From a virus: DNA of 64,000 nt. This document shows positions 1 to 64,000 of this stretch, one piece after another. Position 1 is the first letter of the stretch; each line of letters opens with the position of its first letter. The notes below the pieces were generated by a model that saw nothing but the letters and a program-made list of their open reading frames with translations, was not told the DNA's origin and searched no databases. A program made the translations under genes and the position numbers. The stretch covers positions 36,683 through 100,682 of the IMG/VR virus record IMGVR_UViG_3300027057_000001. One strand, written 5' to 3'.

Positions 1-183
1 TACAAGATGGCCATGAAATTCCTCGTGAAAGAGGAGAAAAAGGCCAAGGCCGACGAGAAGTACAGCCTGGGCGAGATGAAGTTCCGCACCCAGAAGGCAA
101 TCCTCGAAGCGATCAAGGACGACCCGGTGGTGCGCGAGGCGGTTCGCAACGCGCTGCTCGCCAGATTCGTGCCGGGGTCGTGA
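1..183 (+). CDS. 3' end of an upstream gene (5'-truncated); possibly a RecA/UvsX-like recombinase C-terminus
   Basis: Frame 1 is open to TGA at 181-183 (YKMAMKFLV...YSLGEMKFRTQKAILEAIKDDPVVREAVRNALL). The RecA-like guess rests on weak resemblance and on the recombination-gene context. Confidence 0.3.
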   Translation, partial: YKMAMKFLVKEEKKAKADEKYSLGEMKFRTQKAILEAIKDDPVVREAVRNALLARFVPGS

Positions 184-590
184 TGGCGCTTCCTCGCTTC
201 ATCCAGGATGTGGCTGACGGCAAGGCGGCGAGGGACCGCAAGCCGAAGAGGCACGAGAAGGCCACGGCCAAGGCCCTGGGCGGACGTACGCAGCCAGGCA
301 GCGGAGCGAAGGACGGTTTCAAGGGGGATGTCCGGGAGGTGGCTACCCCGGACATGGAGTTTTTGATAGAGTGCAAGCGCACCGAGGACCAGTCTCTCAG
401 AGTAGAGGCCCGGTGGCTGAACAAGATCACCACGGAGGCAGGCCCCGATAGGGAGCCCGCCCTGGCGATCCAGTTCGAGACCAACGTGCTCCGCAGGCTC
501 ACCAGGCCCGACCAGGTGACGGCGGAGGCCGACTGGGTGGCTGTTCCCCGGAGCGTCTTCAAGCGGCTGCTCGATGCAGCAGGGGAGTAG
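180..590 (+). CDS. Hjc-like PD-(D/E)XK Holliday-junction resolvase/nuclease
   Basis: RHEK...GGRTQPGSGA...KGDV...FLIECK pattern typical of phage and archaeal Hjc-type resolvases. Confidence 0.75.
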   Translation: MMALPRFIQDVADGKAARDRKPKRHEKATAKALGGRTQPGSGAKDGFKGDVREVATPDMEFLIECKRTEDQSLRVEARWLNKITTEAGPDREPALAIQFETNVLRRLTRPDQVTAEADWVAVPRSVFKRLLDAAGE

Positions 591-595
591 GAATA

Positions 596-1546
596 GTGGG
601 TCTCGGAAGTCTGGTACGCAAAGGGCAGCAGCAGAAGCCCAGGAAGCCCACAGGGGCGCTGGAGCGACCAGACAACCTCTGGCTCCAGCCTCGCATCATG
701 GAGGCCCTGACGAGCGTCAGGGAGGTCACGGTCAAGCCGGATATGTGGCTCTCGCCATCGGTGCTGGCTGGCTGGTGCCCGCGCGCCTGGGTGATGGCCT
801 ACCGGCTGGGCATCCCGCTCCTGGACGAGATCGGCCCGAGCAACCGCTGGTGGATGGACGGCGGCACGGCTCACCACACCCTGTTCCAGGAGTGGTGGAT
901 GGGACCGGCCAAGATCATCAAGGGCGGTTGGGAGTGTCCGTGCTGTGGCCGGATCGAGGGCATCGACCCAGACGACGACTTCCCCGTGTACACGCACGGC
1001 GAAGAGGTTATCGACAAGGTGACGCCGAGGAGTGCTGTGTTCTGCCCCGACGTGTGCCAGAAGTGCGGCTACAAGCCCACCTGGCGTGCTCCGTTCAGGT
1101 ACGTCGAGCCCATCCTCTACGACGCCGAGATGCGCGTTGTCGGTTGGAGCGACGGCATCATCGACTGGGGGGCATACGACGACGAGCTATGGGACCTGAA
1201 GACCAAGGCAGGTCCAGACGGCATGGGGTGGATTCGCGAGGCCCCCGACGAGGGCAACGTGAAGCAACTCAACTGGTACTTGGACCTGGCGAAGATGAAG
1301 TACGGTCGCCTGGTCTACATAGAGCGAGGTGCAAAGCACCTGGTGGACGCCTTTCAAGAGCACCCGGTGGAACACGATCCACTGCTCATGGCGAAGGAGA
1401 AGGAGAAGGTCATTGCCTTCCGCGAAGCGTGCAACAACCCCGAATCCAGCCTCCCAGCCTGCCCAGATGGCGGGCGTACTCGGTTCGGCCCTTGCCAGTG
1501 CCGAGAGTTGGAGAGCGCCTGGAAGGATCATCGGGCTCGACCTTGA
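596..1546 (+). CDS. Cas4-like/RecB-family PD-(D/E)XK exonuclease
   Basis: CPR...GTAHH, GWSDGII, WDLKT, QLNWY motifs and a C-terminal Cys cluster; extra CxxC pairs inserted. Confidence 0.75.
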   Translation: MGLGSLVRKGQQQKPRKPTGALERPDNLWLQPRIMEALTSVREVTVKPDMWLSPSVLAGWCPRAWVMAYRLGIPLLDEIGPSNRWWMDGGTAHHTLFQEWWMGPAKIIKGGWECPCCGRIEGIDPDDDFPVYTHGEEVIDKVTPRSAVFCPDVCQKCGYKPTWRAPFRYVEPILYDAEMRVVGWSDGIIDWGAYDDELWDLKTKAGPDGMGWIREAPDEGNVKQLNWYLDLAKMKYGRLVYIERGAKHLVDAFQEHPVEHDPLLMAKEKEKVIAFREACNNPESSLPACPDGGRTRFGPCQCRELESAWKDHRARP

Positions 1547-2054
1547 ACTGGTGAACACCGGGCTGGTCGTGCTCTCCGACAGGGGCCATGTGCTCCGGTC
1601 GGCGACGTACCACTACCCCCTCACCAGCACGAAGAAGCGCAAGGTCACAGAGCGCGACAGGGTGGACCGCATCCTCCACCTCGCAAACGACATCATCGGC
1701 GTTGCCAGGACGTTCAGCGTGCAGCACATCGCCATCGAGGCGGGCGGCGCGACGTTCGGGGCCAAGAGCCAGGCCGTTCAGCGCGGCGGTCTGATGTACG
1801 TGGTGCTCACCCAGATCTGGCTCGCCTGCCACATCTTCCCAGAGACCCCGACAGCCAGTGCCACTAGGAAGAAGGTGCTGGGCTACGGCGGCAGCGGCCC
1901 GAAGACGAAGAAGGGTGAGAAGAAGGTGTCACAGAAGGAGCGGGTCATCGAAGCCCTGCGCCTGGCTGGCATCGAGTTCGAGACAGACCACGAGGCCGAC
2001 GCCTATGTCGCGGCCAGGTGGATGTACGAGACCGTGAAGGAGAGGACGTCATGA
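1467..2054 (+). CDS. RuvC-like Holliday-junction resolvase (start uncertain; overlaps the upstream gene)
   Basis: IIGLDL..NTG, HIAIE and DHEADAY catalytic motifs of the RuvC fold. Confidence 0.75.
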   Translation: MAGVLGSALASAESWRAPGRIIGLDLELVNTGLVVLSDRGHVLRSATYHYPLTSTKKRKVTERDRVDRILHLANDIIGVARTFSVQHIAIEAGGATFGAKSQAVQRGGLMYVVLTQIWLACHIFPETPTASATRKKVLGYGGSGPKTKKGEKKVSQKERVIEALRLAGIEFETDHEADAYVAARWMYETVKERTS

Positions 2055-3082
2055 CGAGAATCGCCAAAAAAGGCGGCGGCTATCGCGAGTTGACCGACGA
2101 GGAAGCGAAGGCCTGCAAGTCAGGCAACCTCGTCTCTCTGTCGGGTGCGAAGGGCGGCGTGGAGGTGCTGACGACAGACGAGACGGAGGCAAACAAGATC
2201 CATCTGCGCCTGATCGATCTCGCCGCCAGGTATCACAGCACGCAGTTCGAGATCGCAGCCCTGCTCTACCGCGTCACCGAGGAGCGCCTGTTCACGGCGA
2301 AGAGCCTGGGGGCCTACGAGACCTTCAAGGAGTACGTGGAGACCGAGCTTGGCTTCTCCCTCCGCAAGGGTCAGATGCTCGCCACCATGCACTGGTGGTA
2401 CTGCATCGAGAACAAGGACGCGCCGAAGCTGCTCGAAGGAGCCCGCGAGATCGGCTGGACGAAGGCGTACCACCTGGTCAGGGTCGTCGATGCGAAGAAC
2501 GCCGACAAGTGGTTCAAGATGGCGAAGGAGATGAACGAGCAGGAGCTTCGCCGGAACGTGCGGGCGGCTCTGGAGGCTGCCGGGAAGAAGAAGGACCGGC
2601 GCATCAAAGAGACGAAGCCGAAGATGAACCCACCACCCGGCATGACACCGGACGACCCGGAGCCCGACACTCCGACCACGGAAGAAGCCGAGGAGAACGG
2701 GCAGGTCGTGGACGACGAGACTGAGTCGGAAGGACCAGAGGGCGTCGATCCTCCGACCGAGGAGCAGGTGGAAGAGGTGAGGGCCAAGGATCAGGAGTGG
2801 ACCACCTACCAGCAGCGCGTGCCGAAGGAGGTCAAGGGCCTCATCGACGACGCGGTGGCGCTCGCGAAGAAGATCGGCAACACGGAGCACCCAGGCTACG
2901 CCCTGAGCCTCATCGCGCAGCACTTCCTGTCGTTCAGCCACGATAAGAAGACGGTGATGATCGGCGAGTGGCTGGCCTGGTTCGAGCGCAACACCGGCCT
3001 GAAGGTCATCGCCGTGGACCCGAAGGACGAGAAGGTGGTCTACGGTCACGACGTCCTGAAGGGCGTTGACGCGGAGGAATGA
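2051..3082 (+). CDS. Hypothetical protein, possibly DNA-binding (DUF3102-like helical N-terminus)
   Basis: GAYETFKEYVETELGFSLRK and IGWTKA segments; acidic linker; ATGA overlap with the upstream stop. Confidence 0.45.
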   Translation: MTRIAKKGGGYRELTDEEAKACKSGNLVSLSGAKGGVEVLTTDETEANKIHLRLIDLAARYHSTQFEIAALLYRVTEERLFTAKSLGAYETFKEYVETELGFSLRKGQMLATMHWWYCIENKDAPKLLEGAREIGWTKAYHLVRVVDAKNADKWFKMAKEMNEQELRRNVRAALEAAGKKKDRRIKETKPKMNPPPGMTPDDPEPDTPTTEEAEENGQVVDDETESEGPEGVDPPTEEQVEEVRAKDQEWTTYQQRVPKEVKGLIDDAVALAKKIGNTEHPGYALSLIAQHFLSFSHDKKTVMIGEWLAWFERNTGLKVIAVDPKDEKVVYGHDVLKGVDAEE

Positions 3083-3083
3083 C

Positions 3084-3335
3084 ATGCACGTCAGACGAGA
3101 GATGGCAGCCGACACACTGGAGCGAGCCAGGAAGGTCTTGTCCGGTTGGGAGCGCAGGCTGAAGAAGCCAGACCCCATCGTTGTTCAGCGCGACGGACAG
3201 GGGAGACCCATCGAGACGCAGCCGGTCCCGGAGGGCGCGATGGTCGTCCAGACCCTCGGCGAAGAAGACACGATCAAGCTCCGTGCCGAGTTGGCTGCCA
3301 TTGCGACGACTCTGGAAGGGCTCGCCGGGACGTGA
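3084..3335 (+). CDS. Hypothetical protein
   Basis: GGAGG RBS, coding-like codon bias, fills the gap in the operon. Confidence 0.55.
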   Translation: MHVRREMAADTLERARKVLSGWERRLKKPDPIVVQRDGQGRPIETQPVPEGAMVVQTLGEEDTIKLRAELAAIATTLEGLAGT

Positions 3336-3365
3336 TAGTCTGTCCTTCAGCGGAGGTCAGAAATC

Positions 3366-4964
3366 ATGAAAACCGCGAGTCAATTCGCAGAGGAAATCAG
3401 TGCCATCACGGCAGACCTTCCGGGTGACGACGGCGAGACCGCCGCGATCACACCGGCAGAGCCAGCCCCGGTGGCCGAAGAGCTTGCCGACTGGCGGGGA
3501 CCGCTTCAGGACATCCAGGTGCGCCTCCGCAGAATGATCCAGCAGGACATCGACAAGTTCATGGAGAGCGCCACGAAGATCCTCTCGGACGCCGAGAAGT
3601 CGGACTGGTCGCCCACTGTGGTCCAGAACTCCGTGGCCCGCTGGAGCCGCGACATCAACCGGGTCTACGCCGACTTCGTGAACAGCACGAAGGGGTTCCA
3701 GGGTCTCGTCAAGTCGATGGGCATCCCGACCCGCCGTCACAGCGGCAAGGGGAAGGCCCCCGGCAAGAAGGGCAAGATGAACTGGAAGGGCTTGTCCCAG
3801 ACCCAGTTGAAGAAGGAGGTTCAGCAGCAGGTCAAGCGCCTGTCGCAGGGCATCCACAGCCTAGCTGACGACGGTTCCTTCATGCTCCGCCAGATCGACC
3901 GTATCCTGAAGTACAAGGCCCCGAAGGACGAGACCGTGCGCGAGGAGATCGGCGCGCTGTTCCAGGACTTCGTGGACTTCCGCAACTCCTTCGGGTCGAA
4001 GGTGTGGGGTCCGTACAAGGGGCTCATCGGGCGGCTCGAAGCCATCCCGGCCAAGCCCATCACGAAGTACGGCAAGGAGTACGGCAAGGCCATGCGGAAG
4101 CGCCCATTGAAGACCATGCCGCCGACGCCGAGATTCGCGGCCAACGAGGACGCGCTGCCCATCGACTGCCCGGAGCTTCGCGAGGCCATCGAGCGCGACC
4201 GCCTGCGCGCCACGCGCGGCGTGCTGGGTGAGGACCAGGAGGAAGCAGCGGCGCTCATCGAGGACATCGAGGGCGAGCTTCTGGGCGAGATGGACGACGA
4301 CCCCGAGAAGGGCGTGGCCAGCAAGATGAAGGCGAAGGGGTACAAGTTCAAGGTGCTCCTGAAGAAGGGGGCACCGCTCTACACGAAGACCGAGAAGGGG
4401 GCCAAGGACGTCCAGAAGGACTACCCGGGCTCCAAGATCGTCGCCAACGAGAGCGAGGAGATCGACGACCCCGCCGTCATCGAGGCAGCCGAGCACGGGA
4501 GCCTCTTCGACTTCTTCGAGGACTTCGACAGCCTCTTCGACGAGGAGCCGCTGGACGAGGGGGCCAGCGACGACGCCCCTTTTCTGAGTGAGGCAACCGA
4601 GTTCGAGAAGGGTGTTCGCGTGGCTGATGGCCCGAGCCGACAGAAGATGGCCATCCAGCAGGTCTTCGGTCACATGCGGCTGAAGGGGAACGTCGAGCCA
4701 GGCCCAGGCGGGAAGTTCATGCACGGCGTGGCCAAGATTCCTGGCGGGCATCTGGAGTTCGACGCCGACCGCACGCGCCTGGCATGGACTGCCTTCGCCA
4801 ACGGAAGCATCGTGGACAAGGGCCACAGCCCCTACGGCGGCTCCATCAACCGCATGACCAAGCCCATCGCTGCGGCGATGAAGAAGGTGGCTGCGACGAC
4901 CGAGGGCAATGACCCTCTGAACGACTTCTTCGACGCCCAAGAGCGAAAGTCACTTTCGCTCTGA
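3366..4964 (+). CDS. Modular putative internal head protein (basic domains separated by acidic linkers)
   Basis: GGAGG RBS; N-terminus MKTASQFAEE resembles the T4 capsid-targeting peptide; several hydrophobic-x-E sites. Confidence 0.5.
   Translation: MKTASQFAEEISAITADLPGDDGETAAITPAEPAPVAEELADWRGPLQDIQVRLRRMIQQDIDKFMESATKILSDAEKSDWSPTVVQNSVARWSRDINRVYADFVNSTKGFQGLVKSMGIPTRRHSGKGKAPGKKGKMNWKGLSQTQLKKEVQQQVKRLSQGIHSLADDGSFMLRQIDRILKYKAPKDETVREEIGALFQDFVDFRNSFGSKVWGPYKGLIGRLEAIPAKPITKYGKEYGKAMRKRPLKTMPPTPRFAANEDALPIDCPELREAIERDRLRATRGVLGEDQEEAAALIEDIEGELLGEMDDDPEKGVASKMKAKGYKFKVLLKKGAPLYTKTEKGAKDVQKDYPGSKIVANESEEIDDPAVIEAAEHGSLFDFFEDFDSLFDEEPLDEGASDDAPFLSEATEFEKGVRVADGPSRQKMAIQQVFGHMRLKGNVEPGPGGKFMHGVAKIPGGHLEFDADRTRLAWTAFANGSIVDKGHSPYGGSINRMTKPIAAAMKKVAATTEGNDPLNDFFDAQERKSLSL
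4940..4962. repeat. Perfect palindrome, copy 1 (AGAGCGAAAGT-C-ACTTTCGCTCT)
   Basis: Read directly; the core recurs at 26452 and 47831. Confidence 0.95.
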
Positions 4965-4966
4965 TC

Positions 4967-4995
4967 TTGACCCATAGGCTGCCATTGTCCACAAT
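4967..4995 (+). promoter_or_regulatory. Sigma70-like promoter upstream of the terminase genes
   Basis: TTGACC-17 bp-CACAAT. Confidence 0.5.
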
Positions 4996-5004
4996 GGTAG
5001 TGGT

Positions 5005-5712
5005 ATGGGTGACGTAACCCCAATCCGAGGTGGTCGCATCCCGCTTGCACAGCGGATTTCGGACCTGCCCATCGTTAGCGAAGTGGACGACATGCTCCGC
5101 GAAGGGCTTTCTGCGCCCGACGTGGCCAAGCACATCCAGGAGACATTCGAGCTTCTGGCCGACGTCTCGCCCGACGTGCTTCGCAAGGCACTGAGCGAGA
5201 GGAAGAAGAACCTGCCTCCACCTCCACCTGACCCGGAACAGTGGCCAGCGGTCTACTCTCCCCCGGACACCGAGGTGGTGAACCATCCTGATGGAGCCCG
5301 ACCCCCTGGGGCGCTCGCGAAGGCGCAGTACCAGCAGGCCAAGCGCGGCATCAACGTGATGCTGGAGGCCGAGTGCCTGTACCTCGCGCAGCGCGACCGC
5401 ATCGACCGGCTCATCCACAGCGAGAACCGGACTGGCGAGCCCTACGAGGACATGCCTCGTGAAATGGGGACTGCGCTGGAGATGCTGAAGACGCACGCCA
5501 AGCTCGAAGAGCAGTACGGACCCGCCGTGGACCGGATGCGATTGAGCTTGGATGTTCAGGGTGACGCGGCAACTGGGCTGGGCGGAGCTATCGCAGCCGT
5601 GATGAAGAACCCAGAGAGCCGACACAAGGTGCTCTCGATGGTTCAGCGGTTCGCGAAGCTCGCTGCACCCCCTGTCATGGATGTGGAGGCCGAGCCTGTT
5701 GGTGGCGGCTGA
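5005..5712 (+). CDS. Probable terminase small subunit
   Basis: Directly upstream of and coupled to terL; HTH-like N-terminus (VDDMLREGLSAPDVAKHIQ) and helical C-terminus. Confidence 0.55.
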   Translation: MGDVTPIRGGRIPLAQRISDLPIVSEVDDMLREGLSAPDVAKHIQETFELLADVSPDVLRKALSERKKNLPPPPPDPEQWPAVYSPPDTEVVNHPDGARPPGALAKAQYQQAKRGINVMLEAECLYLAQRDRIDRLIHSENRTGEPYEDMPREMGTALEMLKTHAKLEEQYGPAVDRMRLSLDVQGDAATGLGGAIAAVMKNPESRHKVLSMVQRFAKLAAPPVMDVEAEPVGGG

Positions 5713-8700
5713 TGGCCATCGAAATCGTCGGTGGCCGACCTCGCTCCGTCCGCACCGAGAAGGAGTTGACCCAGGAGATCCTTGAATCGCTCGAAGCGAT
5801 GAGCGAAGAGGAGCGCCTGGCCTTCCTGTACTACCTGGACGAACTGGAGAAGGGGAACACCGACGTACTCGACGAGCACATCAAAGCCGAGTACATCGAG
5901 GAGCCCGTTGACCCGCTCACCTTCCTGCTCGACGAATACTACCTGGGACAGGTCGGCCAGCATATGTGGCCGAAGCTCCAAGAGGACTTCGTTGAGCTAT
6001 TCGAGGGCGACTACTCCGAGGCCATCCTGACCGGCTCACTGGGCTGGGGGAAGAGCTTCTTCGCGACGTGCGGGCTCGCCTACGTGCTCTACCAGATGTC
6101 GTGCCTGGCAAACCCACAGGAGGTCTACGGACTGGCCAGGGGCACGGGGCTCGCCGTCGCCATCCTGTCAGCTACGAGGGAGGCAGCCAGGCGCGTTCCG
6201 CTCGCGGAGTTGGGCTCGAAGCTCCAGTTGAGCCCCTACTTCAAGGAGAAGTGCCCCTACAAGATCGCTCAGACCATGTACGAGATCCGCTTCCCCACGA
6301 AGAAGATGATGGTGGTGGCGGGCTCGACCTCCAGCGCGGCTATCGGCACCAACGTCTTCAGCGGCTTCCTGGATGAGATGGCGTTCATGGGCGGCAGAAG
6401 GCAGATGGACAGGACCGGGCGTCTCGTGGAGGTGGATAAGAGCGAGGTGCTGACCAAGGCCATCGTGCGCCGGATGAAGTCGAGGTTCATGAAGTCAGGG
6501 AAGCTCCCTGGGCTGATGTTCCTGGTCTCCTCGAAGGAGAAGCCCGTCGCCTTCATCGAGCAGAAGATCGAAGAGGCCCGAGCAGGACAGGCCCCGGACG
6601 TCTTCGTGAGGGACTATTGCTTGACGGGGGACACCATCATCCCGCTTCTCGACGGGACGGAGAGGCGTCTCGATGATCTGTTCGCTGAGTTCGGCGGCAC
6701 CGACGAGCGATTCGAGGTCTATTCGTTCGACGTGTCGAGCGGTCGTATGGTGCCTGGCCGTGCGTTCAGGCCGAGGCTGACTGCCAGGGCCGAGGAGATT
6801 CTGGAGGTCGAGCTAGATAACGGCGAGGTGGTCAGGGCGACACCGTGGCACCCGTTCATGTTGAAGGATGGGACGTACAGGAGGGCTGACGAGCTTCAGC
6901 CAGGTGACTCGCTCATGCCCCTGTACCGAAGGCTGGATGACAAGGGGTACGAGGAGGTCGCGCAGCCGTGGTGGGGTGGGCGCTGGCAGAAGACGCACCA
7001 TATGGTGGCGAGGGCCAAGTTCGGGTCGTGGCCCCGTCGTGGGAGCGATGGCAAGCCAACGGTCATCCATCACAAGGGCTTCGACAAGCGCAATAACACG
7101 ACAGGGAACCTTCAGGTGAAGGAGTGGGACGAGCATCGTCGCATTCACACCGAGAATATGGAGACCTTGCTTCGCCATGTCAGGTCAGATGAGCATCGCA
7201 GGTTCGCATCCGAGCGAATGAGGGCTCTTCACCAGGACGAGGACTTTGCACGGGAGCGCGATAGGCGTGGTCGTGAGTTGTTGAACAGGCTGCGTGAAGA
7301 CGAGGGGTTCAGGGAGTGCCAAGCCAAGGCGGCGTCGAAGACGCTTTCGAGATTTCATCGCACAGACAGGGGGAGGACGAGGCAGTCTGAGAGAAGCCTG
7401 AAGAGGTGGGACGGCGAGCGCAAGATCGGCGGCGTGGGTGTCATTGTCGATGCGGCGAGGTGTGGTGAGACCATCACGTCTCTGGCCGAGAGGCTTGGGT
7501 GTTCACCGAGCGCCGTGAGTCAGCGTCTCAGGCGTGCTGGGATGCCGACCTATTCCAAGTTGAAGAGGGAGGCAGGACACGCGAGCCCAGGGAACCACAA
7601 GGTCGTCTCTGTCAGGGCCGGTGGTCGGAGCGATGTGTACGACCTTTCGGTGGAGGGGCTTGAAAACTTTGCCATCGGGAGCGGGGTTTTCGTCCATAAC
7701 TCGACCTGGGACGTCAAGCCACAGGAGAATTTCAGCGGCAAGACCTTCCAGATCGCGGTCGGAAACGAGACCGTGCGCTCGAAGATCGACCCGACAGACG
7801 AGGACAAGGAGTGGTACGAGGGCTCCGGGCTTCGGGTCATCGAGGCCCCAGAGGAGTACCGCCCCGACTTTGAGTCCGATCTGGAGGGTGCGCTCCGCGA
7901 CATCGCAGGCATCGCGACCGAGAGCACGAGCCTGTTCGTCCATCGGCGCGAGAAGATCGTGGAGGCCATCGACGAGAGCCTGAAGAGCCCAGTCGATGTC
8001 GAGGAGTGGATGAGCGGCGACCCGCTGGAGTTCTGGTGGGAGAGGGTGGCGATCCCCTTTGAGAGGCCCATTCCTGGCGGTTTTACAGAGAAGGCGTGGA
8101 GGCCCATCAGGCACCCACAGGCTGTGCGCTACGTCCACATCGACCCATCGCTGGTCGGAGACTGCGCCGGGCTCGTCATCAGCCACATCGCCGGGCACAC
8201 GGAGGTGACCCGGAGGGATGCTGGCGGCGAGTCGTACACGGAGGTGGCTCCGGTCATCGAGACGGACCTCCTGCTCAGGATCATTCCCCCGCCTGGGGAC
8301 GAGATCTTCCTGGGGGACATCAGGGGCATCGTCTACGAGTTCCAGGCCCACGGCTTCATCATCGCCTTCGCCTCACTGGACAGCTACCAGAGCGCGGACA
8401 CCAGGCAGCAGTTCAAGCAACGCGGCATCGAGTCAGAGGTGCTGTCGGTGGACAAGACGACGATCCCATACGAGTCAATGAAGACGGCCTTGTATGAGAA
8501 CCGTCTGCGGCTCCAAGACAACGTGACGCTCCAGAGGGAGCTTCGTGCGCTTCAGCGAGTGCAGAAGACCAAGGGCGTCATTCCGAAGTTCATGATCGAC
8601 CACCCGGCTCGTGGCTCGAAGGACATCGCTGACGGTCTGGCTGGCACCGTTCACAGCCTCATGACCAGGCAGCCGGGATTGCCGATGGCACCCATGATGT

Positions 8701-8858
8701 CCGAGCGAGACGCGATGACAGAGAAGCGAGACGACTCCTGGGTGACTGGCGGAAAGGTGATGGTCCCACCTTCGGCTGGTCAGCGAGGGGGTGGCCAGGG
8801 TATGGTTGGGCAGAAGGTGTCGAACAAGGATCTACCGATGCCGTTCACAAGGGGATAA
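5712..8858 (+). CDS. terL: Terminase large subunit containing an intein (about 687 aa after splicing)
   Basis: Walker A LTGSLGWGKS, Walker B FLDE, motif III FLVSS, RNase H-like nuclease motifs HIDPS, SLDSYQS, DHP..GSKDIAD; directly upstream of the portal. Confidence 0.92.
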   Translation: MAIEIVGGRPRSVRTEKELTQEILESLEAMSEEERLAFLYYLDELEKGNTDVLDEHIKAEYIEEPVDPLTFLLDEYYLGQVGQHMWPKLQEDFVELFEGDYSEAILTGSLGWGKSFFATCGLAYVLYQMSCLANPQEVYGLARGTGLAVAILSATREAARRVPLAELGSKLQLSPYFKEKCPYKIAQTMYEIRFPTKKMMVVAGSTSSAAIGTNVFSGFLDEMAFMGGRRQMDRTGRLVEVDKSEVLTKAIVRRMKSRFMKSGKLPGLMFLVSSKEKPVAFIEQKIEEARAGQAPDVFVRDYCLTGDTIIPLLDGTERRLDDLFAEFGGTDERFEVYSFDVSSGRMVPGRAFRPRLTARAEEILEVELDNGEVVRATPWHPFMLKDGTYRRADELQPGDSLMPLYRRLDDKGYEEVAQPWWGGRWQKTHHMVARAKFGSWPRRGSDGKPTVIHHKGFDKRNNTTGNLQVKEWDEHRRIHTENMETLLRHVRSDEHRRFASERMRALHQDEDFARERDRRGRELLNRLREDEGFRECQAKAASKTLSRFHRTDRGRTRQSERSLKRWDGERKIGGVGVIVDAARCGETITSLAERLGCSPSAVSQRLRRAGMPTYSKLKREAGHASPGNHKVVSVRAGGRSDVYDLSVEGLENFAIGSGVFVHNSTWDVKPQENFSGKTFQIAVGNETVRSKIDPTDEDKEWYEGSGLRVIEAPEEYRPDFESDLEGALRDIAGIATESTSLFVHRREKIVEAIDESLKSPVDVEEWMSGDPLEFWWERVAIPFERPIPGGFTEKAWRPIRHPQAVRYVHIDPSLVGDCAGLVISHIAGHTEVTRRDAGGESYTEVAPVIETDLLLRIIPPPGDEIFLGDIRGIVYEFQAHGFIIAFASLDSYQSADTRQQFKQRGIESEVLSVDKTTIPYESMKTALYENRLRLQDNVTLQRELRALQRVQKTKGVIPKFMIDHPARGSKDIADGLAGTVHSLMTRQPGLPMAPMMSERDAMTEKRDDSWVTGGKVMVPPSAGQRGGGQGMVGQKVSNKDLPMPFTRG
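6618..7700 (+). mobile_element. Intein (361 aa) with an HNH homing endonuclease
   Basis: Starts C-LTGDT, block B TPWHPF, ends VYDLSV...GVFVHN followed by Ser+1; internal VIHHKGFDKRNN...NL HNH motif. Confidence 0.93.
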
Positions 8859-8859
8859 C

Positions 8860-10641
8860 GTGGCAACACTCTGGGAAGGATTCACAGCGAACGTGGGCAA
8901 TGCCCTGCGCTCGTTCTTTGCCCGGACCCCTCAGAGGCAGGCGGCGGAGCTTCAGCGAGGCGGCACACCGGCAGTCTCGATGGCCGGGCTACCATACAAC
9001 CTGGTCACGCAGTTCGGCTACGATGCGCTCGCCAACTACCTCCGCATCGACCAAGACCTCCAGCAGCGCTACACCGACTACGAGGAGATGGACGAGTACC
9101 CCGAAATCAGTGTGGGGCTCGACATCTACGCCGACGACTCTACCAGCCCAGACCTGGACCGGGAGCAGGCGATCTGGGCAGTGAGCGAGGACAAGAGGAC
9201 CGCCGACGAACTGAACCACATGCTCCACAAGCAACTCCTCATCGAGGAAGACATCTGGGGCGTGGTCAGGACGCTGTGCAAGTACGGCAACGTCTTCGGT
9301 GAGTGCTTGGTGACCGACCAGGGGCTCGTGGGCATCAACTACCTCCCTCCGCCGACCACGCGGCGTGTCGAAGGCCCGCGCGGGCAACTCATCGGCTTCA
9401 TCCAGGACATCCGGGGCGAGTTCAACATCAGCCTGGAGGACTTCTACAAGCTCGCGGAGCAGCAGCAGGCGTACCGCCAGGGGCAGACAGACCGACAGGC
9501 GGCACCGGCTGCCATGGGTCGCAAGCCTGGCGAGTTGACCGTCTTCGAGGACTGGGAGTTGATTCACTGGCGACTCCGGGGCAAGCACCTGCGCTCCGTC
9601 TACGGGCACGCGGTCATCGACCCGGCTCGCTGGATATGGAAGCGGCTGGCGCTCCTCGAAGACGCCCTGCTCATCTACAAGCTGGAGCGCGCCCCTGCTC
9701 GCTACGCCTTCTACATCGACGTGGGCGAGCTTGACGCCGAGCGCGGCCTGGCGTTCGTCAACAAGGTCAAGAACAGCTTCACCCGCCAGAAGTTCGTCAA
9801 CCCCAACACCGGCAAACTGGACATGCGGTTCAACCCGCTGGCCATGGACGAGGACTTCTTCGTGCCGGTGCGGGCTGGCAAGCGGACGACCGAGATCGAC
9901 GTCATCAGCGGCCCGGACTATTCCGAGACCGAGACGCTGGAGTACCACCGGGACAAGCTCGTCAGCGCCATCAAAATCCCGAAGGTCTACATGGGGTATG
10001 GCGGCGAGAGCACGCGCAACGCCCTGTCCAGCGAGGACATCCGGTTCGCCCGCACGGTGATGCGGATTCAGCGCGTCACGAGGAGCGGATTCCGCCAGGC
10101 GTCTCGCGTCCATCTCATCGCCAAGGGCATAGACCCCAGGGCCGACTACGACATCAGGATGAACGTCCCGAGCCAGATTCTCGAACTGGCTCGCGTGGAG
10201 GTGATGAGCGCCACTGCCGATCTCGCCTCTCGCATGAAGGAGGACGTCGGCACGAGGTGGGTCCTGACGCACCTCTACAAGTTCTCGGAGGACGAAGCTG
10301 CTGCGGTCATGAAGGAGAAGAGCCAGGAAGAGCTTGACCGAGGCAAGCGCGAGGCCGACATCGAGAAGATGAGGATGGAGGGCATGTCACCGGAAGAGCA
10401 GCGAGATGCCATCCTGAAGGGGGATCTCGATGTCCGTCTGTCGAAGCTCATGACTGCTGTCTCTCGGCGCGACTGGCGGCGCGACTTCGAGCGCCCCCGC
10501 CACGTCGAAAAAAGGGCCGAGGAGAAGCTGTCCCGTGTCCTCAAGGAGAACCGCGATACAACCCGCCGCCTGAAGGAGCTTGGGGGCCTCATGATGGAGA
10601 TTCGTGGGGCACTCAGGGCTTCCGCTGCGCCTCCCATGTGA
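8860..10641 (+). CDS. Portal protein, T4 gp20-like
   Basis: EDALLIYKLERAPARYAFYIDVGEL, MDEDFFVPVR, EDIRFARTV motifs match gp20; GTG start just after the terL stop. Confidence 0.93.
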   Translation: MATLWEGFTANVGNALRSFFARTPQRQAAELQRGGTPAVSMAGLPYNLVTQFGYDALANYLRIDQDLQQRYTDYEEMDEYPEISVGLDIYADDSTSPDLDREQAIWAVSEDKRTADELNHMLHKQLLIEEDIWGVVRTLCKYGNVFGECLVTDQGLVGINYLPPPTTRRVEGPRGQLIGFIQDIRGEFNISLEDFYKLAEQQQAYRQGQTDRQAAPAAMGRKPGELTVFEDWELIHWRLRGKHLRSVYGHAVIDPARWIWKRLALLEDALLIYKLERAPARYAFYIDVGELDAERGLAFVNKVKNSFTRQKFVNPNTGKLDMRFNPLAMDEDFFVPVRAGKRTTEIDVISGPDYSETETLEYHRDKLVSAIKIPKVYMGYGGESTRNALSSEDIRFARTVMRIQRVTRSGFRQASRVHLIAKGIDPRADYDIRMNVPSQILELARVEVMSATADLASRMKEDVGTRWVLTHLYKFSEDEAAAVMKEKSQEELDRGKREADIEKMRMEGMSPEEQRDAILKGDLDVRLSKLMTAVSRRDWRRDFERPRHVEKRAEEKLSRVLKENRDTTRRLKELGGLMMEIRGALRASAAPPM

Positions 10642-10671
10642 TAGGATGCCTTTGGTGATGGGAACAGTGGC

Positions 10672-10701
10672 TTGACATCGGCTCAATGGTGGCCGTAGGT
10701 T
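10672..10701 (+). promoter_or_regulatory. Sigma70-like promoter for the head-core operon
   Basis: Intergenic TTGACA-18 bp-TAGGTT. Confidence 0.5.
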
Positions 10702-10735
10702 AGCTGCTTAGAGCAACCCATCATCCACGGGCGAC

Positions 10736-11668
10736 ATGACACGGAAATTGGTTGACGGCGAATACCTCTCCAAGCTCATCGAAGGCTCCCACGAGGAGGC
10801 CATTCGACGGGCTGACGAGATGGTGGAGAGCCATTCCGAGCTATTCGGCGGTGGTGAGGGTGTCCAGCTTCAGTCCTGGACTTTCCCCCAGCACGTCATC
10901 GTCGCCAACTCGGAAGGTGAGTTCTTTCGCGCCTCCCTTGGTGTCTCAGAGGACACCGGAGAGGCCACTTTCGAGCAGGTCGAGACCATCGACGTGCCCG
11001 TGCGCGAGGCCAGGACGATGGCCCGCGAGGCTCGCGAGACCGCGACCTCGGCGGTGGATGCCATCCTCTCTGGCGACCGCAACGGAGCACTGAGGGCTGT
11101 CAGCGACCTTCACGACCTCGTGCAGGGTGGTGTGCGGCTGACGGCAGAGGCCGTCGAAGACGATCTGCTCTCCGTGGACGTGTCCGACGCCGACTGGTTC
11201 AAGGCAGTCCGTGTCAACGAGAAACAGATGCGGAGCTTCGTCGGGGCAGAGGCCAACAAGCCCACCCCGCAGCCCCGCTTCGAGAACATCCAGGAGCACA
11301 CCCCGGACAATGCCGACCGGCTTCGTCAGATCGTCACAAGCAGCCTCGTCTCCCTGAAGGAGAGCCTGGCTGGCATGTGCAACGGCCTGGCGCTGGCTCG
11401 CGAGGTCACCGAGGCCCATGTGCTTCAGGGGGGTGCCGGTGACGCCGCGATGTCCGCGATGGACTACGTGGAGTTCGTCGGTGCCTTCGACTCCGACCTC
11501 TGCCGCGTCAAGGGTGTCGTCGAAGACGCCATGATGGTGGCGCAGGACGGCTCGCTGGACAGCCTGGGTCGCATCCATGACAGCGTGGCGTCCAGGATGT
11601 ACGAGATGGCACTGGCGGCGGCGTTCTGCGAGAAGCTGGCCCGCCGATTCGACGCCCCTGCGGCGTAG
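10736..11668 (+). CDS. Hypothetical head-morphogenesis protein
   Basis: Acidic helical protein between the portal and protease genes. Confidence 0.55.
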   Translation: MTRKLVDGEYLSKLIEGSHEEAIRRADEMVESHSELFGGGEGVQLQSWTFPQHVIVANSEGEFFRASLGVSEDTGEATFEQVETIDVPVREARTMAREARETATSAVDAILSGDRNGALRAVSDLHDLVQGGVRLTAEAVEDDLLSVDVSDADWFKAVRVNEKQMRSFVGAEANKPTPQPRFENIQEHTPDNADRLRQIVTSSLVSLKESLAGMCNGLALAREVTEAHVLQGGAGDAAMSAMDYVEFVGAFDSDLCRVKGVVEDAMMVAQDGSLDSLGRIHDSVASRMYEMALAAAFCEKLARRFDAPAA

Positions 11669-11677
11669 GAGGTCAGC

Positions 11678-13720
11678 ATGAGGCACCCTCACAACGCAAC
11701 TGTCCGACCGCTCGACGAAGAGCTTGCCGAGATGGGGCTCAACCCCGACAAGGTGCTCTCCGAGATCGACCGCAACACCGCGATGCTCGAAGGTGAGTCT
11801 CCGCTGCTCGATCCAGCGGGTCTACCCGAAGGCTCCGAGGACGTCCCCCGCTCTCTGGCCCAGTACGGCTCGACCCTGCTGGACGAGAAGAAGAAGTGTA
11901 AGAAGAAGGAGGACGACGACGAGGACGACGACGACTCCGACGACGATGGACCCGAAGGCGACGAGTACGAGGGCATGGGCGAGGGCCAGGACCCGGAACC
12001 CGCTCCCGAGCCAGTCTCCGAGGACGTCATCGTCGAGAAGGAGTGGATCGCCAAGGCGATCAAGGACCCGGGCCGCGTGCGGAAGTACCTGGGCGTGCCA
12101 GAGGGCGAGAAGATCCCGATGGCGAAGATCGAAGCCGCCATCGAGAAGCTGAAGGGCCAGCCCGACAGCGACGAGAAGAAGAGTCTCATCGGTGCCCTGG
12201 TGCTCGCGAAGCGCCTGAAGAGCGGCATCGGCGAGGATGTGACCGAGGACCAGATCTCCGACCTTCTGTACCTCATCGACGAGGGCTGGGAACTCGACGA
12301 GGCTGGTCTCGGCATCGTGAAGAAGGCGCGCGGCGCGGCTGCTCGCCTGGCCAAGCGCATGAGGCACCGGGCCTACCTGAAGTCTCGCGGGGCCATGAAG
12401 CTCGCCGCGAAGATCTACCGGAAGAAGTTCAAGCGGAAGATCAAGCGCCGCGAGAAGATGAAGCTGCGCCGCTTCGGTCGCGAGGGGTTGGCGAAGCTCC
12501 ACAAGATGGGGAAGCGCGTCGTCCAGCGCGTGACCGGGAAGAAGAAGAAGAAGGAGTGGGCCGACACCATCGCCAGTCTCCAAGAGGAGATGGGCGTGAT
12601 GGAGGAGACCTTCGGCATCCAGGAGCCCATCGACGAGGACATCGAGGAGCGCGAATACTCCCCCACGGTGGAGGCCCTTCTCAACGCGGCAGAGACCGCG
12701 ATGTACCTCGGCGAGGTCTTCGACGCCATGGGCGACGAAGCGGGCCAGGTTCTCCTGAAGCTCTCCGACAAGGCCGTGGACCTCGCGGACGTCATCGAGG
12801 CCAATGAGAACGGCGAGCCGACCGAGGAGCAGGAGAAGCACCTGGACACGGTGCTCGATGCCGTGATCAAGGCCCTGGGAGAGTACGAGGACCGGGGCTC
12901 CCCCTCTCTGAGCGAGGCCATCGGCATGGCGCTCGTCGCCGAGGGCGTGGGCACCTGGGACGAACTGGTCGAGTACAAGATCCCGACACCTGCCGAGATG
13001 CAAGCTCGCATCGCTGGCGGGAAGAAGGCGCACCAGAAGACTGGCCACAGGGTTCCGGCTGGCAAGACGGTCTCTCCCGACCCCACGGTCGCCGGGAAGT
13101 ACCTGAAGGCCATCAACATGGCCATGCAGAAGCGCGAGCCTGCCGCAGCGATGAAGGCTGCCGAGAAGGTGCTGAAGAAGCACAAGGTCATGGACGCCAA
13201 GGGGCTGCCGGTCACGCGCATCGACACGATGACCGACGTGCTGCGGACGGTGTTCTACCTCTCGCAGATCACCGGCCTGAAGGCCCCGGCCTGGATGTAC
13301 GCCGGGAAGAAGAAGCCATGGTTCGTGGCCAAGGGCGACGACGACCAGCCCGGCATGGCGAAGACCGACGCGAAGCTCGTCGGCGCGCTGAAGGCCCTGG
13401 GCGCTCCCGCTGGCCTGCTGAAGGCCATGGGTGAGGAGTTCGAGCACGTCACCGACTTCGTCTTCTCTCTCGAAGAGGCGGGGATGGGGGCGCAATCGGT
13501 GGTGCCCGGTCTGGACCCGGACCAGGAGCGCATCTTCGACACCATCGTGCTGATGGCGACGAACGACGGCGCGTCCTACAAGAAACGGGACGCCAAGGGT
13601 GCGGTGAAGAGGGCCGCGACTCAGCACAAGCGGGACGCGGCGAGCGACCTCGCTTTCGACCTGAAGAAGGTCGAGCCCTACGCCACCAAAGAGGTGGCCC
13701 GGCGCTGGGCTGCGGCGTGA
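11678..13720 (+). CDS. Prohead core/internal protein, modular (includes a gp68-like basic tract)
   Basis: Occupies the position of T4 gp67/68; alternating poly-acidic and K/R-rich segments; many L/I-x-E sites. Confidence 0.55.
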   Translation: MRHPHNATVRPLDEELAEMGLNPDKVLSEIDRNTAMLEGESPLLDPAGLPEGSEDVPRSLAQYGSTLLDEKKKCKKKEDDDEDDDDSDDDGPEGDEYEGMGEGQDPEPAPEPVSEDVIVEKEWIAKAIKDPGRVRKYLGVPEGEKIPMAKIEAAIEKLKGQPDSDEKKSLIGALVLAKRLKSGIGEDVTEDQISDLLYLIDEGWELDEAGLGIVKKARGAAARLAKRMRHRAYLKSRGAMKLAAKIYRKKFKRKIKRREKMKLRRFGREGLAKLHKMGKRVVQRVTGKKKKKEWADTIASLQEEMGVMEETFGIQEPIDEDIEEREYSPTVEALLNAAETAMYLGEVFDAMGDEAGQVLLKLSDKAVDLADVIEANENGEPTEEQEKHLDTVLDAVIKALGEYEDRGSPSLSEAIGMALVAEGVGTWDELVEYKIPTPAEMQARIAGGKKAHQKTGHRVPAGKTVSPDPTVAGKYLKAINMAMQKREPAAAMKAAEKVLKKHKVMDAKGLPVTRIDTMTDVLRTVFYLSQITGLKAPAWMYAGKKKPWFVAKGDDDQPGMAKTDAKLVGALKALGAPAGLLKAMGEEFEHVTDFVFSLEEAGMGAQSVVPGLDPDQERIFDTIVLMATNDGASYKKRDAKGAVKRAATQHKRDAASDLAFDLKKVEPYATKEVARRWAAA

Positions 13721-13947
13721 AATGGGTGCCCCTCGAATGGCTGTTCGAGGCCCCGCGAAAGCGACGGACAGCCTATCGAAGTGGGCGTAGAGAGCTTCTG
13801 GGAGTGGAGACGCGACGAAATATCATTGGCTTCGAGAAGCCTGGTGAGCGTAAGATAGCTCCCAAGAGGAAGCGCCCGAAGAAGTCGAGGAGCGTCATAG
13901 ACCGCACGGCACTGAGGGCGAAGACGAAGAAATCGAGGGTCTGGTAA
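13717..13947 (+). CDS. Small basic protein with W-x-x-L-x-x-L-F-E leader
   Basis: GTGA overlap upstream, TAATG overlap downstream; Arg/Lys-rich. Confidence 0.6.
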   Translation: MKWVPLEWLFEAPRKRRTAYRSGRRELLGVETRRNIIGFEKPGERKIAPKRKRPKKSRSVIDRTALRAKTKKSRVW

Positions 13948-15599
13948 TGGCCGAAATTCTCATCGACTCCATGCCTCTGGAGTTCACGCTGGAAGAGGCG
14001 AAGGATCGCCCCGGCAAGTACGTGGCTCGTGGGCAGTTCGCCCGCAGCGACAAGCCGACCGAGAACAAGCGGCTGTACGGCCCCCACCTGTGGGAGCGCG
14101 AGATCGGTCGCCTGTCCGACTCCATGAAGGGCCGCATGGTCTTCGGCGAGTTGGACCACCCGGCTGACGGGCGGACCAAGCTCCAGCGGGTCTCACACAT
14201 CCTCACCAACCTCCGCGCCGATGGCGCTGAGATCATGGGCGAGGCGGAGATCCTGGACACTCCCAACGGGCGCATCCTGAAGGCCATCCTGGACGCCAAC
14301 GGCAAGGTCGGCGTGTCCAGCCGTGGATTCGGGACGACCAAGGTGACCGGCAGTGGAGTCCACGAGGTGCAGGAAGACTTCCGTCTCCACACATTCGACT
14401 TCGTGGCGGACCCCGCAATGAAGACGGCGTATCCCGACGTGTTCCACGAGGAGACGCAGAAGATACCGGAGGACGGCATGGAACTGACCCTGGAAGACCT
14501 GAAGAGGGACTACCCAGGGCTCGTGGAGGCGCTGTCGAGCGAGGTCAAGACCGCCGCTCTGACGGAGGCTGGCGAGACCCATGGGCAAGCTCTCAGCGAG
14601 GCGGTGACGGCGGCAGAGGAGCGCACCGAGGCGAGGCTGCGAGAGCAGTTCTCCGGTGAGCTTCGGCGAACCATCGAGCAGATCGAGGAGTCGGCTCGCG
14701 AGAAGGCCCACAGCGAGGCCGCGAGCGACCCGACCCTGGCTGGCTCGAAGCTGGCGGTCGAGCAGATCGCCCGCATCATCGCGCCCTTCGGCGTCCCGAT
14801 GGACCAGAAGGCGGAACTCGACCGCAAGGACGAGGAGATCGCCAAGCTGAAGGGCGACCTCGCCGAGCGTGACCTGGAAATCCAGGCCGCGAAGAAGCAG
14901 GCCGAGGAGTACAAGGCCGTCGCCACCGAGGCGGCGTTCCAGCTTCATCTGGAGCGCCTGGTGTCGGAGGACGACTCCAAGGACGCGATCATCTCACTCG
15001 TCGGCGCTGTCGCCCAGTACGGCACGACCGACGAGATCGAGGCCAAGGTGGAGGCCGTCAGAGACGAGCTTGCCAAGGCCAAGGTGCAGGAGCAGGAGAA
15101 GGCGGAGCAGGCCGACGCCGAGACCCAGGCCAAGATCGAGGAGATCGAAGCCCGGCTCGATGCGGCGGAAAAGAAGGCCGAGGAAGCCGAGGCCGAGAAG
15201 GAGAAGGCGAACGACCGCACCCGGAAGGCTCTCCAAGTGGCCGAGGAGATGCAGCTTGCGATTCACGTCGAGCAGCGTCTTCGCGAGCACAAGGGGGGCG
15301 ACGACCTGCGTGCCCTGTGCGAGAATGCCAAGTCCGCCGACGAGGTGGACAGCATCATCGCGGGGTACGACGAGCGCCATCCCGAGCCCCCTCGCATCGA
15401 CGAGGATCAGGCACAGCGGATCAGGAGCCGCGCGGCCACCGGGAAGGAGCGGGACATTCACGAGGACACTCACGGGAAGCCCGAGGACGAGGGCAAGGGC
15501 AACGGCGTGGACGAGCACGCCGAAGACCCCCTCGCCGCCCTGGGTCTGACCGAGGAGCAGTTCGACGAGTTCGCCGGGACGAAGGGTCTCGACAGTTAG
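13947..15599 (+). CDS. Prohead protease (T4 gp21-like) fused to a coiled-coil scaffold
   Basis: GELDHP, VSH, TPNG, GVSSRGFG, FDFVADP motifs; long E/A/K coiled-coil C-terminus. Confidence 0.9.
   Translation: MAEILIDSMPLEFTLEEAKDRPGKYVARGQFARSDKPTENKRLYGPHLWEREIGRLSDSMKGRMVFGELDHPADGRTKLQRVSHILTNLRADGAEIMGEAEILDTPNGRILKAILDANGKVGVSSRGFGTTKVTGSGVHEVQEDFRLHTFDFVADPAMKTAYPDVFHEETQKIPEDGMELTLEDLKRDYPGLVEALSSEVKTAALTEAGETHGQALSEAVTAAEERTEARLREQFSGELRRTIEQIEESAREKAHSEAASDPTLAGSKLAVEQIARIIAPFGVPMDQKAELDRKDEEIAKLKGDLAERDLEIQAAKKQAEEYKAVATEAAFQLHLERLVSEDDSKDAIISLVGAVAQYGTTDEIEAKVEAVRDELAKAKVQEQEKAEQADAETQAKIEEIEARLDAAEKKAEEAEAEKEKANDRTRKALQVAEEMQLAIHVEQRLREHKGGDDLRALCENAKSADEVDSIIAGYDERHPEPPRIDEDQAQRIRSRAATGKERDIHEDTHGKPEDEGKGNGVDEHAEDPLAALGLTEEQFDEFAGTKGLDS
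14478..15599 (+). CDS. Putative nested scaffold protein from an internal in-frame start
   Basis: GGAGG at 14468-14472, ATG 5 nt later, exactly at the protease/coiled-coil boundary. Confidence 0.5.
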   Translation: MELTLEDLKRDYPGLVEALSSEVKTAALTEAGETHGQALSEAVTAAEERTEARLREQFSGELRRTIEQIEESAREKAHSEAASDPTLAGSKLAVEQIARIIAPFGVPMDQKAELDRKDEEIAKLKGDLAERDLEIQAAKKQAEEYKAVATEAAFQLHLERLVSEDDSKDAIISLVGAVAQYGTTDEIEAKVEAVRDELAKAKVQEQEKAEQADAETQAKIEEIEARLDAAEKKAEEAEAEKEKANDRTRKALQVAEEMQLAIHVEQRLREHKGGDDLRALCENAKSADEVDSIIAGYDERHPEPPRIDEDQAQRIRSRAATGKERDIHEDTHGKPEDEGKGNGVDEHAEDPLAALGLTEEQFDEFAGTKGLDS

Positions 15600-15630
15600 G
15601 GCCTCCTGGGGCCAAATCGAGGAGGGAGTT

Positions 15631-17127
15631 ATGGAAGCGAGGAACCAACTCACCGAGGCCGGTGCCAGGAGCATCAGGGATGAATCCTACACCGCGCAAC
15701 TGAAGGGCAAGTGGGGCAAGTACCTGAAGGGTGTGAAGGAAGAGCACACCCAGAAGTGCATGGCCATGCTCTTCGAGAACCAGTTCGGCGACATGCGTCG
15801 TCAACTGTCGGAGGACACGCTGGCCGTGAACTCGGCGGAGTACACCAAGTACATCTTCCCCGTTCTCAGGCGCGTCTTCCCCAACCTGATCGCCAACGAG
15901 GTCGTCAGCATCCAGCCGATGACCGCGCCGGTCGGGGCCGTGTTCTACTTCGAGTACAAGCACGGCAAGTCCAAGGGCTCGACGGCGGCGGGCACCAACC
16001 TGCTCCAGAACTTCGACGAGAACTACTCGGCGGAGTTGGTGCAGTGGGAGCAGCTTGCCGCCATCGTGGCCGGTGGCGAGTGGTCCGGGGCGACCCCCGG
16101 CTCCGTCATCCTGGCCTACTCCCCGGTGCGACCGCTGGACACCGCTCTCGGCATCCGGTGCGTCATCCAGGAGTACAACCCGACGACCGACACCGTGGTC
16201 CAGGAGGCCATCGACGACGGCGCGGGCGGGTTCACGGGCGCGGTGGCCACGGGCGTCATCAACTACGCCAACGGCCAGGTGACGAACTTCACGTTCGCCG
16301 CCGCGACCACGGCGGGCAACGTCGTTCGGACGTCGTACCAGTACGACTCCGAGGCGAACCGTCTGGTCCCCGACGTGTTCATCGACATCGAGCTTCAGGA
16401 GATCCGGGCCACCACGCGCAAGCTGAAGGCCCGCTGGTCCTCCGAGGCTGCCGACGACCTCCGCGCCTTCCACGGCGTGGACGCCGAGACCGAGTTGGTC
16501 AGCGGCATCTCCCAGGAGATCTCGCTCGAACTCGACCGGGGCATCCTGGAAGAGCTTTTCCAGGCGTCGGCTGGCATCGTCCGGTCCTTCGACTTCACCG
16601 TCCCGGCGGGGCTGTCGGAGATCGACCACATCCGGTCGGTCATGACCCAGATGTCCAACGTCAGCTTCCAGATCCACAAGGAGTCGCGCCGGGCTCCCGC
16701 GAACTGGGCCGTGACGAGCCCGGAGGTTTCCTCCAAGATCGTCCAGCTTCAGACGCACATGGACTACCGCGCGCCGTGGGTCTCGGACCCGGCCAGCCCG
16801 AGCGGCCCCTACGACGGCACCGTCGTGCCGCCGAGCTACGGCCCGATCACGAGCCACTTCGGCATCCTCCGCATGGGGCCTCTGAGCAACAAGTGGATGA
16901 TGTACCAGGACCCCTTCTTCAGGACGAACTACATCCTGCTGGGGCTCCGGGGCCAGAGCTACCTGGACGCGGGCTTCGTGTTCGCGCCCTACGTGCCGCT
17001 CCAACTGACCCCGACGTTCCTGGACCCGGAGGACCAGACCTACCGGAAGGGCCTCCGCACCCGGTACGCCACGAAGCTCCTGCGGAGCGAGTGGTACGGA
17101 AGGGTTCAAATCACCGGAGGTCTGTAG
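15631..17127 (+). CDS. Major capsid protein, T4 gp23-like
   Basis: IQPMTAPVGAVFY, RKLKARWS.EAADDL.AFHGVDAETEL, FAPYVPL, RKGLRTRYA; likely maturation site QLSE61. Confidence 0.95.
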   Translation: MEARNQLTEAGARSIRDESYTAQLKGKWGKYLKGVKEEHTQKCMAMLFENQFGDMRRQLSEDTLAVNSAEYTKYIFPVLRRVFPNLIANEVVSIQPMTAPVGAVFYFEYKHGKSKGSTAAGTNLLQNFDENYSAELVQWEQLAAIVAGGEWSGATPGSVILAYSPVRPLDTALGIRCVIQEYNPTTDTVVQEAIDDGAGGFTGAVATGVINYANGQVTNFTFAAATTAGNVVRTSYQYDSEANRLVPDVFIDIELQEIRATTRKLKARWSSEAADDLRAFHGVDAETELVSGISQEISLELDRGILEELFQASAGIVRSFDFTVPAGLSEIDHIRSVMTQMSNVSFQIHKESRRAPANWAVTSPEVSSKIVQLQTHMDYRAPWVSDPASPSGPYDGTVVPPSYGPITSHFGILRMGPLSNKWMMYQDPFFRTNYILLGLRGQSYLDAGFVFAPYVPLQLTPTFLDPEDQTYRKGLRTRYATKLLRSEWYGRVQITGGL

Positions 17128-17149
17128 ACCTTTCGGTGGCTTGCGCCGC

Positions 17150-17206
17150 TTGACTCAAAGATAACAACGATTCACACTCACCCCTGGCGGCTTGTTCGCC
17201 GGGAGG
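17150..17206 (+). promoter_or_regulatory. HNH gene promoter plus RBS-sequestering hairpin
   Basis: TTGACT-17 bp-CACACT; stem 17183-17190/17196-17203 overlaps GGGAGG. Confidence 0.45.
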
Positions 17207-17211
17207 TGGGC

Positions 17212-17694
17212 GTGGACGACGAATCCCTCGCAAGATTCAAGCTGAAGTACGTGGTGGCCGATGAGCCGCACGAGCGTCTTGGTACGCCGTGCTGGTTGTG
17301 GACTGGTGCGAAAAAGAATGGCGGCTATGGATTCATATGGGTGCCACGGGAGCCTGGTGGGAAGGTCAGAGAGGGGTATCAGCGTTCTGCTCATGTGCTC
17401 ATCTACGAGCATGTGAACGGGCCTGTCCCAGGGGGGCTGGAGCTTGATCATCTCTGTCGCGTGCGACACTGTGTCAACCCGGCTCACCTCGAAGCGGTCA
17501 CGCACGCCGAGAACGTGAAGAGGGGCGAGGCAGGGCTCCACAACCCGGCCAAGACGCACTGCCCCAATGGGCACGCCTACACGGCTGAGAACACGCTCAT
17601 CATCAACGACCCCCGTGGAGCCCATCGGCGGTGCAAAAGGTGTCACGCCGACTACGAGCGCAAGCGCAGGCAACGACTGAGGAAGAAACGCTAG
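17212..17694 (+). CDS. Free-standing HNH homing endonuclease
   Basis: CWLWTG..GYG, AH, LDHLCRVRHCVNPAHLE.VT..EN, and a THCPNGH Zn finger. Confidence 0.9.
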   Translation: MDDESLARFKLKYVVADEPHERLGTPCWLWTGAKKNGGYGFIWVPREPGGKVREGYQRSAHVLIYEHVNGPVPGGLELDHLCRVRHCVNPAHLEAVTHAENVKRGEAGLHNPAKTHCPNGHAYTAENTLIINDPRGAHRRCKRCHADYERKRRQRLRKKR

Positions 17695-17735
17695 TTCGTG
17701 TGTGGTAGGATGCCCTGGAAGGAGGGCACACCTAC

Positions 17736-18122
17736 ATGGCACACCGTTACGTCAAGCACCCGATGTACGTCGGGAAGAGCCTCACCGTCCAGCGTGGGCG
17801 GCAGGACAAACTCGTGGGTGACCGCGAAGTCCTGGTGGGCCGAGAGTGGGAGAAGTTCGTCAAGCAGGGCCTTCTTGTCCCGGCCCCAGAGGAGGAGAAG
17901 CCGGCGCCGAAGGTCAAGCCGGCCCCCAAGCCGGCTCCTGAGCCTGTCAAGGAGCCCGATCCCACACCCGTTCCCTCGCCGCCCGAGCCCGAGCCCGAGC
18001 AGAAGGCGGAGCCCGAGGTGGAGAAGGGCGCTCGCGACGAGGGATCTGTCTCGAAGTCGCCTGCCTCGAAGGTGAGCGGCGCGGGCGGGAAGAAGAAGAA
18101 GGGTCGCAAGGGGAAGAAGTAG
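17736..18122 (+). CDS. Small protein with Pro/Glu/Lys-rich tail
   Basis: GGAGG RBS; short globular N-terminus and low-complexity tail. Confidence 0.6.
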   Translation: MAHRYVKHPMYVGKSLTVQRGRQDKLVGDREVLVGREWEKFVKQGLLVPAPEEEKPAPKVKPAPKPAPEPVKEPDPTPVPSPPEPEPEQKAEPEVEKGARDEGSVSKSPASKVSGAGGKKKKGRKGKK

Positions 18123-18165
18123 GACAGCTACGTCCCTTCCTGTAGACTAAGAGAAGGAGGGGTCG

Positions 18166-18927
18166 ATGGCTCGACCTTGTGACAGAGCGGGTGCCATCGC
18201 GTGGCTTCGTAGGAAGCTAGGCTGTGGTGTCGTCGCCGTCGAGTTGACCGAGGAGCAAGCCGAGGACAGCTTCGACGATGCGATTCGGTGGTGGGTGGGC
18301 CGCAAGGGCTTGAAAAAGCACGCGGTCCAGAACCTCACCCCAGGGGTGCAGGAGTACACCATGCCGGATGACTGCGACATGGTGCTCGAACTGTTCTTCC
18401 CAGGGGTGCAACTCGACATCATCGCTGCGGTCAACCCCTACGCCTTCATCGACGTGGACCAGCTTCCGGTGGCGTACTCCAGCATCACCGGGGTGCCAGG
18501 TGGGAGCTTCTACGGGACCTTCTACCAGATCTTGGCCCACGCCGAGACGGCCAGGCGTGTTGTCGGTAGCGAGCCGACTTGGGAGTACCGCAAGAACGAG
18601 AACACGGTCTGGGTCTTCCCTCGCAACCAGCGGAACGGTGCGGCCATCGCCAGGTACGTGTCCAACGACCTGACGAACGAAGCCTGCTCCGACGAGTTCG
18701 GGTCGAAGATCACGGTGCGGGACAGGGACATCATCCTGAAGTGGGCGCTGGCCGACGCGAAGGAGACGCTGGGCCGCATCAGGGGCAAGTACCAGGACTG
18801 GCCGACAGCAGGCGGGACGCGGGCGCTCGATGGCGACACGCTCCGCACAGAGGGGCTGGCCGAGAAGGAGAAGCTGGACGAAGAGGTCATCGGCCTCTCG
18901 GACCCGGTTCCCTTCCTGACGGGGTGA
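18166..18927 (+). CDS. Neck/head-completion protein, T4 gp13-like
   Basis: LRRKLG...VELTEEQ, ALADAKETLGRIRGKY, LDGDTL motifs. Confidence 0.8.
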   Translation: MARPCDRAGAIAWLRRKLGCGVVAVELTEEQAEDSFDDAIRWWVGRKGLKKHAVQNLTPGVQEYTMPDDCDMVLELFFPGVQLDIIAAVNPYAFIDVDQLPVAYSSITGVPGGSFYGTFYQILAHAETARRVVGSEPTWEYRKNENTVWVFPRNQRNGAAIARYVSNDLTNEACSDEFGSKITVRDRDIILKWALADAKETLGRIRGKYQDWPTAGGTRALDGDTLRTEGLAEKEKLDEEVIGLSDPVPFLTG

Positions 18928-18932
18928 CGAGG

Positions 18933-19178
18933 ATGGAAGACGAACAAGCTCTCCACGAGGGCATCAGAAAGGCCCTGACACGCCAAGGTCTTCTCGATGA
19001 GGCGGTTTCCAGCAAGGCTGTTCAGGCACGGGACAAGGCCGTGAAGGCGGCGATGCTGGAGATCAAAAAGCACGCGAACCAGACCGGCAAGACGCTGACG
19101 CCGACCATGGTCAGACAGATGGAGGCGTTCATCGCCAGCGCTGTCTCCAGTGCCATGGCCTACTACGGGATGGCGTGA
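18933..19178 (+). CDS. Small hypothetical protein (possible head cargo)
   Basis: GAGG RBS; LLDE-A site followed by a basic domain. Confidence 0.55.
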   Translation: MEDEQALHEGIRKALTRQGLLDEAVSSKAVQARDKAVKAAMLEIKKHANQTGKTLTPTMVRQMEAFIASAVSSAMAYYGMA

Positions 19179-19522
19179 CCTGGGTCGCGCTCGATAGCCT
19201 CTTCGAGAGGTCTCCGCGCACGCAGGCGCGCGGGAGGGGCAAGACGAAAGCCCAGATGGTTCCCGCCGTGGTGTCGCACTGCGTCCTGCGTGTGAAGAAG
19301 AAGGGGCACTCCACGAGCCAGGCGTGGAACATCTGCCGGTCGCAACTGACGAAGCAGGGCTACCTGAAGCCTCCATACAAGGGTGGCGCGAAGCTCCCAG
19401 ACGCGGCCAGGCCGACCCAGAAGGGCGTGCGCCGGGGCATGAAGCACGCCATGGAGAAGGACGCCCCGGAGAAGTTCAACAAGTTCAAGGATGCCCTGCG
19501 GGACATCGAGACGAGGCTGTGA
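19175..19522 (+). CDS. Small basic protein with W-x-x-L-x-x-L-F-E leader
   Basis: GTGA overlap; MTWVALDSLFE then a K/R-rich domain with AWNIC. Confidence 0.6.
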   Translation: MTWVALDSLFERSPRTQARGRGKTKAQMVPAVVSHCVLRVKKKGHSTSQAWNICRSQLTKQGYLKPPYKGGAKLPDAARPTQKGVRRGMKHAMEKDAPEKFNKFKDALRDIETRL

Positions 19523-19929
19523 TGGCGAAGAAGACCTACCACGCGAAGGATGGACGGTTCACGTCGTTCAACCGGGCCAATGTGGTCAACCAGGGAGGCG
19601 AGCGCTTCAAGCTCGTGCGGACCTTGGAGCCGCTGGACCCCCCGAAGGAGCCCGAGCCGACACCGGCAGAGACCTCAACGGCAGAGGGTGTGGCCCAGGT
19701 GAAGCAGAAGGTCCACGACCTGGCGGCACGCATCGCCCCGCAGTGGATCTCTCTCGACGAGGTGGTCGAGGCGAAGATGGCCGGGACGAGGCTTCGTGAC
19801 GCACTTCCGAAGGAAGCGAAGCTCACGGGCAAGATCGGGCCAAACGAGACCTACAAGCACGGTGAGTGGTTGTACCTCGTGGACCCGAAGACGAAGAAGG
19901 TCTTGAACGTCACGAAGGACAGGCGGTAG
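19522..19929 (+). CDS. Small hypothetical protein
   Basis: TGATG coupling; YHAKDGRFTS motif and an internal WISLDEVVE site. Confidence 0.6.
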   Translation: MAKKTYHAKDGRFTSFNRANVVNQGGERFKLVRTLEPLDPPKEPEPTPAETSTAEGVAQVKQKVHDLAARIAPQWISLDEVVEAKMAGTRLRDALPKEAKLTGKIGPNETYKHGEWLYLVDPKTKKVLNVTKDRR

Positions 19930-20493
19930 GTGGCCAAGTTCTGCCCATCGGACTGCGTTTCGGGCCGTCAGCGGTTCCCCGGCGACAACTGCGAGGGGTG
20001 TGGAGACGAGCGCCTGATTCACGACGTCATCGCGACGGAGCCAGCAGTCCTGGCGGGCACGGCCATCCGGCTCTACGTGCTCAGGCGGGCGAAGAACCGT
20101 CACCCCCTGTACAAGGAGCCGAGCCACGAGGGGAAGGAGTGGTCGTTCCAGGGGCCATTCGAGATGTACGCCGAGCTTGACTTCCCCCAGGCGGCGAACA
20201 CCACAAGCGAGGTCACCGAGGTCGGTCAGCGCAAGATGAGCGAGGCCATCCTGAAGCTCCCGCGCAGCGAGGTCGAGCGTGCCGAGGCCCCGGAGCCGAA
20301 GAAGGGTGACGTCATCGAGATGTGGTGGGAGGGACCGTTCGCCGACATGAACGGCTACAGCCAGTGGGACGTGGTGGGCGCAGACCGCGACGGCAACGTG
20401 TGGTCCACGCCTGTGTTCACTGGCTACGAGATCGAGATCAAGCGGCGCGGGAAGTTTCTGGCGTTCCGCAAGACGGAGCACACGAAGATATGA
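19930..20493 (+). CDS. Neck/head-closure protein, T4 gp14-like
   Basis: HPLYKE and PKKGDVI motifs; downstream of the gp13-like gene. Confidence 0.65.
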   Translation: MAKFCPSDCVSGRQRFPGDNCEGCGDERLIHDVIATEPAVLAGTAIRLYVLRRAKNRHPLYKEPSHEGKEWSFQGPFEMYAELDFPQAANTTSEVTEVGQRKMSEAILKLPRSEVERAEAPEPKKGDVIEMWWEGPFADMNGYSQWDVVGADRDGNVWSTPVFTGYEIEIKRRGKFLAFRKTEHTKI

Positions 20494-20810
20494 CGCCGCT
20501 GTCCCAACGACTGCGAGAGGCCAAGGACGCCAAGGTGGTGCTCCACCCGGGCCTCATGGTGAAGGTGAAGACGAAGGCGGGCGCGCTGGTGACCCAGGGC
20601 CGCATCACGGACGTCATGCCCGACGAGGGCGTGGTCTTCGTGGCCAACGAGGATGCTGGTGCAGATCTCCGCGTCGGAGTGGATTCCAAGCACTACGAGA
20701 TCTGGGTGGTGCCTCCGACGAACTACGTGCCGAGACTCCCCGACGAGACGACCCTCTACATCAGGACGTCGAGACCAGGGCCGCACGCCTTCTCGAACGT
20801 GAAGATGTAG
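20490..20810 (+). CDS. Hypothetical protein
   Basis: ATGA overlap; MTPLSQRLRE leader then a small beta domain. Confidence 0.55.
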   Translation: MTPLSQRLREAKDAKVVLHPGLMVKVKTKAGALVTQGRITDVMPDEGVVFVANEDAGADLRVGVDSKHYEIWVVPPTNYVPRLPDETTLYIRTSRPGPHAFSNVKM

Positions 20811-20819
20811 GAGGCGAAG

Positions 20820-21146
20820 GTGTTGGAGCCAAAGTGGTTGATGAGCCTGGGATTCGCGTTCCCATGCTCCTTCTGCACGAGAATGTTCAAGCCCCCGAAT
20901 CGCGAAGCTCCCAGGTGCTCGATGCAGACCTGCGGCGGGCCATTCGCCGGGCGGTCGTTCCCTGACTACCAGGGACCTCTGACCAGGACCACCATCGCGA
21001 CCAACTGCTTCCGTTGCGGTGAGGCAGCGAGCGAGGCCATCGTGGCGAAGGACGGCGGCTACGTCGGGGTCTGCGAGAAGCATCTCAACTCGACCGTCGA
21101 GACGTCGTCGGACACGTTGATTCCATCGACGGAGGTGTCTCGCTGA
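20820..21146 (+). CDS. Cys-rich zinc-binding protein
   Basis: CSFC, CSMQTC, CFRC, CEKH; GGAGG RBS. Confidence 0.6.
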   Translation: MLEPKWLMSLGFAFPCSFCTRMFKPPNREAPRCSMQTCGGPFAGRSFPDYQGPLTRTTIATNCFRCGEAASEAIVAKDGGYVGVCEKHLNSTVETSSDTLIPSTEVSR

Positions 21147-21952
21147 TGCTGGATTTCTACCTGAAAGAGGACAAGAACAACAAGCTGGCCTGGAAGCTGG
21201 CAGAGGAGTGGCCAGACCGGCTCAAAGCCTTCACCTTGGCGCTCCCCCAGGACGTGGCCAAGATGGTCTACGAGGACGTCCTGAAGCTCGCCCCGACTGA
21301 CATCCCGAAGTACCCGGAGATGCTGAAGGTCGTGCAGTTCCCGGAGCAGCAGGGCTGGCAGGTGATGGGGATCATCCCCCCTGGGTGGAACTACAGCCAG
21401 CGGCTCAAGAGCAGCGACGTTCAGCGCACGGTGCTCTACGTGCTGCCCAAGGTGAGGGCCGGGAAGGTCGTCAGCGAGGCGGCTGTGGTGCTGGAGCGCA
21501 ACAACCCCTGGACGATGAACACGCTGCCCTACGAGCCGAAGAGGGTAGAGGCGAGCCTGCGAGCCCGACGTGTGGACGAGCAGGACGTCAAGCGCATCGA
21601 GCAGCAGCGAGAGGCGGACAAGTCCAAGATCATCAGCGAGCTTCGGTCGCTTGGGGTTCCCATCAGGGCCGAGGGCAAGGTACTCTTGGAGCGGCGCGTC
21701 AGTCGGGACATCGCCTTCGAGGTGCTTCGCAGGGAGAAGGGGATCGGCGTCCCAGGCAAGGCGCACTGGAGGCCAGCGGTCAGGGCGATCTTCACTCAGC
21801 ACTTCAAAAGAGCCATGGAAGAGCTTGGGCCGTGGATGGCTGACCCGAAGGACGAAGGGTGGGAGGAAGACCGGAACCTCCCGATTGAGGCTGCATCTGT
21901 GATAAAACGGGTGCAGGAGTTTCAGGATAGAATCGCTCCAGACGGGGCGTGA
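21146..21952 (+). CDS. Possible HK97-gp10-like tail-completion protein
   Basis: APTD early and E.G....PGKAHWRPAV late; neck-region position. Confidence 0.45.
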   Translation: MLDFYLKEDKNNKLAWKLAEEWPDRLKAFTLALPQDVAKMVYEDVLKLAPTDIPKYPEMLKVVQFPEQQGWQVMGIIPPGWNYSQRLKSSDVQRTVLYVLPKVRAGKVVSEAAVVLERNNPWTMNTLPYEPKRVEASLRARRVDEQDVKRIEQQREADKSKIISELRSLGVPIRAEGKVLLERRVSRDIAFEVLRREKGIGVPGKAHWRPAVRAIFTQHFKRAMEELGPWMADPKDEGWEEDRNLPIEAASVIKRVQEFQDRIAPDGA

Positions 21953-22515
21953 GCGAGGGCAACATGGACATCGATCAGGTCAACGATGTGCTCTCCCGGG
22001 CGAACAGTGAGTTCGAGCGGCGTGAGCTAGAAGACCTCCGGGCCTACGAGATCGAGGGCGAACTGGAGACCGGCGAGGAGCCGAGCGCAGAAGATCTCGA
22101 CCGCATCGAGGCCGGTGACGACAACAGCCTGGGCGAGATGTACGTCGGGGTTGGCGGGACGGAACCACCCGACTTCTCGCCACCAGGCGACCCCATCGTG
22201 GGCAGCGACCAGGGCGTGGACAACCTCGCCACGGACGCCGAGTCCTACATGAGCTACGTCGCGCAGTGCGCCACGGACGTGGCGGCGCAGTGCGGCATCA
22301 GCGACGACGACGCTCTCAGCGCCTTCGAGGACGTGGCGGCGCAGCTTGCCCAGTCGGGCACGCTTCCCGAGATGCCCGACATCGAGAGCGCCACGAGCGA
22401 AGCGATCTCCGAGTGGACGGGCAAGGCCAAGACGAGTGATCTCGTGGCTCGCGTCATCGAGTACGTCAAGGCTGGGAAGGGGCAAGGCCCCCTCCACACC
22501 GTCGCTGGGCGATAG
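21949..22515 (+). CDS. Acidic hypothetical protein
   Basis: D/E-rich, coupled start. Confidence 0.55.
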   Translation: MSEGNMDIDQVNDVLSRANSEFERRELEDLRAYEIEGELETGEEPSAEDLDRIEAGDDNSLGEMYVGVGGTEPPDFSPPGDPIVGSDQGVDNLATDAESYMSYVAQCATDVAAQCGISDDDALSAFEDVAAQLAQSGTLPEMPDIESATSEAISEWTGKAKTSDLVARVIEYVKAGKGQGPLHTVAGR

Positions 22516-22518
22516 CTC

Positions 22519-23220
22519 GTGGCAGATGGCCGCACCGGCACCGTCTTCATCGAGGACTTCGACACGGGGTTGGTGACCACGTTCGGGTCTGTGCTGAAGA
22601 CGATCACCCTCGATGACGAGGAAGTGCAAGACTACGCGGTCCAGATCCCGGGTGTCACAGGCCCCGACGAGTACGATGGGCTCATTCCGGTCATCTTTCA
22701 GGAGCCCGAAGACGTCTACCAGACGGGCTACATTCCGCACATCGCCATCTCGCGCAGCGCCATCACCCCGGCGATGCAGAGGTGGCATCCGGTGGGCAAG
22801 GCGTACCAGGTCCCGTCGAAGGTCGCCCAGACCGTCGCCGCTCAGGACGGCAGCGAAGGCCCGAGTCTGAACGAATTGAAGGGCTATGCCCTGCCCTTCG
22901 ACATCACCTACGACATCCACATGCGCGCCCGGCTCAGGTTGCAGGCGAATCGCATGTTGAAGTACATGGGCCGGTTCATCTGGGCCTATGGGAGCATCTT
23001 CTTCACGGACAACGAGGGGGACGAGCGCGGCTACGTCGCCTACTTGGAGTCCATTGACAACCTGGACGAATTGGTAGAGTTTTCAGATAGGACGCTTGGG
23101 TTCACGATGAGCGTGAGGGTCGAAGCGGAGCTTGACTTCTCCGACCCGCTCGTCGTTCCCACGGCGAGGGCTTTCGGCATCAGCGTTGAGAACCTGGCTG
23201 CGAGCGTCCTGGGAGGTTGA
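22519..23220 (+). CDS. Tail terminator/sheath stabiliser, gp15-like
   Basis: IPHIAISR, PFDITYDI, FTMSVRVEAEL; upstream of the sheath gene. Confidence 0.6.
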   Translation: MADGRTGTVFIEDFDTGLVTTFGSVLKTITLDDEEVQDYAVQIPGVTGPDEYDGLIPVIFQEPEDVYQTGYIPHIAISRSAITPAMQRWHPVGKAYQVPSKVAQTVAAQDGSEGPSLNELKGYALPFDITYDIHMRARLRLQANRMLKYMGRFIWAYGSIFFTDNEGDERGYVAYLESIDNLDELVEFSDRTLGFTMSVRVEAELDFSDPLVVPTARAFGISVENLAASVLGG

Positions 23221-23624
23221 CGATGCAGTGGTGGCTTTATAAAGGGGCGGTCACGACCCCCATCGACATCCCTGGAAAGGGACCGACCGTCATCCGTCCC
23301 AGGGACAAGTTCCAGGCTCCGTTCGCGGCTGTGGCGCACCTGAAGCGCCTCGGCAGGGTCGTCCCCTGTCGCCCCCCAAAGGAGGCGAAGGAGGCGAGTC
23401 CCAAGCCCAAAAGTGCCCCCAAGGCACCGAAAGCCTCCGAAGAGCGTGCGGTTGCGCCTCCGACTGTGGTAGCATCCAAGTCGGAACCAAAGGCGGAGGT
23501 GGTAGAACAAGAGAAGGTCGAGGCCACCGTGACAGAGGTCGCGGACGACACCCAGAAGGAGAAGGCGGAAGAGGAGAAGGAGGCCCCGAAGGAGAAGGCG
23601 AAGGAAAAGAGGCGCAGGCGGTAG
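23217..23624 (+). CDS. Small protein with Lys/Glu/Pro-rich tail
   Basis: GGAGG RBS; directly precedes the sheath gene. Confidence 0.55.
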   Translation: MTMQWWLYKGAVTTPIDIPGKGPTVIRPRDKFQAPFAAVAHLKRLGRVVPCRPPKEAKEASPKPKSAPKAPKASEERAVAPPTVVASKSEPKAEVVEQEKVEATVTEVADDTQKEKAEEEKEAPKEKAKEKRRRR

Positions 23625-23670
23625 AAAAGCTGACCCTTCATGGCCCCCCAGGGGGTAGGGAGATTGAACG

Positions 23671-26442
23671 ATGGCAGAACGCTTGCACCCTGGCGTGTAC
23701 GTGGAGGAAAAGCGCAGCGGGCTTGCTCCGATTCAGGGCGTCTCGACGTCGAACATGGGCATCGTCGGCTTCGCCGAGCGCGGCCCGAGCGACGAGGCCA
23801 CGCTGGTCACGAGCTACCCGAGCTTCGAGCGCACCTTCGGGACCTTCATCGCCGCCTCGCAGATGCCGACCCACGTCTTCGCCTTCTTCGCCAACGGTGG
23901 CGCGAGGGCATACATCGTCCGCGTGACCGGCGCGGGCTCGACCAAGGCCACCGGCTACATCACGAGCGACTGGACCGAGGAGACCATCGCCACAGGCGAC
24001 GGCTCGACGGCCTCCATGGACAGCGCTGCTCCGACCATTGGCGAGACGGACATCGATCACGTCCCCGAGATCGAGCCGTCCTCCGTCGCGGTGAGCATCT
24101 ACCAGACCCCAGGAGCACTCGGAGCGGCTGGTGATGCCATCGACGCGACCGCAGCCCCGGTATGCACGCTGACGCTCCCGGCTGGCACCCCGCTCTACGC
24201 AGCGATGGTGACCTGGGGCGCAAGCCTCACCCTGGCTGGATGCACGTCGGCTCCAAATGATGGAACCTTCCCAATCACGGCGGTGGACACGGTCAACAAC
24301 GTCGTCACCTTTACGAATGCTGCTGGCGTGACAGAGCCTTTGGTTCTTGGTGTCTCGTCCTGGGCCATCAGCGTCGTCGGTGAGGCTGGCGACCTGAGCC
24401 CTGTCCCGGCTGGCGTGGTGACGGAGTTCGCGGGCAAGCTCGGCCCGTCCTCCACCAACATGAAGATCATCCCCGGGACCGTGACGATCAACGACTCGAC
24501 GGCACCTGGGCAAACCTACTCCGACACCGGCAAGGACGGCGTGCTCTACGAGGCCGGTGCTCCTGCGGTTCCGGCTGGGTTCGTGGACTACGAGACCGGC
24601 CTGTTCTCGCTCACGGCGTCGGTGGCACCGCTCCTGCCCGGCAACATCACCTACGACTACACGCCCGCTGGCCCCCAGGTGGAGATCACCGACGACGGCG
24701 CTGGCGCGTGGAACGCCCTGGGCGTGACGGCCATCGCTGGGGCGCTGGACTACACCACGGGCGTCTGGTCCATGGGTCCGCTCCCGCAGGCCCCAGCCGA
24801 CAGCCTGCCGGTGGATGTGGCGTACACCCAGCAGGTCTGGGAGTACAACCCCATCAGCGAGGGCACCTGGGGCAACTACGTGCGAGTGGACGTCCGAGGC
24901 GACGAGGACTACTACACGCGGGCCACGGCGAGCTTCACCCGCTACGACGCGCTGGTCTACCTGTCGGAGGACCAGGGCACGACCTTCGACCTCGCCGAGA
25001 CCTACGAAGACCTTTCGCTGACAGACCCGACCGATTCGCGGTACATCGGCGACATCCTCAACAACGAGGGCGTCGGGTCCAGCCTGATCGATCTCGTGGA
25101 GCCGTCCAACGAAGACGTCGCCCCGCGAAACCTGTCGGGCTACCAGAGGACCAGGGCCGTGGGGGCTGGCAACGGCACCCAGGCGCAATTCGGAAGCTCT
25201 GGCGCGACACCGACCATCCCGGCCCCCTTCGTGTGTGCCCCGCTGGAGAGCCCGGTGCAGCCCGGCTCCGTGACCATCAACTACACCGACCTCAACGGGG
25301 TGGCCAGGACCGTCACGGACGACGGCAATGGGAACCTCGTCGGTGATGTCTTCGGCGGCGCGGCGGCTGGCTTCAACGAGATCGACTACACCTCTGGCGA
25401 GTTCGCCTTCGAGTCCTCGGCGGACGACGGGGCGACCTCTGGCGCGGTGGGCAACTTCACCCAGGCTGGCAACGCCTCGGTGCCGACCGTCAGCTACTAC
25501 GTCACGCCTTCGGACACCGAGACGGCGGACCAGGCCAGCGGCGGCACGGACGGCGCGGCGCTCACGCGCAACGAACTGACCGACCCGGCGCTCCAGACCG
25601 ACCGCAAGGGCATGTACGCCCTGCTCTCGACCGACGAGCTTCAGAACGTCACCATCCCGGACGCGGCTGGCGACGTCACCATGAGCGTGGACCAGGTGAC
25701 GGAGGCCGAGCGCAACGAGAAGTGGTTCATCATTCTCGCGACTCCGCCCGGCTACACGCCGACACAGGCCCGCGACTGGCGCATCAACACGCTGGGCATC
25801 ACGTCCAGCTACGGTGCGCTGTACTACCCCTACATCCAGATCGCGGACCCGGTGACCGACCTCCCGGCCAACGTGCCGCCAGGCGGTCACATCGCGGGCG
25901 TCTACGCGCGCACGGACGCGAGCAGGAGCGTCGGCAAGGCTCCCGCTGGGACGGTGGACGGCAGGCTGCTCTTCGCCACGGGCGTCGAGCGCAAGATGGA
26001 GTTCGCCGAGATCGACGTGCTCCATCCCAACCAGGTCAACGCCATCATCAACACCCCGCAGACCGGGCTGGTCGTCTGGGGTGCGCGGACGTTGGAGCGC
26101 CCGCCGAGCGACTTCCGCTACGTCCACACGCGGAGGCTGTTCAACTTCCTGAAGGCGTCGATCTTCAACAGCACCCACGGCTTCGTCTTCGAGAACGTGG
26201 GGCCTCCCCTGTGGTCGAAGATCCGGCTGTCGGTGGAGAGCTTCCTGCTGACGCAGTTCCAGCAAGGGCTCTTCAAGGGGACGACCCCAGCAGAGGCTTA
26301 CGCGGTCATCTGCGACGAGACCAACAACCCCCAGAACGTGCAGGATTCGGGCACGGTCATCTGTGACATCTACGTCGCGCCGAACGTGCCAGGCGAGTTC
26401 ATCGTCTTCCGCATCCAGCAGAAGGTGGCCCAGGCGGCGTAG
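23671..26442 (+). CDS. Contractile tail sheath with inserted beta domains
   Basis: HPGVYVEE, FFANGG, ALYYP, VPPGGHIAGVYARTD, KAPAG, WGARTL, ICDETNN. Confidence 0.95.
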   Translation: MAERLHPGVYVEEKRSGLAPIQGVSTSNMGIVGFAERGPSDEATLVTSYPSFERTFGTFIAASQMPTHVFAFFANGGARAYIVRVTGAGSTKATGYITSDWTEETIATGDGSTASMDSAAPTIGETDIDHVPEIEPSSVAVSIYQTPGALGAAGDAIDATAAPVCTLTLPAGTPLYAAMVTWGASLTLAGCTSAPNDGTFPITAVDTVNNVVTFTNAAGVTEPLVLGVSSWAISVVGEAGDLSPVPAGVVTEFAGKLGPSSTNMKIIPGTVTINDSTAPGQTYSDTGKDGVLYEAGAPAVPAGFVDYETGLFSLTASVAPLLPGNITYDYTPAGPQVEITDDGAGAWNALGVTAIAGALDYTTGVWSMGPLPQAPADSLPVDVAYTQQVWEYNPISEGTWGNYVRVDVRGDEDYYTRATASFTRYDALVYLSEDQGTTFDLAETYEDLSLTDPTDSRYIGDILNNEGVGSSLIDLVEPSNEDVAPRNLSGYQRTRAVGAGNGTQAQFGSSGATPTIPAPFVCAPLESPVQPGSVTINYTDLNGVARTVTDDGNGNLVGDVFGGAAAGFNEIDYTSGEFAFESSADDGATSGAVGNFTQAGNASVPTVSYYVTPSDTETADQASGGTDGAALTRNELTDPALQTDRKGMYALLSTDELQNVTIPDAAGDVTMSVDQVTEAERNEKWFIILATPPGYTPTQARDWRINTLGITSSYGALYYPYIQIADPVTDLPANVPPGGHIAGVYARTDASRSVGKAPAGTVDGRLLFATGVERKMEFAEIDVLHPNQVNAIINTPQTGLVVWGARTLERPPSDFRYVHTRRLFNFLKASIFNSTHGFVFENVGPPLWSKIRLSVESFLLTQFQQGLFKGTTPAEAYAVICDETNNPQNVQDSGTVICDIYVAPNVPGEFIVFRIQQKVAQAA

Positions 26443-26451
26443 CAGGGCCGT

Positions 26452-26472
26452 GAGCGAAAGTCACTTTCGCTC
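26452..26472. repeat. Perfect palindrome, copy 2 (GAGCGAAAGT-C-ACTTTCGCTC)
   Basis: Read directly; intergenic after the sheath gene. Confidence 0.95.
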
Positions 26473-26487
26473 TGAGGAGAGGATAGA

Positions 26488-26910
26488 ATGGACGCAACGA
26501 TCACGAACCTGAGCGCCGAGCGGGTCTTCATCTCTGGCCCGCAACTGGACCTCGCTCCCACGGGAGATCCCGATGGCAAGGACGTCCAGGTGTGGCCCGA
26601 CATCACGGTCAACGACATCGACAGCCACGTCAGGCTGAAGGAGTTGGTCGTGGCTGGCACGGTCTCCATCCAGATGGACCCGGACAGCTTCGACGCGGCG
26701 CTGGCGACACGGGGCGCACTCAACTTCGCGGCGCTCCCCGTCTACCTGTTCGCCGACCTCCCGACCGGCTACAACGGTCGTGTGGCCTTCGTGTCGAACG
26801 GCCTGAAGGGTGGCGAGGTTTCGCCTGGCGGGACCGGAGTTCCGGCGTACTACGATGCGGTCGCCGGGGCGTGGCTCAACTTCTTCGACAACCTGCCGAC
26901 CGCCGCCTAG
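26488..26910 (+). CDS. Small structural/decoration protein
   Basis: C-terminal LPVY..ADLP..GRVAFVSNG..GTGVPAYYD fibre-like motif. Confidence 0.5.
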   Translation: MDATITNLSAERVFISGPQLDLAPTGDPDGKDVQVWPDITVNDIDSHVRLKELVVAGTVSIQMDPDSFDAALATRGALNFAALPVYLFADLPTGYNGRVAFVSNGLKGGEVSPGGTGVPAYYDAVAGAWLNFFDNLPTAA

Positions 26911-26936
26911 CGGCTCGCTGGCAGTAGGAGAAGCCC

Positions 26937-27356
26937 GTGGCACAGTCCCCAGTGGTCATAGAGCAGCGCATCAACGCTGGGCAGCAGTTCAACGAGACGT
27001 TGCCCAGCACGACGCCTGCCGACGCAGATGCGATTCGCAAGTTCCCCGTGGACAACCAGGGGGGCTTGTTCGAGTTCGCCTTCGCAGGCCCCGATGCGTC
27101 ATTCGTGACCTACCAGATCGACCAGGTGTTCGTCGATTTCGGGGATGCGGCTCCGGGGGAGGTCTCCATCATCAACAGCGACACGCCGAGCCCGAAGAGG
27201 GTGGTGTTGGCATCGTTGCCCGCTGGTGGAACGTATCTCCGGGTGGACCCAATCAAGCTCGCCTGGGACGAGAGGCTGGTCCTGAAGACGACGGGGGCGA
27301 CTCTGGCCCTGTACGCCAGGGTCCACGCGAGTCCCGGGCGGATCAGGCAGGAGTAG
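26937..27356 (+). CDS. Hypothetical beta-rich structural protein
   Basis: AGGAG RBS; operon position. Confidence 0.55.
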   Translation: MAQSPVVIEQRINAGQQFNETLPSTTPADADAIRKFPVDNQGGLFEFAFAGPDASFVTYQIDQVFVDFGDAAPGEVSIINSDTPSPKRVVLASLPAGGTYLRVDPIKLAWDERLVLKTTGATLALYARVHASPGRIRQE

Positions 27357-27359
27357 GCG

Positions 27360-27920
27360 ATGGACAAGCCCCTCTCAGAGCAGCTTGCTGACGCCGTGAG
27401 GAGCGAAGTCCTGCGGAGCGGAGACTTCCGCTGCAAGCTCCTGCGGCTCACGCACGAGGACTACCCCGGCAAGGCGGCGCACGGTGTGCTCCCTCTCGTC
27501 GTCATCGGCCACGAGGCCCTGACGGACGTCGAGTGGGGGGAGTGGCTTCGAGAGAACGCCACGGCTGCCTACGGGACAGCCTACGCCCAGAAGCTCGTCG
27601 AGACCGGCGTGGATCTGAAGGCCATGCTCCCGACCGCGCCCCTGGGCAGACTGCTTCGCATCTCGAAGGAGGCGAAGTGGAGGTCCCTGGCGAGCCGCTA
27701 CCGGGTCGTCAACGAGGCTGGCGCGATCCTGGGCATGGTCGAGCAGTGGCCTTCGCTGTACAATCTGATGGCAGAGGAGATGGCCGAAGAGGAGATGACC
27801 CTCGACACGTTCGTGCAGCGTGTCAGGAACATGCCAACGCCATGGGAGGTCGGCCAGGGCCGCTTTCAGACGTTGGGAGACCTCATCGGTCGGGGTGTCG
27901 TGCTGACCCCCAACTGGTAG
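27360..27920 (+). CDS. Hypothetical protein
   Basis: RBS, coding bias, operon position. Confidence 0.55.
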   Translation: MDKPLSEQLADAVRSEVLRSGDFRCKLLRLTHEDYPGKAAHGVLPLVVIGHEALTDVEWGEWLRENATAAYGTAYAQKLVETGVDLKAMLPTAPLGRLLRISKEAKWRSLASRYRVVNEAGAILGMVEQWPSLYNLMAEEMAEEEMTLDTFVQRVRNMPTPWEVGQGRFQTLGDLIGRGVVLTPNW

Positions 27921-27935
27921 GAGAAGGAGAAGACC

Positions 27936-28553
27936 ATGGGACGATCTGCGGCAACCGATCCGCTTCATGCCTTCAGGTTCCACGCTCGCATGGTGGAAGG
28001 TGACGCCTCCCCGGTGAACGGCATCCCCGGTGCCGCCGCAGGAGACGTCCTTCAGCCGTCCGAGGCTGGCGAAGGCTTCATCGCCGGGCAGGGAGCCGAG
28101 GCAGGCTTCCAGTCCATCACGGCCCCCGAACTGACCCAAGAGGTCGCGGAGTACCGTGAGGGCATCCGAACCTACACGCAGAAGTTCCCCGGCGTGCCCA
28201 GCGTGAACGACATCACGCTCATCCGGGGCTGTGCGCGGTTCGACACGAGCTTCATCTCCTGGATTCTCGCGTCCGCCGAGGGCGACGAGTACCGGGGGGA
28301 CCTCATCATCTTCCACATCCAGCGCCCGAAGAGGGACCTGGCCATCAGCCCCGGCGCGGGCGGGTCGGCCCAGATGGCGGCGAGCGAGATCGAACTGACG
28401 GACGCCAACACGAAGCGCTACATCCTTCGTGACGCCTTTCCCACCAGGGTGAAGATCGCTGGCGACCTCGATTCCTCCACCTCGGACGTCTCGCTGTCGG
28501 AACTGGATGTCGCCTACGAGCGGTTCGACGTCGAGCTTCCCGCAGCCGCGTAG
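27936..28553 (+). CDS. Tail tube protein, T4 gp19 family
   Basis: DPLHAFRF, AGFQSI, EYREG, KFPG, DITLIRG, FPTRV..GDLD motifs. Confidence 0.9.
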   Translation: MGRSAATDPLHAFRFHARMVEGDASPVNGIPGAAAGDVLQPSEAGEGFIAGQGAEAGFQSITAPELTQEVAEYREGIRTYTQKFPGVPSVNDITLIRGCARFDTSFISWILASAEGDEYRGDLIIFHIQRPKRDLAISPGAGGSAQMAASEIELTDANTKRYILRDAFPTRVKIAGDLDSSTSDVSLSELDVAYERFDVELPAAA

Positions 28554-28629
28554 GCCAGAGGAGAGGCCCAGAGCCAACTAGGCTGGTCTTCGGGTCTGCC
28601 GTGGGGCATCATGGGCCAGAGGGGTCCTG

Positions 28630-29298
28630 ATGGCTCAACGGCGATTTCTCGACATGATGCAGCAGTACCCGTTCTGGGTGCTGGATGCCTCCGGTTTTCA
28701 AGGGAATCCCCTTTTCAGCGTCTTCGATCCGGTGTTGGGCTTCTCTGGATGCACGACACCGGAGACGACGGTCGAGATCAAGGACATCCAGCGGGGTAAC
28801 TGGGAGTTCAAGAACAAGGTCGTCAAGTCGGCAGACGTCAGCGCCATCACCCTTCAGCGCGGGGCTCGCTTCTACGATTCCGACTTCTACAACTGGATCA
28901 CCGGGACAATACGAGGGGTTCAGCCCGTCAGGCGCAACCTGGTGCTCATCCACTACCTGGGCTTCCGGCTTCAGCGATTCGTGGCATCGAGGTCCGGTCT
29001 CATCGAGCCAGGACAATCTGGCGTCCAGGCAGAGGCGGTCCTCAACGCTGCGGGTCAGGTCGGAGTTCCGCTCGACCGCATCCCTGGGAGGGCCTGGTTC
29101 TGCGGTGGCTGCTTGCCGGTGAGGTACAAGCCTGGCGGCGACTTCGATGCCACATCGAGCGAAGTCTCCATCCAGGAGTTGGACGTGCAGCCCGAGTACG
29201 TCCACGAGCTTACGATCACCACGGTCAGTCCCATCGCAGGGAGGCTCGCTTCGCTCACGTTTGCGAGCTTGGAGGCGGTGGGCGTCGGCGGGTTCTAG
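28630..29298 (+). CDS. Second gp19-family tube/tube-initiator protein
   Basis: GFSGC, ITLQRG, FYNWI, RRNL, LPVRYKPGGDFDATSSEVSIQEL. Confidence 0.8.
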   Translation: MAQRRFLDMMQQYPFWVLDASGFQGNPLFSVFDPVLGFSGCTTPETTVEIKDIQRGNWEFKNKVVKSADVSAITLQRGARFYDSDFYNWITGTIRGVQPVRRNLVLIHYLGFRLQRFVASRSGLIEPGQSGVQAEAVLNAAGQVGVPLDRIPGRAWFCGGCLPVRYKPGGDFDATSSEVSIQELDVQPEYVHELTITTVSPIAGRLASLTFASLEAVGVGGF

Positions 29299-29313
29299 GG
29301 GAGGGGTGGAGCG

Positions 29314-29997
29314 GTGGTCGCGAAGGTCAACGCCGCATCCGTCCCGAGAAGCGAACGCATCCTGGGGCGGGCGAACTGCCTCGCCACTGACATCGTCGGA
29401 GACGTGGTCCGCATCCGTGCGGCCAAGACTGGCAACCGCTTCGAGGTAGAGAAGGTTGACATCTCGACCATCGGCAGCCCACCCGCTGTCGGGGTGGTGG
29501 CGAAGAAGCTCGCGGCCACGGACTGCATCGTTCACTTTCATGGCCCACTGAGGAGCGTCTACACGGGCCTCACACCTGGACGTGCCTACTTGGTCGGGTC
29601 TGACAGCAGGCCAGCGCTGGTAGGGGGCGCGAACTACCCGGTCGGGGGTTCTGACTACTTCCAGCAGATGGGGGTCTCGACCTCCGACGACGAGCTACTG
29701 GTGAGCTTCCTGGACGCCTCGTTTGGAGGACCGGGCGGCGGTGGGATTCGCTTCTACCAGCAGGCACTTACGCCGACCGTGGACCCGAAGGTCTTCACGG
29801 TGCCTATCGACTTCAAGCACGGTGGCGTGGACACCGAGATCATCTCCTACAACGGGCAACGACTCATCGAAGGAGCCGGGAACGACTATGTGGCCTCAGA
29901 ATCGGGCGGCGTGGGGACCGGCTACGACACCATCACTCTGGAATTTACACCCAGGGCTGGTTCTAACTGGAGGATCGACTACACCCCTGATGTGTGA
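29314..29997 (+). CDS. Virion decoration/fibre-associated protein
   Basis: GLTPGRAYLV..Q.MG module and a C-terminal YNGQRL..GNDY..TITL module. Confidence 0.5.
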   Translation: MVAKVNAASVPRSERILGRANCLATDIVGDVVRIRAAKTGNRFEVEKVDISTIGSPPAVGVVAKKLAATDCIVHFHGPLRSVYTGLTPGRAYLVGSDSRPALVGGANYPVGGSDYFQQMGVSTSDDELLVSFLDASFGGPGGGGIRFYQQALTPTVDPKVFTVPIDFKHGGVDTEIISYNGQRLIEGAGNDYVASESGGVGTGYDTITLEFTPRAGSNWRIDYTPDV

Positions 29998-30052
29998 TGG
30001 TGTTATGCTCACCATCGTCGGGGGATTTTGACAGGGTTTTTGGAGGCTGAAC

Positions 30053-31645
30053 ATGAGCAGGAGTCTTTTCGATCAGGACACTCAGGTCCACAAGTCAGGG
30101 ACCTACGACGACACCATCGCTCCGTCCCTGGCGGACTACGAGACCAATCCGACGACGCTGGAGGACGACCTGAACGTGCTCCGGTCGCTGGCGCACGACA
30201 TGCTGAAGCGTCGGACTGGCAACTGGTACGACGGGCTCGTCACCCCGTCAGCGCTCGACCCTGGCACCCCGCGTGCGATCAACGACCTCAACGACGACCT
30301 GCACGGGCTGGAGCGCAAGCGCTTCATCGACTACGTGTCCATGGTCGGCGTGGACGTCGCGGTCCCAGCGGCGCAGCAGTACGTCATCCTCGGCGCAGGT
30401 GACCTCCCGTCGAACACGACGGCAGCCATCGGCGCGGTGACGACCGAGGGCACCGTCTGTGCCACCGCAGCCGCATTCGGAGTGGCTGGGCTCGACGAGG
30501 TGGCAGGCCCCACGGCGCTCGACCCGAAGAACCTCGTGCGGATCGTGGATGCGACGACCAGAGACCCCATCCTCGACGCCCAGGACCGCGAGATCATGGC
30601 CCTGATGCAGTCCGAGTCCGCGACGGACGGCTCGACCATCACGGCGGTCACGCCGAACCGGGTCCAGCTTTCCTTCGTTGTCATCAACGCCACGGGCGAC
30701 GACCTGCAACTCGCTGCTGGGGCGGACATCGGCGGCAAGACCATCGACTACGCCTACTCCGAGCGGTTCGCCTTCGACGACATGCTGGAGACGCAGTGGA
30801 GAGGCAGTGGCTACGTGGACGGTGGCGCGGCCAACACGTCCAGGCAGAACGCCTACGACAACCAGGGCACAACCCCGGTGGATCTCACCACGAACGCCAC
30901 CCTGGACCTCGAAGGGGCCGGGCTCGTCTGGGAGATCCGGGACGACCTCGAAGCTCGTCTCTTCGCCATCATCGAAGGCTCTGCGGGCGGCACGTCGGAG
31001 ATCCAGTTCGCGGCTGCCGTGGACACCTTCAACAACGACGCAGCGGTCAACGACTTCGCCAACGGTGCCACGCTCAACAGCGGCGGTGCGCGACCCATCA
31101 CGGTGGGCGTCACGGACGGCGAGATCACCACGGCCGCTGGAGACCTGATGGTCCGTGCGGCGGCAGAGCTTCTGTTCGACGACGTCAACCAGACGGGCTC
31201 CACCTGGGCGCAGGATGGGATCAAGCTCTCCGAGACCACGGCGGAGTGGGATGCCTACGAGACAGCCTTCGGCGAGGTCTCGCTGCTCAACGCCATCGTC
31301 CAGGCCCAGGGCTCCGTGGCGCGCTGCAAGGCCGTGGCGACGGTCGGAGGAGCAGCGGCGGCTGACATCCCCGCTGACACCCTCATCCAGGGTCCTGGTG
31401 GGCCTGGCGTGGACAACATCAGTGCCGACCTCTGTGACTACGACGCGCTCACTTTCGTGGACGATGTGGACATCTACATCAACGGCGCGCTCCAGTGGAA
31501 CGGGGCCAACGCGGCGGCGAACAACGACGTCTATCCGAGCGCCGTCGCCGCCGAGCGCCAGGTGGGCTGCTTCTACGCAGAGTTCGCGCTGAAGTACCGT
31601 GGCGGCGTGGACCCGGACGTCATCACCATGATCGCCTGGGGCTAG
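30053..31645 (+). CDS. Fibre-like structural protein
   Basis: A/T/D/G-rich beta composition; C-terminal IYINGALQ..NDVY module. Confidence 0.55.
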   Translation: MSRSLFDQDTQVHKSGTYDDTIAPSLADYETNPTTLEDDLNVLRSLAHDMLKRRTGNWYDGLVTPSALDPGTPRAINDLNDDLHGLERKRFIDYVSMVGVDVAVPAAQQYVILGAGDLPSNTTAAIGAVTTEGTVCATAAAFGVAGLDEVAGPTALDPKNLVRIVDATTRDPILDAQDREIMALMQSESATDGSTITAVTPNRVQLSFVVINATGDDLQLAAGADIGGKTIDYAYSERFAFDDMLETQWRGSGYVDGGAANTSRQNAYDNQGTTPVDLTTNATLDLEGAGLVWEIRDDLEARLFAIIEGSAGGTSEIQFAAAVDTFNNDAAVNDFANGATLNSGGARPITVGVTDGEITTAAGDLMVRAAAELLFDDVNQTGSTWAQDGIKLSETTAEWDAYETAFGEVSLLNAIVQAQGSVARCKAVATVGGAAAADIPADTLIQGPGGPGVDNISADLCDYDALTFVDDVDIYINGALQWNGANAAANNDVYPSAVAAERQVGCFYAEFALKYRGGVDPDVITMIAWG

Positions 31646-31686
31646 TAGCCCCCGGTCCTCACCCTGACCCGAAGGAGAAGGCGTAG

Positions 31687-32352
31687 ATGAATCCCACGAA
31701 GACCAGGTTCAAGATCGACATGGCGGAGGACTTCGGGCGCAAGTTCGAGGGCATGGAGGAAGAGGCCGAACGGTCTTTCCACCGCCAGGAGGGGGCCAGG
31801 GACGCCCTGAAGTCGGCGGCGCAACCCGTGGCCTCCCTGATGGAGTTGATCGACCAGGATCTCAAGGATGGTGGTCTCCCTGCTTCTGGCGACCCCGTGG
31901 AGGTGGCCAAGTACGCGAAGCGTTGGCTGAAGCGAGCCCTGGGCGCTCTCGACAACCTGGCGACGAAGGCGGAAGTTGCCAGGATCGCTGCCGAGGGAAG
32001 GCGGAAGGGGCTCGAAGACGCGAAGCAGTTCGCCTTCAAGGTCTGGGAGGACGAGCGCGGCAAGCTCGAAGCGTACCTGAAGGCCGTGGAGGAAGAGCGT
32101 GATGGCGACGGCGAGAGCGACGATGTGCCAGGCGGTCATCCGGGGCCATCGCTGAAGTCGCAACGCCAGGCCGAGGAGAAGCAGAAGGAGTCCGCGCCAC
32201 CGGCAGAGACACCGAAGGGTCCGAAGAAGCCCAACCCGCTCGCATCGAAGGAGAAGGCCCCTCCGAAGAAGGCAGCGAAGAAGGCCGCGCAGAAGAAGAC
32301 CGCGTCCAAGCCTGCGAAGAAGAGGTTGCGCGACCCGAAGAAGAAGAGGTGA
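31687..32352 (+). CDS. Helical hypothetical protein with a histone-H1-like Lys/Ala tail
   Basis: KKAAKKAAQKKTASKPAKKR tail; AGGAG RBS. Confidence 0.6.
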   Translation: MNPTKTRFKIDMAEDFGRKFEGMEEEAERSFHRQEGARDALKSAAQPVASLMELIDQDLKDGGLPASGDPVEVAKYAKRWLKRALGALDNLATKAEVARIAAEGRRKGLEDAKQFAFKVWEDERGKLEAYLKAVEEERDGDGESDDVPGGHPGPSLKSQRQAEEKQKESAPPAETPKGPKKPNPLASKEKAPPKKAAKKAAQKKTASKPAKKRLRDPKKKR

Positions 32353-32355
32353 TCC

Positions 32356-32841
32356 ATGGGTCGGACGCCAGACGCTCACGACGGACCTGCCTTCGAGGAA
32401 GGCACATACTACGAGAGCACGGGCGTTGCCTCGACCCCGGGAGAGGTCCGCTACACCGGCACACGGTTCAGCTATGTGGACGCGACCGGGGAGTACGACC
32501 CAAGGGCTGGCGGCGGGCTCTCTGCCGAGCAGCACAAGACGCTCAGGCAACTCATCCACTTCATCGACGAGGGTCCTGCCGAGGGGTTCGCCAGCGGGTC
32601 CTACAAGGAGATCTTGCCGTCAGCCAACCCATTCCCGACATCGGTCATATGGTGGGAGTCAAGCTCCAAGCTGAAGAAGATTGTCGAGAAGCTGATCACC
32701 TGGACCGGGGCGTTCGCGACGACAATCGAGTGGAACATCTACGACACGGACGGCTCAACGAAGCTGGCAACCGTCTCTGACGCTATCTCCTACTCCGGGG
32801 CATTCGAGACGACCAGGACGAGGACGATCACGGTGTACTGA
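32356..32841 (+). CDS. Hypothetical structural protein
   Basis: GAGG RBS; beta-rich. Confidence 0.55.
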   Translation: MGRTPDAHDGPAFEEGTYYESTGVASTPGEVRYTGTRFSYVDATGEYDPRAGGGLSAEQHKTLRQLIHFIDEGPAEGFASGSYKEILPSANPFPTSVIWWESSSKLKKIVEKLITWTGAFATTIEWNIYDTDGSTKLATVSDAISYSGAFETTRTRTITVY

Positions 32842-34103
32842 TGGCCAATGACTCACCAGCGAGGATTCTCTATGACGTGAACGGGAACCCGGTGTCGGTC
32901 ATCGACGACAGCGGAACGTACCGACTCTCAGGGGTCACGAAGGTTCTCAACTCAGGGGGCTCCCAGGTTGACCCAGCCACCGAGGGCACGTTGTCAACGC
33001 GAGCCTCAGAGGCAACTCTTGCCACGAGGGCATCCGAAGCCACCCTGATTCAGGCAGACGGCAGGCTCACGACCATCGACGCCGTGCTCGACTCGATCAA
33101 GGACACGGACGGGATCAAGAAGATCACCGACGAGCTTCCTGCTGGAACGCAGGAGATCGGGAAGGTTGCTCAGGGTACGAGGGCGGTGGCTGGCGGCGGC
33201 TGGCCACAGTACGTCGTGGACAACGCTGGAAACGTCGTCGGCGTGGTGCTCGATGGGGCTGTGTATCGGCTCCAGAGTGAGGCGCAGCTTCAGACGAAGG
33301 CCAAGGGGACTACGGTTGCGGCGCACCCAACGAGCGTGCCCATCGACGCTAACCGGCAAGCTCTCAGCGTGGCTCTCGTCAAGGACCCTGCCTATCCCAA
33401 TGACCCAGGCGTGGATGTCAGGGTCGTGGACAACGCCGGGAACCCTGTCGGCATCGTGCTCGATGGGACGCTCTATCGCTTCCAGACAGATGCGAAGGTG
33501 GCTAGGGGAGAGGGCGGGGAACTGGTCCACCTCGACGCCATCGACACCGACCCAGAGCAGGGACGGCTGAAGGCCACGCTCTACACACCGGAAGGTGAGT
33601 CCGTGGCTCTTGGTGCGGTTGCTTCTTTGGCCACAGCGATCCGCAACGACTTTGTCAGAGATGGAACCACCTCCCCGTCGCTCCTCGTGGACGGGAGCAC
33701 AACTCCGGTCGTCTTCACCTACGACGCCCACCCGACGCAGGACGTCTCTCTCCAAGAGGTGAAGTTCGTCTTGGCGTCGAACAGCATCACCTTCGGCACG
33801 GACTACTTCGGGGCGACGTCCGGGCCACTCCCGAATGGGCTCTTGGTCGAGATCACGGCTGGTGGTGTCACAGGAACCGTGGCGGTCTTGTATCAGAACG
33901 AGGATTTCGTGAACTTCGCTAGTCCAGGAGGTTTTGAGTGGGTCGTGTCGTCGAAAGACCTTCTGGCGTCAACGTGGCTCGTCGGTGGCGGTCTGAAGCT
34001 GGAAGCCGGTTCTGGCGATCAGGTGAAGATCACCGTGAGGGATGACATCGACTCTGCTGGGGTGTACTTCCGGGCCTATGTGAGAGGCAACCTGTTGGGG
34101 TAG
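32841..34103 (+). CDS. Fibre-like protein with internal repeats
   Basis: Three D..GN.V.(V/I)..D.G..YR repeats and a tandem TRASEATL. Confidence 0.6.
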   Translation: MANDSPARILYDVNGNPVSVIDDSGTYRLSGVTKVLNSGGSQVDPATEGTLSTRASEATLATRASEATLIQADGRLTTIDAVLDSIKDTDGIKKITDELPAGTQEIGKVAQGTRAVAGGGWPQYVVDNAGNVVGVVLDGAVYRLQSEAQLQTKAKGTTVAAHPTSVPIDANRQALSVALVKDPAYPNDPGVDVRVVDNAGNPVGIVLDGTLYRFQTDAKVARGEGGELVHLDAIDTDPEQGRLKATLYTPEGESVALGAVASLATAIRNDFVRDGTTSPSLLVDGSTTPVVFTYDAHPTQDVSLQEVKFVLASNSITFGTDYFGATSGPLPNGLLVEITAGGVTGTVAVLYQNEDFVNFASPGGFEWVVSSKDLLASTWLVGGGLKLEAGSGDQVKITVRDDIDSAGVYFRAYVRGNLLG

Positions 34104-34112
34104 GAGGATCAA

Positions 34113-34805
34113 GTGCCGACTTCAGTATTTGTGACAGGCGGGCAGGTGGGGATGATCGCCACCTTGGAGCCCGGCCTTGTCCAGCCAGATGACGACCTGA
34201 GCATCGCCATCCTCCGGTTCCACTACGAGCTTGACGGCGTCAGGAGCATCTTCCCAGGGGCCATCAACCAGGCGGTCACGGACGACGCCTGGAACTACGT
34301 TTTCCTCGACTGGGACGGATCGCTCAACATCAACACCACAGGCTTCCCGACCACGACGCACATCAGACTCGCAAGAGTTCGTGCTGTGGATGGCGGCATC
34401 GTGGCTATCGACGACGAGCGAGTCATCCTCACCGCAGGGATCGACAAGGAGATCCACCAGGACATCGCAGAGGGCCAGGACAGCACGACATCGACCGACT
34501 GGCAGCAGAAGTTGCGGCTCACGATCACGGACATCCCGGACGGCACCTACGTGGTCCAGTGGTACTGCGAGCTTCGGCACTCCAACAACGTCGCGAACGA
34601 GCGGGCCGAGATGCGAGTCGAGGTCAACGATATGACTGAGATCGGCTACTCGATGTGGCCATACAACATCTTCGAGGACGCTGGCGGCTTCGCGGTGAAC
34701 ACCCTCTCGGCTGGGAGCTACACCATCGACCTCGACTTCAGGCAGCAGAACGGTGGCACGGCGTACATCCGGCGCGCTCGCCTGCTCCTCTGGAGGATCG
34801 CATGA
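34113..34805 (+). CDS. Fibre-associated protein
   Basis: C-terminal STTSTDW..GTY..LSAGSYTIDLDFR beta-sandwich. Confidence 0.55.
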   Translation: MPTSVFVTGGQVGMIATLEPGLVQPDDDLSIAILRFHYELDGVRSIFPGAINQAVTDDAWNYVFLDWDGSLNINTTGFPTTTHIRLARVRAVDGGIVAIDDERVILTAGIDKEIHQDIAEGQDSTTSTDWQQKLRLTITDIPDGTYVVQWYCELRHSNNVANERAEMRVEVNDMTEIGYSMWPYNIFEDAGGFAVNTLSAGSYTIDLDFRQQNGGTAYIRRARLLLWRIA

Positions 34806-35425
34806 GCCACTACGACTACCTGAACACCGACTTCCCAAATGACATCTTCAACGAGGACAAGCTGGAGCAGCAGGTCGCCGCCGACGAGACGATCACGGCC
34901 ACGCTGACCTACATCCACAGCGCAGAAGACGTGGAGACGGGGCTCGTCACCGTCAGCTTCTATTTCGACGTGGACCTCTCGACGGAGGAACAGGCGGCTC
35001 TCGACACCATCGTGGCGAACCATGACGGACAGCCGCCCATTGGCTACAAGTACCACGCGACAAGCTCCCTGGTGGAGGCCAAGGCCATCGTCGATTCGGA
35101 CGCCTGGGACTACATGGCCAGCGCGGTCACGACGCCCGACTTCTTCATGGCCGACCTGACGAGGTTCATCGGGCGCGTCATCGGGGCCTACCGCGCCGTG
35201 GGCGATGGGGCAGAGCTTCGCGTGCTCGAAGATGATGAGAGCAAGATCCTGGGCTCATTCACCATGACGGACACCCAGGGGGAGTGGTCCACCATGCAGT
35301 TCTTCTCCTCGATGCTTCCGACGAGTGGGACACACGAGTACATCCTTCAGGGACGGCTCAACGGGGCAACGGAGGCCGAGATTCGGGGGACCTCGATGAC
35401 CATTCTGGAGGCGGTGGTCGAATGA
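34802..35425 (+). CDS. Fibre-associated hypothetical protein
   Basis: ATGA overlap with GGAGG RBS; LSTEEQAALDTIVANH motif. Confidence 0.55.
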   Translation: MSHYDYLNTDFPNDIFNEDKLEQQVAADETITATLTYIHSAEDVETGLVTVSFYFDVDLSTEEQAALDTIVANHDGQPPIGYKYHATSSLVEAKAIVDSDAWDYMASAVTTPDFFMADLTRFIGRVIGAYRAVGDGAELRVLEDDESKILGSFTMTDTQGEWSTMQFFSSMLPTSGTHEYILQGRLNGATEAEIRGTSMTILEAVVE

Positions 35426-35925
35426 TCTGCATCGGATTCGGAGCCAGCGACTCGCTGCGCTCGAAGCTCATCAGGTGGGCCACCGACGCCGAGTACAGCC
35501 ACGTCTGGATCGAGTACCCATCGACGTGCTGGGGAGGCCAGTGGGTGGCTCACTCCGCCGAGAAGGGCGTGGTGAAGGAGCCGATGAAGAGGGTGCGGGC
35601 GCGGTACGACCGCATCTACGTCTTCGAGGTGAAGGGCTTCGACCTGACGTCTGGGATGGCAGCGTCGAAGGAGCTTCTGGGGCGGGCCTATGACTTCAAG
35701 GTCATCTGGAACGCCCTGCTCCTCGTTATTCACCGGGCGACGAAGTGGAAGTGGTTGTGGAAGGTGGCCTCGAAGGACATCAGCAAGATCACTTGTTCCG
35801 AGTTCGTGGCCACGGTGATGAAGCGCGCCGGGCTCCCGGAGGCAAAGGGGCTGGACCCGGAGTTCGTGACGCCTGGTGACCTGTTCCACCTGTGCAAGTC
35901 GAGCAAGACCTTCTGGACGCTGTAG
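35422..35925 (+). CDS. Permuted papain-like (YiiX/NlpC-P60) amidase/peptidase
   Basis: YSHV...GRAYD...CSEFVA...TPGDL, with catalytic His before Cys. Confidence 0.8.
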   Translation: MICIGFGASDSLRSKLIRWATDAEYSHVWIEYPSTCWGGQWVAHSAEKGVVKEPMKRVRARYDRIYVFEVKGFDLTSGMAASKELLGRAYDFKVIWNALLLVIHRATKWKWLWKVASKDISKITCSEFVATVMKRAGLPEAKGLDPEFVTPGDLFHLCKSSKTFWTL

Positions 35926-35934
35926 CGCGGGGGA

Positions 35935-36252
35935 ATGGAGACGTGGGCGATGTGCGACGAAAGGCAGGACACGAATCCTGAGATGGACCTCCAACAGGCA
36001 ATCCTCGAAGAGCTTCAGAACCTCGTCAGCGAGGTGAGGAAGGTCAACGAGCGGATCGACCATCTCGAAGAGCGCGTGGAGCAGGTGGTGACGGACCTCA
36101 ACACGGTCCACACCCTTCAGCGAACCTACACCGGACGCCTGGCTGTCATCGAGCAGATGTGCGTGGACCAGCCTCTCGTGACGGCGACACCGACGCCTCC
36201 GCCGAAGAAGGCTTCGAGGCCACCGGATGGGGATGGTAGAGTAGATCCGTGA
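35935..36252 (+). CDS. Small coiled-coil protein
   Basis: Heptad pattern LQNLVSEVRKVNERIDHLEERVEQV. Confidence 0.5.
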   Translation: METWAMCDERQDTNPEMDLQQAILEELQNLVSEVRKVNERIDHLEERVEQVVTDLNTVHTLQRTYTGRLAVIEQMCVDQPLVTATPTPPPKKASRPPDGDGRVDP

Positions 36253-37070
36253 CGCTCAACGCCTCAGTCGGCGAACTGGTCCAGATCCAGTTTCCAGCCT
36301 TCGACATCGACGGGATCACCCCGCTGACCGGGCTCGTGGACAGCGACTTCTCGAAGCTCCTGCTCCGCGACAACACGGTCAGCGCGGTCGCCGTCACCGT
36401 GTCCGAGGTGGGCGCGACGGGGCGCTACGTCATCCGGTTCACCCCTGACGCTGACGGGCTCTGGTACGCCGAGGTCGAGACCCCGGTGGAGGACATCTTC
36501 GCCGACCAGGTGGAGGTCGGTCCTCCGCCAGACGACTGGCTCACGGCCATCGCGACCGAGGTCTGGAGCACTATCCTGCCTGGCACCTTCCCGGCGAACA
36601 GCGCGGGCTACAGGCTGGCCCAGGTGGACGCCAACGTGGCCGACATCCACGACGCGCTCATCATGGCGGTCCTGACGGCGAGCGGCGGGGCCGTGGACGG
36701 GGTCCTCACGAACGCCACCCAGGCAGACGGCTTCTACGATGGGCTCACCCTGGTGGTCCGTAACGCGGCTGGCAACGTCTCGCGGCGCATCGACAGCTAC
36801 GTCCAGGCGGACGGGACCTTCTACTTCGACGACGATCTCCCCTTCGTCCCAGCGGCGGGTGACGAGGTCATCGTCCTGGGTGTCCTGGGTAAGGTGCTCT
36901 GCGAGAACAGCGACTCGCTGCTCACGAAGCTCGTCGAGATCTGGCAGCGGCTTGGGCTCGACCCGGAGAACCCGCTCTGCATCACGAAGACCGAGCAGAC
37001 GGCTGACGGCTGGAAGATCATCAGCACCGTGGTGGGCAACAAGATGATCAACACGAGGGAGGACACCTAG
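36249..37070 (+). CDS. Structural protein (Ig-like/fibre)
   Basis: VTVSEVGATGRY and IATEVW..SAG motifs. Confidence 0.55.
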   Translation: MTLNASVGELVQIQFPAFDIDGITPLTGLVDSDFSKLLLRDNTVSAVAVTVSEVGATGRYVIRFTPDADGLWYAEVETPVEDIFADQVEVGPPPDDWLTAIATEVWSTILPGTFPANSAGYRLAQVDANVADIHDALIMAVLTASGGAVDGVLTNATQADGFYDGLTLVVRNAAGNVSRRIDSYVQADGTFYFDDDLPFVPAAGDEVIVLGVLGKVLCENSDSLLTKLVEIWQRLGLDPENPLCITKTEQTADGWKIISTVVGNKMINTREDT

Positions 37071-37071
37071 T

Positions 37072-37548
37072 GTGGACACCCTCCTGCCGCCAGACCCATT
37101 CCATCTCTCGACGCTAGGGCTCTTCGACAGCGAGATCGGCAAGTCCACTCTGGGCTACATCGTTGGTCCGCCCATCATTCCTCGCTTCCCGGCAGATGCG
37201 ACGGTCCAGGAGATGGTGTGGCTGGCTCGCGTCGAGCCCGAGAGCGACTGGTGGGCGAAGGCGCAGCCGCGCAACTGGATTGCCGAGCTTGACCCGAGCA
37301 TCTTCGACCTCGAAGGGCTCTTCGGGTCCACGACGCACCGCGCCATCGTGGAGGCAGCCGAGGAGTTCGAGGCGATGATCCAGCAGGCCGACGACCTCAT
37401 TGGTAGCGTGGAGGTCATCGAGGAGTCGGCAGTGGTCCAGCAAGATGGTAGGCTGGGTGTCGTGGAGGACGGAGCGGCGAGCGCCACCGTCCAGGAGGCC
37501 GTTCCTGTCGGGACAGTCAAGGACGTGCCTGGAAAGGGGAAGTGCTGA
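37072..37548 (+). CDS. Hypothetical protein
   Basis: GGAGG RBS; coupled to the next gene. Confidence 0.5.
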   Translation: MDTLLPPDPFHLSTLGLFDSEIGKSTLGYIVGPPIIPRFPADATVQEMVWLARVEPESDWWAKAQPRNWIAELDPSIFDLEGLFGSTTHRAIVEAAEEFEAMIQQADDLIGSVEVIEESAVVQQDGRLGVVEDGAASATVQEAVPVGTVKDVPGKGKC

Positions 37549-37922
37549 TGCCCCAGCCAGCGAACCTGTTGAACAAGATCTACGTCGTCCAGCAGCAGAC
37601 CAAGAGCCTGCTCGTGACCGTGAAGACCTCGGAGGGGGCGGCGGCAGACCTGACCGGAGCCAAGCTCTACATGACCGTGCGCGACAAGATCGGCGGCACG
37701 GTGCTCATCACGAAGACGACCGACGACGACATCGCCATCACCTGCGCCGAGGAAGGCCAGGCCGTTATCACGCTCACGACCGTGGACACCGACATCCCCA
37801 AGGGGTGCTACTACTATGACGTCTGGTGCGAGTACCCTCAGACGACCCCGCCGACCCGGCACCCGGTCGTCAAGCACGCCGAGATGATCGTCGAGCCCGC
37901 TATCACAGATTTTACGCCCTGA
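37542..37922 (+). CDS. BppU-like/Ig-like baseplate-associated domain protein
   Basis: DLTGAKLYMTVR..G...ITLT..DT..GCYYYDV pattern. Confidence 0.6.
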   Translation: MLMPQPANLLNKIYVVQQQTKSLLVTVKTSEGAAADLTGAKLYMTVRDKIGGTVLITKTTDDDIAITCAEEGQAVITLTTVDTDIPKGCYYYDVWCEYPQTTPPTRHPVVKHAEMIVEPAITDFTP

Positions 37923-37926
37923 CCTG

Positions 37927-37976
37927 TTGACAACGCCAAACCATGTGCTAAGTTCTCTGGGAAGGCGGAGGACACC
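37927..37976 (+). promoter_or_regulatory. Early-type promoter+RBS cassette 1
   Basis: TTGACA-16-TAAGTT ... CGGAGGACACC-ATG. Confidence 0.7.
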
Positions 37977-38291
37977 ATGGCGCATCACATCCCGACAGAG
38001 ACCTGCGAAACCTGCGGACGCGAGACCCGGATGGTCTGCGAGTGCTGCGGCGCTCCTTGCTGCGGTCACTGCCAGCGGGAGGGCTCGATGTGCCCCTCCT
38101 GCTACGCCAAGCACGAGCGCGACTACGGCGCGTGGTGTGCGGAGCGGGACGCCGAGGACATCGAGGCGATGGAGAACGACCCCGATTACTACGACGACTC
38201 GATGGACGGGGACCACGAGAGTGCCCTGGCGAGCGCCGGATTCGGCACGGATGAGGACTATGGCTGCTTCGGCGGCGACGAAGGGTGGTGA
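37977..38291 (+). CDS. Small Zn-finger protein with acidic C-terminal motif
   Basis: Four CxxC-type pairs then DDSMDGDHESALASAGFGTDEDYG. Confidence 0.75.
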   Translation: MAHHIPTETCETCGRETRMVCECCGAPCCGHCQREGSMCPSCYAKHERDYGAWCAERDAEDIEAMENDPDYYDDSMDGDHESALASAGFGTDEDYGCFGGDEGW

Positions 38292-38294
38292 GTC

Positions 38295-38459
38295 ATGGCC
38301 AAGGGAAATCGACATCACACGCGACCTCGTGGAACACGCTCCTTCTGGGCCATCCAGCAACTCTCTCGCGCCCGGCAGAAGGGTGACGCCAGAGCGGCCC
38401 GGAAGCGGGCTCGTCAGAATGACCGCAAAATCATCCAGGAGAGTGTTGACAACTGCTAA
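38295..38459 (+). CDS. 54-aa Arg-rich protein (absent from the ORF track)
   Basis: MAKGNRHHTRPRGTRSFWAIQQLSRARQKGDARAARKRARQNDRKIIQESVDNC; fills the gap exactly. Confidence 0.6.
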   Translation: MAKGNRHHTRPRGTRSFWAIQQLSRARQKGDARAARKRARQNDRKIIQESVDNC

Positions 38460-38496
38460 TTACACCTTAGATTGAGAGAGAAGGACGGAGGGCACC
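38446..38496 (+). promoter_or_regulatory. Early-type promoter+RBS cassette 2
   Basis: TTGACA-16-TAGATT ... CGGAGGGCACC-ATG. Confidence 0.7.
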
Positions 38497-38769
38497 ATGG
38501 CAAACCAGAAAGACATCGACGACGTTGTGAGCATGGCGAACGCTCGCGGCCTCTCGAAGCGCGAGATGTGCATCGCCGCCATGAACCTCTTGGACCACGC
38601 TGGCATCTCCGTGGACGTCCAGGGGCAGGTGGCCGACCTTCTTTACGACGAGATCGACGACATCAACGACTGCGAGTTGCCCGGCGAGGGCTACGACGAG
38701 TGCTGCGACCGTGTGGCGCTCGAAGAAGCGCGGCTGCGCGACGAGTTGACCCTGAAGGTGGAGGTCTGA
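38497..38769 (+). CDS. Small acidic hypothetical protein
   Basis: Strong RBS; D/E-rich. Confidence 0.7.
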   Translation: MANQKDIDDVVSMANARGLSKREMCIAAMNLLDHAGISVDVQGQVADLLYDEIDDINDCELPGEGYDECCDRVALEEARLRDELTLKVEV

Positions 38770-38770
38770 G

Positions 38771-39130
38771 ATGGGACGGAAGAAGCAAGAGAAGGCACCC
38801 GAGAAGACGAAGGCCGAGTTGTTCGACACCTTCGTCGGCAACATAGGCCGCCACTGCGGCTGCCTGCACCGCGAGAGTGGGAAGTTCCGGGCCAGCGCGG
38901 TCCACGGGATGCTCACGGTCAGCATCTTCATCGAGCCCAAGGTCGAGGGCGAGATCGACATCTGGGACCAGTGCTATCTCTGCGACGAGGACTGGAACCG
39001 GATCGAGTGCCTGGGCAACCGCTGCGGGGCCGAGCAGTATTACTCGAAGGTGGCTGGTGAGGCTCTTCGTCGGTTCGCGACCGAGATGGTCTTTGACGGA
39101 GTTCGAGGGGCCATGGAGATCGCGGCCTGA
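38771..39130 (+). CDS. Small Cys-containing hypothetical protein
   Basis: GGAGG RBS; follows in the operon. Confidence 0.6.
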   Translation: MGRKKQEKAPEKTKAELFDTFVGNIGRHCGCLHRESGKFRASAVHGMLTVSIFIEPKVEGEIDIWDQCYLCDEDWNRIECLGNRCGAEQYYSKVAGEALRRFATEMVFDGVRGAMEIAA

Positions 39131-39148
39131 CGTGGTACAGTGGGGGGC

Positions 39149-39739
39149 ATGACGTCCCCCGCTGTCGGCTTCGCAACCCGAAACCTCGCCGGTCCCATCG
39201 GCGCAGGACAGCGTGGGCGGTTCTCGGTCCCACGGCGCTTCGTCCCCCTCTCTCAATTTTTCCTCACGACGAACAAGCCCGAGAAGGGCGAGAAGGCCCT
39301 GTACGGGCGCGAGGAGCCCCCGAAGAAGAAGACGCCCAAGGGGGCGAAGAAATCGTCCACGACCACTGACGACCCCATAGCGCCCCAGGAAGAGGCAAAA
39401 TCGAGCGCTCCCAACCCGGACAACTGGAAAAAGCATCACGAGTGCGCCTTCTGCAAGGCACCTGGGACGCACGAGCTTGCCTGGGATGACGGCAAGGCGT
39501 TCATGATGGTCTGTGACAAGCACCTGGCGAGGGGCAAGGCCGAGGTGGTGAGGCGCGGGGGCAAGCTGAACAGCGTCGAAGGCATCACGACGACGGCCAA
39601 CGTGCCGACCGTGCCGGTGCCCATTGGTGCTGGCGACGGGCGCAGGTTCCTGGATCGACCCGGGGACGAGAAGAAGAAGCGGAAGAAGCGCAAAGACCTT
39701 CCGGCCAGGATGACGCTCCTTCTGAGACGTCTATTTTAG
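39149..39739 (+). CDS. Basic protein with a CxxC..CxxH zinc ribbon
   Basis: CAFC...VCDKH; ATG lies 7 nt after an extended -10, so possibly leaderless. Confidence 0.55.
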   Translation: MTSPAVGFATRNLAGPIGAGQRGRFSVPRRFVPLSQFFLTTNKPEKGEKALYGREEPPKKKTPKGAKKSSTTTDDPIAPQEEAKSSAPNPDNWKKHHECAFCKAPGTHELAWDDGKAFMMVCDKHLARGKAEVVRRGGKLNSVEGITTTANVPTVPVPIGAGDGRRFLDRPGDEKKKRKKRKDLPARMTLLLRRLF

Positions 39740-39809
39740 TGATAGGATGACAGCAACCGAAGGAGAGAGCGCCCAACGCAGGGTGTTCGCAGGGAGTAGG
39801 AGCGAGGAG

Positions 39810-40934
39810 ATGGCAGACCAGCAGGGCACAACCGAGCCCCAGACGAAGCGCACGATCAGACCAGGAACCCCGGACGACCTGAAGGAGTTGGCAGGGAAGG
39901 GTGAGCCCCCTCCGCAGCCGACCATCGAGGACGTCGAGAAGGCCATCGGGCCGGGCGACAAGGAGACCGGCAAGCCGAGCCCCCAACTGGAGCGGCTTCG
40001 CGCTGCGGTGGAGAAGGGTAAGGCCGAGGGCGGCATCATCCAGATGGACGAGACGCCCGAGTACGAGACCCTGACCGACGCCAAGCCAGAGCGTGGGGTC
40101 TACAACCTGGTCGGCGGCTACATCGACCGTGATGGTGTGCTCCACAAGGAGGTGGAGATCGAGGCCATGGGCGGCGACGAGGAAGACCTGCTGGGCAACC
40201 GCAGAGTCCCCATCGTGCTGCGGCTCAACTCCATCCTCTCGCGGGTGGTGACGCGGCTGGGGACCATCACGGACAGGGGGCTCATTTCCCGCGCCGTGAC
40301 CGACATGCCCATCGGCACCAGGCAGCACCTTCTCATCGCCATGCGGGTGACCTCGCACTGGCTGTCCGAGAAGGATCTGTACAGGTTCATGGGCAGGTGC
40401 CCGACGTGCCGACACGAGTTCGAGTACACCATCAACCTGTTGTCCTTGGAGCACTACGAGCCAGAGGACCCCTCGAAGCAACTCTACGAGGTGGAGCTTC
40501 CTCACTCGAAGGCGACCGCCGAGTGGCGCGTACTTCCCGGGGAGTGGGACCACGCCCTGGATGTGCTGCGCCGGAACAAGGAGATGGGTAGCGACTTCCT
40601 GACGCACGCCATCATGGGGCGCATCGTGAGCGTCAACGGCGAGAAGATCGACCTGAGCGTGTCCGACGTGCTGACGCCGGATAAGAAGAAGGCCAAGCTG
40701 ACGAAGCGCGCGAAGCAGGTCATGAAGTGGGCGAAGAAGGCCAAGGTGGTGGACCGGGAGACGCTTCGGGCGAGCTTCCTGGAACACGAGCCTGGCGTGG
40801 ATACCGACATCGAGTGCGAGTGCAAGAACGAACGGTGTGGTTCGACCTTCTACACACCGCTGGACCTGGGGCAAGAGGCTTTTTTCTTCCCCCAGACCAC
40901 CTCGATGCGCTCGAAGACGAGATCTTCTATCTGA
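39810..40934 (+). CDS. Tail-assembly chaperone/T4 gp26-like hub assembly protein
   Basis: MGGDEEDLL, DMPIG.RQHLLIAMR, CPTC, PGVD...CECKNERC, FF end; upstream of the tape measure. Confidence 0.75.
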   Translation: MADQQGTTEPQTKRTIRPGTPDDLKELAGKGEPPPQPTIEDVEKAIGPGDKETGKPSPQLERLRAAVEKGKAEGGIIQMDETPEYETLTDAKPERGVYNLVGGYIDRDGVLHKEVEIEAMGGDEEDLLGNRRVPIVLRLNSILSRVVTRLGTITDRGLISRAVTDMPIGTRQHLLIAMRVTSHWLSEKDLYRFMGRCPTCRHEFEYTINLLSLEHYEPEDPSKQLYEVELPHSKATAEWRVLPGEWDHALDVLRRNKEMGSDFLTHAIMGRIVSVNGEKIDLSVSDVLTPDKKKAKLTKRAKQVMKWAKKAKVVDRETLRASFLEHEPGVDTDIECECKNERCGSTFYTPLDLGQEAFFFPQTTSMRSKTRSSI

Positions 40935-41089
40935 TGGAGTTCATGGGGCAGGGCTATCGAGACATCATGGCCATGCCCATCGGACGCCGGAAACGGCTCT
41001 GTCAGGAGAAAGACTACTTCGAGGAGGTCAAAGCGGCCCGGCAGCGAGCAGCCGAGGCCCAGGCGAAGCGAAAGGCGGGGTTACGATAG
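40880..41089 (+). CDS. -1 frameshift extension of the chaperone (G-T type)
   Basis: Slippery T TTT TTC at 40880-40886; -1 frame reads LPPDHLDALEDEIFYLMEFMGQGYRDIMAMPIGRRKR and ends at the base before the TMP ATG. Confidence 0.75.
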   Translation, partial: FFLPPDHLDALEDEIFYLMEFMGQGYRDIMAMPIGRRKRLCQEKDYFEEVKAARQRAAEAQAKRKAGLR

Positions 41090-44000
41090 ATGCCTGCTGG
41101 TGGCGGCGGAATGGGACGCCTGGTCGGCGTCGGATTCCTGGTCGGGGCCAAGGATGACGGCGCTACCGAGACCATGGATGAGGTCGCGGAGAGCACCGAC
41201 CGTGTGGCCGAGTCCGCCGAGCGAGCAGGCAGCGAGGGCTCGCGCAATGTAGGGCTCCTGTCCCGCGCCATCAGCGGGCTCAACACCATCAACATCTCCA
41301 ACATCTCTGACTCCCTGGCCAGCTTGGCAGAGAGGGCCGGGACCGGCATCGGTGCCCAGTCCACGTCCTTGGAGTCGTTCGGCGCTCAGTTCAACCAGAC
41401 GGCCAGAGCAGCGGAAGCTCGCCTGGGCTCCATGTCGGGGGCCATGCGGGCTCACCGTGGCGAGGTCTCCAGCCTCGCCTACACCTACGGCGTCAGCGGT
41501 GACGAGATGTTCGCCGCGATGGCCCCGCTGTCGCGGATCGGCGTAGACATCGAAGAGACCGGGATCAACGTCCGTGGTCTCGCTGGGCACCTCCAAGCCG
41601 GGATGATCAGCGGGCAGGCGTTCGGCAACATGCTGTCCGAGTTGATCGGGACCTACGAGATGGCCCCGGAGGCAGCCGGGCAGATGGTCAACAGCCTCAC
41701 GGCTATCGGTGACCGCTTCGGCTTCGTCGCGGAGGTCGGCCAGGGGATGCCAGCGCTCATGGACGCCATCAGGCCGGTGGCGGCGCGCTACCCGGACGTC
41801 GCGGCCAACGTGGACGGCGTGGCGACATCCATCACCAGGCTCGCGGCTGGCATGGTCAGCATGGGCATGGCACCGGAGGCGGCCATGCAGGCGGCGACGG
41901 CGACGTTCACGAACCTGGCAGACCAGCGGGACGCCATGACGGACCTCGTCACGGGCGTCAGCACAGAGTTCCCGCAGATGGCCGAGCGCATCGGAATCGC
42001 CACCGGGGACATCCACGGCTCCGTCTCGAACATCCTCGAAGACCCGCTGACCTTCGCCCGCAACATGGGCGAGATGATGGCTTCCGGCGATATGTCGGAC
42101 GCGATGATGCAGCGGCTTCGGGGCACGCTCCGCGAGATCAGCCCGGAACTTCTGAACGTCATCAACAACGCGGCGGAGGGAGGTGACGCACTGGCCCAGG
42201 CGGCGGAGCCCATCGAGGGTGTCGAGGACGCCTTCAACCGGGCCGGGCAGTCGGCGCTCACGAGCACGCTGACCTTCCAGGACCAACTGGACCGGATGCG
42301 TGACGCCTTCCAGACCCGCATGAACAGCATCGGGCGGCGCACGATGCCCGACTTCATGTCCAGGCAGAGGGATGCGTACCGCCAGGTCGGGGACCGCATC
42401 GAGCGGTTCGCTGCCGACGACGGGCCTCTCGGCACGCTCACCAGGGGCTTCCTGCGCGTGCGGACCTTCGGGCTCGTCCAGGGACTCCTGCCGCAGCTTG
42501 GCGCTCTCGGCGTGGACCTGGGCGAGACGGCACAGATGGCTGGGCCTCTACTCCTGGCCATGAACCAGCTTGGCTCCATGCGGGGCGTCAGCGCTGTTCT
42601 GGGCCGGGTCAGCGGCGTTCTCCGCATTGTCGGTGGCAGGGCTCTCATGGTTCTCGGACCCATCGGCCTCATCGCCGGGGCTGGGCTCCTGCTCTACCAA
42701 TACTGGGACCGCATCCCGGGGCTGCTCGAATCCGTCAGCAGCAGGCTCGAAGCGGCTGGGCAATGGTTCCAGGGCATTGGCGAGAGGGTCATCAACTGGG
42801 CCAAGGGCATCGACTGGGCCAAGGTCGGTCGCGAGTCGATGGACCGGCTCTTCAACGCCATCACGAGCACCATCGAATCTCTGTTCGCTGGCGACCAGGG
42901 ACAGGGTCAGGTCGGGTCCGCTATCTGGAGCGGGCTCGTCAACATCTTCTCTGGCATCAGCATGATGATCGGCGGGCTCGCGACAGGGCTCTGGGAGAGG
43001 TTCACCCAGGGCTTCACCAGCGAGCTTGGCGGAAACGCGGGCATCGTCCAGCGGATCTTCGGCGTCTACTTCCGGGGCATCCAGGCCAACATCCAGAACG
43101 TCATCACCGTCTTCTCGACCCTGGGCCGCATCCTCATCACGCCCTTCCGGGCCTGGTGGCGGGTGGTGCAGCCTATCGGTGCGATGGTCATGAGGATCTT
43201 CGGCCAAGGGCAGGGCGAGGCCCAGGGCTTCTCGAACATCATCGAGGGCATCGTTGGCTTCACGGAGCGCTACCAAGATGTGCTTCTTCGTGGGGTAGAG
43301 AACTTCGAGCGCATGGCGGACGCCGTGGCCTCATGGTTCGAGGGTATCTACTCCGATGCCATCGACCCCATCGTCTCGGCTCTCCAGCGGGATCTCCCGT
43401 ACATCGAGGAGCAGTTCACCAAGATCTTCCAGGACGCCAGGGAGGTCTTCGCGGACGTCTTCGCGGCCATCGGTGAGGTCGGCGGCGTCGTGTGGGAGCT
43501 TTGGACGGACACCTTCGAGCCCATCTTCGGCCTCATCTGGGGGCTCGTCAGGCAGGTGTTCACCGGGACCTCGGAGCAGTCGGAGCACAGCTTCCGCCAG
43601 GTCGGCGACAACGCCAGGGGCATGTGGCAGCGGCGCATCAGGCCCATGCTCATCGGGATGGTCCGGGGCTTCGCCGAGGCGTTCAACTGGATCTTGACCA
43701 ACGGCACCAACCTCTTCACGCAGCTTGCCACCAGGGGCGGCACGGCGATGATTCGCATCCAGACCGGCATCGAGCGTGTGCGCGCGGCCTGGGAGGGGAT
43801 GCAGAACATCATGCGGACGGGGTGGGAGGCGGTTCAGACTCACACGGAGAACATCATCGGAAACATGATGGACTTTGTGGACTTGACCTTCCAGCGAATG
43901 CTCCACGGCTGGCGCACCACGATCATGGACCTGAAGATCTACCTGGTGGACACCTTCAACTCCGTGCTCGACGTCATCCAGCGGTTCGTGAACAACATCC

Positions 44001-44887
44001 CAGCGGTCATCCGGCAGAACGTCCCGGCGCTCCAAGCCTTCGCTGGCGGAATGGAGAGAGCACGCACCGGCCTGACAGAGCTACACGAGAGGCTTGGTCG
44101 CGAGCGGACAGCAATGGTCGCAACGCACAGGGAAGAGGAGCGGGAGCTTCTTCGGACGATGGAGCGACGACGCCAGGAGATGGAGCAGTCGAGAGACGCC
44201 TTCTCCCAGGCGCGACAAGACGCCATCGACGACCAGCGGCGCATCGCGCAACAGGGCGAGCGTCGGATTCGGATGCTGACCGACTTCTACGAGAACCTTC
44301 AGCAGCAGATCCAGAGCGGGACTGCCGAAGCCTACGCCGACATGATGAACATCGCTGGGAGGTTGGAGCGGGGGGAGTTCGGCCAGGAGAGAAGGGAGGC
44401 AGCGAGGGGAAGGCGGCTCGTCGGTGTGCAGAGGATGGGGACCGCACTGGAGGGCATAGGAAACCTGCGGGCCGATGAGCGGCGCATGTTGGAGCAAGCT
44501 CTCATGCGTCGTGCTGGCGAGGGCTCTGCGCTCACGCCGAGGGATGTCGAGAATGCTGTCGCCAGGCTCAGGGGTGCTCCGAGGCGCGGTGGTGAGGCCA
44601 GGGCTGGTGTCGTTCAGGAGCTTGCCAGGGCCATCGAGCGCGGCCAGATCATCGGTGCTGCTCGACCGGCACCTGAGTCGGCTGGCGGAGGCAGGGTCGC
44701 AAGGACGGCGAGGCGCAGGCCAGCGGCAGGCGGCGGAGGGGTGGACCAGCCATCCAGGGTCATCGTTGAGAACCCGGAGGACATCGGGAGGGCCACCGGG
44801 GAGGACATCGAGCGGCGGGCAGGAGGACCAGCAACCAGGCCCGCTCCTGGCAGTGGCATCGACCAGCCATTGCCGTCGATTGAGTAG
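41090..44887 (+). CDS. Tape measure protein
   Basis: 1265 aa helical A/G/M-rich protein with aromatic periodicity; lies between chaperone and baseplate genes. Confidence 0.88.
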   Translation: MPAGGGGMGRLVGVGFLVGAKDDGATETMDEVAESTDRVAESAERAGSEGSRNVGLLSRAISGLNTINISNISDSLASLAERAGTGIGAQSTSLESFGAQFNQTARAAEARLGSMSGAMRAHRGEVSSLAYTYGVSGDEMFAAMAPLSRIGVDIEETGINVRGLAGHLQAGMISGQAFGNMLSELIGTYEMAPEAAGQMVNSLTAIGDRFGFVAEVGQGMPALMDAIRPVAARYPDVAANVDGVATSITRLAAGMVSMGMAPEAAMQAATATFTNLADQRDAMTDLVTGVSTEFPQMAERIGIATGDIHGSVSNILEDPLTFARNMGEMMASGDMSDAMMQRLRGTLREISPELLNVINNAAEGGDALAQAAEPIEGVEDAFNRAGQSALTSTLTFQDQLDRMRDAFQTRMNSIGRRTMPDFMSRQRDAYRQVGDRIERFAADDGPLGTLTRGFLRVRTFGLVQGLLPQLGALGVDLGETAQMAGPLLLAMNQLGSMRGVSAVLGRVSGVLRIVGGRALMVLGPIGLIAGAGLLLYQYWDRIPGLLESVSSRLEAAGQWFQGIGERVINWAKGIDWAKVGRESMDRLFNAITSTIESLFAGDQGQGQVGSAIWSGLVNIFSGISMMIGGLATGLWERFTQGFTSELGGNAGIVQRIFGVYFRGIQANIQNVITVFSTLGRILITPFRAWWRVVQPIGAMVMRIFGQGQGEAQGFSNIIEGIVGFTERYQDVLLRGVENFERMADAVASWFEGIYSDAIDPIVSALQRDLPYIEEQFTKIFQDAREVFADVFAAIGEVGGVVWELWTDTFEPIFGLIWGLVRQVFTGTSEQSEHSFRQVGDNARGMWQRRIRPMLIGMVRGFAEAFNWILTNGTNLFTQLATRGGTAMIRIQTGIERVRAAWEGMQNIMRTGWEAVQTHTENIIGNMMDFVDLTFQRMLHGWRTTIMDLKIYLVDTFNSVLDVIQRFVNNIPAVIRQNVPALQAFAGGMERARTGLTELHERLGRERTAMVATHREEERELLRTMERRRQEMEQSRDAFSQARQDAIDDQRRIAQQGERRIRMLTDFYENLQQQIQSGTAEAYADMMNIAGRLERGEFGQERREAARGRRLVGVQRMGTALEGIGNLRADERRMLEQALMRRAGEGSALTPRDVENAVARLRGAPRRGGEARAGVVQELARAIERGQIIGAARPAPESAGGGRVARTARRRPAAGGGGVDQPSRVIVENPEDIGRATGEDIERRAGGPATRPAPGSGIDQPLPSIE

Positions 44888-44890
44888 GGC

Positions 44891-45223
44891 ATGGGCAAGA
44901 TCAGATTCAGAGCGACGTCGAAGCAGAACTTCTCTCGGTGGCTCGTCATCGACGACGTGGAGCACTGGGAGATGGCAGAGCTTCCTATCATCGAAGAGGG
45001 TCAGGACGACATCCTCTACCAGGTGCAGCAGGAGGACCGCATCGACCTCCTGGCCAACCGCTTCTACGGCAACGCCGAGTTGTGGTGGGTCATCGCGGTG
45101 GCCAACAACCTGGCGCTACTGCCCAACGACCTGAAGCCGTTCTCGACCATTCGCATCCCGTCGAACAACAGGGTCTACAACAAGATCCTGAAGCAGGCCC
45201 CAAAGAGAAGGGACGGCAGGTAG
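44891..45223 (+). CDS. LysM/tail-X/gp53-like baseplate protein
   Basis: YQVQQEDRIDLLANRFYGNAELWWVIAVAN...IRIP. Confidence 0.85.
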   Translation: MGKIRFRATSKQNFSRWLVIDDVEHWEMAELPIIEEGQDDILYQVQQEDRIDLLANRFYGNAELWWVIAVANNLALLPNDLKPFSTIRIPSNNRVYNKILKQAPKRRDGR

Positions 45224-46729
45224 GTGGGAGTCGTAGACCCATCGGGAATCCAGATTTCCGTCGTCGTGAAGACGGCCAGGGGGACGGAGTTCCCTCTCTG
45301 GATGGGTGGGGCTCGCTCCGGGGAAGGTGGCACAGGAGAGTCGTTGTTTCTCGATGCGAACGTGGGCTTCCAAGACCTGCCCATTGTGAGCAGCGTGAAC
45401 ATCGAAATGATGATGAGTTACATGGCCACCTGCACGGTGGAATTGTCGGCTCCATATGACCTTGGTCTGGCCCTGCTGGACAGCGAACTTTTCATCGTCG
45501 GCAACGTCATCATCGTGCAGGTCGGATACCCGCGCATCGGGCTCTTCCTGCCGAAGCTCGCCTGCATGGCGATCAAGCCGTCCATCACCATCAACCCGGA
45601 CGACGGGCTCACGGCGACCATCAACGGTCGTGCCGGGTGCTTCGCGAGCACGCGCGGGCGCACATCTCGCGTGTGGGAGAACACGTCGGTAGTCAAGGTG
45701 GCGCAGGAGCTTGCAAACCTGCCACACAACAGGTGGGACGTGACGTTCCCACAGAGACTCAGGTCTGCGTCAACAATTGAGGAAGTCGCTGCAATAGCCG
45801 AGGCAGAGGGCGTGGAGGCGGCGCAGGCAGCGGCCACAACGGTTGACCCGCTCTATGGCAAAAGGCCGCGCATCAGCCAGCCCAACCGCACCGACTGGGA
45901 TCAATTCACCCATATGTGTCGCGTAGCTGGGTGCAGAGCCATGGTGAGGCCGCAGACCCAAGGTGATGGCAGGGCACAGATTCTCGTCGAGCGCGAGTCT
46001 GACGTGGCCACCAGGGAGCCGGTTTACACGCTGACGTCCAGGGGGCAGATCGACATGATCTCACCGAATGGACGCTTCCCGCTTCTGAGCTTCGAGAGCG
46101 AGGCGGAGAACTTGTGGTTGTCGGCTGGCTCCGACCGTGTTGTGAGCGACGACATCGACTCCGCGACTGGAGATCCAGTCAGCGCGGAGGCGAACCAGGA
46201 TACGGTGGAAGACGAGACGCCGAATGCCGTGACTGAGACTGGCGGCACTGGCAATCAGGACACGCCAGAGGAGAACCTGGCCCTGAGAGCCGACGCCGCT
46301 GATGGGGGAGACCAGCGTGTTGCAGCCCCGGCGAACTCGCTGGAGCGCACTCCGGGAGAAGCTGTGGGGCAGGTGGCGAGGGAGGAAGGCGAGCGTGGCG
46401 GTGGCGTCCATGCCACGGTCTCGACCATCGGCAACCCGGTAGCCTTCCCCAACGACCGCATCAGGATCGAGAACCTGGGACCGTTTAGCGGCAACTACGA
46501 GATCGAGGGCATGAGCCATCAGGTGGCCGAGGGGGAGTGGACGACGACCATGCGGCTCATCCGGCGCGGGACCTTCGGGGACAACTGGATCGCCGAGATC
46601 ATTCGCCGCCAGACCGACAACCCCCAGGACCAAGAGCCAGAGGACCAGCCTGAGATCGGCCAGGACGCCCAGAGCGGTGGTGCGGTCACGGCAGAGGCAT
46701 TCGATCCCTTCTCGGTGGAGGGCATCTGA
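45224..46729 (+). CDS. Baseplate hub (gp27/late-control-D-like)
   Basis: VQVGY, ISQPNRTDW, TIGNP...IENLGPFSGNYEIEGMSH..WTT. Confidence 0.8.
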   Translation: MGVVDPSGIQISVVVKTARGTEFPLWMGGARSGEGGTGESLFLDANVGFQDLPIVSSVNIEMMMSYMATCTVELSAPYDLGLALLDSELFIVGNVIIVQVGYPRIGLFLPKLACMAIKPSITINPDDGLTATINGRAGCFASTRGRTSRVWENTSVVKVAQELANLPHNRWDVTFPQRLRSASTIEEVAAIAEAEGVEAAQAAATTVDPLYGKRPRISQPNRTDWDQFTHMCRVAGCRAMVRPQTQGDGRAQILVERESDVATREPVYTLTSRGQIDMISPNGRFPLLSFESEAENLWLSAGSDRVVSDDIDSATGDPVSAEANQDTVEDETPNAVTETGGTGNQDTPEENLALRADAADGGDQRVAAPANSLERTPGEAVGQVAREEGERGGGVHATVSTIGNPVAFPNDRIRIENLGPFSGNYEIEGMSHQVAEGEWTTTMRLIRRGTFGDNWIAEIIRRQTDNPQDQEPEDQPEIGQDAQSGGAVTAEAFDPFSVEGI

Positions 46730-47523
46730 TGCTGATCATCGGCAGGCAGAGGCAGCCAAGGAGGCGTGCGCCAAGCTCGGTCGAGTTGTCCGGGACTGGC
46801 TTCCGCTTCTTCTTCGACCGGATCGTCCAGTACGGGCTCGAATACTTCCAGCTTTACTACGGGACCTACAAGGCGCGCGTGGTGAGCAACGAAGACCCGG
46901 TCAACGAGGGGCAGCCAGACCCCTTCGGTCGGCTCGTGGTCCGCATCCCGGCTGTCGGCGACGGAGAGGACGTGCGGCGCATCGCGTGGCCCATCGCTCC
47001 CGTGGCCGGGAGCAGCTTCGGCTTCAAGAGCTTGCCCCCGGCTGGGAGCAACGTCTACGTCGTCTTCGAGCGTGGTCAGGTGGACGCCCCGCTGTGGATG
47101 GGCGGCTGGTGGCCGAGGGACGCCATCCCGACCGAGTTCAACAAGACCGAGACCCACTACTGGATCACCCCTGGCGGGCACCAGGTCATTCTCGACGAGC
47201 AGGATGGCGGGCAGGTGGTCCGCATTCGCCACATGGACGAGGAGACGCGGCTGGAGTTCGACAACGACGGCAACGTCTTCATCGTCAACAGGGCGAACGC
47301 GAAGATTCACATCGGCGACGGGGCCGACACGCTGACGCCGACGCAGCCAGGCGTGCTGGGGGAGAAGCTGAAGGGGCTGATGGAGGAACTGATCGACGCG
47401 ATCAAGGCGATGACGGTGCCGACGCCCGCTGGGCCATCGGGAACCGCCATCAACTTCGCGCAGTTCGATGCGGTGAAGGGCCGACTTCAGGAGATGCTGT
47501 CGGAGACGGTGGACCTGAAGTGA
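46729..47523 (+). CDS. Baseplate spike, gp5/gpV-like OB fold
   Basis: YKARVVSNEDP..GRLVVRIP, LPPAGSNVYVVFERG..PLWMG, TPGGHQVILDE. Confidence 0.85.
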   Translation: MLIIGRQRQPRRRAPSSVELSGTGFRFFFDRIVQYGLEYFQLYYGTYKARVVSNEDPVNEGQPDPFGRLVVRIPAVGDGEDVRRIAWPIAPVAGSSFGFKSLPPAGSNVYVVFERGQVDAPLWMGGWWPRDAIPTEFNKTETHYWITPGGHQVILDEQDGGQVVRIRHMDEETRLEFDNDGNVFIVNRANAKIHIGDGADTLTPTQPGVLGEKLKGLMEELIDAIKAMTVPTPAGPSGTAINFAQFDAVKGRLQEMLSETVDLK

Positions 47524-47525
47524 CC

Positions 47526-47777
47526 CTACTTGGGCCACACTGCGGCCATCGTGGGCCACTTGCCCTGGGCACCGGAGAGTTCCCAGGCCCAGTCGTGGAC
47601 CGTGTAGGCCCACACGAGCCCGCCGTGGCGGAGGTCGATGACCTCGGTACAGGACCGCTCCGGGGCGTAGACCCGGCACTTGCGGCACTGACGAGCGTGC
47701 GCGATGGAGGCGTAGTGCTCGCCGCAGGAGCACTCGTAGGGGTATTCGGTTCCGTCGATGGTGGTGATATTGGTCAT
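47526..47777 (-). CDS. Small Cys-rich protein, antisense to the structural operon
   Basis: CSCG...CRKC..C; has its own promoter and RBS; fills the gap between + strand genes. Confidence 0.75.
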   Translation of the reverse strand: MTNITTIDGTEYPYECSCGEHYASIAHARQCRKCRVYAPERSCTEVIDLRHGGLVWAYTVHDWAWELSGAQGKWPTMAAVWPK

Positions 47778-47829
47778 GGTGTCCTCCGCTGTCCTGCACA
47801 GAACATAGGCACTGATTTGCGATTGTCAA
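47778..47829 (-). promoter_or_regulatory. Early-type promoter+RBS cassette 3
   Basis: Reverse complement reads TTGACA-16-TATGTT ... CGGAGGACACC-ATG. Confidence 0.7.
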
Positions 47830-47830
47830 C

Positions 47831-47849
47831 AGCGAAAGTGACTTTCGCT
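47831..47849. repeat. Perfect palindrome, copy 3 (AGCGAAAGT-G-ACTTTCGCT)
   Basis: Read directly; lies 1 bp from the -35 of cassette 3. Confidence 0.95.
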
Positions 47850-47865
47850 CTGAAGGAGAAGGTGA

Positions 47866-48351
47866 GTGGCGCTGATTCAACCCGTTCTGGCCGGGAGGCT
47901 GACTAGCATCCTGAGCCAGCCAGGCGACAACGCACAGGCGAAGGCGGTGGAGTGGGCCTCGGCCTACCAGACCTACGCTGCGCCTGCGATGGCGGGTGTT
48001 CTCCTGCCTGTGTTCACCGGGTCTGAGATGGCGCTGTTCCTGGGGCAGATCTCCCCCGTCTTCAACAACCCGAACAGCACGGCTGTCCAGTTCGCCAACG
48101 CCCTGGCGAGCGCGGTGGAGTCGTTCTGGTTCCTGCCCCCGGTGCCCTTCCAGCTTCTCCCGGTAGCGGGCGCAGTGACAGGGTTCCCAGGAAAGCCAGC
48201 GCTCATCGCGCAACTGGTCAGCATTCTTGGGAACCAGTACAAACAGGCCGCGCAGCCAGCACAGGACATCGCGACTGCGCTCGACACGGCGACGAGGACG
48301 GTCATTGTGACCTTCGCTCCGCCCCCAGGCTCCACAGCTACGCTGGTGTGA
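47866..48351 (+). CDS. Hypothetical baseplate-region protein
   Basis: AGGAG RBS; A/P-rich helical protein following the spike gene. Confidence 0.6.
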   Translation: MALIQPVLAGRLTSILSQPGDNAQAKAVEWASAYQTYAAPAMAGVLLPVFTGSEMALFLGQISPVFNNPNSTAVQFANALASAVESFWFLPPVPFQLLPVAGAVTGFPGKPALIAQLVSILGNQYKQAAQPAQDIATALDTATRTVIVTFAPPPGSTATLV

Positions 48352-48365
48352 TGTAGGATGAAGCC

Positions 48366-48908
48366 GTGACGATTCGAGGACCAAAGCCCAAGCCCATTGC
48401 CGAGAGGCTTCTCTCCAAGGCATCGACACCATTGGACGGGTGCTGGGAGTGGACGGCAAGCCTGGACAGTCAAGGGAGGGCCTTCCTGATGGTCGGGTCA
48501 AAGTCCGATGGCACGAGGACTTCGGCGCGGGCGGCGCGGCTGTCCTATGAGGAGTTCGTTGGCCCGATACCAGATGGCATGTGCGTGCTTCACAGGTGCG
48601 ACAACCCGAAGTGCATCAGGCCAGGCCATCTGTTCCTTGGAACGCAGGCTGACAACGTAGCCGATATGGTGGCCAAGGGGCGACAGGCAAGCGGTGAGAG
48701 CCACGGGTGGTTCAGGCACCCAGACAGGGTTCCGAGGGGCGAGCGGAATGGACGCTCAAAGCTCTCGCATCCCAAGGCGCGGGAGATTCGTCATCGGTAT
48801 GCTTCTGGTGGTGTTTCGCAGAGGGCTCTTGCTGGTGAGTATGGGGTCACGCTTCGGGCTATTCAACAGGTGTTGAGCGGCAAGACCTGGGTCGGAGGTG
48901 GCCAGTGA
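48366..48908 (+). CDS. Free-standing HNH homing endonuclease with C-terminal HTH
   Basis: CWEWT, GPIPDGMCVLHRCDNPKCIRPGHLFLGTQADN, GERNGRSKL, SQRALAGEYGV. Confidence 0.9.
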   Translation: MTIRGPKPKPIAERLLSKASTPLDGCWEWTASLDSQGRAFLMVGSKSDGTRTSARAARLSYEEFVGPIPDGMCVLHRCDNPKCIRPGHLFLGTQADNVADMVAKGRQASGESHGWFRHPDRVPRGERNGRSKLSHPKAREIRHRYASGGVSQRALAGEYGVTLRAIQQVLSGKTWVGGGQ

Positions 48909-49288
48909 CCATCAGGGGGATCGCGTTTCCGTTCCAGAAGGGCACGACATCATTCCCGTTGACGCGGACTGATGCAGATGTCGTCGCGGACAACATCAGG
49001 CGCATCCTCGAAACCCGCAAGGGAGAGAGGCCGATGCGTCCAGGAACGGGTGCGGCGGTCTGGGACTTCATCTTCGAGAACATAGGGGCGCTCCTCAACG
49101 CGAGGGTGGACCACGAGGTCAGGCGGGCGCTCTCCGAGGGTGAGCCCAGGGCGGACGTTCTGAGGGTCACGACGCAGCAGGAGAGCCGTGAGGATGGCGG
49201 CGTCAACATGGTGGTGACCATCGACTGGGTTTTCAACCGTGAATTCCGCCAGTCGGCCATCACATACGCCGGGCCGGGGAGTGGCTGA
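48905..49288 (+). CDS. Baseplate wedge protein, gp25/W-like
   Basis: GIAFPF, IRRILETRKGERPMRP..G, EPR. Confidence 0.9.
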   Translation: MTIRGIAFPFQKGTTSFPLTRTDADVVADNIRRILETRKGERPMRPGTGAAVWDFIFENIGALLNARVDHEVRRALSEGEPRADVLRVTTQQESREDGGVNMVVTIDWVFNREFRQSAITYAGPGSG

Positions 49289-51423
49289 TGACAGAACCGA
49301 TCCAGATCGAGTCGCCCCAGGCGAACATCAACCGGGTCCGATTCGCGGGCAAGGACTTCTTCACCTTTGTCGATGACCTCATCGCTCGCATCCAGCTTCT
49401 CTTCGTCACAGAGTTCAATGATTTCGTTGCTTCTGGCACCGGAGTCATGCTCATCGACATGGTGGCGTGGGCTTGCGAGACCCTGAGCTTCTACCTCGAC
49501 AGGCAGGCGACCGAGAGCTACATCCAGACGGCCCGCAACCGGCGCTCCATCAACCGGCTGGCGCGGCAGATCGGCTACAAGATGCGGGCTGCGGTGTCCG
49601 CGTCGGTCGATCTGGAGATCAATCTCACCCAGACCTACGCCTTCGCCGTCACCATCCCGGTGGGGTTCCAGTTCCGGGGGCCGAACGACACGACCTTCGA
49701 GACGGTCGAGAGCATCACCTTCCCGGCTGGCGAGGGTCCGCTCTCCCCGGCGAGGACCGTGGCCTGCACCGAGGGGTACACGCGCGAAGAGGTCTTCGCG
49801 TCTGACGGGACGAAGAACCAGGCGTTCAGGCTGTCGCCAGGGTCGAACCGCTTCGTGGCGGACGACTCCGTGGGCACGAGGGTGGACGCGGCGCTCTGGG
49901 AAGAGAGTCAGTTCATCAGCTTCGATGCGACGGACCAGTACGAGGTGGACTACAACACCGACCCGCCTCTCCTTCGCTTTGGCGACACAGTGGCCGGGAA
50001 CGTACCTCCGACAGGGGCCGAGATTCGGTGCTCCTACATCTCGTGTTCCGGGGCTGCTGGGCTCGTGCTCGCGGACACCATCACGGAGGTGGTGAGCCCC
50101 CTCGTGGTGGCCTTCCAGACCATCGACCTGACCATCAACAACCCGCTGCCGTCTTCTGGTGGGGCCAACCGGGAGAGCATCGAGGAAGCCAGGCGCAACG
50201 CCCCGCTCTTCTTCTACGCTCGCAACGCTGCGGTCACGCGCGAGGACTACGTGGGCTTGTCCCAGGCGTTCAGCGACCCCGTGGCCGGGGCGGTGTCGGT
50301 TGCCCAGGCATTCGTTGCCCTGGGGGCTGACGACGACCTGGCCCTCCAGGGCTACCTCAACGACATCAGGGCCATCGTGAACACCATTGCGACGACCGTC
50401 GCCGGGTACACGGCGACGGCGCAGGCGGCGGTGGACGCGCTGGAAGCGGCGCAGGTGAGCGCGTCGTCGGAGTCTGGTGACATCTCGACGGCGCTGGCGA
50501 ACATAGACACGGCTGCGCTCGCGGCCAGGCCGAAGGCCAACTCGGCGCACGCCGACATGATCCAGGTGGAGTCACAGGTGTCGGCAGCGAGGACGAAGGT
50601 CACGTCCATCGGGGACGGAGGTGCGGTGGCCGATCAACTCTCCTCGGCGTCGTACACAGAGCTTCTGGGCTACTTCACGGCGGCGGACACGGAGAGCGGT
50701 CAGGCCAAGAGCAACATCAACAGCCTCATCGGAGATCTGGACGACATCGACAGTGAGGTGGACGACGGGCAGGCAGCGCAGACGCAACTCGACACCGACC
50801 TGGCGACCATCGCGGCGCAGGCGGTCATCATCGAGAGCGAACTGGGGAACATCGACGCCGCCATCACGACAGGCTTCGAGGACTACATCTTCGACCTGCT
50901 CGACCTAATCTACGCGCACGTCGATGCTTTCCTCGCGGACGACTGCAAGGCGAACCTGATCCAGGTCCCGATCCTGACCAAGGACGTGGACGGCTTCTTC
51001 GTGGCCCCCAGCGCGGCGCTCATCAACGCGCTTCAGGCGCACCTGGACAGCATCAAAGAGGTCACCCAGGTCCCGGAGGTCGTCAGCGGAGAGCCCTGGC
51101 TGGTGGGTGCCGTCATCGAGGGAACCATCGGCGTGGCAGAGGGCTACGTGAAGCCGACCGTGCTCTCGAACGTGCTGAAGGCCATCGACGACATCCTCCG
51201 AGATCGGGAATTCGGCCAGAACCTCTGGCTCAACGAGATCATGAGCGTGGCACCTGACCCGCTGACCGGGGTGGGTGGCATCGAGGGGGTGGCCTACGCG
51301 AAGCTCCGCATCACGGGGCCATCGGCATACCTCGATGCGACGAGCCAGAACCTCGTCATCGGCCAGAACCTCATCATCACGAAGGGGTCGGTGACCATCG
51401 CAACAGAAACGGCGGACTTCTGA
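49288..51423 (+). CDS. Baseplate wedge, gp6/J-like, with a helical insertion
   Basis: KDF, FYLDRQATE..TA, LARQIGY, SDGTKNQ, LRFGD..GNVP, GGANRESIEE, AVTREDY. Confidence 0.9.
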   Translation: MTEPIQIESPQANINRVRFAGKDFFTFVDDLIARIQLLFVTEFNDFVASGTGVMLIDMVAWACETLSFYLDRQATESYIQTARNRRSINRLARQIGYKMRAAVSASVDLEINLTQTYAFAVTIPVGFQFRGPNDTTFETVESITFPAGEGPLSPARTVACTEGYTREEVFASDGTKNQAFRLSPGSNRFVADDSVGTRVDAALWEESQFISFDATDQYEVDYNTDPPLLRFGDTVAGNVPPTGAEIRCSYISCSGAAGLVLADTITEVVSPLVVAFQTIDLTINNPLPSSGGANRESIEEARRNAPLFFYARNAAVTREDYVGLSQAFSDPVAGAVSVAQAFVALGADDDLALQGYLNDIRAIVNTIATTVAGYTATAQAAVDALEAAQVSASSESGDISTALANIDTAALAARPKANSAHADMIQVESQVSAARTKVTSIGDGGAVADQLSSASYTELLGYFTAADTESGQAKSNINSLIGDLDDIDSEVDDGQAAQTQLDTDLATIAAQAVIIESELGNIDAAITTGFEDYIFDLLDLIYAHVDAFLADDCKANLIQVPILTKDVDGFFVAPSAALINALQAHLDSIKEVTQVPEVVSGEPWLVGAVIEGTIGVAEGYVKPTVLSNVLKAIDDILRDREFGQNLWLNEIMSVAPDPLTGVGGIEGVAYAKLRITGPSAYLDATSQNLVIGQNLIITKGSVTIATETADF

Positions 51424-52031
51424 TGAAGACGAAACGACACATCGTCCTGTACATCATCTGCCTGCCATGGGACCTGGTGGCCTATCTGACCGTGCTGCTC
51501 ATCCGGCTCTTCTGGGGCAAGGGGCTGCGGTGGGAGACCCCGCCAGATGCGAAGCAGCGCGGCGGAGGGCCGTGCTTGACGTGCCAGATGAAGGAGGGCT
51601 CGCTGCCGGTGCGGAAGGGCACCTTCCCGGTGGGCTGGTATCTGCACGACCGCAACGCAGACCCGCCGAGGCCGTGGGGTGGAACGACCCTGGGTCACGG
51701 TATCTTCTACGGACCCTTCGGGCGCTACGACAACGATCCGAACAACACCTGGACCAGGACCCAGGAGCACGAGCACTACCACGTCGAGCAGCACGAAGCA
51801 GCGATGGTGGGGAGCTTCATCATGGGGCTGGCGACGTTCATCGTCTTGCTGGCCCTGGGGCACCCCGTAGCGGCTTCGGCTCTTGGGGTGTCCCTGTGGG
51901 CCTCTGGCTACCTGCTCATGGGCGCAGGAGGCTGGCTGACGGCTCTCCTGCGCGGAGAGAAGGCGTACCGGGGCAGCCAGCACGAGGAGAGCGCCAGGGC
52001 GCAGACCGACGTCAATAGGAGCAGGCGATGA
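51423..52031 (+). CDS. Membrane protein with an HExxH zincin motif
   Basis: GGTTLGHGIF, HEHYHVEQ, hydrophobic helices, YRGSQHEESA. Confidence 0.6.
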   Translation: MKTKRHIVLYIICLPWDLVAYLTVLLIRLFWGKGLRWETPPDAKQRGGGPCLTCQMKEGSLPVRKGTFPVGWYLHDRNADPPRPWGGTTLGHGIFYGPFGRYDNDPNNTWTRTQEHEHYHVEQHEAAMVGSFIMGLATFIVLLALGHPVAASALGVSLWASGYLLMGAGGWLTALLRGEKAYRGSQHEESARAQTDVNRSRR

Positions 52032-54199
52032 CCGTAAGCTCACCCAGGATGCAGTGGCCGTACCCGACCCGGGAAGACGACCCATGGTACGAGTTCTTCC
52101 AGGACTACATCAACTCGGCTGACGCTTCGGGCTTCGCTGCACGCGAGGACAGGAGCATCATCTGGGCTGGCGGCGGGACGGTCTCGTGGGACCTGGCGTC
52201 GGAGACATTGGAGTGGACCGGGGAGATCGACGTCTACTCCCCCATCGGTTCCAGGCTGCTTCAGATCGATGCTGGGAGCATCGCTGACCTGGCCGAGGGA
52301 GAGGTGGTCTACGTCGTCCTGACCAGGCAACCGCTGGAGAACATCTCGGCGACCCTGGTGAAAGCGAGCCAGCTTCCATCAAACGACAACGCGATGAGCC
52401 TCGCCGTCCGCATCGGCGACGTCATCTACTTCCGCACCGGCATCAGCCTGGGCGACGGCGACACGGCAGACGGCATCGCTCCGGTTCCAGGCGGGGCGGG
52501 GTTGGAGGTCGAAGACGAGGGGGTCTCGGTAGACCCCGCTGTCTCCAAGATGGACTTCGTTGGCGGCAACATCACGGCCACGCAGACGGCTCCTGGCGAG
52601 GTCCAGGTTGCGGTGACGGGTGGTGTGGCGAGTCCCTTTGAAGACGACATCCCGAACAACGAGATCCAGCCCGTTGCGGCGAGCATCGGCAGGAGCTTCA
52701 TCGTCGGCTCGCAGGACATGGACGACTCCGGGGTAGCGAATGACGCCCGGATGTTTTTCAACAAGACCAAGGCTGCATTCCGGGCTGGCGAGGCCACTGG
52801 CAACGAATGGAATGACGTCGATGTGGGCACCAACTCCATCGCCCTTGGGCGCAACTGTCGGGCATCTGGAGACAGGTCTGTTGCCCTTGTGCAGTCCTCA
52901 GCCACTGGATTGTCTTCCTTTGCTGCCGGTGGAAGTGCCAGGGCGCAGGGCGAATACACGGTGGCCCTCGTCGGCGGACAAGCAGCCGGAAACTACTCGG
53001 TTGCCGAGGGGTATTCGAGGGCTGGTGGTCTTACATCCCACGCTGAAGGCTATGCGCGGGCCGAAGGGGACTTGTCGCACGCCGAAGGCTACGCTGAAGC
53101 CAACGGTCAGGCGTCTCACGCCGAGGGGACTGGTGGGTACGCGGACGGGGATTGGTCCCACGCTGAAGGATTCGAGAGCATCGCCCGTGACCAGGCGTGT
53201 CACGCCGAGGGGTACGACACGTTAGCCGAAGACGTCAACTCTGCCTTTGACTATGGCGGGTCGCACTCAGAGGGAGTTTTTACGGAAGCTACCTACGAGG
53301 CGGCACATGCCGAGGGGTACTGGACGGATGCGAACGCGAAGTGGTCGCACACCGAGGGATACACCACTTCCACCGGAGCGGCTGGTTCACACGCCGAGGG
53401 AATTGGATCATCCACCAGCGGGAACCCAACGTCTTACAACAATGGTGGCGCTCATGCCGAGGGCTACCAGACCAGTGCGAGCGGTCCCAGGGGAGCCCAC
53501 TCAGAGGGTCGTTTCAGCACGGCATCCGGGACTGCGTCACACGCTGAAGGCAACAGCACAATAGCAAGCGGTAACAACTCTCACGCTGAAGGGTCGCAGG
53601 CCGACGCTCTCGGGGATAACTCTCATGCCGAGGGGTATTTTACGACCGCGACGGCAGTCAATTCTCATGCCGAGGGTGAGGACTCTGAGAGCTATTTCGA
53701 GGGTTCTCACGCGGCTTCGAGTGGACTTGTTTCGTTCTCTGATCGAACGCAGTACCAGAGGGTCACGGTTGGCAGGAGACTCACTCCAGACCCGCTGTGG
53801 CACCCTCTGACCCTTGGCGGTAGCTCCCCATCCCCGGCGACCTCACTGGTCGTGCCTCTCGACCATTCATGGTCCGTCGCCATCGAGGTCACGGCGAGGG
53901 ATGGTGATCCAGCTTTCGGCGGTGGTGGAACAGGCGACACGGCGACGTTTTTCTTCAAGGCAGCGGTGAAGAATGTAGCTGGCGTTGTGACTTTCGTCGG
54001 GGGCGTGTCTCCCTGGACGTGGCTGCATTCGTTCAAAGATCCCGGTGCCGCCCTGTGGGATGCTCGGATTGTCATCGGGACCACGGTGCCTGGTGCCATG
54101 GAGATCGAGGCGCTGGGCGACATTTCGCGGTCAACCATCTGGGAGGCTACGGTCCATCTGACGGAGGTCGCCACACCCGGCTTACTGGTGGACACGTAG
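52028..54199 (+). CDS. Tail fibre/adhesin with YadA-head-like SHAEG repeats
   Basis: 15 H-x-E-G repeats with ~13-14 aa period. Confidence 0.8.
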   Translation: MTVSSPRMQWPYPTREDDPWYEFFQDYINSADASGFAAREDRSIIWAGGGTVSWDLASETLEWTGEIDVYSPIGSRLLQIDAGSIADLAEGEVVYVVLTRQPLENISATLVKASQLPSNDNAMSLAVRIGDVIYFRTGISLGDGDTADGIAPVPGGAGLEVEDEGVSVDPAVSKMDFVGGNITATQTAPGEVQVAVTGGVASPFEDDIPNNEIQPVAASIGRSFIVGSQDMDDSGVANDARMFFNKTKAAFRAGEATGNEWNDVDVGTNSIALGRNCRASGDRSVALVQSSATGLSSFAAGGSARAQGEYTVALVGGQAAGNYSVAEGYSRAGGLTSHAEGYARAEGDLSHAEGYAEANGQASHAEGTGGYADGDWSHAEGFESIARDQACHAEGYDTLAEDVNSAFDYGGSHSEGVFTEATYEAAHAEGYWTDANAKWSHTEGYTTSTGAAGSHAEGIGSSTSGNPTSYNNGGAHAEGYQTSASGPRGAHSEGRFSTASGTASHAEGNSTIASGNNSHAEGSQADALGDNSHAEGYFTTATAVNSHAEGEDSESYFEGSHAASSGLVSFSDRTQYQRVTVGRRLTPDPLWHPLTLGGSSPSPATSLVVPLDHSWSVAIEVTARDGDPAFGGGGTGDTATFFFKAAVKNVAGVVTFVGGVSPWTWLHSFKDPGAALWDARIVIGTTVPGAMEIEALGDISRSTIWEATVHLTEVATPGLLVDT

Positions 54200-54215
54200 G
54201 CGTAGGAGATAGAAA

Positions 54216-54509
54216 ATGGCAATGACGCAAGAGCAGATTGACACCGCTATCAGCCGTCTCGAAGGCGGGGAAGCCCCAAGAGCCATTAGGGTCGATATGG
54301 GGATCTCGAAGGATGATTGGGTGGCCTGGAAGCGGGATAACCTTGCTGTTTTCAGGGCGGCGCATCAGACGTCGATAGAGGCGGCTCCTGCTGAGACTGC
54401 CGAGGAGCGGATCACGCACCTTCAGACTCGAAAGGCTCGTATCGAGGCGCATATGGCGAAGCGTGTGGCCCGCATCGACGCGCAGATTGCTGAGTTGGAG
54501 GCGGAGTGA
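54216..54509 (+). CDS. Small helical protein
   Basis: AGGAG RBS; C-terminal coiled coil. Confidence 0.55.
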   Translation: MAMTQEQIDTAISRLEGGEAPRAIRVDMGISKDDWVAWKRDNLAVFRAAHQTSIEAAPAETAEERITHLQTRKARIEAHMAKRVARIDAQIAELEAE

Positions 54510-55342
54510 TGCGGAAGCTCGTCTTTCTCTGTGGGCTTCCGAGGAGCGGAACGACGTTGCTCGCGAACATTCTCGCGCAGAACCCAGTGGCCTACGCCAC
54601 GGCGACGAGCGGGCTCCTCGATACGCTGCGGGCGATCCGCGACGTCTGCGACAGCAACACGTTCTACAAGGCCATGGACCCTGGTGAGCGCAAAGAGCGG
54701 AAATTGGCGCTACTTCGCGGGGCCATTCAGGGATACTTCGCTCATGCCGAGGGGAAGGTCTGCTTTGACAAGAGTCGTGGCTGGCCGACTTCCTTCGAGA
54801 TGATGGGGTGGGTGCTCGGCGGGCGGGAGCACGTCAAGGCCATCGTGTGTGTCCGGGACATCCGTGACGTGCTGGCGAGCTTCGAGAAGCTGTACCGGGT
54901 GACAGCGGAGTCGTCTTCGACATCCCAGGAGCGGGCGGCTTTCGTCGAGCATCGCACGGCGCTGGGGCGAGCGCAGTTTATCATGAAGCCCGACGAGCCC
55001 GTGGGCTACGCGATGGATGTGGTGCAGGACGCGGTGACCCGTGGCTGGCGCGACAACATGCTGTTCGTGGACTATGACGCGCTGTGTCATTCGTCGCAGG
55101 GTACGCTGGACAAGATCTACACCTTCATCGGCGAGGAGAGCTTCGAGCATGACCCGAAGCACGTTGAGCAGGTGACCAGGGAGGATGATTCCGTTCACTC
55201 CTTTGTCGGCCTCCACGACATCAGACCAGAGGTGAAGCCCCAGGAGCCGCAGTGGCCGCTCGTTTACGACGGGACGATGACGGGCACACCGTTCTGGGCT
55301 CGCGTGACGGAGAGTGCTCGCTACTGGGAGCACATGAAGTAG
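54506..55342 (+). CDS. PAPS-dependent sulfotransferase family protein
   Basis: 5'-PSB loop GLPRSGTTLL, DKSRGW, 3'-PB motif VRDIRDVLAS. Confidence 0.85.
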   Translation: MMRKLVFLCGLPRSGTTLLANILAQNPVAYATATSGLLDTLRAIRDVCDSNTFYKAMDPGERKERKLALLRGAIQGYFAHAEGKVCFDKSRGWPTSFEMMGWVLGGREHVKAIVCVRDIRDVLASFEKLYRVTAESSSTSQERAAFVEHRTALGRAQFIMKPDEPVGYAMDVVQDAVTRGWRDNMLFVDYDALCHSSQGTLDKIYTFIGEESFEHDPKHVEQVTREDDSVHSFVGLHDIRPEVKPQEPQWPLVYDGTMTGTPFWARVTESARYWEHMK

Positions 55343-55352
55343 GAGGAAGGCC

Positions 55353-55949
55353 GTGCCGACGCACCAATTTGCACCATCGAATACGCCCCCGTTCAACCCA
55401 CGGGTCAACGACACCTACCTGGATGACGGGACGAACACCGGGTCAGGAGCCCCTGGGTGGCGCTACTGCGTCAGCATCGGGCCGAACGTGTGGGCTGACG
55501 TCGGTGGTGGAGGTGGTGCTCCGCTCTCGTCCATCGGCCTGGGGGTCGGGGACTACACGTACACGCAGGCCGCGCAGCCTGTGGAAGAGGTGGTCGGCAA
55601 CGGAGGATTCGACGGAAGCTCTGTCGGCTCGTCCACGGCCTACTTCAAGGCTTCGGTGACCAACTCCTGGCAGCAGACTGGCAGCGGCGAGACGACCCGC
55701 GTGCGGCTCTACGACATGGGGCCAGCAGCGGGTCCTCCCGACGTGACGCCGAGGCTCGTGAGCGAGTTGACGTTCACGGCCCAGGGTGGTCCTCGCGAGT
55801 CGGAGGTGGCACTGACGGTGGTGTCTTCAACTCCGGGAACGGACGACATCCTCGACAGCGACCGCATGTACGAGGTGGCGATCATCCAGGACCCGTCGTC
55901 GCAGGGTGATGTGGCCTACCTGGGGTCGGCTGGGCTGGAGGTGAGGTAG
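55353..55949 (+). CDS. Fibre-associated structural protein
   Basis: P..P..NDTYLD N-terminus, poly-Gly hinge, beta domain. Confidence 0.55.
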   Translation: MPTHQFAPSNTPPFNPRVNDTYLDDGTNTGSGAPGWRYCVSIGPNVWADVGGGGGAPLSSIGLGVGDYTYTQAAQPVEEVVGNGGFDGSSVGSSTAYFKASVTNSWQQTGSGETTRVRLYDMGPAAGPPDVTPRLVSELTFTAQGGPRESEVALTVVSSTPGTDDILDSDRMYEVAIIQDPSSQGDVAYLGSAGLEVR

Positions 55950-55951
55950 AG

Positions 55952-56284
55952 ATGACGGTGCAGAGCAACCTTGACGCGGCGGTGGTGGACCTGAAGGCGG
56001 AGCTTGATTCGATGAGCTTCCTGGACCCTGGCGCGAAGACGGCGGTGGATCAAGACCTCATCGACGCCATCCAGGCCGACATGGATGCGCTGGTGACGAG
56101 TTACAAGGCAGAGTTCACGGCGACCCTTGTTGACGACGGGTACGCTTTCAGTCCGACAGCGGAAGCTCTCGCGCACTGGCTCTTCGATGGCGGTGAGCAT
56201 CGGCTGATGATGACGCTTTATCCAACGAGCGATGACGAGGCGATGGTCTTCGAGGCTGACGTCCCGTTCCCTTGGAGGTCGTGA
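55952..56284 (+). CDS. Acidic hypothetical protein
   Basis: GAGG RBS; operon position. Confidence 0.55.
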   Translation: MTVQSNLDAAVVDLKAELDSMSFLDPGAKTAVDQDLIDAIQADMDALVTSYKAEFTATLVDDGYAFSPTAEALAHWLFDGGEHRLMMTLYPTSDDEAMVFEADVPFPWRS

Positions 56285-57711
56285 TGGCACGGTGGGTCAG
56301 AAACCTTGGAACGCGGCCAGTTGTTTCGTCAGCATGGGGCACGACCTTCATTCTGAGCTACACCATTGAGTTGCTTAGGATGCTCGGGTGGACGCTCGAC
56401 TCTGACGATGGTGATGCCTTCTGGGCTGGAAGCTGCCGAGTGATTGATCAGGCTCCTGGTGTTGGTGGCTTCGAGGTCGATGCGCTCAATCCTCGTCGGA
56501 TTTATGACCCTGGTGGTCGCTTCACGCAGGCTATGGCTGACGACAGCTACGCTCTCATTTTGCGTGGCGGGGCGGCGAACGGTGGTGCTGGTTACGAGCA
56601 GAACCAGTCGGCGTGGCGCATCGTGACTTACATCGACGCGAACAACATCGAGGTGGACCCCAACGGCTTCAGCCCCTTTGGATGGCAGACGGACACACAG
56701 ATGGGCGGAACGGTGCTCGATCCGGTCCTCGACAAGCCACCCGGCGGGGGTTGGGTTATTTACAACGCCCCTTCTCCATCGAGGGCTCAACTTCGGCTCG
56801 AATATAACAGCGATTCGTACCTCTACGTCACCATGGCTCCGATGGGGCAAGACCTCGTTGAGACGGGGAACGGAACAACGGACGCCATCGACGCCACAGG
56901 TGCTCCAACATGCACGGTCACACTCGCATCGCTCGCTGGACGGCTCAACAAGCACATGCCGGGGACGAACATCACCATTGCAGGGGCGGCGAACGCTCTT
57001 GACGATGGAACCTTCCCGATCACGGCCATCGACAACGCGACTGGTGAGGTGACCTACACCAATGCGAACGGGGTGGGCGATGCGTCTTTCAGCGGGACGG
57101 TGACCATCGACGGCATAGCAACCTTCACGGATCAGATAGACATTGGCAGCTACTACATGATCGAGGCCCGCTGGAATATGTACGCCGACGACGATGGCTT
57201 TCATATGTACTGGCATCAGCAGCAGCAGAACACGGGCACTCGATACAAGAGCTTCTTCTCGTGTGCGAAACTTGTCGATGTGGCAAGCGGCGATACCGAC
57301 CCTTGGTACGTCAGAGGGGACGCGCAGATCGGTTCAAATAAGCCGTGGGAGCAGGAGCTATACCTCAAAATGCTCGACGGTGCTGTCGCCCCGGCTTCAA
57401 TCACAGGCTACCCGACATACTGGAAGCGTGACTGGGACCAGGATGACGGCGTTTGTTACGCAAACCAGTTTGGCATGAGGGTCGAGAATGGGAGCCCAGG
57501 CAAGACCTTGCTCGTCGAGCCGTGGGTGGTCATGGGCGACAGGTTGAACAGCGGCGCGTGCATTCGAGGCCGCATGTCGAAGGTGGCCATCGGGTATACC
57601 GGCTTCGGCAATTCGAGGCCGGTGGATGCTGCGGGAACGTGGGTTCACTTCACGGGCGGGAATTTCTTCCCTCGCAATGGCCCGAACGATCAGTTGCCAA
57701 TTTTCGTGTAG
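56284..57711 (+). CDS. Fibre/appendage protein sharing a domain with the sheath
   Basis: DAIDATGAPTC...DDGTFPITAID module. Confidence 0.6.
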   Translation: MARWVRNLGTRPVVSSAWGTTFILSYTIELLRMLGWTLDSDDGDAFWAGSCRVIDQAPGVGGFEVDALNPRRIYDPGGRFTQAMADDSYALILRGGAANGGAGYEQNQSAWRIVTYIDANNIEVDPNGFSPFGWQTDTQMGGTVLDPVLDKPPGGGWVIYNAPSPSRAQLRLEYNSDSYLYVTMAPMGQDLVETGNGTTDAIDATGAPTCTVTLASLAGRLNKHMPGTNITIAGAANALDDGTFPITAIDNATGEVTYTNANGVGDASFSGTVTIDGIATFTDQIDIGSYYMIEARWNMYADDDGFHMYWHQQQQNTGTRYKSFFSCAKLVDVASGDTDPWYVRGDAQIGSNKPWEQELYLKMLDGAVAPASITGYPTYWKRDWDQDDGVCYANQFGMRVENGSPGKTLLVEPWVVMGDRLNSGACIRGRMSKVAIGYTGFGNSRPVDAAGTWVHFTGGNFFPRNGPNDQLPIFV

Positions 57712-57724
57712 GAAGGATTGAGTC

Positions 57725-59791
57725 ATGGCAACCAAGCACTGGGTGAGAGACGTCAGTATCACTGACCCAAACTGCTCTTCCGGCAATCAGCTTGCTGCGA
57801 ACGCGATCCTCTACCACTTCCTCCGCGTGGCAGGGTTCAACTGGCTGTGGGAAGCTGGCAATCAGGGCCATTCCGTCGATCCAAACTGGGTGCCCGACGG
57901 CAACATGGAGGAGCCGACGAATCCGCCTCCGTCGTGGACGGCTACGTTGGGCGCGACCGTCTCCAAGGTGACGACACCCATCGACAGCGGTTCGCAAGCC
58001 TTGGAGGTCACCAATGTCGGCAGTGGCGGTGTGCGGTCGGCTGACATGGGCCTCGCTCCGAACCCGGTCACGGTGACGGCGCAGAACGGTGCGTCGATGA
58101 CTGGTCCAGATGCCAAGGGCAAGATGACATTCGACTACCAAGCCTCCCTCATTGACGAGGAGTGCTTGGGCATGGAGGTCGAGATCAGCGGAGACGCGGC
58201 CTCTGGGAACAATGGGCGCTTCGCCGTGGTGGGGTGGCCTGATGCGACAGGCGACGACAAGGTCATCTTCTGGAACCCAAGCGGCACGGCGAAGGGCTAC
58301 ACGACGACGACTGACGAGGCCACGGTCACGCTCCGACCGATTTTCGTCTTGACGATGGTGGTCTCCAACAGCGGCCCCTCGCTCACGGTCAGTGTGGACC
58401 GGGGTGACGGTTCGCCATCCGTCGTCGGCTCCATCCCGAACAACGGCGGGGTCTACACGCGGTACAGCTTCAGTTTCAGCCTTCAGGGCTCTGGGGCGAC
58501 TTACGTCTACGTGCAGAACTCCTCGTCGGGACCATCGTTCTACATCGACTCGATGCACGTCTTCAGGTCGAGCTTCGAGTATTACATGGCCCGTGACGAG
58601 GCCGTGGCGAGCCCTGATCCGGCGCACTACGGCTTCACCAACGACCTCGCACCGAACCACTACGGCGTGGACGGCACGCTCACCAACCCGGACAGGTTCT
58701 CGGCGGGGGCGGGAGACAACTACTCACCGGGAGCGGCTGACGTCGGCAAGCACCTGTTCGTTTGGGACCCGGTGAACAACAAGAACAGCGGGTGCTACGA
58801 GATCATCGCCGACGTCGGGGGTGGCGTCGTGCAGGTCAACCTTCGCAGCGGGTCAGCGGCGTTCGTCAACGCCTCTGGGCTCAGGTGGCGCATCGTCAAC
58901 ATCTACCAGGACTCGCCACCTGGCAACGGCGTCGGCCCCTTCGGCAACGTCTACATGCCCAACTGGCAGCAGTCGTGCGGCTTCGGGATCGAAAGCACGC
59001 ACACCTCGAAGTGGCGCTTCTTCATGAGGCAGAACCAGAACGGGGGGCAGAACGTCAAGTCGTCGGAGATGTGGAGCGCCCCAGAAGACACCGACTTCGA
59101 CCAGGGTTCAGGTCAGTTCTGGACCTCGGGGCCATCGACGCAGCGGAACAGAAGTGGTCCGTGGTCGAGGAATGTTGGGTCTGGCGGCGACAACCCGAAC
59201 ATCCACACATGGCGTGGAAATTACAACTACTTGGTCAACGCTACGACGCGCACGTTCGTCATGACAGATGAAGACCTCTCTTTCCTGACGATGGTTCACT
59301 TTTCCCCGAACAACAGCGAGCATGGGTGCTTCTTCGTTGGGTATCACGACCCCGACATCAACCATCCTGGCATCATGAGCTTCGTTCACCTGGCGCGGTG
59401 GGAAGGGATCTCTCCGAGGAACGAAATTTACTTCGATGACAGTGTTGGTGAGCGTTTCGGTTTTGAGGGCACAGGGTTCGACCACAACGAACTCTCTGTG
59501 CGGTGCTGTCTCTCACAACTCGGCTATGGCGAATCGACAGACACGCCCCATCAGCAGTCGAAAGCTGGACCGAACCCGTGGTCGGGCGAGGAGTGGCTTC
59601 AGGAGCTTCGGATCACCAACGACCCGTATGGGACACAGGCGGTTCCATCGGACAGGGACGCTGGTGTCGGCATCGGCGTCTACCAAGGGAGGATCAACAT
59701 GGCGAACCTCTCGACGTTCGATAGCGACCAGTACCTCCACTTCGACAACGGGCTCGTGTGGGAGTGGAGCGGCGAGAGCATTCTGCCGTAG
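57725..59791 (+). CDS. Appendage protein with a CBM-like domain
   Basis: NWVPDGNMEE...SGSQAL...FYIDSM jelly-roll signature; N-terminus resembles the upstream gene (WVR). Confidence 0.6.
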   Translation: MATKHWVRDVSITDPNCSSGNQLAANAILYHFLRVAGFNWLWEAGNQGHSVDPNWVPDGNMEEPTNPPPSWTATLGATVSKVTTPIDSGSQALEVTNVGSGGVRSADMGLAPNPVTVTAQNGASMTGPDAKGKMTFDYQASLIDEECLGMEVEISGDAASGNNGRFAVVGWPDATGDDKVIFWNPSGTAKGYTTTTDEATVTLRPIFVLTMVVSNSGPSLTVSVDRGDGSPSVVGSIPNNGGVYTRYSFSFSLQGSGATYVYVQNSSSGPSFYIDSMHVFRSSFEYYMARDEAVASPDPAHYGFTNDLAPNHYGVDGTLTNPDRFSAGAGDNYSPGAADVGKHLFVWDPVNNKNSGCYEIIADVGGGVVQVNLRSGSAAFVNASGLRWRIVNIYQDSPPGNGVGPFGNVYMPNWQQSCGFGIESTHTSKWRFFMRQNQNGGQNVKSSEMWSAPEDTDFDQGSGQFWTSGPSTQRNRSGPWSRNVGSGGDNPNIHTWRGNYNYLVNATTRTFVMTDEDLSFLTMVHFSPNNSEHGCFFVGYHDPDINHPGIMSFVHLARWEGISPRNEIYFDDSVGERFGFEGTGFDHNELSVRCCLSQLGYGESTDTPHQQSKAGPNPWSGEEWLQELRITNDPYGTQAVPSDRDAGVGIGVYQGRINMANLSTFDSDQYLHFDNGLVWEWSGESILP

Positions 59792-59797
59792 GAGGCG

Positions 59798-60079
59798 ATG
59801 ATGACGGTGATCTACGGAACGGTGGAAGCAACGGGGACATGGTTCCGGCCCGGTGCCCAGACGCCTGGTGAGACGGCTGAGGCGGGGTTCTACCCGTTCC
59901 CCCTCCCTGGCTCAGTGCAGGCCACCTACCTCAACAAGTGCGTGGACGGGGTGACGAACCAGTGGGTGTTCTGGGAGACCTTCTTCCAGGACCGCAACGG
60001 AACGCAGTATCCTGGACAGAGCTTCGACTCGGCAACCTACAAGGTCGAAACCATCGTTCACCAGAGGGAGCAGGTGTAG
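59798..60079 (+). CDS. Small hypothetical protein
   Basis: GGAGG RBS. Confidence 0.55.
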   Translation: MMTVIYGTVEATGTWFRPGAQTPGETAEAGFYPFPLPGSVQATYLNKCVDGVTNQWVFWETFFQDRNGTQYPGQSFDSATYKVETIVHQREQV

Positions 60080-60082
60080 GGA

Positions 60083-61603
60083 GTGCCAGGCTTTGGGTCA
60101 GGACCATTCGGCAGCGGACCATTCGGGTCCTACGACTGGGCACGCCAGGTGCTCTATCGGGACTGGCCCGACATCGACCGCAGGCTCGACGAGGAGAACG
60201 ACTTCGCTCTGCGGACCTGGACCGAGGCCATGGGTCCTCTCTTCGAGGAGATGCTGACCTTCACCAGGGATTTCGAGCAGCTTCGAGACCCGGACAGCAT
60301 CAGGACTCAGTTCCAGGACAACATCAGCATCACCATCGTCTCCTCGGCGGTCGAGGTGGTGAACAGGACGGTGCGGGTCGAGGTTCTGGACACAGACCCC
60401 AATGACCCGCTGGTGCCCCTGGGGCGCACGTCAGTGGGCTGGATTCTGGAGGACGTGGACGGTAGGGAGTTCACCGTCAACGAGGTCCACAAGCTCTCTG
60501 CGGCCTTCACGGTGGCCGGGAACATCCTTCCCACGGCTGGGACAGCGACTCTGAGGCCCCCGGCGCTCATCGGCTATCTGGGCGAGGACTACGGCCTGAC
60601 CATCGACCAGCACGACGCCGAGGTCTTCCAGAGGCGCTTCGCTGGCAGCGCGTTCCAGTGGCTCTCACTGAAGGGTATCCAGCGGGCCTACAAGATCATC
60701 GGGCTGGTGGCTGGCTACGACGTGGTGGCCTACCGGCTGTGGAGCCTCCCGGACCCTCCGCCGAGCTTCATCCCGTCCGACCATCTCTTCGAGATCCCGG
60801 CTGGCTCAGGGGTCTGGTACACGGACCTCGAACCGAGGATGCCGCGCTACGACGAGGTGGCTGCCGACTACATCCCGACCGACGTCATGTGCTGGGACGA
60901 CGCTGGTGGAGGCCAGACCTACGGGGAGTTGATCGGGTCGAACCTCCAGAACATGACGGTGACCGGGACCTCGTATGACGCCGTGACGGGGAAGTGGACC
61001 ATCACGTTCACAGAGAACGCTGCTGACGACATGGGCGTCATCGCCTCCGCTGGCTACGTGACCGACACGGAGGTCTCCGGGTGGTACGCGACCTTCCCGA
61101 ATGGTGACGGCGGGGACTTCCCGCTTGAAGCTGACCCGGTTCACATCGGCGGGCTCTCCTACTCTGTGGAGGTGGTGGGGCAGCCGACGCTGACGGTGGG
61201 CTCCGAGATCAGCATCGACTACGAGTGCCCCATCGTGGTCGCCTGCTGGTTCTGCCCGGCGAGCGCCATCAGGGTCACCATCGTGCCCGACGAGGTGCTG
61301 AACGAACCGGAGAGCTTGCTCGACGACGCGCTGGCAAGGATGGTCCGCAAGATCCTGCTCGTGGTGCCCATCCACGTCAGGCTCACCCAGTTGACGCACA
61401 TCGTTGGCCCAGTCGCGGCGGCGGTCTACGTCAGCACGACTCCGGGGCCTGGTCACATCTACGCGGAGGTGTCGTCCCAGCAGAGGGCTCTGTTCGCCTA
61501 CGCCTCGGTAGGGTACTATTTCGACATCGTGGAGGCCGACGTCATCGAGACAGATCCTCCGCACATCGCCGTGGCAAACGTGACACAGTACACGGTCCCG
61601 TAG
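60083..61603 (+). CDS. Baseplate wedge, gp7/P2-I-like
   Basis: GFGSGPFG start, DPD, LIGYLGEDYG, LKG, VVPIHV motifs. Confidence 0.7.
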   Translation: MPGFGSGPFGSGPFGSYDWARQVLYRDWPDIDRRLDEENDFALRTWTEAMGPLFEEMLTFTRDFEQLRDPDSIRTQFQDNISITIVSSAVEVVNRTVRVEVLDTDPNDPLVPLGRTSVGWILEDVDGREFTVNEVHKLSAAFTVAGNILPTAGTATLRPPALIGYLGEDYGLTIDQHDAEVFQRRFAGSAFQWLSLKGIQRAYKIIGLVAGYDVVAYRLWSLPDPPPSFIPSDHLFEIPAGSGVWYTDLEPRMPRYDEVAADYIPTDVMCWDDAGGGQTYGELIGSNLQNMTVTGTSYDAVTGKWTITFTENAADDMGVIASAGYVTDTEVSGWYATFPNGDGGDFPLEADPVHIGGLSYSVEVVGQPTLTVGSEISIDYECPIVVACWFCPASAIRVTIVPDEVLNEPESLLDDALARMVRKILLVVPIHVRLTQLTHIVGPVAAAVYVSTTPGPGHIYAEVSSQQRALFAYASVGYYFDIVEADVIETDPPHIAVANVTQYTVP

Positions 61604-61615
61604 GAGGAGGAGAAG

Positions 61616-62344
61616 GTGGCGGCATCAGCAAGTGTACAGGATAACTGGCGAACCATGCTGGCCCGCATCTTCTCGCGGGACCTTGGTGGGACCTGGGACG
61701 CCCACAAGGAGATCGTTCGTTTCAAGATCGGCGAGGGGGGCGGTTCGGGCGGAACGCCCATCACCCCGGACGCGACCTTCGACGACGTGCAGGGCGAGGG
61801 TGAGAAGAAGACCGGCCTGGCGAGCTTCGGCAATGGGTCCACGGCGGTGACCGGCGACGGCTCCTGCTCCTTCATGACGGAGTTCGCGGTCAACGACTGG
61901 ATCAAGCCCGGAGCGAAGACTACGGGCGGCGGGATCAGTCCCTACGCACCGGGAGAGCCCGGGACCGAGTACGACGAGTGGGGCCAGATCTGGCACATCA
62001 CGGACAACAACAATCTGGTCCTCACAGCGCCATACGCTGGGCCGAGCACGCCAGAGGACCGTCCCCCGATGAAGGCGACGGCGGCTCAGGGGCCGCTGTT
62101 CGTGTTCCGCAAGGTACTCAACACCGCAGACGTCGTCTTCTTCAGCAGCAGCCCTGCCATCTGCGAGGTGACGACGCTGGTGGCGGGGGCAGAGGCGAAT
62201 CTCGACCAGTTGGGGAACAGCCCGGACTTCTATGAAGTCGGTGGGTTCGACGAAGACGGCGTGATGGTGTTCTACTGCACGTTCGACGTTCAGACCAAGG
62301 TGGCTGGGGTCCAGCTTGTGACCATCATCCAACTGGTCTTTTAG
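61616..62344 (+). CDS. Tail-collar/fibre-attachment protein (DUF3751-like)
   Basis: FKIGEG, EANL, EVGGFDEDGVMVFY..F..QTK; inserted NGSTAVTG module. Confidence 0.65.
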   Translation: MAASASVQDNWRTMLARIFSRDLGGTWDAHKEIVRFKIGEGGGSGGTPITPDATFDDVQGEGEKKTGLASFGNGSTAVTGDGSCSFMTEFAVNDWIKPGAKTTGGGISPYAPGEPGTEYDEWGQIWHITDNNNLVLTAPYAGPSTPEDRPPMKATAAQGPLFVFRKVLNTADVVFFSSSPAICEVTTLVAGAEANLDQLGNSPDFYEVGGFDEDGVMVFYCTFDVQTKVAGVQLVTIIQLVF

Positions 62345-62356
62345 AAGGAGAAGGCG

Positions 62357-64000
62357 ATGGCGACTGACCTGGCAACACCATCGAACACGCTGGCGAAGAT
62401 CCGGTGGCACGAGCAGTACGTCTCCGAGGGTGTCAATAAGAAATTCAACGGGATAGCCCCGCACGGCGTCATCCGGGGAGGTCGTCTCGGCACGAGCTTG
62501 CTCAACGACACCGTGACGGTGGAGGCCGACCCGGACACGAACGACAGCATCTACTCGGCCATCGACGCCAACGGCCACCAAGTGACGTTCAGGCAGTACG
62601 GCGACGTCGCGCTGAACCTTTCGGCGCTCGCCGGGAGCACGGTGTACATCGGGCTGGAGGTCGTCTACGTCGTCAGTGCTGACACCACGGTGAAGTGGAG
62701 AGCCTTCAGCCAGGCAGAGGTGGACGCTGACGCCTCTCTCGTCGTGCTGGGTTCCGTGGACGTCCCGGGCGTCTCTGCGATCATCCCGGAGTCGGACATC
62801 TACTACGACAGAAGACGCGATGCCGGGTGGAACCTCTCGGCGGGGATGAGGGACTGGCGGCAGATCGTCGTGAACCCATCCTTCGAGGGGCGTGCCGTCA
62901 GCATCAACGATGACACCGAAGAGCTTCGCGACTTCCCCTTCTGGGAGATGAGGATCTTCTCCTCTCCCGCATCATGGAGAGTGCTTTCTCCGGGCTCTGG
63001 CCCTGCTTCGCAGCCGCACACCGGGTACAACAACCTCATCGCGAACGGCGGTGGTGTAGGTGCCCATTCGATGACGGCAACGCCCGTCGTGAGCCCGAGA
63101 GTCACCCCTGGCCAGGTCGTCAAGTCGTCGGTGTGGGTGCGTGGTGACGCCGTCACGCTTGGCTCTGGGGCCGGGGCGAGCGTCGGGATGGTCTTCATCT
63201 TCTACGACTGGGACGGCAACCTCGTGACGTCCTACCAGTACGTGGAGGACGGCACCGTCGTGACGGGCACCTTCGACTGGTTCGAGATCAGCGCGACGTT
63301 CAAGGTGCCCGCGACGACGTGCATCATGATGGCCTACCTGTGGGTGGCCGACCCGGCGAGCTTCGCTGGCGACATCGGCTTCGACGACTTCCAGATCTGG
63401 CTGGAGCCCGGAAGGGTTCACATGCCGGAGGATCGGAGAGTGGACGTCATCGGTAACGAGGTGACGGCGTCGGGGCTCATCGTCACTCCGTCTCCCGCGC
63501 AGGCGGCGTCAGTCCTCGGAGACATCGACCCGTCAGACATCGCCCAGCGCGCTCTGAGGCTGATGTGCAAGGACCCGAACCAGACGTCTCTGGAGCACGA
63601 GTGGAGGATGGTCAGCGACGCCATCGTAAGCTGGATAATGTCGCTGCCGCAGGGGAAGCTCCACATCGGCAAGAACCTGGCCGGGTCCACCAACAACGCG
63701 ATCAAGGAGCGGCTGAAGACCTGGTTCTACAACACCGACGGCCACTACTCCCTCATGTGGGAGATGGATGGAGATGGGGGAACCAGCGCGAGGGGGAAGA
63801 TCAGGATCTATGTGGCAGAGGGTGCGCCGGTTTCCGGCAACCAGATGGTGGTGTGCATCACCCACAACGCTGAGTACGATCCGGCGCTCAACGCTGGTGC
63901 TGGCGGCTGGACGAGGGACGTCTTCGGGTCGTCCTACAGGTTCGACATTGGTCGTGGTGACCTGGTCTACTACGGGTACTCGCAGACGGACCCAGACGGT
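62357..64000 (+). CDS. Long tail fibre, 3'-truncated, with a CBM4/9-like domain
   Basis: AGGAG RBS; MATDLATPSNTLAKIRW...VVNPSFEG...GFDDFQIW; appears open to the window end. Confidence 0.7.
   Translation, partial: MATDLATPSNTLAKIRWHEQYVSEGVNKKFNGIAPHGVIRGGRLGTSLLNDTVTVEADPDTNDSIYSAIDANGHQVTFRQYGDVALNLSALAGSTVYIGLEVVYVVSADTTVKWRAFSQAEVDADASLVVLGSVDVPGVSAIIPESDIYYDRRRDAGWNLSAGMRDWRQIVVNPSFEGRAVSINDDTEELRDFPFWEMRIFSSPASWRVLSPGSGPASQPHTGYNNLIANGGGVGAHSMTATPVVSPRVTPGQVVKSSVWVRGDAVTLGSGAGASVGMVFIFYDWDGNLVTSYQYVEDGTVVTGTFDWFEISATFKVPATTCIMMAYLWVADPASFAGDIGFDDFQIWLEPGRVHMPEDRRVDVIGNEVTASGLIVTPSPAQAASVLGDIDPSDIAQRALRLMCKDPNQTSLEHEWRMVSDAIVSWIMSLPQGKLHIGKNLAGSTNNAIKERLKTWFYNTDGHYSLMWEMDGDGGTSARGKIRIYVAEGAPVSGNQMVVCITHNAEYDPALNAGAGGWTRDVFGSSYRFDIGRGDLVYYGYSQTDPDG

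Follow-up and report, generated by a model that had tools for sequence, protein, structure and literature searches.

Near the start of the window (the whole 64,000-nucleotide stretch analysed here, from an uncultured, T4-like phage of a GC-rich lineage) lies a gene whose product, P0001, begins much as phage T4 proteins destined for the head do, raising the question of whether a single gene can load several separable proteins into one virion. T4 internal proteins are the classic phage proteins injected ahead of gene expression, and one of them, IPI, blocks a restriction enzyme. To our knowledge, work on the capsid-targeting sequence has so far been confined to T-even phages, where it tags single small proteins. 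A sequence-only reading of the locus had proposed a polyprotein carrying a T4-like targeting peptide, released by the head protease as independent domains that might act as anti-defence effectors.

Anatomy and predicted structure of P0001

The ORF with the N-terminus MKTASQFAEE is open for 532 aa behind a well-placed GGAGG (Table 1), and the three basic domains of the sequence-only reading map to aa 41–260, 309–362 and 410–513, with pI values of 10.2, 9.5 and 10.0 compared to ~4.1 for the linkers. The linker motifs quoted in that reading are likewise all found (VAE38/E, VLGE289, LLGE308, PLDE398 and FLSE409; here and below, a slash marks the boundary after Glu). Charge segregation along P0001 is far above chance, with a net-charge variance in 40-aa windows of 39.1 versus 11.5 ± 3.7 in shuffled sequences, a value equalled in 0 of 5000 shuffles. 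The remark that the first two domains both end in ANE held in part: ANE261 and ANE362 are both in the sequence, but the module 1 ANE is unconserved among homologues, and invariance in the homologue alignment is limited to N361-E362-S363 behind module 2, so the shared ending is probably a coincidence.

Table 1 Features of the P0001 gene and its surroundings, in window positions.
Feature	Position	Strand	Remarks
354-aa gene without assigned role	2018-3082		co-oriented with the P0001 gene, as is an 89-aa gene
Shine-Dalgarno GGAGG	3352..3356	+	9 nt 5' of the ATG, seen in the sequence itself
Whole ORF, 532 aa plus stop (P0001)	3366..4964	+	candidate capsid-targeted cargo polyprotein
Leader, aa 1-10, MKTASQFAEE	3366..3395	+	homologue alignment, leader-family comparison
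Acidic, variable, disordered spacer, aa 11-38	3396..3479	+	terminates at conserved (V/L)-x-E38
Module 1, aa 39-261, pI ~10.2	3480..4148	+	model, charge, homologues
Acidic linker 1, aa 262-308, pI 4.1	4149..4289	+	LRE273, VLGE289, LIE299, ELLGE308
Module 2, aa 309-362, pI 9.5, small alpha/beta unit	4290..4451	+	model, homologues
Acidic linker 2, aa 363-409, pI 4.05, net charge -18	4452..4592	+	VIE373, FDE393, PLDE398, PFLSE409
Module 3, aa 410-513, pI 10.0	4593..4904	+	confident alpha-beta5-alpha fold (model)
Disordered tail, aa 514-532	4905..4961	+	
9-bp hairpin	stem 4941-4949 + 4953-4961		inside the last codons of the P0001 gene; intergenic in L001
Sigma-70-like promoter TTGACC, 17 nt, CACAAT	4967..4995	+	directly after the stop; conserved in L001, L002
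T4-type portal protein, gp20 family	8791..10641	+	
Prohead protease (S77, gp21-like, aa 1-~160; His71, Ser124) with a fused, acidic, scaffold-like coiled-coil region	13947..15599	+	
gp23-type major capsid protein	15631..17127	+	candidate maturation sites LFE49/N, QLSE61/D in the N-terminal region

AlphaFold models of P0001 contain three confident blocks, at aa 44–225, 320–360 and 419–512, with pLDDT <50 between them, and the pTM of 0.37 speaks for no fixed inter-domain arrangement. The folded core of module 1 (aa 44–232) is modelled as four long helices plus a basic loop (TRRHSGKGKAPGKKGK), module 2 has the sequence KMKAKGYKFKVLLK...DYPGSKIVANE, and module 3, when modelled alone, reaches a core pLDDT >90. 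Structure prediction, which the sequence-only reading had put forward as a check on each segment, returned three separately folded units on disordered linkers in the full-length model and a fold for module 3 alone; together with the exchange of modules among relatives described below, this supports the view of P0001 as a set of independent domains, not one unit conserved from end to end.

Comparison of the modules with known families and folds was largely negative. Pfam and PHROG scans with P0001, 14 homologues and 10 distant relatives matched no family, with the exception of a terminal cassette that corresponds to phrog_9437, and profile searches of PDB sequences gave no match. Foldseek searches of PDB and BFVD using the full model retrieved generic helical bundles only; hmmscan, which gave no Pfam match in P0001, showed no MuF domain. 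In the ESM Atlas, module 1 had no feature matches and a structural TM of ~0.5 to unrelated helical proteins, and hhalign comparisons of its profile yielded a probability of ≤0.3% against T4 gp22 and gp68 and no similarity to T4 IPIII. Module 3 was left without a fold assignment because its best VIA-align score (Z 7.7; Med17C, type III secretion chaperones, YbjN, frataxin, FP domain) falls within the stated noise of the tool. The modules are small, basic and non-enzymatic-looking, and may bind protein or DNA; the suggested anti-defence role found no support, and the modules match neither a known family nor a clear fold.

The leader peptide

Residues 1–10 of P0001 are nearly invariant across 15 homologues, while residues 11–37 vary. 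The decapeptide is identical at 5 of 10 positions to MKTYQEFIAE, the T4 capsid-targeting sequence, which in the T4 record begins IPII and IPIII (MKTYQEFIAE/A), with IPI starting as MKTFKEF..ITE/A. Compared to the metagenomic consensus MKTFKQFxEE, in which position 8 is free, seven of the nine defined positions are equal. The pattern MKT..QF.EE has matches on at least 120 viral contigs and begins an ORF of at least 50 aa in 106; among these 106 ORFs, Phe occupies position 4 in 97 and Lys position 5 in 70, both positions being left unset in the pattern. Such leaders front unrelated cargos that fall into at least 46 clusters, of which 43 are basic, and their commonest cargo was traced to T4-like cyanophages. 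These comparisons support placing the N-terminus of P0001 in a portable leader family (MKT[FY]xQFxEE / MKTYQEFIAE) that includes the T4 capsid-targeting sequence, in line with the targeting peptide first proposed for the locus.

Targeting in T4 depends on leader residues 4 and 7. Position 4 of the P0001 leader is Ala, not an aromatic residue, and a strict Ala-4 leader pattern matches only orthologues of P0001, so that we infer the portability of this variant from its Phe-4 relatives. Within the 100-kb contig, no second gene with an MKT..QF.EE N-terminus was found. Three candidate Glu sites could serve for processing at the leader, F7-A-E9, A8-E-E10 and (V/L)-x-E38, of which the last is conserved; none is a strict L/I-x-E at position 10.

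Cassette exchange at hydrophobic-x-Glu joints

Close homologues (n = 16) retain the leader together with modules 1 and 2, and have gained, lost or duplicated other cassettes. Approximately seven large insertions were found among them, of which four have [LIVMF]-x-E at both borders: P0015 differs from P0012 by an added 98 aa that lie exactly between ELLGE/ and ADELEQ and terminate in YLGE/, P0010 differs from P0006 by an added 97 aa with ELTE/ at either side, and motif-bounded inserts of the same type are seen on comparing P0003 with P0009 and P0014 with P0003. Extra cassettes are placed exactly after the LLGE of linker 1, the PF-x-L-x-E motif of linker 2 is found again ahead of other cassettes, and the terminal cassette of relatives is always directly preceded by L-x-E/MS. 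Q-T-E or fuzzy junctions also occur, for example at the start of module 3 in P0002–P0005 and in P0005, where module 2 is duplicated, at its second copy.

Among relatives, the order of modules in P0021 is opposite to that in P0037, P0022 has one module duplicated, and the cassette inserted in P0015 is seen again in the distant relative P0027. Module 1, a unit of ~170 aa, is the one module common to the whole wider family, in which it takes differing positions within proteins of 205–1292 aa; module 3 is present in only four close homologues. Relatives are found in marine, wetland or mangrove metagenomes. Stand-alone modules, which the sequence-only reading had suggested looking for along with shuffled ones, surfaced only in an exhaustive phmmer search, a word-indexed search for shorter proteins giving none: module 2 occurs alone in P0028 (88 aa, 56% identity), behind its own leader LRE/AEASKM, and module 3 in P0036 (122 aa, 39% identity), which has no leader. 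The terminal cassette of relatives matches the stand-alone 98-aa phage family phrog_9437 (E 5e-12); the window copy has lost this cassette, which most relatives carry. No match was obtained by tblastn of P0001, P0022 and P0042 against 50,697 phage records, by IMG/VR scans with P0021, P0018, P0028 and P0036, or by a genome-contig scan with the homologue alignment A1.

In the linkers of P0001 itself, eight [LIVMF]-x-E sites were observed versus 5.5 expected when their Glu/Leu-rich composition is kept (P = 0.15), and because this single sequence is not enriched, the motif takes its weight only from the comparison of homologues. Among these, ELLGE308 is nearly invariant and its Leu codons vary (CTT, CTG, TTG), with a codon identity of 0.68 versus a background of 0.69, which argues for selection on the peptide, not the DNA. 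The joints were also considered as DNA-level recombination repeats, an explanation that we rejected since the silent sites of ELLGE are not conserved above background. In the sequences compared, the junctions between modules fall on hydrophobic-x-Glu motifs whose conservation is in the protein and not in the DNA.

A gp21-type protease and head genes in the same genome

The ORF starting at position 13947, which had been singled out as the protease, matches Pfam PF03420 (5e-16) and phrog_207 (6e-46). Its alignment to T4 gp21 shows that GELDHP and GVSSRG are kept and that His71 and Ser124 equal T4 His85 and Ser140, confirming a gp21-type homologue with the catalytic His and Ser. T4 gp21 cleaves after L/I-x-E (PMC9026906), and the candidate maturation sites in the N-terminal region of the capsid protein are of the same motif type as the joints of P0001. 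In T4, an Asp at P1 prevents processing. We presume the protease to be the processing enzyme for P0001.

A proposed head-cargo polyprotein and its alternatives

Because the leader is combined with exchange of modules exactly at probable cut motifs, one gene probably loads several virion proteins. On balance, we lean towards reading P0001 as cargo for the head of a distant T4-like phage, made as a polyprotein that the gp21-type protease cuts into packaged modules, probably at the joint motifs. The leader MKTASQFAEE would bring the near-neutral precursor into the prohead scaffolding core, a step in which the family-wide helical module 1 possibly assists, and the serine protease would cut after Glu at the hydrophobic-x-Glu sites (E9/E10, E38, E289–E308 and E373–E409). 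The acidic leader and linker peptides would exit the capsid, and three small basic proteins (~28, 7 and 13 kDa) would stay with the DNA, probably to be ejected together. Linkers would double as joints in evolution, where cassettes can be gained, copied, rearranged or dropped. A broader version, which we hold tentatively and at somewhat short of even chances, is plug-in cargo loading: the leader and the anchoring module 1 would form a carrier for exchangeable basic cassettes bounded by protease cut sites, which would be packaged together, come apart only inside the head and be delivered along with the DNA. The MKTFKQFxEE proteins would represent the single-cargo form.

P0001 could instead be packaged and left essentially uncut, as a small 'polyvalent protein' or MuF-like carrier in which module 1 serves as the anchor to portal or core, the modules that vary are its cargo, the linkers are flexible spacers, and at most an N-terminal propeptide is removed. 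That module 1 alone is common to the family, much as the MuF anchor is conserved beside partners that vary (PMC5512222), fits such a protein, as does the linker L-x-E count, which is what composition predicts, motifs of this kind arising easily in Glu/Leu-rich linkers. We nevertheless consider an uncut protein unlikely, since four of the approximately seven large indels both start and stop exactly at [LIVMF]-x-E, the ELLGE, L-x-E/MS and PF-x-L-x-E peptides are kept while codons and adjacent linker residues drift, and the short leader of P0028 stops at LRE/, the same point at which module 2 starts in the polyprotein; Pfam and PHROG scans moreover matched P0001 to neither MuF nor another family. 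A disposable accessory of the prohead core or scaffold, like T4 gp22, gp67 and gp68, which would aid head building or sizing before being chopped up and expelled, strikes us as quite improbable. In its favour, the P0001 gene adjoins packaging and head genes; the leader and linkers are acidic with many Glu sites, module 1 is modelled as a long helical bundle, and T4 core proteins are cleaved to several fragments (PMC9026906). However, a scaffold-like coiled coil is already present, fused to the protease, and the folded modules are strongly basic, resembling retained T4 internal proteins and not the expelled acidic fragments; the set of cassettes also differs greatly between homologues, and the terminal one is dispensable, which is unusual for an assembly factor, and profile comparison with T4 gp22, gp68 and IPIII shows no similarity.

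It is also rather unlikely that P0001 stays out of the virion altogether, as a modular cytoplasmic hub, regulator or DNA-binding protein whose N-terminus merely resembles the capsid-targeting sequence. Such a role would sit well with Ala in place of an aromatic residue at leader position 4 and with a transcription unit that stands apart from the terminase-like and portal genes and is co-oriented with the 354-aa and 89-aa genes. Against it, a rough estimate from amino-acid frequencies puts the chance occurrence of MKT..QF.EE at ~1e-8 per protein, with a single such N-terminus in the 100-kb contig; the decapeptide persists as the next 27 residues drift, the leader family fronts numerous unrelated, mostly basic cargo clusters, of which one, the commonest, leads to T4-like cyanophages, and the cassette joints bear protease-type motifs.

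Relation to known systems

As a candidate head-cargo polyprotein, P0001 shares with T4 internal proteins a leader of the form MKT-x-x-(E/Q)-F-x-x-E, a candidate hydrophobic-x-Glu site after it, basic predicted mature parts and hypervariable cargo behind the conserved leader; T4 and the phage of P0001 each combine a gp21-type protease with T4-type portal and capsid genes in one genome. A spacer is also present in T4 IPI, which is cleaved at ITE19, although the acidic spacer of P0001 is longer (38 aa compared to 10–19 aa in T4 internal proteins). In contrast to T4, where each gene encodes one small internal protein, P0001 strings three modules behind a single leader in 532 aa, has Ala at position 4, carries cargo non-homologous to IPIII, would require internal cuts to free its modules, and is known from sequence alone. 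T4 Alt and, in the giant phages phiKZ and SPN3US, ejection or inner-body proteins are also packaged in the head and cut by gp21-related proteases, which recognise a three-residue motif and cleave after its Glu, in some proteins at either end or at multiple sites (PMC5694885); those cuts trim propeptides off one mature protein, whereas the cuts proposed in P0001 would free several exchangeable modules.

Polyvalent proteins of phages and conjugative elements, which include MuF-effector fusions (Iyer, Burroughs, Anand, de Souza and Aravind 2017, PMC5512222), resemble P0001 in having several unrelated domains per polypeptide, a gene beside packaging genes, shuffled architectures and a proposed delivery with the DNA. 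In Pfam and PHROG scans, P0001 has none of the enzymatic, anti-restriction or peptidase domains of that repertoire, and its modules are tiny and basic. Release would also differ, relying on the prohead protease at linker motifs in P0001 and on built-in peptidase domains in polyvalent proteins, as would targeting, by a T4-type leader in P0001 and by MuF in the MuF-effector fusions.

If the polyprotein reading is true, distant T4-like phages use the same logic of tag and protease to load a whole series of exchangeable modules encoded by a single gene, which would enlarge the space of virion-delivered proteins, explain how cargo sets diversify, provide a simple rule for metagenome searches (a leader plus Glu-ended joints) and offer natural designs for packing several foreign proteins into phage heads. 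The modules would be candidate first-minute host take-over or counter-defence factors. Should plug-in loading hold as well, capsid-targeted cargo would be general among T4-like phages, would extend far outside the T-evens and would have gone largely unannotated.

Gene order and flanking signals

The P0001 gene is followed by genes for a 235-aa protein, a terminase-like ATPase and the portal, an order also seen in the relatives L001, L002 and L011. Public runs listed no RNA data set holding this locus. The ATPase ORFs (1048 aa in the window, 687 aa in L001) were considered as the large terminase and are called only terminase-like because BLASTP to T4 gp17 was not significant (E 0.43), with only the Walker A and B regions aligning in the search with the terminase-like ORF, and no PHROG match was found. 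The P0001 gene lies upstream of both the hairpin and the sigma-70-like promoter, in a unit separate from the head genes; the hairpin within its final codons is a scar of the loss of the terminal cassette, and the promoter-like element marks the predicted start of the next transcription unit (231–235-aa protein, terminase-like ATPase and portal). In the protease ORF, an internal MKTAYPDVFHEE was considered as a second leader and rejected, being without a good ribosome-binding site; the GGAGG-led ATG at 14478 is likelier than MKTAYPDVFHEE to be a nested start.

Modular architecture of the candidate cargo polyprotein

Charge is segregated along the candidate cargo polyprotein (P0001) far above chance, a pattern matched by none of 5000 shuffles. 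Three basic segments, modules 1 to 3, lie where the sequence-only reading had put them (aa 41-260, pI 10.2; 309-362, pI 9.5; 410-513, pI 10.0) and are separated by acidic linkers of pI ~4.1; the motifs quoted in that reading are all present. Its remark that modules 1 and 2 both end in ANE holds for P0001 itself, but of these two ANE endings homologues conserve just the one that closes module 2. Hydrophobic-x-Glu sites are not enriched in the linkers beyond composition (8 observed against 5.5 expected, P=0.15, for this one sequence).

An AlphaFold2 model of P0001, made with 15 homologues, showed confident blocks at aa 44-225 (four long helices), 320-360 (small alpha/beta) and 419-512, with pLDDT <50 at residues 18-40, 233-268, 281-318, 361-375, 390-418 and 513-532. 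Module 3 modelled alone formed an alpha-beta5-alpha unit with a core pLDDT >90. The low-pLDDT linkers, together with a pTM of only 0.37, indicate separate blocks rather than one unit, in keeping with the earlier proposal of independent domains; as modelled, P0001 is a string of separately folding modules on disordered linkers. The modules gave no Pfam, PHROG or PDB sequence match and no convincing fold match; for module 3, fold comparison scored no higher than Z 7.7 (type III secretion chaperones, YbjN and frataxin-like proteins were among the top hits), which is inside the tool's stated noise. An anti-defence role for the modules is unsupported guesswork.

Cassette exchange among homologues

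All 16 homologues (42-78% identity, 325-807 aa) retain the leader, module 1, linker 1 and module 2, and differ by inserts after ELLGE and after linker 2. P0015 equals P0012 plus 98 residues placed exactly between ELLGE and ADELEQ, the insert itself ending in YLGE, and P0010 equals P0006 plus 97 residues with ELTE at both borders. The inserts that distinguish P0003 from P0009 and P0014 from P0003 have [LIVMF]-x-E at both borders, a PF-x-L-x-E motif recurs ahead of other cassettes, and L-x-E followed by MS always precedes the conserved ~95-aa terminal cassette of the relatives. Exceptions among the joints are the start of module 3 after Q-T-E in P0002-P0005 and the fuzzy ends of a duplicated module 2 in P0005. 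ELLGE is kept as a peptide, with Leu encoded variously by CTT, CTG and TTG and a codon identity of 0.68 against a background of 0.69; what is selected is therefore the peptide rather than a repeat in the DNA.

A phmmer search, run exhaustively over 1.84 billion representatives, returned 30 relatives; modules 2 and 3 were found alone, and module orders differed. Module 1, a unit of ~170 aa and a candidate family-wide anchor, is present in all 30; its position varies between the N-terminus and, at the other extreme, residue 582 in a chain of 799. An 88-aa protein (P0028) consists of module 2 behind its own short leader, which ends in LRE, before AEASKM, at the point where module 2 begins in the polyproteins, and a 122-aa protein (P0036) is module 3 alone, without a leader. 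P0021 and P0037 carry their modules in opposite orders, P0022 has one module in duplicate, and the cassette inserted in P0015 reappears in P0027, whose module 1 is only 24% identical.

An acidic-aromatic motif, LPW-x-x-DP(E/D)(L/F), follows module 1 or 2 or stands at the C-terminus in distant relatives (P0018, P0027-P0029, P0032, P0035, P0037, P0039-P0042), and it also closes P0028, in which module 2 stands alone; the window clade has DDPAVIE...LFDFFEDFD at this site. The motif might act as a second peptide for docking or recognition.

A portable leader family

T4 targets proteins to its capsid with the sequence MKTYQEFIAE (PMC8442874); in the T4 record, IPII and IPIII carry MKTYQEFIAE/A and IPI carries MKTFKEF...ITE/A. 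In the P0001 family, residues 1-10 are near-invariant, residues 11-37 differ in sequence and length, and (V/L)-x-E at residue 38 is conserved. A scan of IMG/VR with the pattern MKT..QF.EE matched at least 120 contigs, compared with only a handful of chance matches estimated from the pattern's information content, and at least 106 matches begin ORFs of at least 50 codons (loci L012-L130). Phe-4 occurs in 97 and Lys-5 in 70 of the 106 ORFs listed, neither position being fixed by the pattern. Among the matches listed, what follows the leader forms 46 unrelated clusters (43 basic), in proteins of 51-920 aa; the commonest cargo there, a 51-aa protein, was traced to T4-like myophages of Synechococcus and Prochlorococcus (Bellamy, S-SM2, P-TIM68, S-CAM9), in which its sole annotation is 'hypothetical'. 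The string MKTFKQF was not found in the literature searched. Taken together, the scan, the T4 sequences and the near-invariance of residues 1-10 place MKTASQFAEE, on sequence grounds, in one portable family of leaders together with the T4 targeting sequence, and MKTF(K)QFxEE looks like a widespread, unannotated capsid-targeting leader. Two caveats apply to P0001: its leader has Ala at position 4, whereas targeting in T4 relies mainly on residues 4 and 7 (PMC9026906), and the Ala-4 form was seen on orthologues of this gene only.

Genomic setting

P0001 is encoded on a 100.7-kb contig of an uncultured phage, and the same protein is also recorded on a 156.7-kb contig; the G+C content of the window is 63%. 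A ribosome-binding site, GGAGG, lies 9 nt 5' of the start of the gene, which is followed on the same strand by genes for a 235-aa protein, a 1048-aa ATPase-like protein, the portal, 310-aa and 680-aa unknowns, a 76-aa very basic protein, the protease and the capsid protein. The portal is T4-type (Pfam Portal_T4, 6e-59), the closest portals of cultured phages, from Flavobacterium and Microcystis myophages, being only ~32% identical. The prohead protease is of the gp21-type S77 family (phrog_207, 6e-46), has an acidic coiled coil as its fusion partner, and retains both T4 catalytic residues, His85 within GELDHP and Ser140 within GVSSRG; the capsid protein is gp23-type (phrog_138, 3e-61; BLASTP to T4 gp23, 1e-27). 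Since alignment of the ATPase-like protein to T4 gp17 is confined to the Walker A and B regions, we call it terminase-like only. Its orthologues in the related loci L001 and L002 are 687 aa long and lack the intein.

The 680-aa protein between portal and protease, in which very basic K/R tracts alternate with acidic stretches, has the second-highest hydrophobic-x-Glu density (4.1 per 100 aa) and a short match to the DNA-binding family Fusello_VP2; these features suggest a second modular protein of core or cargo type. The 76-aa protein has a leader of another type, ending L-F-E, and its gene position matches that of T4 gp67/gp68. Within the protease-scaffold ORF, an ATG is a likelier nested scaffold start than MKTAYPDVFHEE.

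Coordinates of the polyprotein gene and associated features
Feature	Location	Strand	Remarks
Candidate cargo polyprotein gene, 532 residues, begins MKTASQFAEE	window 3366-4964	+	ORF
Hairpin, then sigma-70-like promoter (TTGACC, 17 nt, CACAAT)	window 4941-4995		conserved unit
Same unit in L001	11739-11790
Same unit in L002	about 12040-12115
Terminase-like ATPase	window 5712-8858	+	intein of ~360 aa with HNH endonuclease and helix-turn-helix (Pfam Intein_splicing, 4e-17)
680-aa protein	window 11678-13720	+
76-aa protein	window 13717-13947	+	pI 11.8; directly 5' of protease; begins MKWVPLEWLFE/A
Leader-like in-frame MKTAYPDVFHEE	window 14418-14480		no good ribosome-binding site
ATG, candidate nested scaffold start	window 14478		GGAGG 5 nt 5'
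Leader-headed ORF, example locus	L018:1785-1937

Proposed processing and alternatives

The T4 internal proteins and the targeting sequence that they carry form the closest known system. For multidomain proteins that are shuffled and travel with phage DNA, the concept of 'polyvalent proteins' exists (PMC5512222); P0001 contains none of the domains of that group and no built-in peptidase. T4 gp21 cleaves after L/I-x-E, takes 10-19-residue leaders off internal proteins, trims Alt at both ends and fragments core proteins, whereupon basic proteins are retained in the head and acidic pieces exit (PMC9026906; PMC5694885). Applying this logic to P0001, the protease would remove the leader and acidic spacers and cut linkers 1 and 2 at conserved Glu sites, leaving three basic products with masses near 28, 7 and 13 kDa; we infer every step after translation in this way.

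Packaging combined with internal cleavage is the reading we mildly favour. That P0001 is instead packaged as a carrier that stays uncut appears unlikely. We regard it as improbable that P0001 is a non-virion protein. A role as a disposable core protein, of the kind that gp21 fragments, seems marginally less probable still.

Terminal cassette and gene end

The terminal cassette of P0002-P0015, the C-terminal ~95 aa, reads MS-x-V-x-KTIFQQ-x-GGGR...WY-x-R-L and matches the phage family phrog_9437, made up of stand-alone proteins of 98 aa without an assigned function. The 100.7-kb contig holds no trace of it; the window copy has lost the cassette. The final seven codons of the P0001 gene (ERKSLSL) traverse a 9-bp hairpin, with the sigma-70-like promoter next, and in L001 both elements are intergenic, 3' of the stop codon. 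The conserved hairpin-promoter unit is intergenic, between the polyprotein gene and the next gene; in the window the ORF reads through the hairpin.

Follow-up and report, generated by a model that had tools for sequence, protein, structure and literature searches.

Three Copies of a Perfect Palindrome in the Window

The question raised by this locus was which molecule reads a palindrome that recurs at distant places in a phage genome, and whether it is read as DNA or as RNA. The window, i.e., the whole stretch of 64,000 nucleotides that was analyzed, covers the right-hand 64 kb of a viral contig of 100.7 kb (100,682 bp). The tail sheath gene identified the phage as a myovirus, and the contig is about half complete. 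The 19-bp sequence AGCGAAAGT[C/G]ACTTTCGCT was present three times in the window free of mismatches, against a chance expectation of 0.01, and CTGA directly followed all three copies on the 3′ side. The features around these copies are as follows (window coordinates):

4942-4960 (centre 4951), no strand assigned: palindrome copy 1, AGCGAAAGTCACTTTCGCT
4967-4995, plus strand: sigma-70-like promoter site TTGACC-17-CACAAT, before ORF 5005-5712 and the large terminase gene
5712-8858, plus strand: large terminase gene, matching other terminases in two pieces
23671-26442, plus strand: tail sheath gene
26453-26471 (centre 26462), no strand assigned: palindrome copy 2, AGCGAAAGTCACTTTCGCT
26488-26910, plus strand: putative tail tube gene, called from position and conservation, with no Pfam or PHROG match
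47802-47829, minus strand: sigma-70-like promoter TTGACA-16-TATGTT, driving an 83-aa ORF (47526-47777)
47831-47849 (centre 47840), no strand assigned: palindrome copy 3, AGCGAAAGTGACTTTCGCT

At copy 1 the perfect dyad symmetry reached 23 bp (4940-4962), and this extended form overlapped the stop codon TGA (4962-4964) of ORF 3366-4964 and ended 4 bp before the -35 of the terminase promoter site. That promoter site is conserved in relatives, and its -10 is overlapped by a second small palindrome, CCATTGTCCACAATGG (4982-4997). Copy 2, with a perfect dyad of 21 bp (26452-26472), occupied the 45-bp gap between the tail sheath and putative tail tube genes, the Shine-Dalgarno sequence GGAGA being 4 nt downstream. 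Copy 3 was located in the baseplate gene block between a minus-strand early-type promoter, 1 bp from its -35, and the Shine-Dalgarno sequence AGGAG (47854-47858) of ORF 47866-48351, again 4 nt away. The original prediction, which had listed the three centres, the CTGA flank, the placement of copy 1 in a CDS end just before the terminase -35, the antisense -35 beside copy 3 and the ribosome-binding sites directly after copies 2 and 3, was thus correct in each of these points. The promoter beside copy 3 belongs to a family of standard cassettes, each made up of an early promoter and a leader, with other members at window position 38446 and at contig positions 22350, 2322 and 2483. The two-piece match of the large terminase is probably the result of an intein.

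The Copies Are Evenly Spread Along the Contig Without a Fixed Period

When the whole contig was scanned, six perfect copies and one degenerate copy were obtained:

2382, 8176, 22320 (two mismatches), 29443, 41624, 63135 and 84513, contig coordinates: palindrome copies

The gaps along the contig were 5794, 14144, 7123, 12181, 21511 and 21378 bp. From the two nearly equal intervals of the window, a period of about 21.4 kb had been raised, with the caveat that their evenness may be chance; it predicted further copies near 69 kb and about 16.5 kb before the window; the former place falls past the contig end, and no copy was found at the latter. A true ruler of this length, serving genome organization or packaging, draws on two facts: three gaps measure 21.3-21.5 kb once the degenerate copy is ignored, and two gaps as equal as those of the window arise by chance at P = 0.003. 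However, the remaining gaps are 5.8, 7.1, 12.2 and 14.1 kb, and the mean gaps in relatives are 8-13 kb with no fixed period. This irregularity in the rest of the contig refutes the ruler, which is almost certainly not the explanation. The copies are nevertheless spaced more evenly than expected by chance: the coefficient of variation of the gaps was 0.45 versus 0.80 for random placement (P = 0.05 in this contig), and evenness above random was observed in all seven related genomes tested, among them G006 (P < 5e-5) and G005 (P = 0.005).

All seven copies of the contig were located at gene boundaries. Three lay 4 nt before a Shine-Dalgarno sequence, one between convergent genes and two at a gene end before a promoter, and two were found between divergent early promoters, upstream of both transcription starts. 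The central base of the palindrome was read in either orientation relative to the genes. The 3′ flank C-T-G was conserved at 19 of 21 positions in this phage but its 5′ mirror at only 8 of 21, which gives the element a direction that a simple symmetric site does not need.

Related Phages Carry Lineage-Specific Palindromes

The exact motif was absent from every other contig of IMG/VR; relatives were therefore fetched through proteins, including homologues of the tail sheath, and their genes were called with a rough GC3-based caller. No cultured relatives were found: sheath matches were only distant, and the Rep protein described below was unmatched in the GenBank phage set. Close relatives (about 80% amino-acid identity, 49-65% GC) kept the site at the same places. 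In these relatives the outer arms, AGCGAA/TTCGCT, were fixed, as was their distance of 7 bp, and the inner 7 nt varied by genome; the copies of one lineage had AGTGAA/TTCACT arms instead. Copies were also gained or lost among close relatives, since contig copy 2382 is missing in G007 and the place corresponding to copy 32630 of G001 has no copy in this contig.

More distant lineages carried a different palindrome in the same way, and all copies within a lineage had changed together. The palindromes of four such genomes or loci were:

L086: GTGCAAGCGACTTGCAC, in corresponding surroundings (directly past the rep stop codon and next to early promoters)
G005: GGGCAAT[TG/CA]ATTGCCC, 11 copies
G006 (complete, 191.6 kb): GGCAGTCGACTGCC, 20 perfect copies and 4 with one mismatch
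G008 (complete, 186 kb): TGTACTSAGTACA, 4 perfect copies and 6 with one mismatch

By the rough gene calls, 14 of the 24 copies of G006 were inside ORFs, in all three frames, and were kept exact within coding sequence. Variant copies mostly had one arm changed, with no compensation in the other. The copies resembled additions of 20-25 bp to otherwise short intergenic gaps.

Several other repeats were set aside during this survey. The CCTCGG palindromes of L011 were coding repeats of a tail-fibre-like gene, an over-represented 17-mer of G010 was a tandem coding repeat, and one of G008 was an early promoter word. The 14-bp word GCGCAGGATCCTAC was absent from all genomes examined.

The Palindrome as a Probable Protein-Read DNA Site

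The original prediction had offered a site for a dimeric DNA-binding protein, either an operator or a parS/matS-like element, with an RNA hairpin signal as the alternative. Its core stood: the fixed outer arms and the constant spacing between them support a two-fold-symmetric, sequence-specific protein site, as do the concerted change within lineages, the in-ORF copies in three frames and the lack of any wobble bias on the sense strand. The parS/matS-like, hairpin and strictly periodic versions found no support.

A hairpin between cistrons (8-10-bp stem, 3-nt loop), acting as a stabilizer, processing site or partial terminator and perhaps read by a phage RNA-binding protein, would account for the location of all seven copies at gene boundaries, three of them 4 nt before a Shine-Dalgarno sequence, and for the CTG flank running in gene direction. 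The computed fold is stable (about -12 to -16 kcal/mol) and leaves the Shine-Dalgarno sequence free; the palindromes of G005, L012 and L086 are likewise 4-5 nt ahead of Shine-Dalgarno sequences; and the highly expressed tail tube gene is flanked by a copy in three of four lineages. On the other hand, a plain structural hairpin requires neither an identical sequence at all sites nor concerted change by lineage, and it agrees poorly with G006 sites in all three frames of ORFs, with a central base lying in either direction relative to the genes, or with the two copies upstream of both divergent transcription starts. By our count, G-U and A-C mispairs on the sense strand were equal (4 to 4), giving no sign of selection at the RNA level. 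There was also no match in Rfam and no T run (U-tract) after the hairpin, where CTGA follows, and a scan for Rho-independent terminators neither listed the sites nor revealed any excess. We thus regard the hairpin as unlikely. In this phage the dyad sits in short intergenic gaps, and its closeness to Shine-Dalgarno sequences and promoters is expected from that alone. Still, the copies flanking the tail tube gene, and those that precede a Shine-Dalgarno sequence by 4-5 nt (in this phage and in G005, L012 and L086), leave room for a role of the sites in expression.

Another reading is an operator set for a dimeric phage regulator other than Rep, comparable to the KorB operators of plasmid RK2; the regulator would attach to the dyad in duplex DNA and either modulate transcription units or insulate them. 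A perfect dyad whose half-sites are conserved, whose spacer is always 7 bp and whose central base is free is what such a protein would be expected to read, and the concerted change of all copies in a lineage, together with uncompensated one-arm changes, points in the same direction. Three of the seven contig copies directly adjoin the -35 of a sigma-70-like promoter, and the two copies between divergent early promoters are suitably placed. However, the distance from dyad to -35 is 1, 6 or 11 bp, so these copies are not on one helix face, and three copies leave too little space for a promoter ahead of the next gene. No candidate regulator was found; most proteins next to the sites had no Pfam, PHROG or NCBIfam match, and no ParB_N protein was found in this contig or the complete G008. 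Nothing connected the sites to the two binders proposed earlier, ORF 2051 and the small terminase, either. An operator network also fails to explain the copy kept within the rep coding sequence, at varied places, in four lineages, and we consider it rather improbable.

An HUH Rep Protein Is the Candidate Reader

The gene with the closest link to the palindrome was found outside the window:

6963-8186, contig coordinates: Rep_1-like HUH endonuclease gene (rep), with a palindrome copy on its stop codon

Its neighbour is a convergent gene for a UvrD/PcrA-like helicase. Four of five lineages had a copy within rep or right at it, its position within the protein differing, and among the 27 gene families present in at least four of the five lineages, rep alone was associated with a copy in this way in four. 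The same arrangement was seen in metagenome loci, with a copy at the end of the rep ORF in L083, L085 and L045, and 20 to 270 bp past rep in L086, L095 and L084. In G009 no copy was inside rep, the closest being about 300 bp and about 700 bp away.

In the Rep family, a His within GxVHxH/N and the motif Tyr-x-x-Lys are both invariant, and zinc-binding Cys clusters are present; in the protein of this phage the Tyr belongs to the motif RYAAK. Its Pfam matches were sub-threshold, to Rep_1, Zn_Tnp_IS91 and REP_ORF2-G2P but not to Y1_Tnp; the Rep_1 scores were 22.6-31.9 bits in homologues and 18.9 in the protein of this phage, against a curated cut-off of 33.2. A PDB sequence search with the Rep profile gave nothing. 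The predicted structure (mean pLDDT 87.5) matched best the Rep encoded by SIRV1 ORF119 (PDB 2x3g, Z 8.4), followed at Z 5-6 by parvovirus NS1, the circovirus, geminivirus and AAV Reps, the Helitron transposase, RAYT and RepB; the match to RAYT bound to a REP hairpin (4er8, Z 5.0) is one to the HUH fold in general. With a metal-binding motif and a catalytic Tyr on a predicted HUH fold, the phage protein is classed as an HUH endonuclease.

These observations suggest, with a probability of roughly 0.45, that the palindrome is a recognition site read at the DNA level by a phage protein, most likely Rep, for which it would be a docking or nicking place of origin-like character. Rep would dock at the dyad, whether this is in duplex form or extruded into a hairpin, and there nick it or load a helicase, each copy acting as an origin-like or nick site similar to the in-gene origin of rolling-circle replicons. 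More tentatively, this uncultured family of ~190-kb myoviruses might use a lattice of 10-25 lineage-specific palindromes, set at roughly even distances, to replicate or mark its DNA, each palindrome being nicked by the phage's own HUH Rep or used by it to load the PcrA-like helicase. Such a lattice could serve multi-origin, nick-primed replication or constitute a T5-like set of programmed nicks, and a master copy would be retained within rep itself, allowing its product to act in cis.

Several points count against Rep as the reader. The nick sites of known HUH enzymes lack symmetry and usually include a conserved loop or flank; perfect dyads are more often bound by proteins that contact duplex DNA as dimers; a replicon with many active nick sites would run into trouble, through termination at the following site or through breakage of both strands; and G009 lacks a copy in rep. 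No conserved nick motif was recognizable in the palindromes. As a separate observation, many palindrome centres read T/C-G-A, a faint likeness to the CTTG/ATA nick site of pC194 and phiX174, which we did not count as evidence.

Comparison With Known Systems

In rolling-circle replicons such as the pC194/pUB110 Rep_1 plasmids, phiX174 (gene A) and phage P2 (gene A), the double-strand origin is in or beside the initiator gene. The phage shares with them a putative HUH initiator with a catalytic Tyr, a UvrD/PcrA-type helicase and an inverted-repeat site that lies in the gene of the initiator itself or at its end (four of five lineages, and L083, L085 and L045). It differs in having not a single origin but 7 copies in this half genome and up to 24 in the complete G006, distributed over a linear-mapped myovirus genome of ~190 kb, and in a perfect dyad without a recognizable nick motif. 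SIRV1 offers another example of a HUH Rep encoded by a large dsDNA virus and not by a small replicon; however, it is an archaeal rod-shaped virus, and the site of its ORF119 Rep is in the terminal repeats and not in a dispersed set. If Rep of this phage does nick or load at the sites, they would indicate how a 190-kb phage starts or organizes replication from many programmed places, and rolling-circle initiators would be extended from small replicons to very large phages.

Mycobacteriophage stoperators, which are read by the phage repressor in temperate phages, are asymmetric 13-14-bp sites in one orientation relative to transcription. The present site is palindromic with its central base either way, and no repressor was found among the annotated neighbours.

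Dispersed dyad repeats in phages are already known. Cluster O mycobacteriophages contain 17-bp repeats, TGTTCGG-N3-CCGAACA, in 34 copies in Corndog, and a dimeric binder has been predicted for them, with no binder or function identified (PMC4351075). The form is the same as here, namely many dispersed copies of one lineage-specific inverted repeat whose arms are invariant and whose centre varies, partly in genes and in an orientation unlinked to transcription, and this prediction also favours the operator reading weighed above. The likeness is one of form only, as neither the sequences nor the phages (those of Cluster O are Mycobacterium siphoviruses) are related. The Cluster O repeats also lie more densely and at uneven intervals, and the paper describing them reports no tie to a Rep gene (PMC4351075). 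Word searches of the literature brought up no account of a phage palindrome set tied to Rep. The present set is made testable by its candidate reader (the HUH Rep beside a PcrA-like helicase), its rule across lineages (one copy in the rep gene) and its even spacing, and lineage-specific pairs of site and protein would form a natural set of orthogonal DNA-protein recognition pairs.

The REP elements of bacteria are imperfect palindromes with a GTAG head, present in hundreds of copies and flanking the gene of a RAYT transposase (PMC2817692, PMC3479197). They resemble the phage set in that lineage- or species-specific intergenic palindromes are paired with a single-copy HUH enzyme gene, and they suggest a further explanation, that the palindromes are selfish miniature elements copied by the HUH protein and functionless for the phage. 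Gain and loss between close relatives (2382 in G007, 32630 in G001) and the insertion-like appearance of the copies in short intergenic gaps are in keeping with it. Yet most places are retained among close relatives, the copies in G006 stay exact within coding sequence, and drift of selfish copies does not predict even spacing. Moreover, RAYT belongs to the Y1 family of IS200/IS605 whereas the phage protein appears Rep_1-like by its sequence matches and has zinc fingers, the perfect dyad lacks a conserved GTAG-like 5′ head, and rep contains a single copy inside the gene and is not flanked by inverted copies. Selfish copying is therefore very doubtful.

The KorB operators of plasmid RK2 are 13-bp palindromes with a central G/C, dispersed in 12 copies. 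Like them, the phage site is an odd-length palindrome in which the central S is free; it too is dispersed in about a dozen copies, at varied distances to promoters. Unlike in the KorB system, no protein of the ParB/KorB family was found in this contig or in the complete relative G008. In the search with ParB_N (PF02195), this partial contig and the complete G008 gave no match, and G005 and, weakly, G006 did; ParB was rejected as the reader because of its absence from the complete G008 genome. The earlier suggestion of a parS- or matS-like site also failed on the sequence itself, which is neither matS nor related to parS (TGTTNCACGTGAAACA). In G006, true parS-like words are present as a separate family.

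A repeated palindrome at gene boundaries

The palindrome AGCGAAAGTSACTTTCGCT was found as three mismatch-free matches in the window, against a chance expectation of 0.01, and CTGA stood directly 3′ of every one; the dyad symmetry was perfect over 23 bp at copy 1 and 21 bp at copy 2. The original observation of a threefold palindrome with this flank was thus borne out, and the contexts claimed for the copies were all correct:

Copy 1, window 4942 (contig 41624): overlaps the stop codon of ORF 3366-4964; TTGACC-17-CACAAT site downstream
Copy 2, window 26453 (contig 63135): fills the space separating the tail sheath gene from the putative tail tube gene; Shine-Dalgarno sequence (SD) 4 nt downstream
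Copy 3, window 47831 (contig 84513): 1 bp off the -35 of a minus-strand TTGACA-16-TATGTT promoter; SD of ORF 47866-48351 starts 4 nt downstream

The window runs from base 36683 to base 100682 of an IMG/VR contig 100,682 bp long. The whole contig held six perfect copies and one with two left-arm mismatches (2382, 8176, 22320, 29443, 41624, 63135 and 84513), separated by 5.8, 14.1, 7.1, 12.2, 21.5 and 21.4 kb. The palindrome is therefore real, but the periodicity of about 21.4 kb proposed from the window is not; the other gaps measured 5.8-14.1 kb, and the whole-contig scan revealed no copy at the place expected 16.5 kb ahead of the window. The copies are spaced more evenly than random placement would give: the gaps in this contig had a coefficient of variation of 0.45 against 0.80 under random placement (P = 0.05; P = 0.06 with copies restricted to gene boundaries), and in each of the seven related genomes tested the gaps likewise varied less than expected at random.

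All seven contig copies were located at gene boundaries. An SD followed 4 nt downstream in three, and three preceded a sigma-70-like -35 by 1-11 bp, in one case on the other strand; one sat between the convergent rep and helicase genes, and copy 2382 between two divergent early promoters. Three copies had C as their central base and four had G, independent of gene direction. Since the 3′ flank C-T-G was kept at 19/21 positions and its 5′ mirror at only 8/21, the repeat unit in this genome is slightly directional. No genome-wide excess of hairpins was observed (14 had stems of 8 bp or more, where shuffles gave 10-21), and the palindrome family accounted for six of nine distinct boundary hairpins. 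Unrelated perfect hairpins occurred at gene boundaries at contig 12878-12899, contig 35205-35230 and window 10169-10193, the first two (CCATAGCA..TGCTATGG and ACCCATTCT..AGAATGGGT) directly preceding SDs. A second small palindrome, CCATTGTCCACAATGG (window 4982-4997), overlaps the -10 of the promoter ahead of the terminase genes and may be a separate operator, because it is kept in relatives (L014, L015 and G007).

Palindromes in related phages

The phage is a myovirus of 63% GC with genes for tail sheath, tape measure and gpV-like and gp25-like baseplate proteins, and the contig was rated about 53% complete. No close cultured relative was found; complete relatives measure 186 and 192 kb and have direct terminal repeats. 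Related contigs (about 80% amino-acid identity, 49-65% GC) were retrieved by protein searches. In close relatives, the palindrome occupied the same places, namely ahead of the terminase promoter, at the sheath-tube junction, within the baseplate block, ahead of a 177-aa gene and of the early promoter at 22350, and at the end of rep. Their outer arms AGCGAA/TTCGCT and 7-bp spacing were invariant, while the inner seven bases were variable and genome-specific; the copies of one lineage (G002, L084) had AGTGAA/TTCACT arms. Copy gain and loss occurs among them: G007 is without copy 2382, though both flanking promoters are present, and G001 has an additional copy within a gene.

A different palindrome, deployed in the same way, is carried by other lineages of the same phage family.

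Palindromes of other lineages
L086 (metagenome locus, Rep 56% identical): GTGCAAGCGACTTGCAC, 2 copies
G005 (148 kb): GGGCAAT[TG/CA]ATTGCCC, 11 copies, most 4-5 nt ahead of an SD, that of the tail tube gene included
L012: AAGGGCAA-N5-TTGCCCTT, 2 copies
G006 (complete, 191,623 bp): GGCAGTCGACTGCC, 20 perfect and 4 one-mismatch copies, about every 8 kb
G010: CCGGCA-N6-TGCCGG, a looser form of the G006 word, 8 copies
G008 (complete, 186 kb): TGTACTSAGTACA, 4 perfect and 6 one-mismatch copies vs about 0.4 expected
G009: TGGCCCNNGGGCCA, 7 copies

One L086 copy lies 20 nt past the rep stop, just ahead of an SD, and the other between two early promoters; both settings have counterparts in this phage, which has copies at the rep stop and next to early promoters. 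Rough gene calling placed 14 of the 24 G006 copies inside ORFs, in all three frames. Some relatives had no hairpin at the sheath-tube junction.

Two further repeats were seen in these genomes. In G006 (L051-L060), GTTTCACGTGAAAC, which is the canonical bacterial parS core, occurs five times (50278, 83876, 126799, 140582 and 165446), once inside the rep gene; PF02195 (ParB_N) matched this genome only weakly. A second palindrome family in G005 (L028-L035), AAAGATCTCAAGTTGAGATCTTT, has three copies (20627, 70195 and 103432); because one falls within an ORF that has a ParB_N domain (102626-103840), the two may form a separate ParB-parS-like pair.

Rep protein and its palindrome copy

Contig copy 8176 overlaps the stop codon of the rep ORF (real start probably 6963), which is convergent with a UvrD/PcrA-like helicase gene; both are core genes of the phage family. 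Rep homologues share zinc-binding Cys clusters, an invariant His in GxVHxH/N and an invariant Y-x-x-K, and several gave sub-threshold Pfam matches to Rep_1, Zn_Tnp_IS91 and REP_ORF2-G2P. The AlphaFold model of Rep (mean pLDDT 87.5) matched SIRV1 ORF119 Rep best (Z 8.4); matches at Z 5-6 included the Reps of parvovirus (NS1), vientovirus, circovirus, geminivirus and AAV, a Helitron transposase, RAYT bound to a REP hairpin and RepB, intermixed with unrelated ferredoxin-like folds. Several lines of evidence, from motifs and the predicted fold, thus indicate that Rep is an HUH rolling-circle-type endonuclease.

One palindrome copy was found inside the rep ORF in every lineage with a defined palindrome except G009, at differing positions:

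This phage's lineage: basic C-terminal tail
G005: variable loop ahead of the catalytic Tyr
G006 and G010: AVDCR peptide
G008: segment ahead of the HUH motif

When the 27 gene families present in at least 4/5 lineages were ranked, rep came first (copy in 4/5 lineages) and the tail tube gene second (3/4); 24 families had a copy in none or one. The rep value has a probability near 5e-4 for a single family, assuming roughly a 10% chance per genome, which becomes about 0.01 over 27 families and 0.05 allowing for about 100. An origin within the initiator's own gene is classical for gene A of phiX174 and of P2. In this phage and L083, the left arm of the rep copy is preceded by half-site direct repeats (contig 8140-8194; AAGCGAA three times), which also encode the Lys/Arg-rich Rep tail and could be iteron-like or a simple consequence of coding.

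Reading of the palindrome

The concerted change of all copies between lineages argues for a trans-acting reader recognising sequence, and exact copies within coding sequence in three frames argue that DNA is what gets read. Action as an RNA hairpin is possible but less likely. It would suit the copies positioned ahead of SDs and the predicted fold, which is stable and leaves the SD free; however, there was no U-tract, no excess of terminator-like sites and no Rfam match, and sense-strand G-U and A-C mispairs in imperfect copies were equal by manual count (4 to 4). Variant copies (G006, G008 and this contig) mostly alter one arm without compensation, the palindrome centre points either way relative to genes, and copy 2382 is upstream of both neighbouring transcription starts. 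As protein-coding sequence can hardly accommodate a 19-23-bp dyad and the genome is 90% coding, the dyad will come to lie in 30-45-bp gaps and hence adjoin SDs and promoters. The palindrome is probably a DNA-level protein site of some kind, a reading more secure than that of Rep as the reader.

The observations describe a DNA-level dyad that is specific to each lineage and evenly dispersed, with one of its copies in rep. In its best reading, to which we give a probability of about 0.45, the copies are scattered sites that the phage's HUH Rep recognises. Rep would dock on the dyad and either nick or load the helicase there, and the copies would thereby serve as origin-like or nick sites. Several points speak against this mechanism: the dyad is perfectly symmetric, unlike known HUH nick sites; a replicon with many active sites would be hard to manage; the G009 rep has no copy; the tail tube gene is flanked by copies in 3/4 lineages; and this phage's 3′ flank has a direction. 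A serious rival is a dimeric regulator distinct from Rep. Among phenomena described in phages, the nearest are the 17-bp dyad repeats of Cluster O mycobacteriophages, of unknown function, for which a dimeric binder was predicted (PMC4351075). Selfish, REP-like spread of the copies is a minor rival: REP elements with their RAYT transposases, like plasmid RK2's KorB operators, follow an analogous logic, but this palindrome set appears to lack the defining features of either. Word searches of the literature found no Rep-linked palindrome set in a phage.

Other elements

The large terminase gene (window 5712-8858, 1048 aa) gave a two-piece match to other terminases covering only about 58%, and is probably interrupted by an intein, because the best-matching terminase, from a Listeria phage, carries one. 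An early promoter/leader cassette (TGTTGACAA, 16-17 nt, TTAGATT, then GGACGGAGG ahead of the start codon) recurs and drives small genes, some within the late structural block:

Window 38446-38473 (+)
Window 47829-47802 (-)
Contig 22350 (+)
Contig 2322 (-)
Contig 2483 (+)

The leader word CGGAGGACACCATG occurs seven times in the contig.
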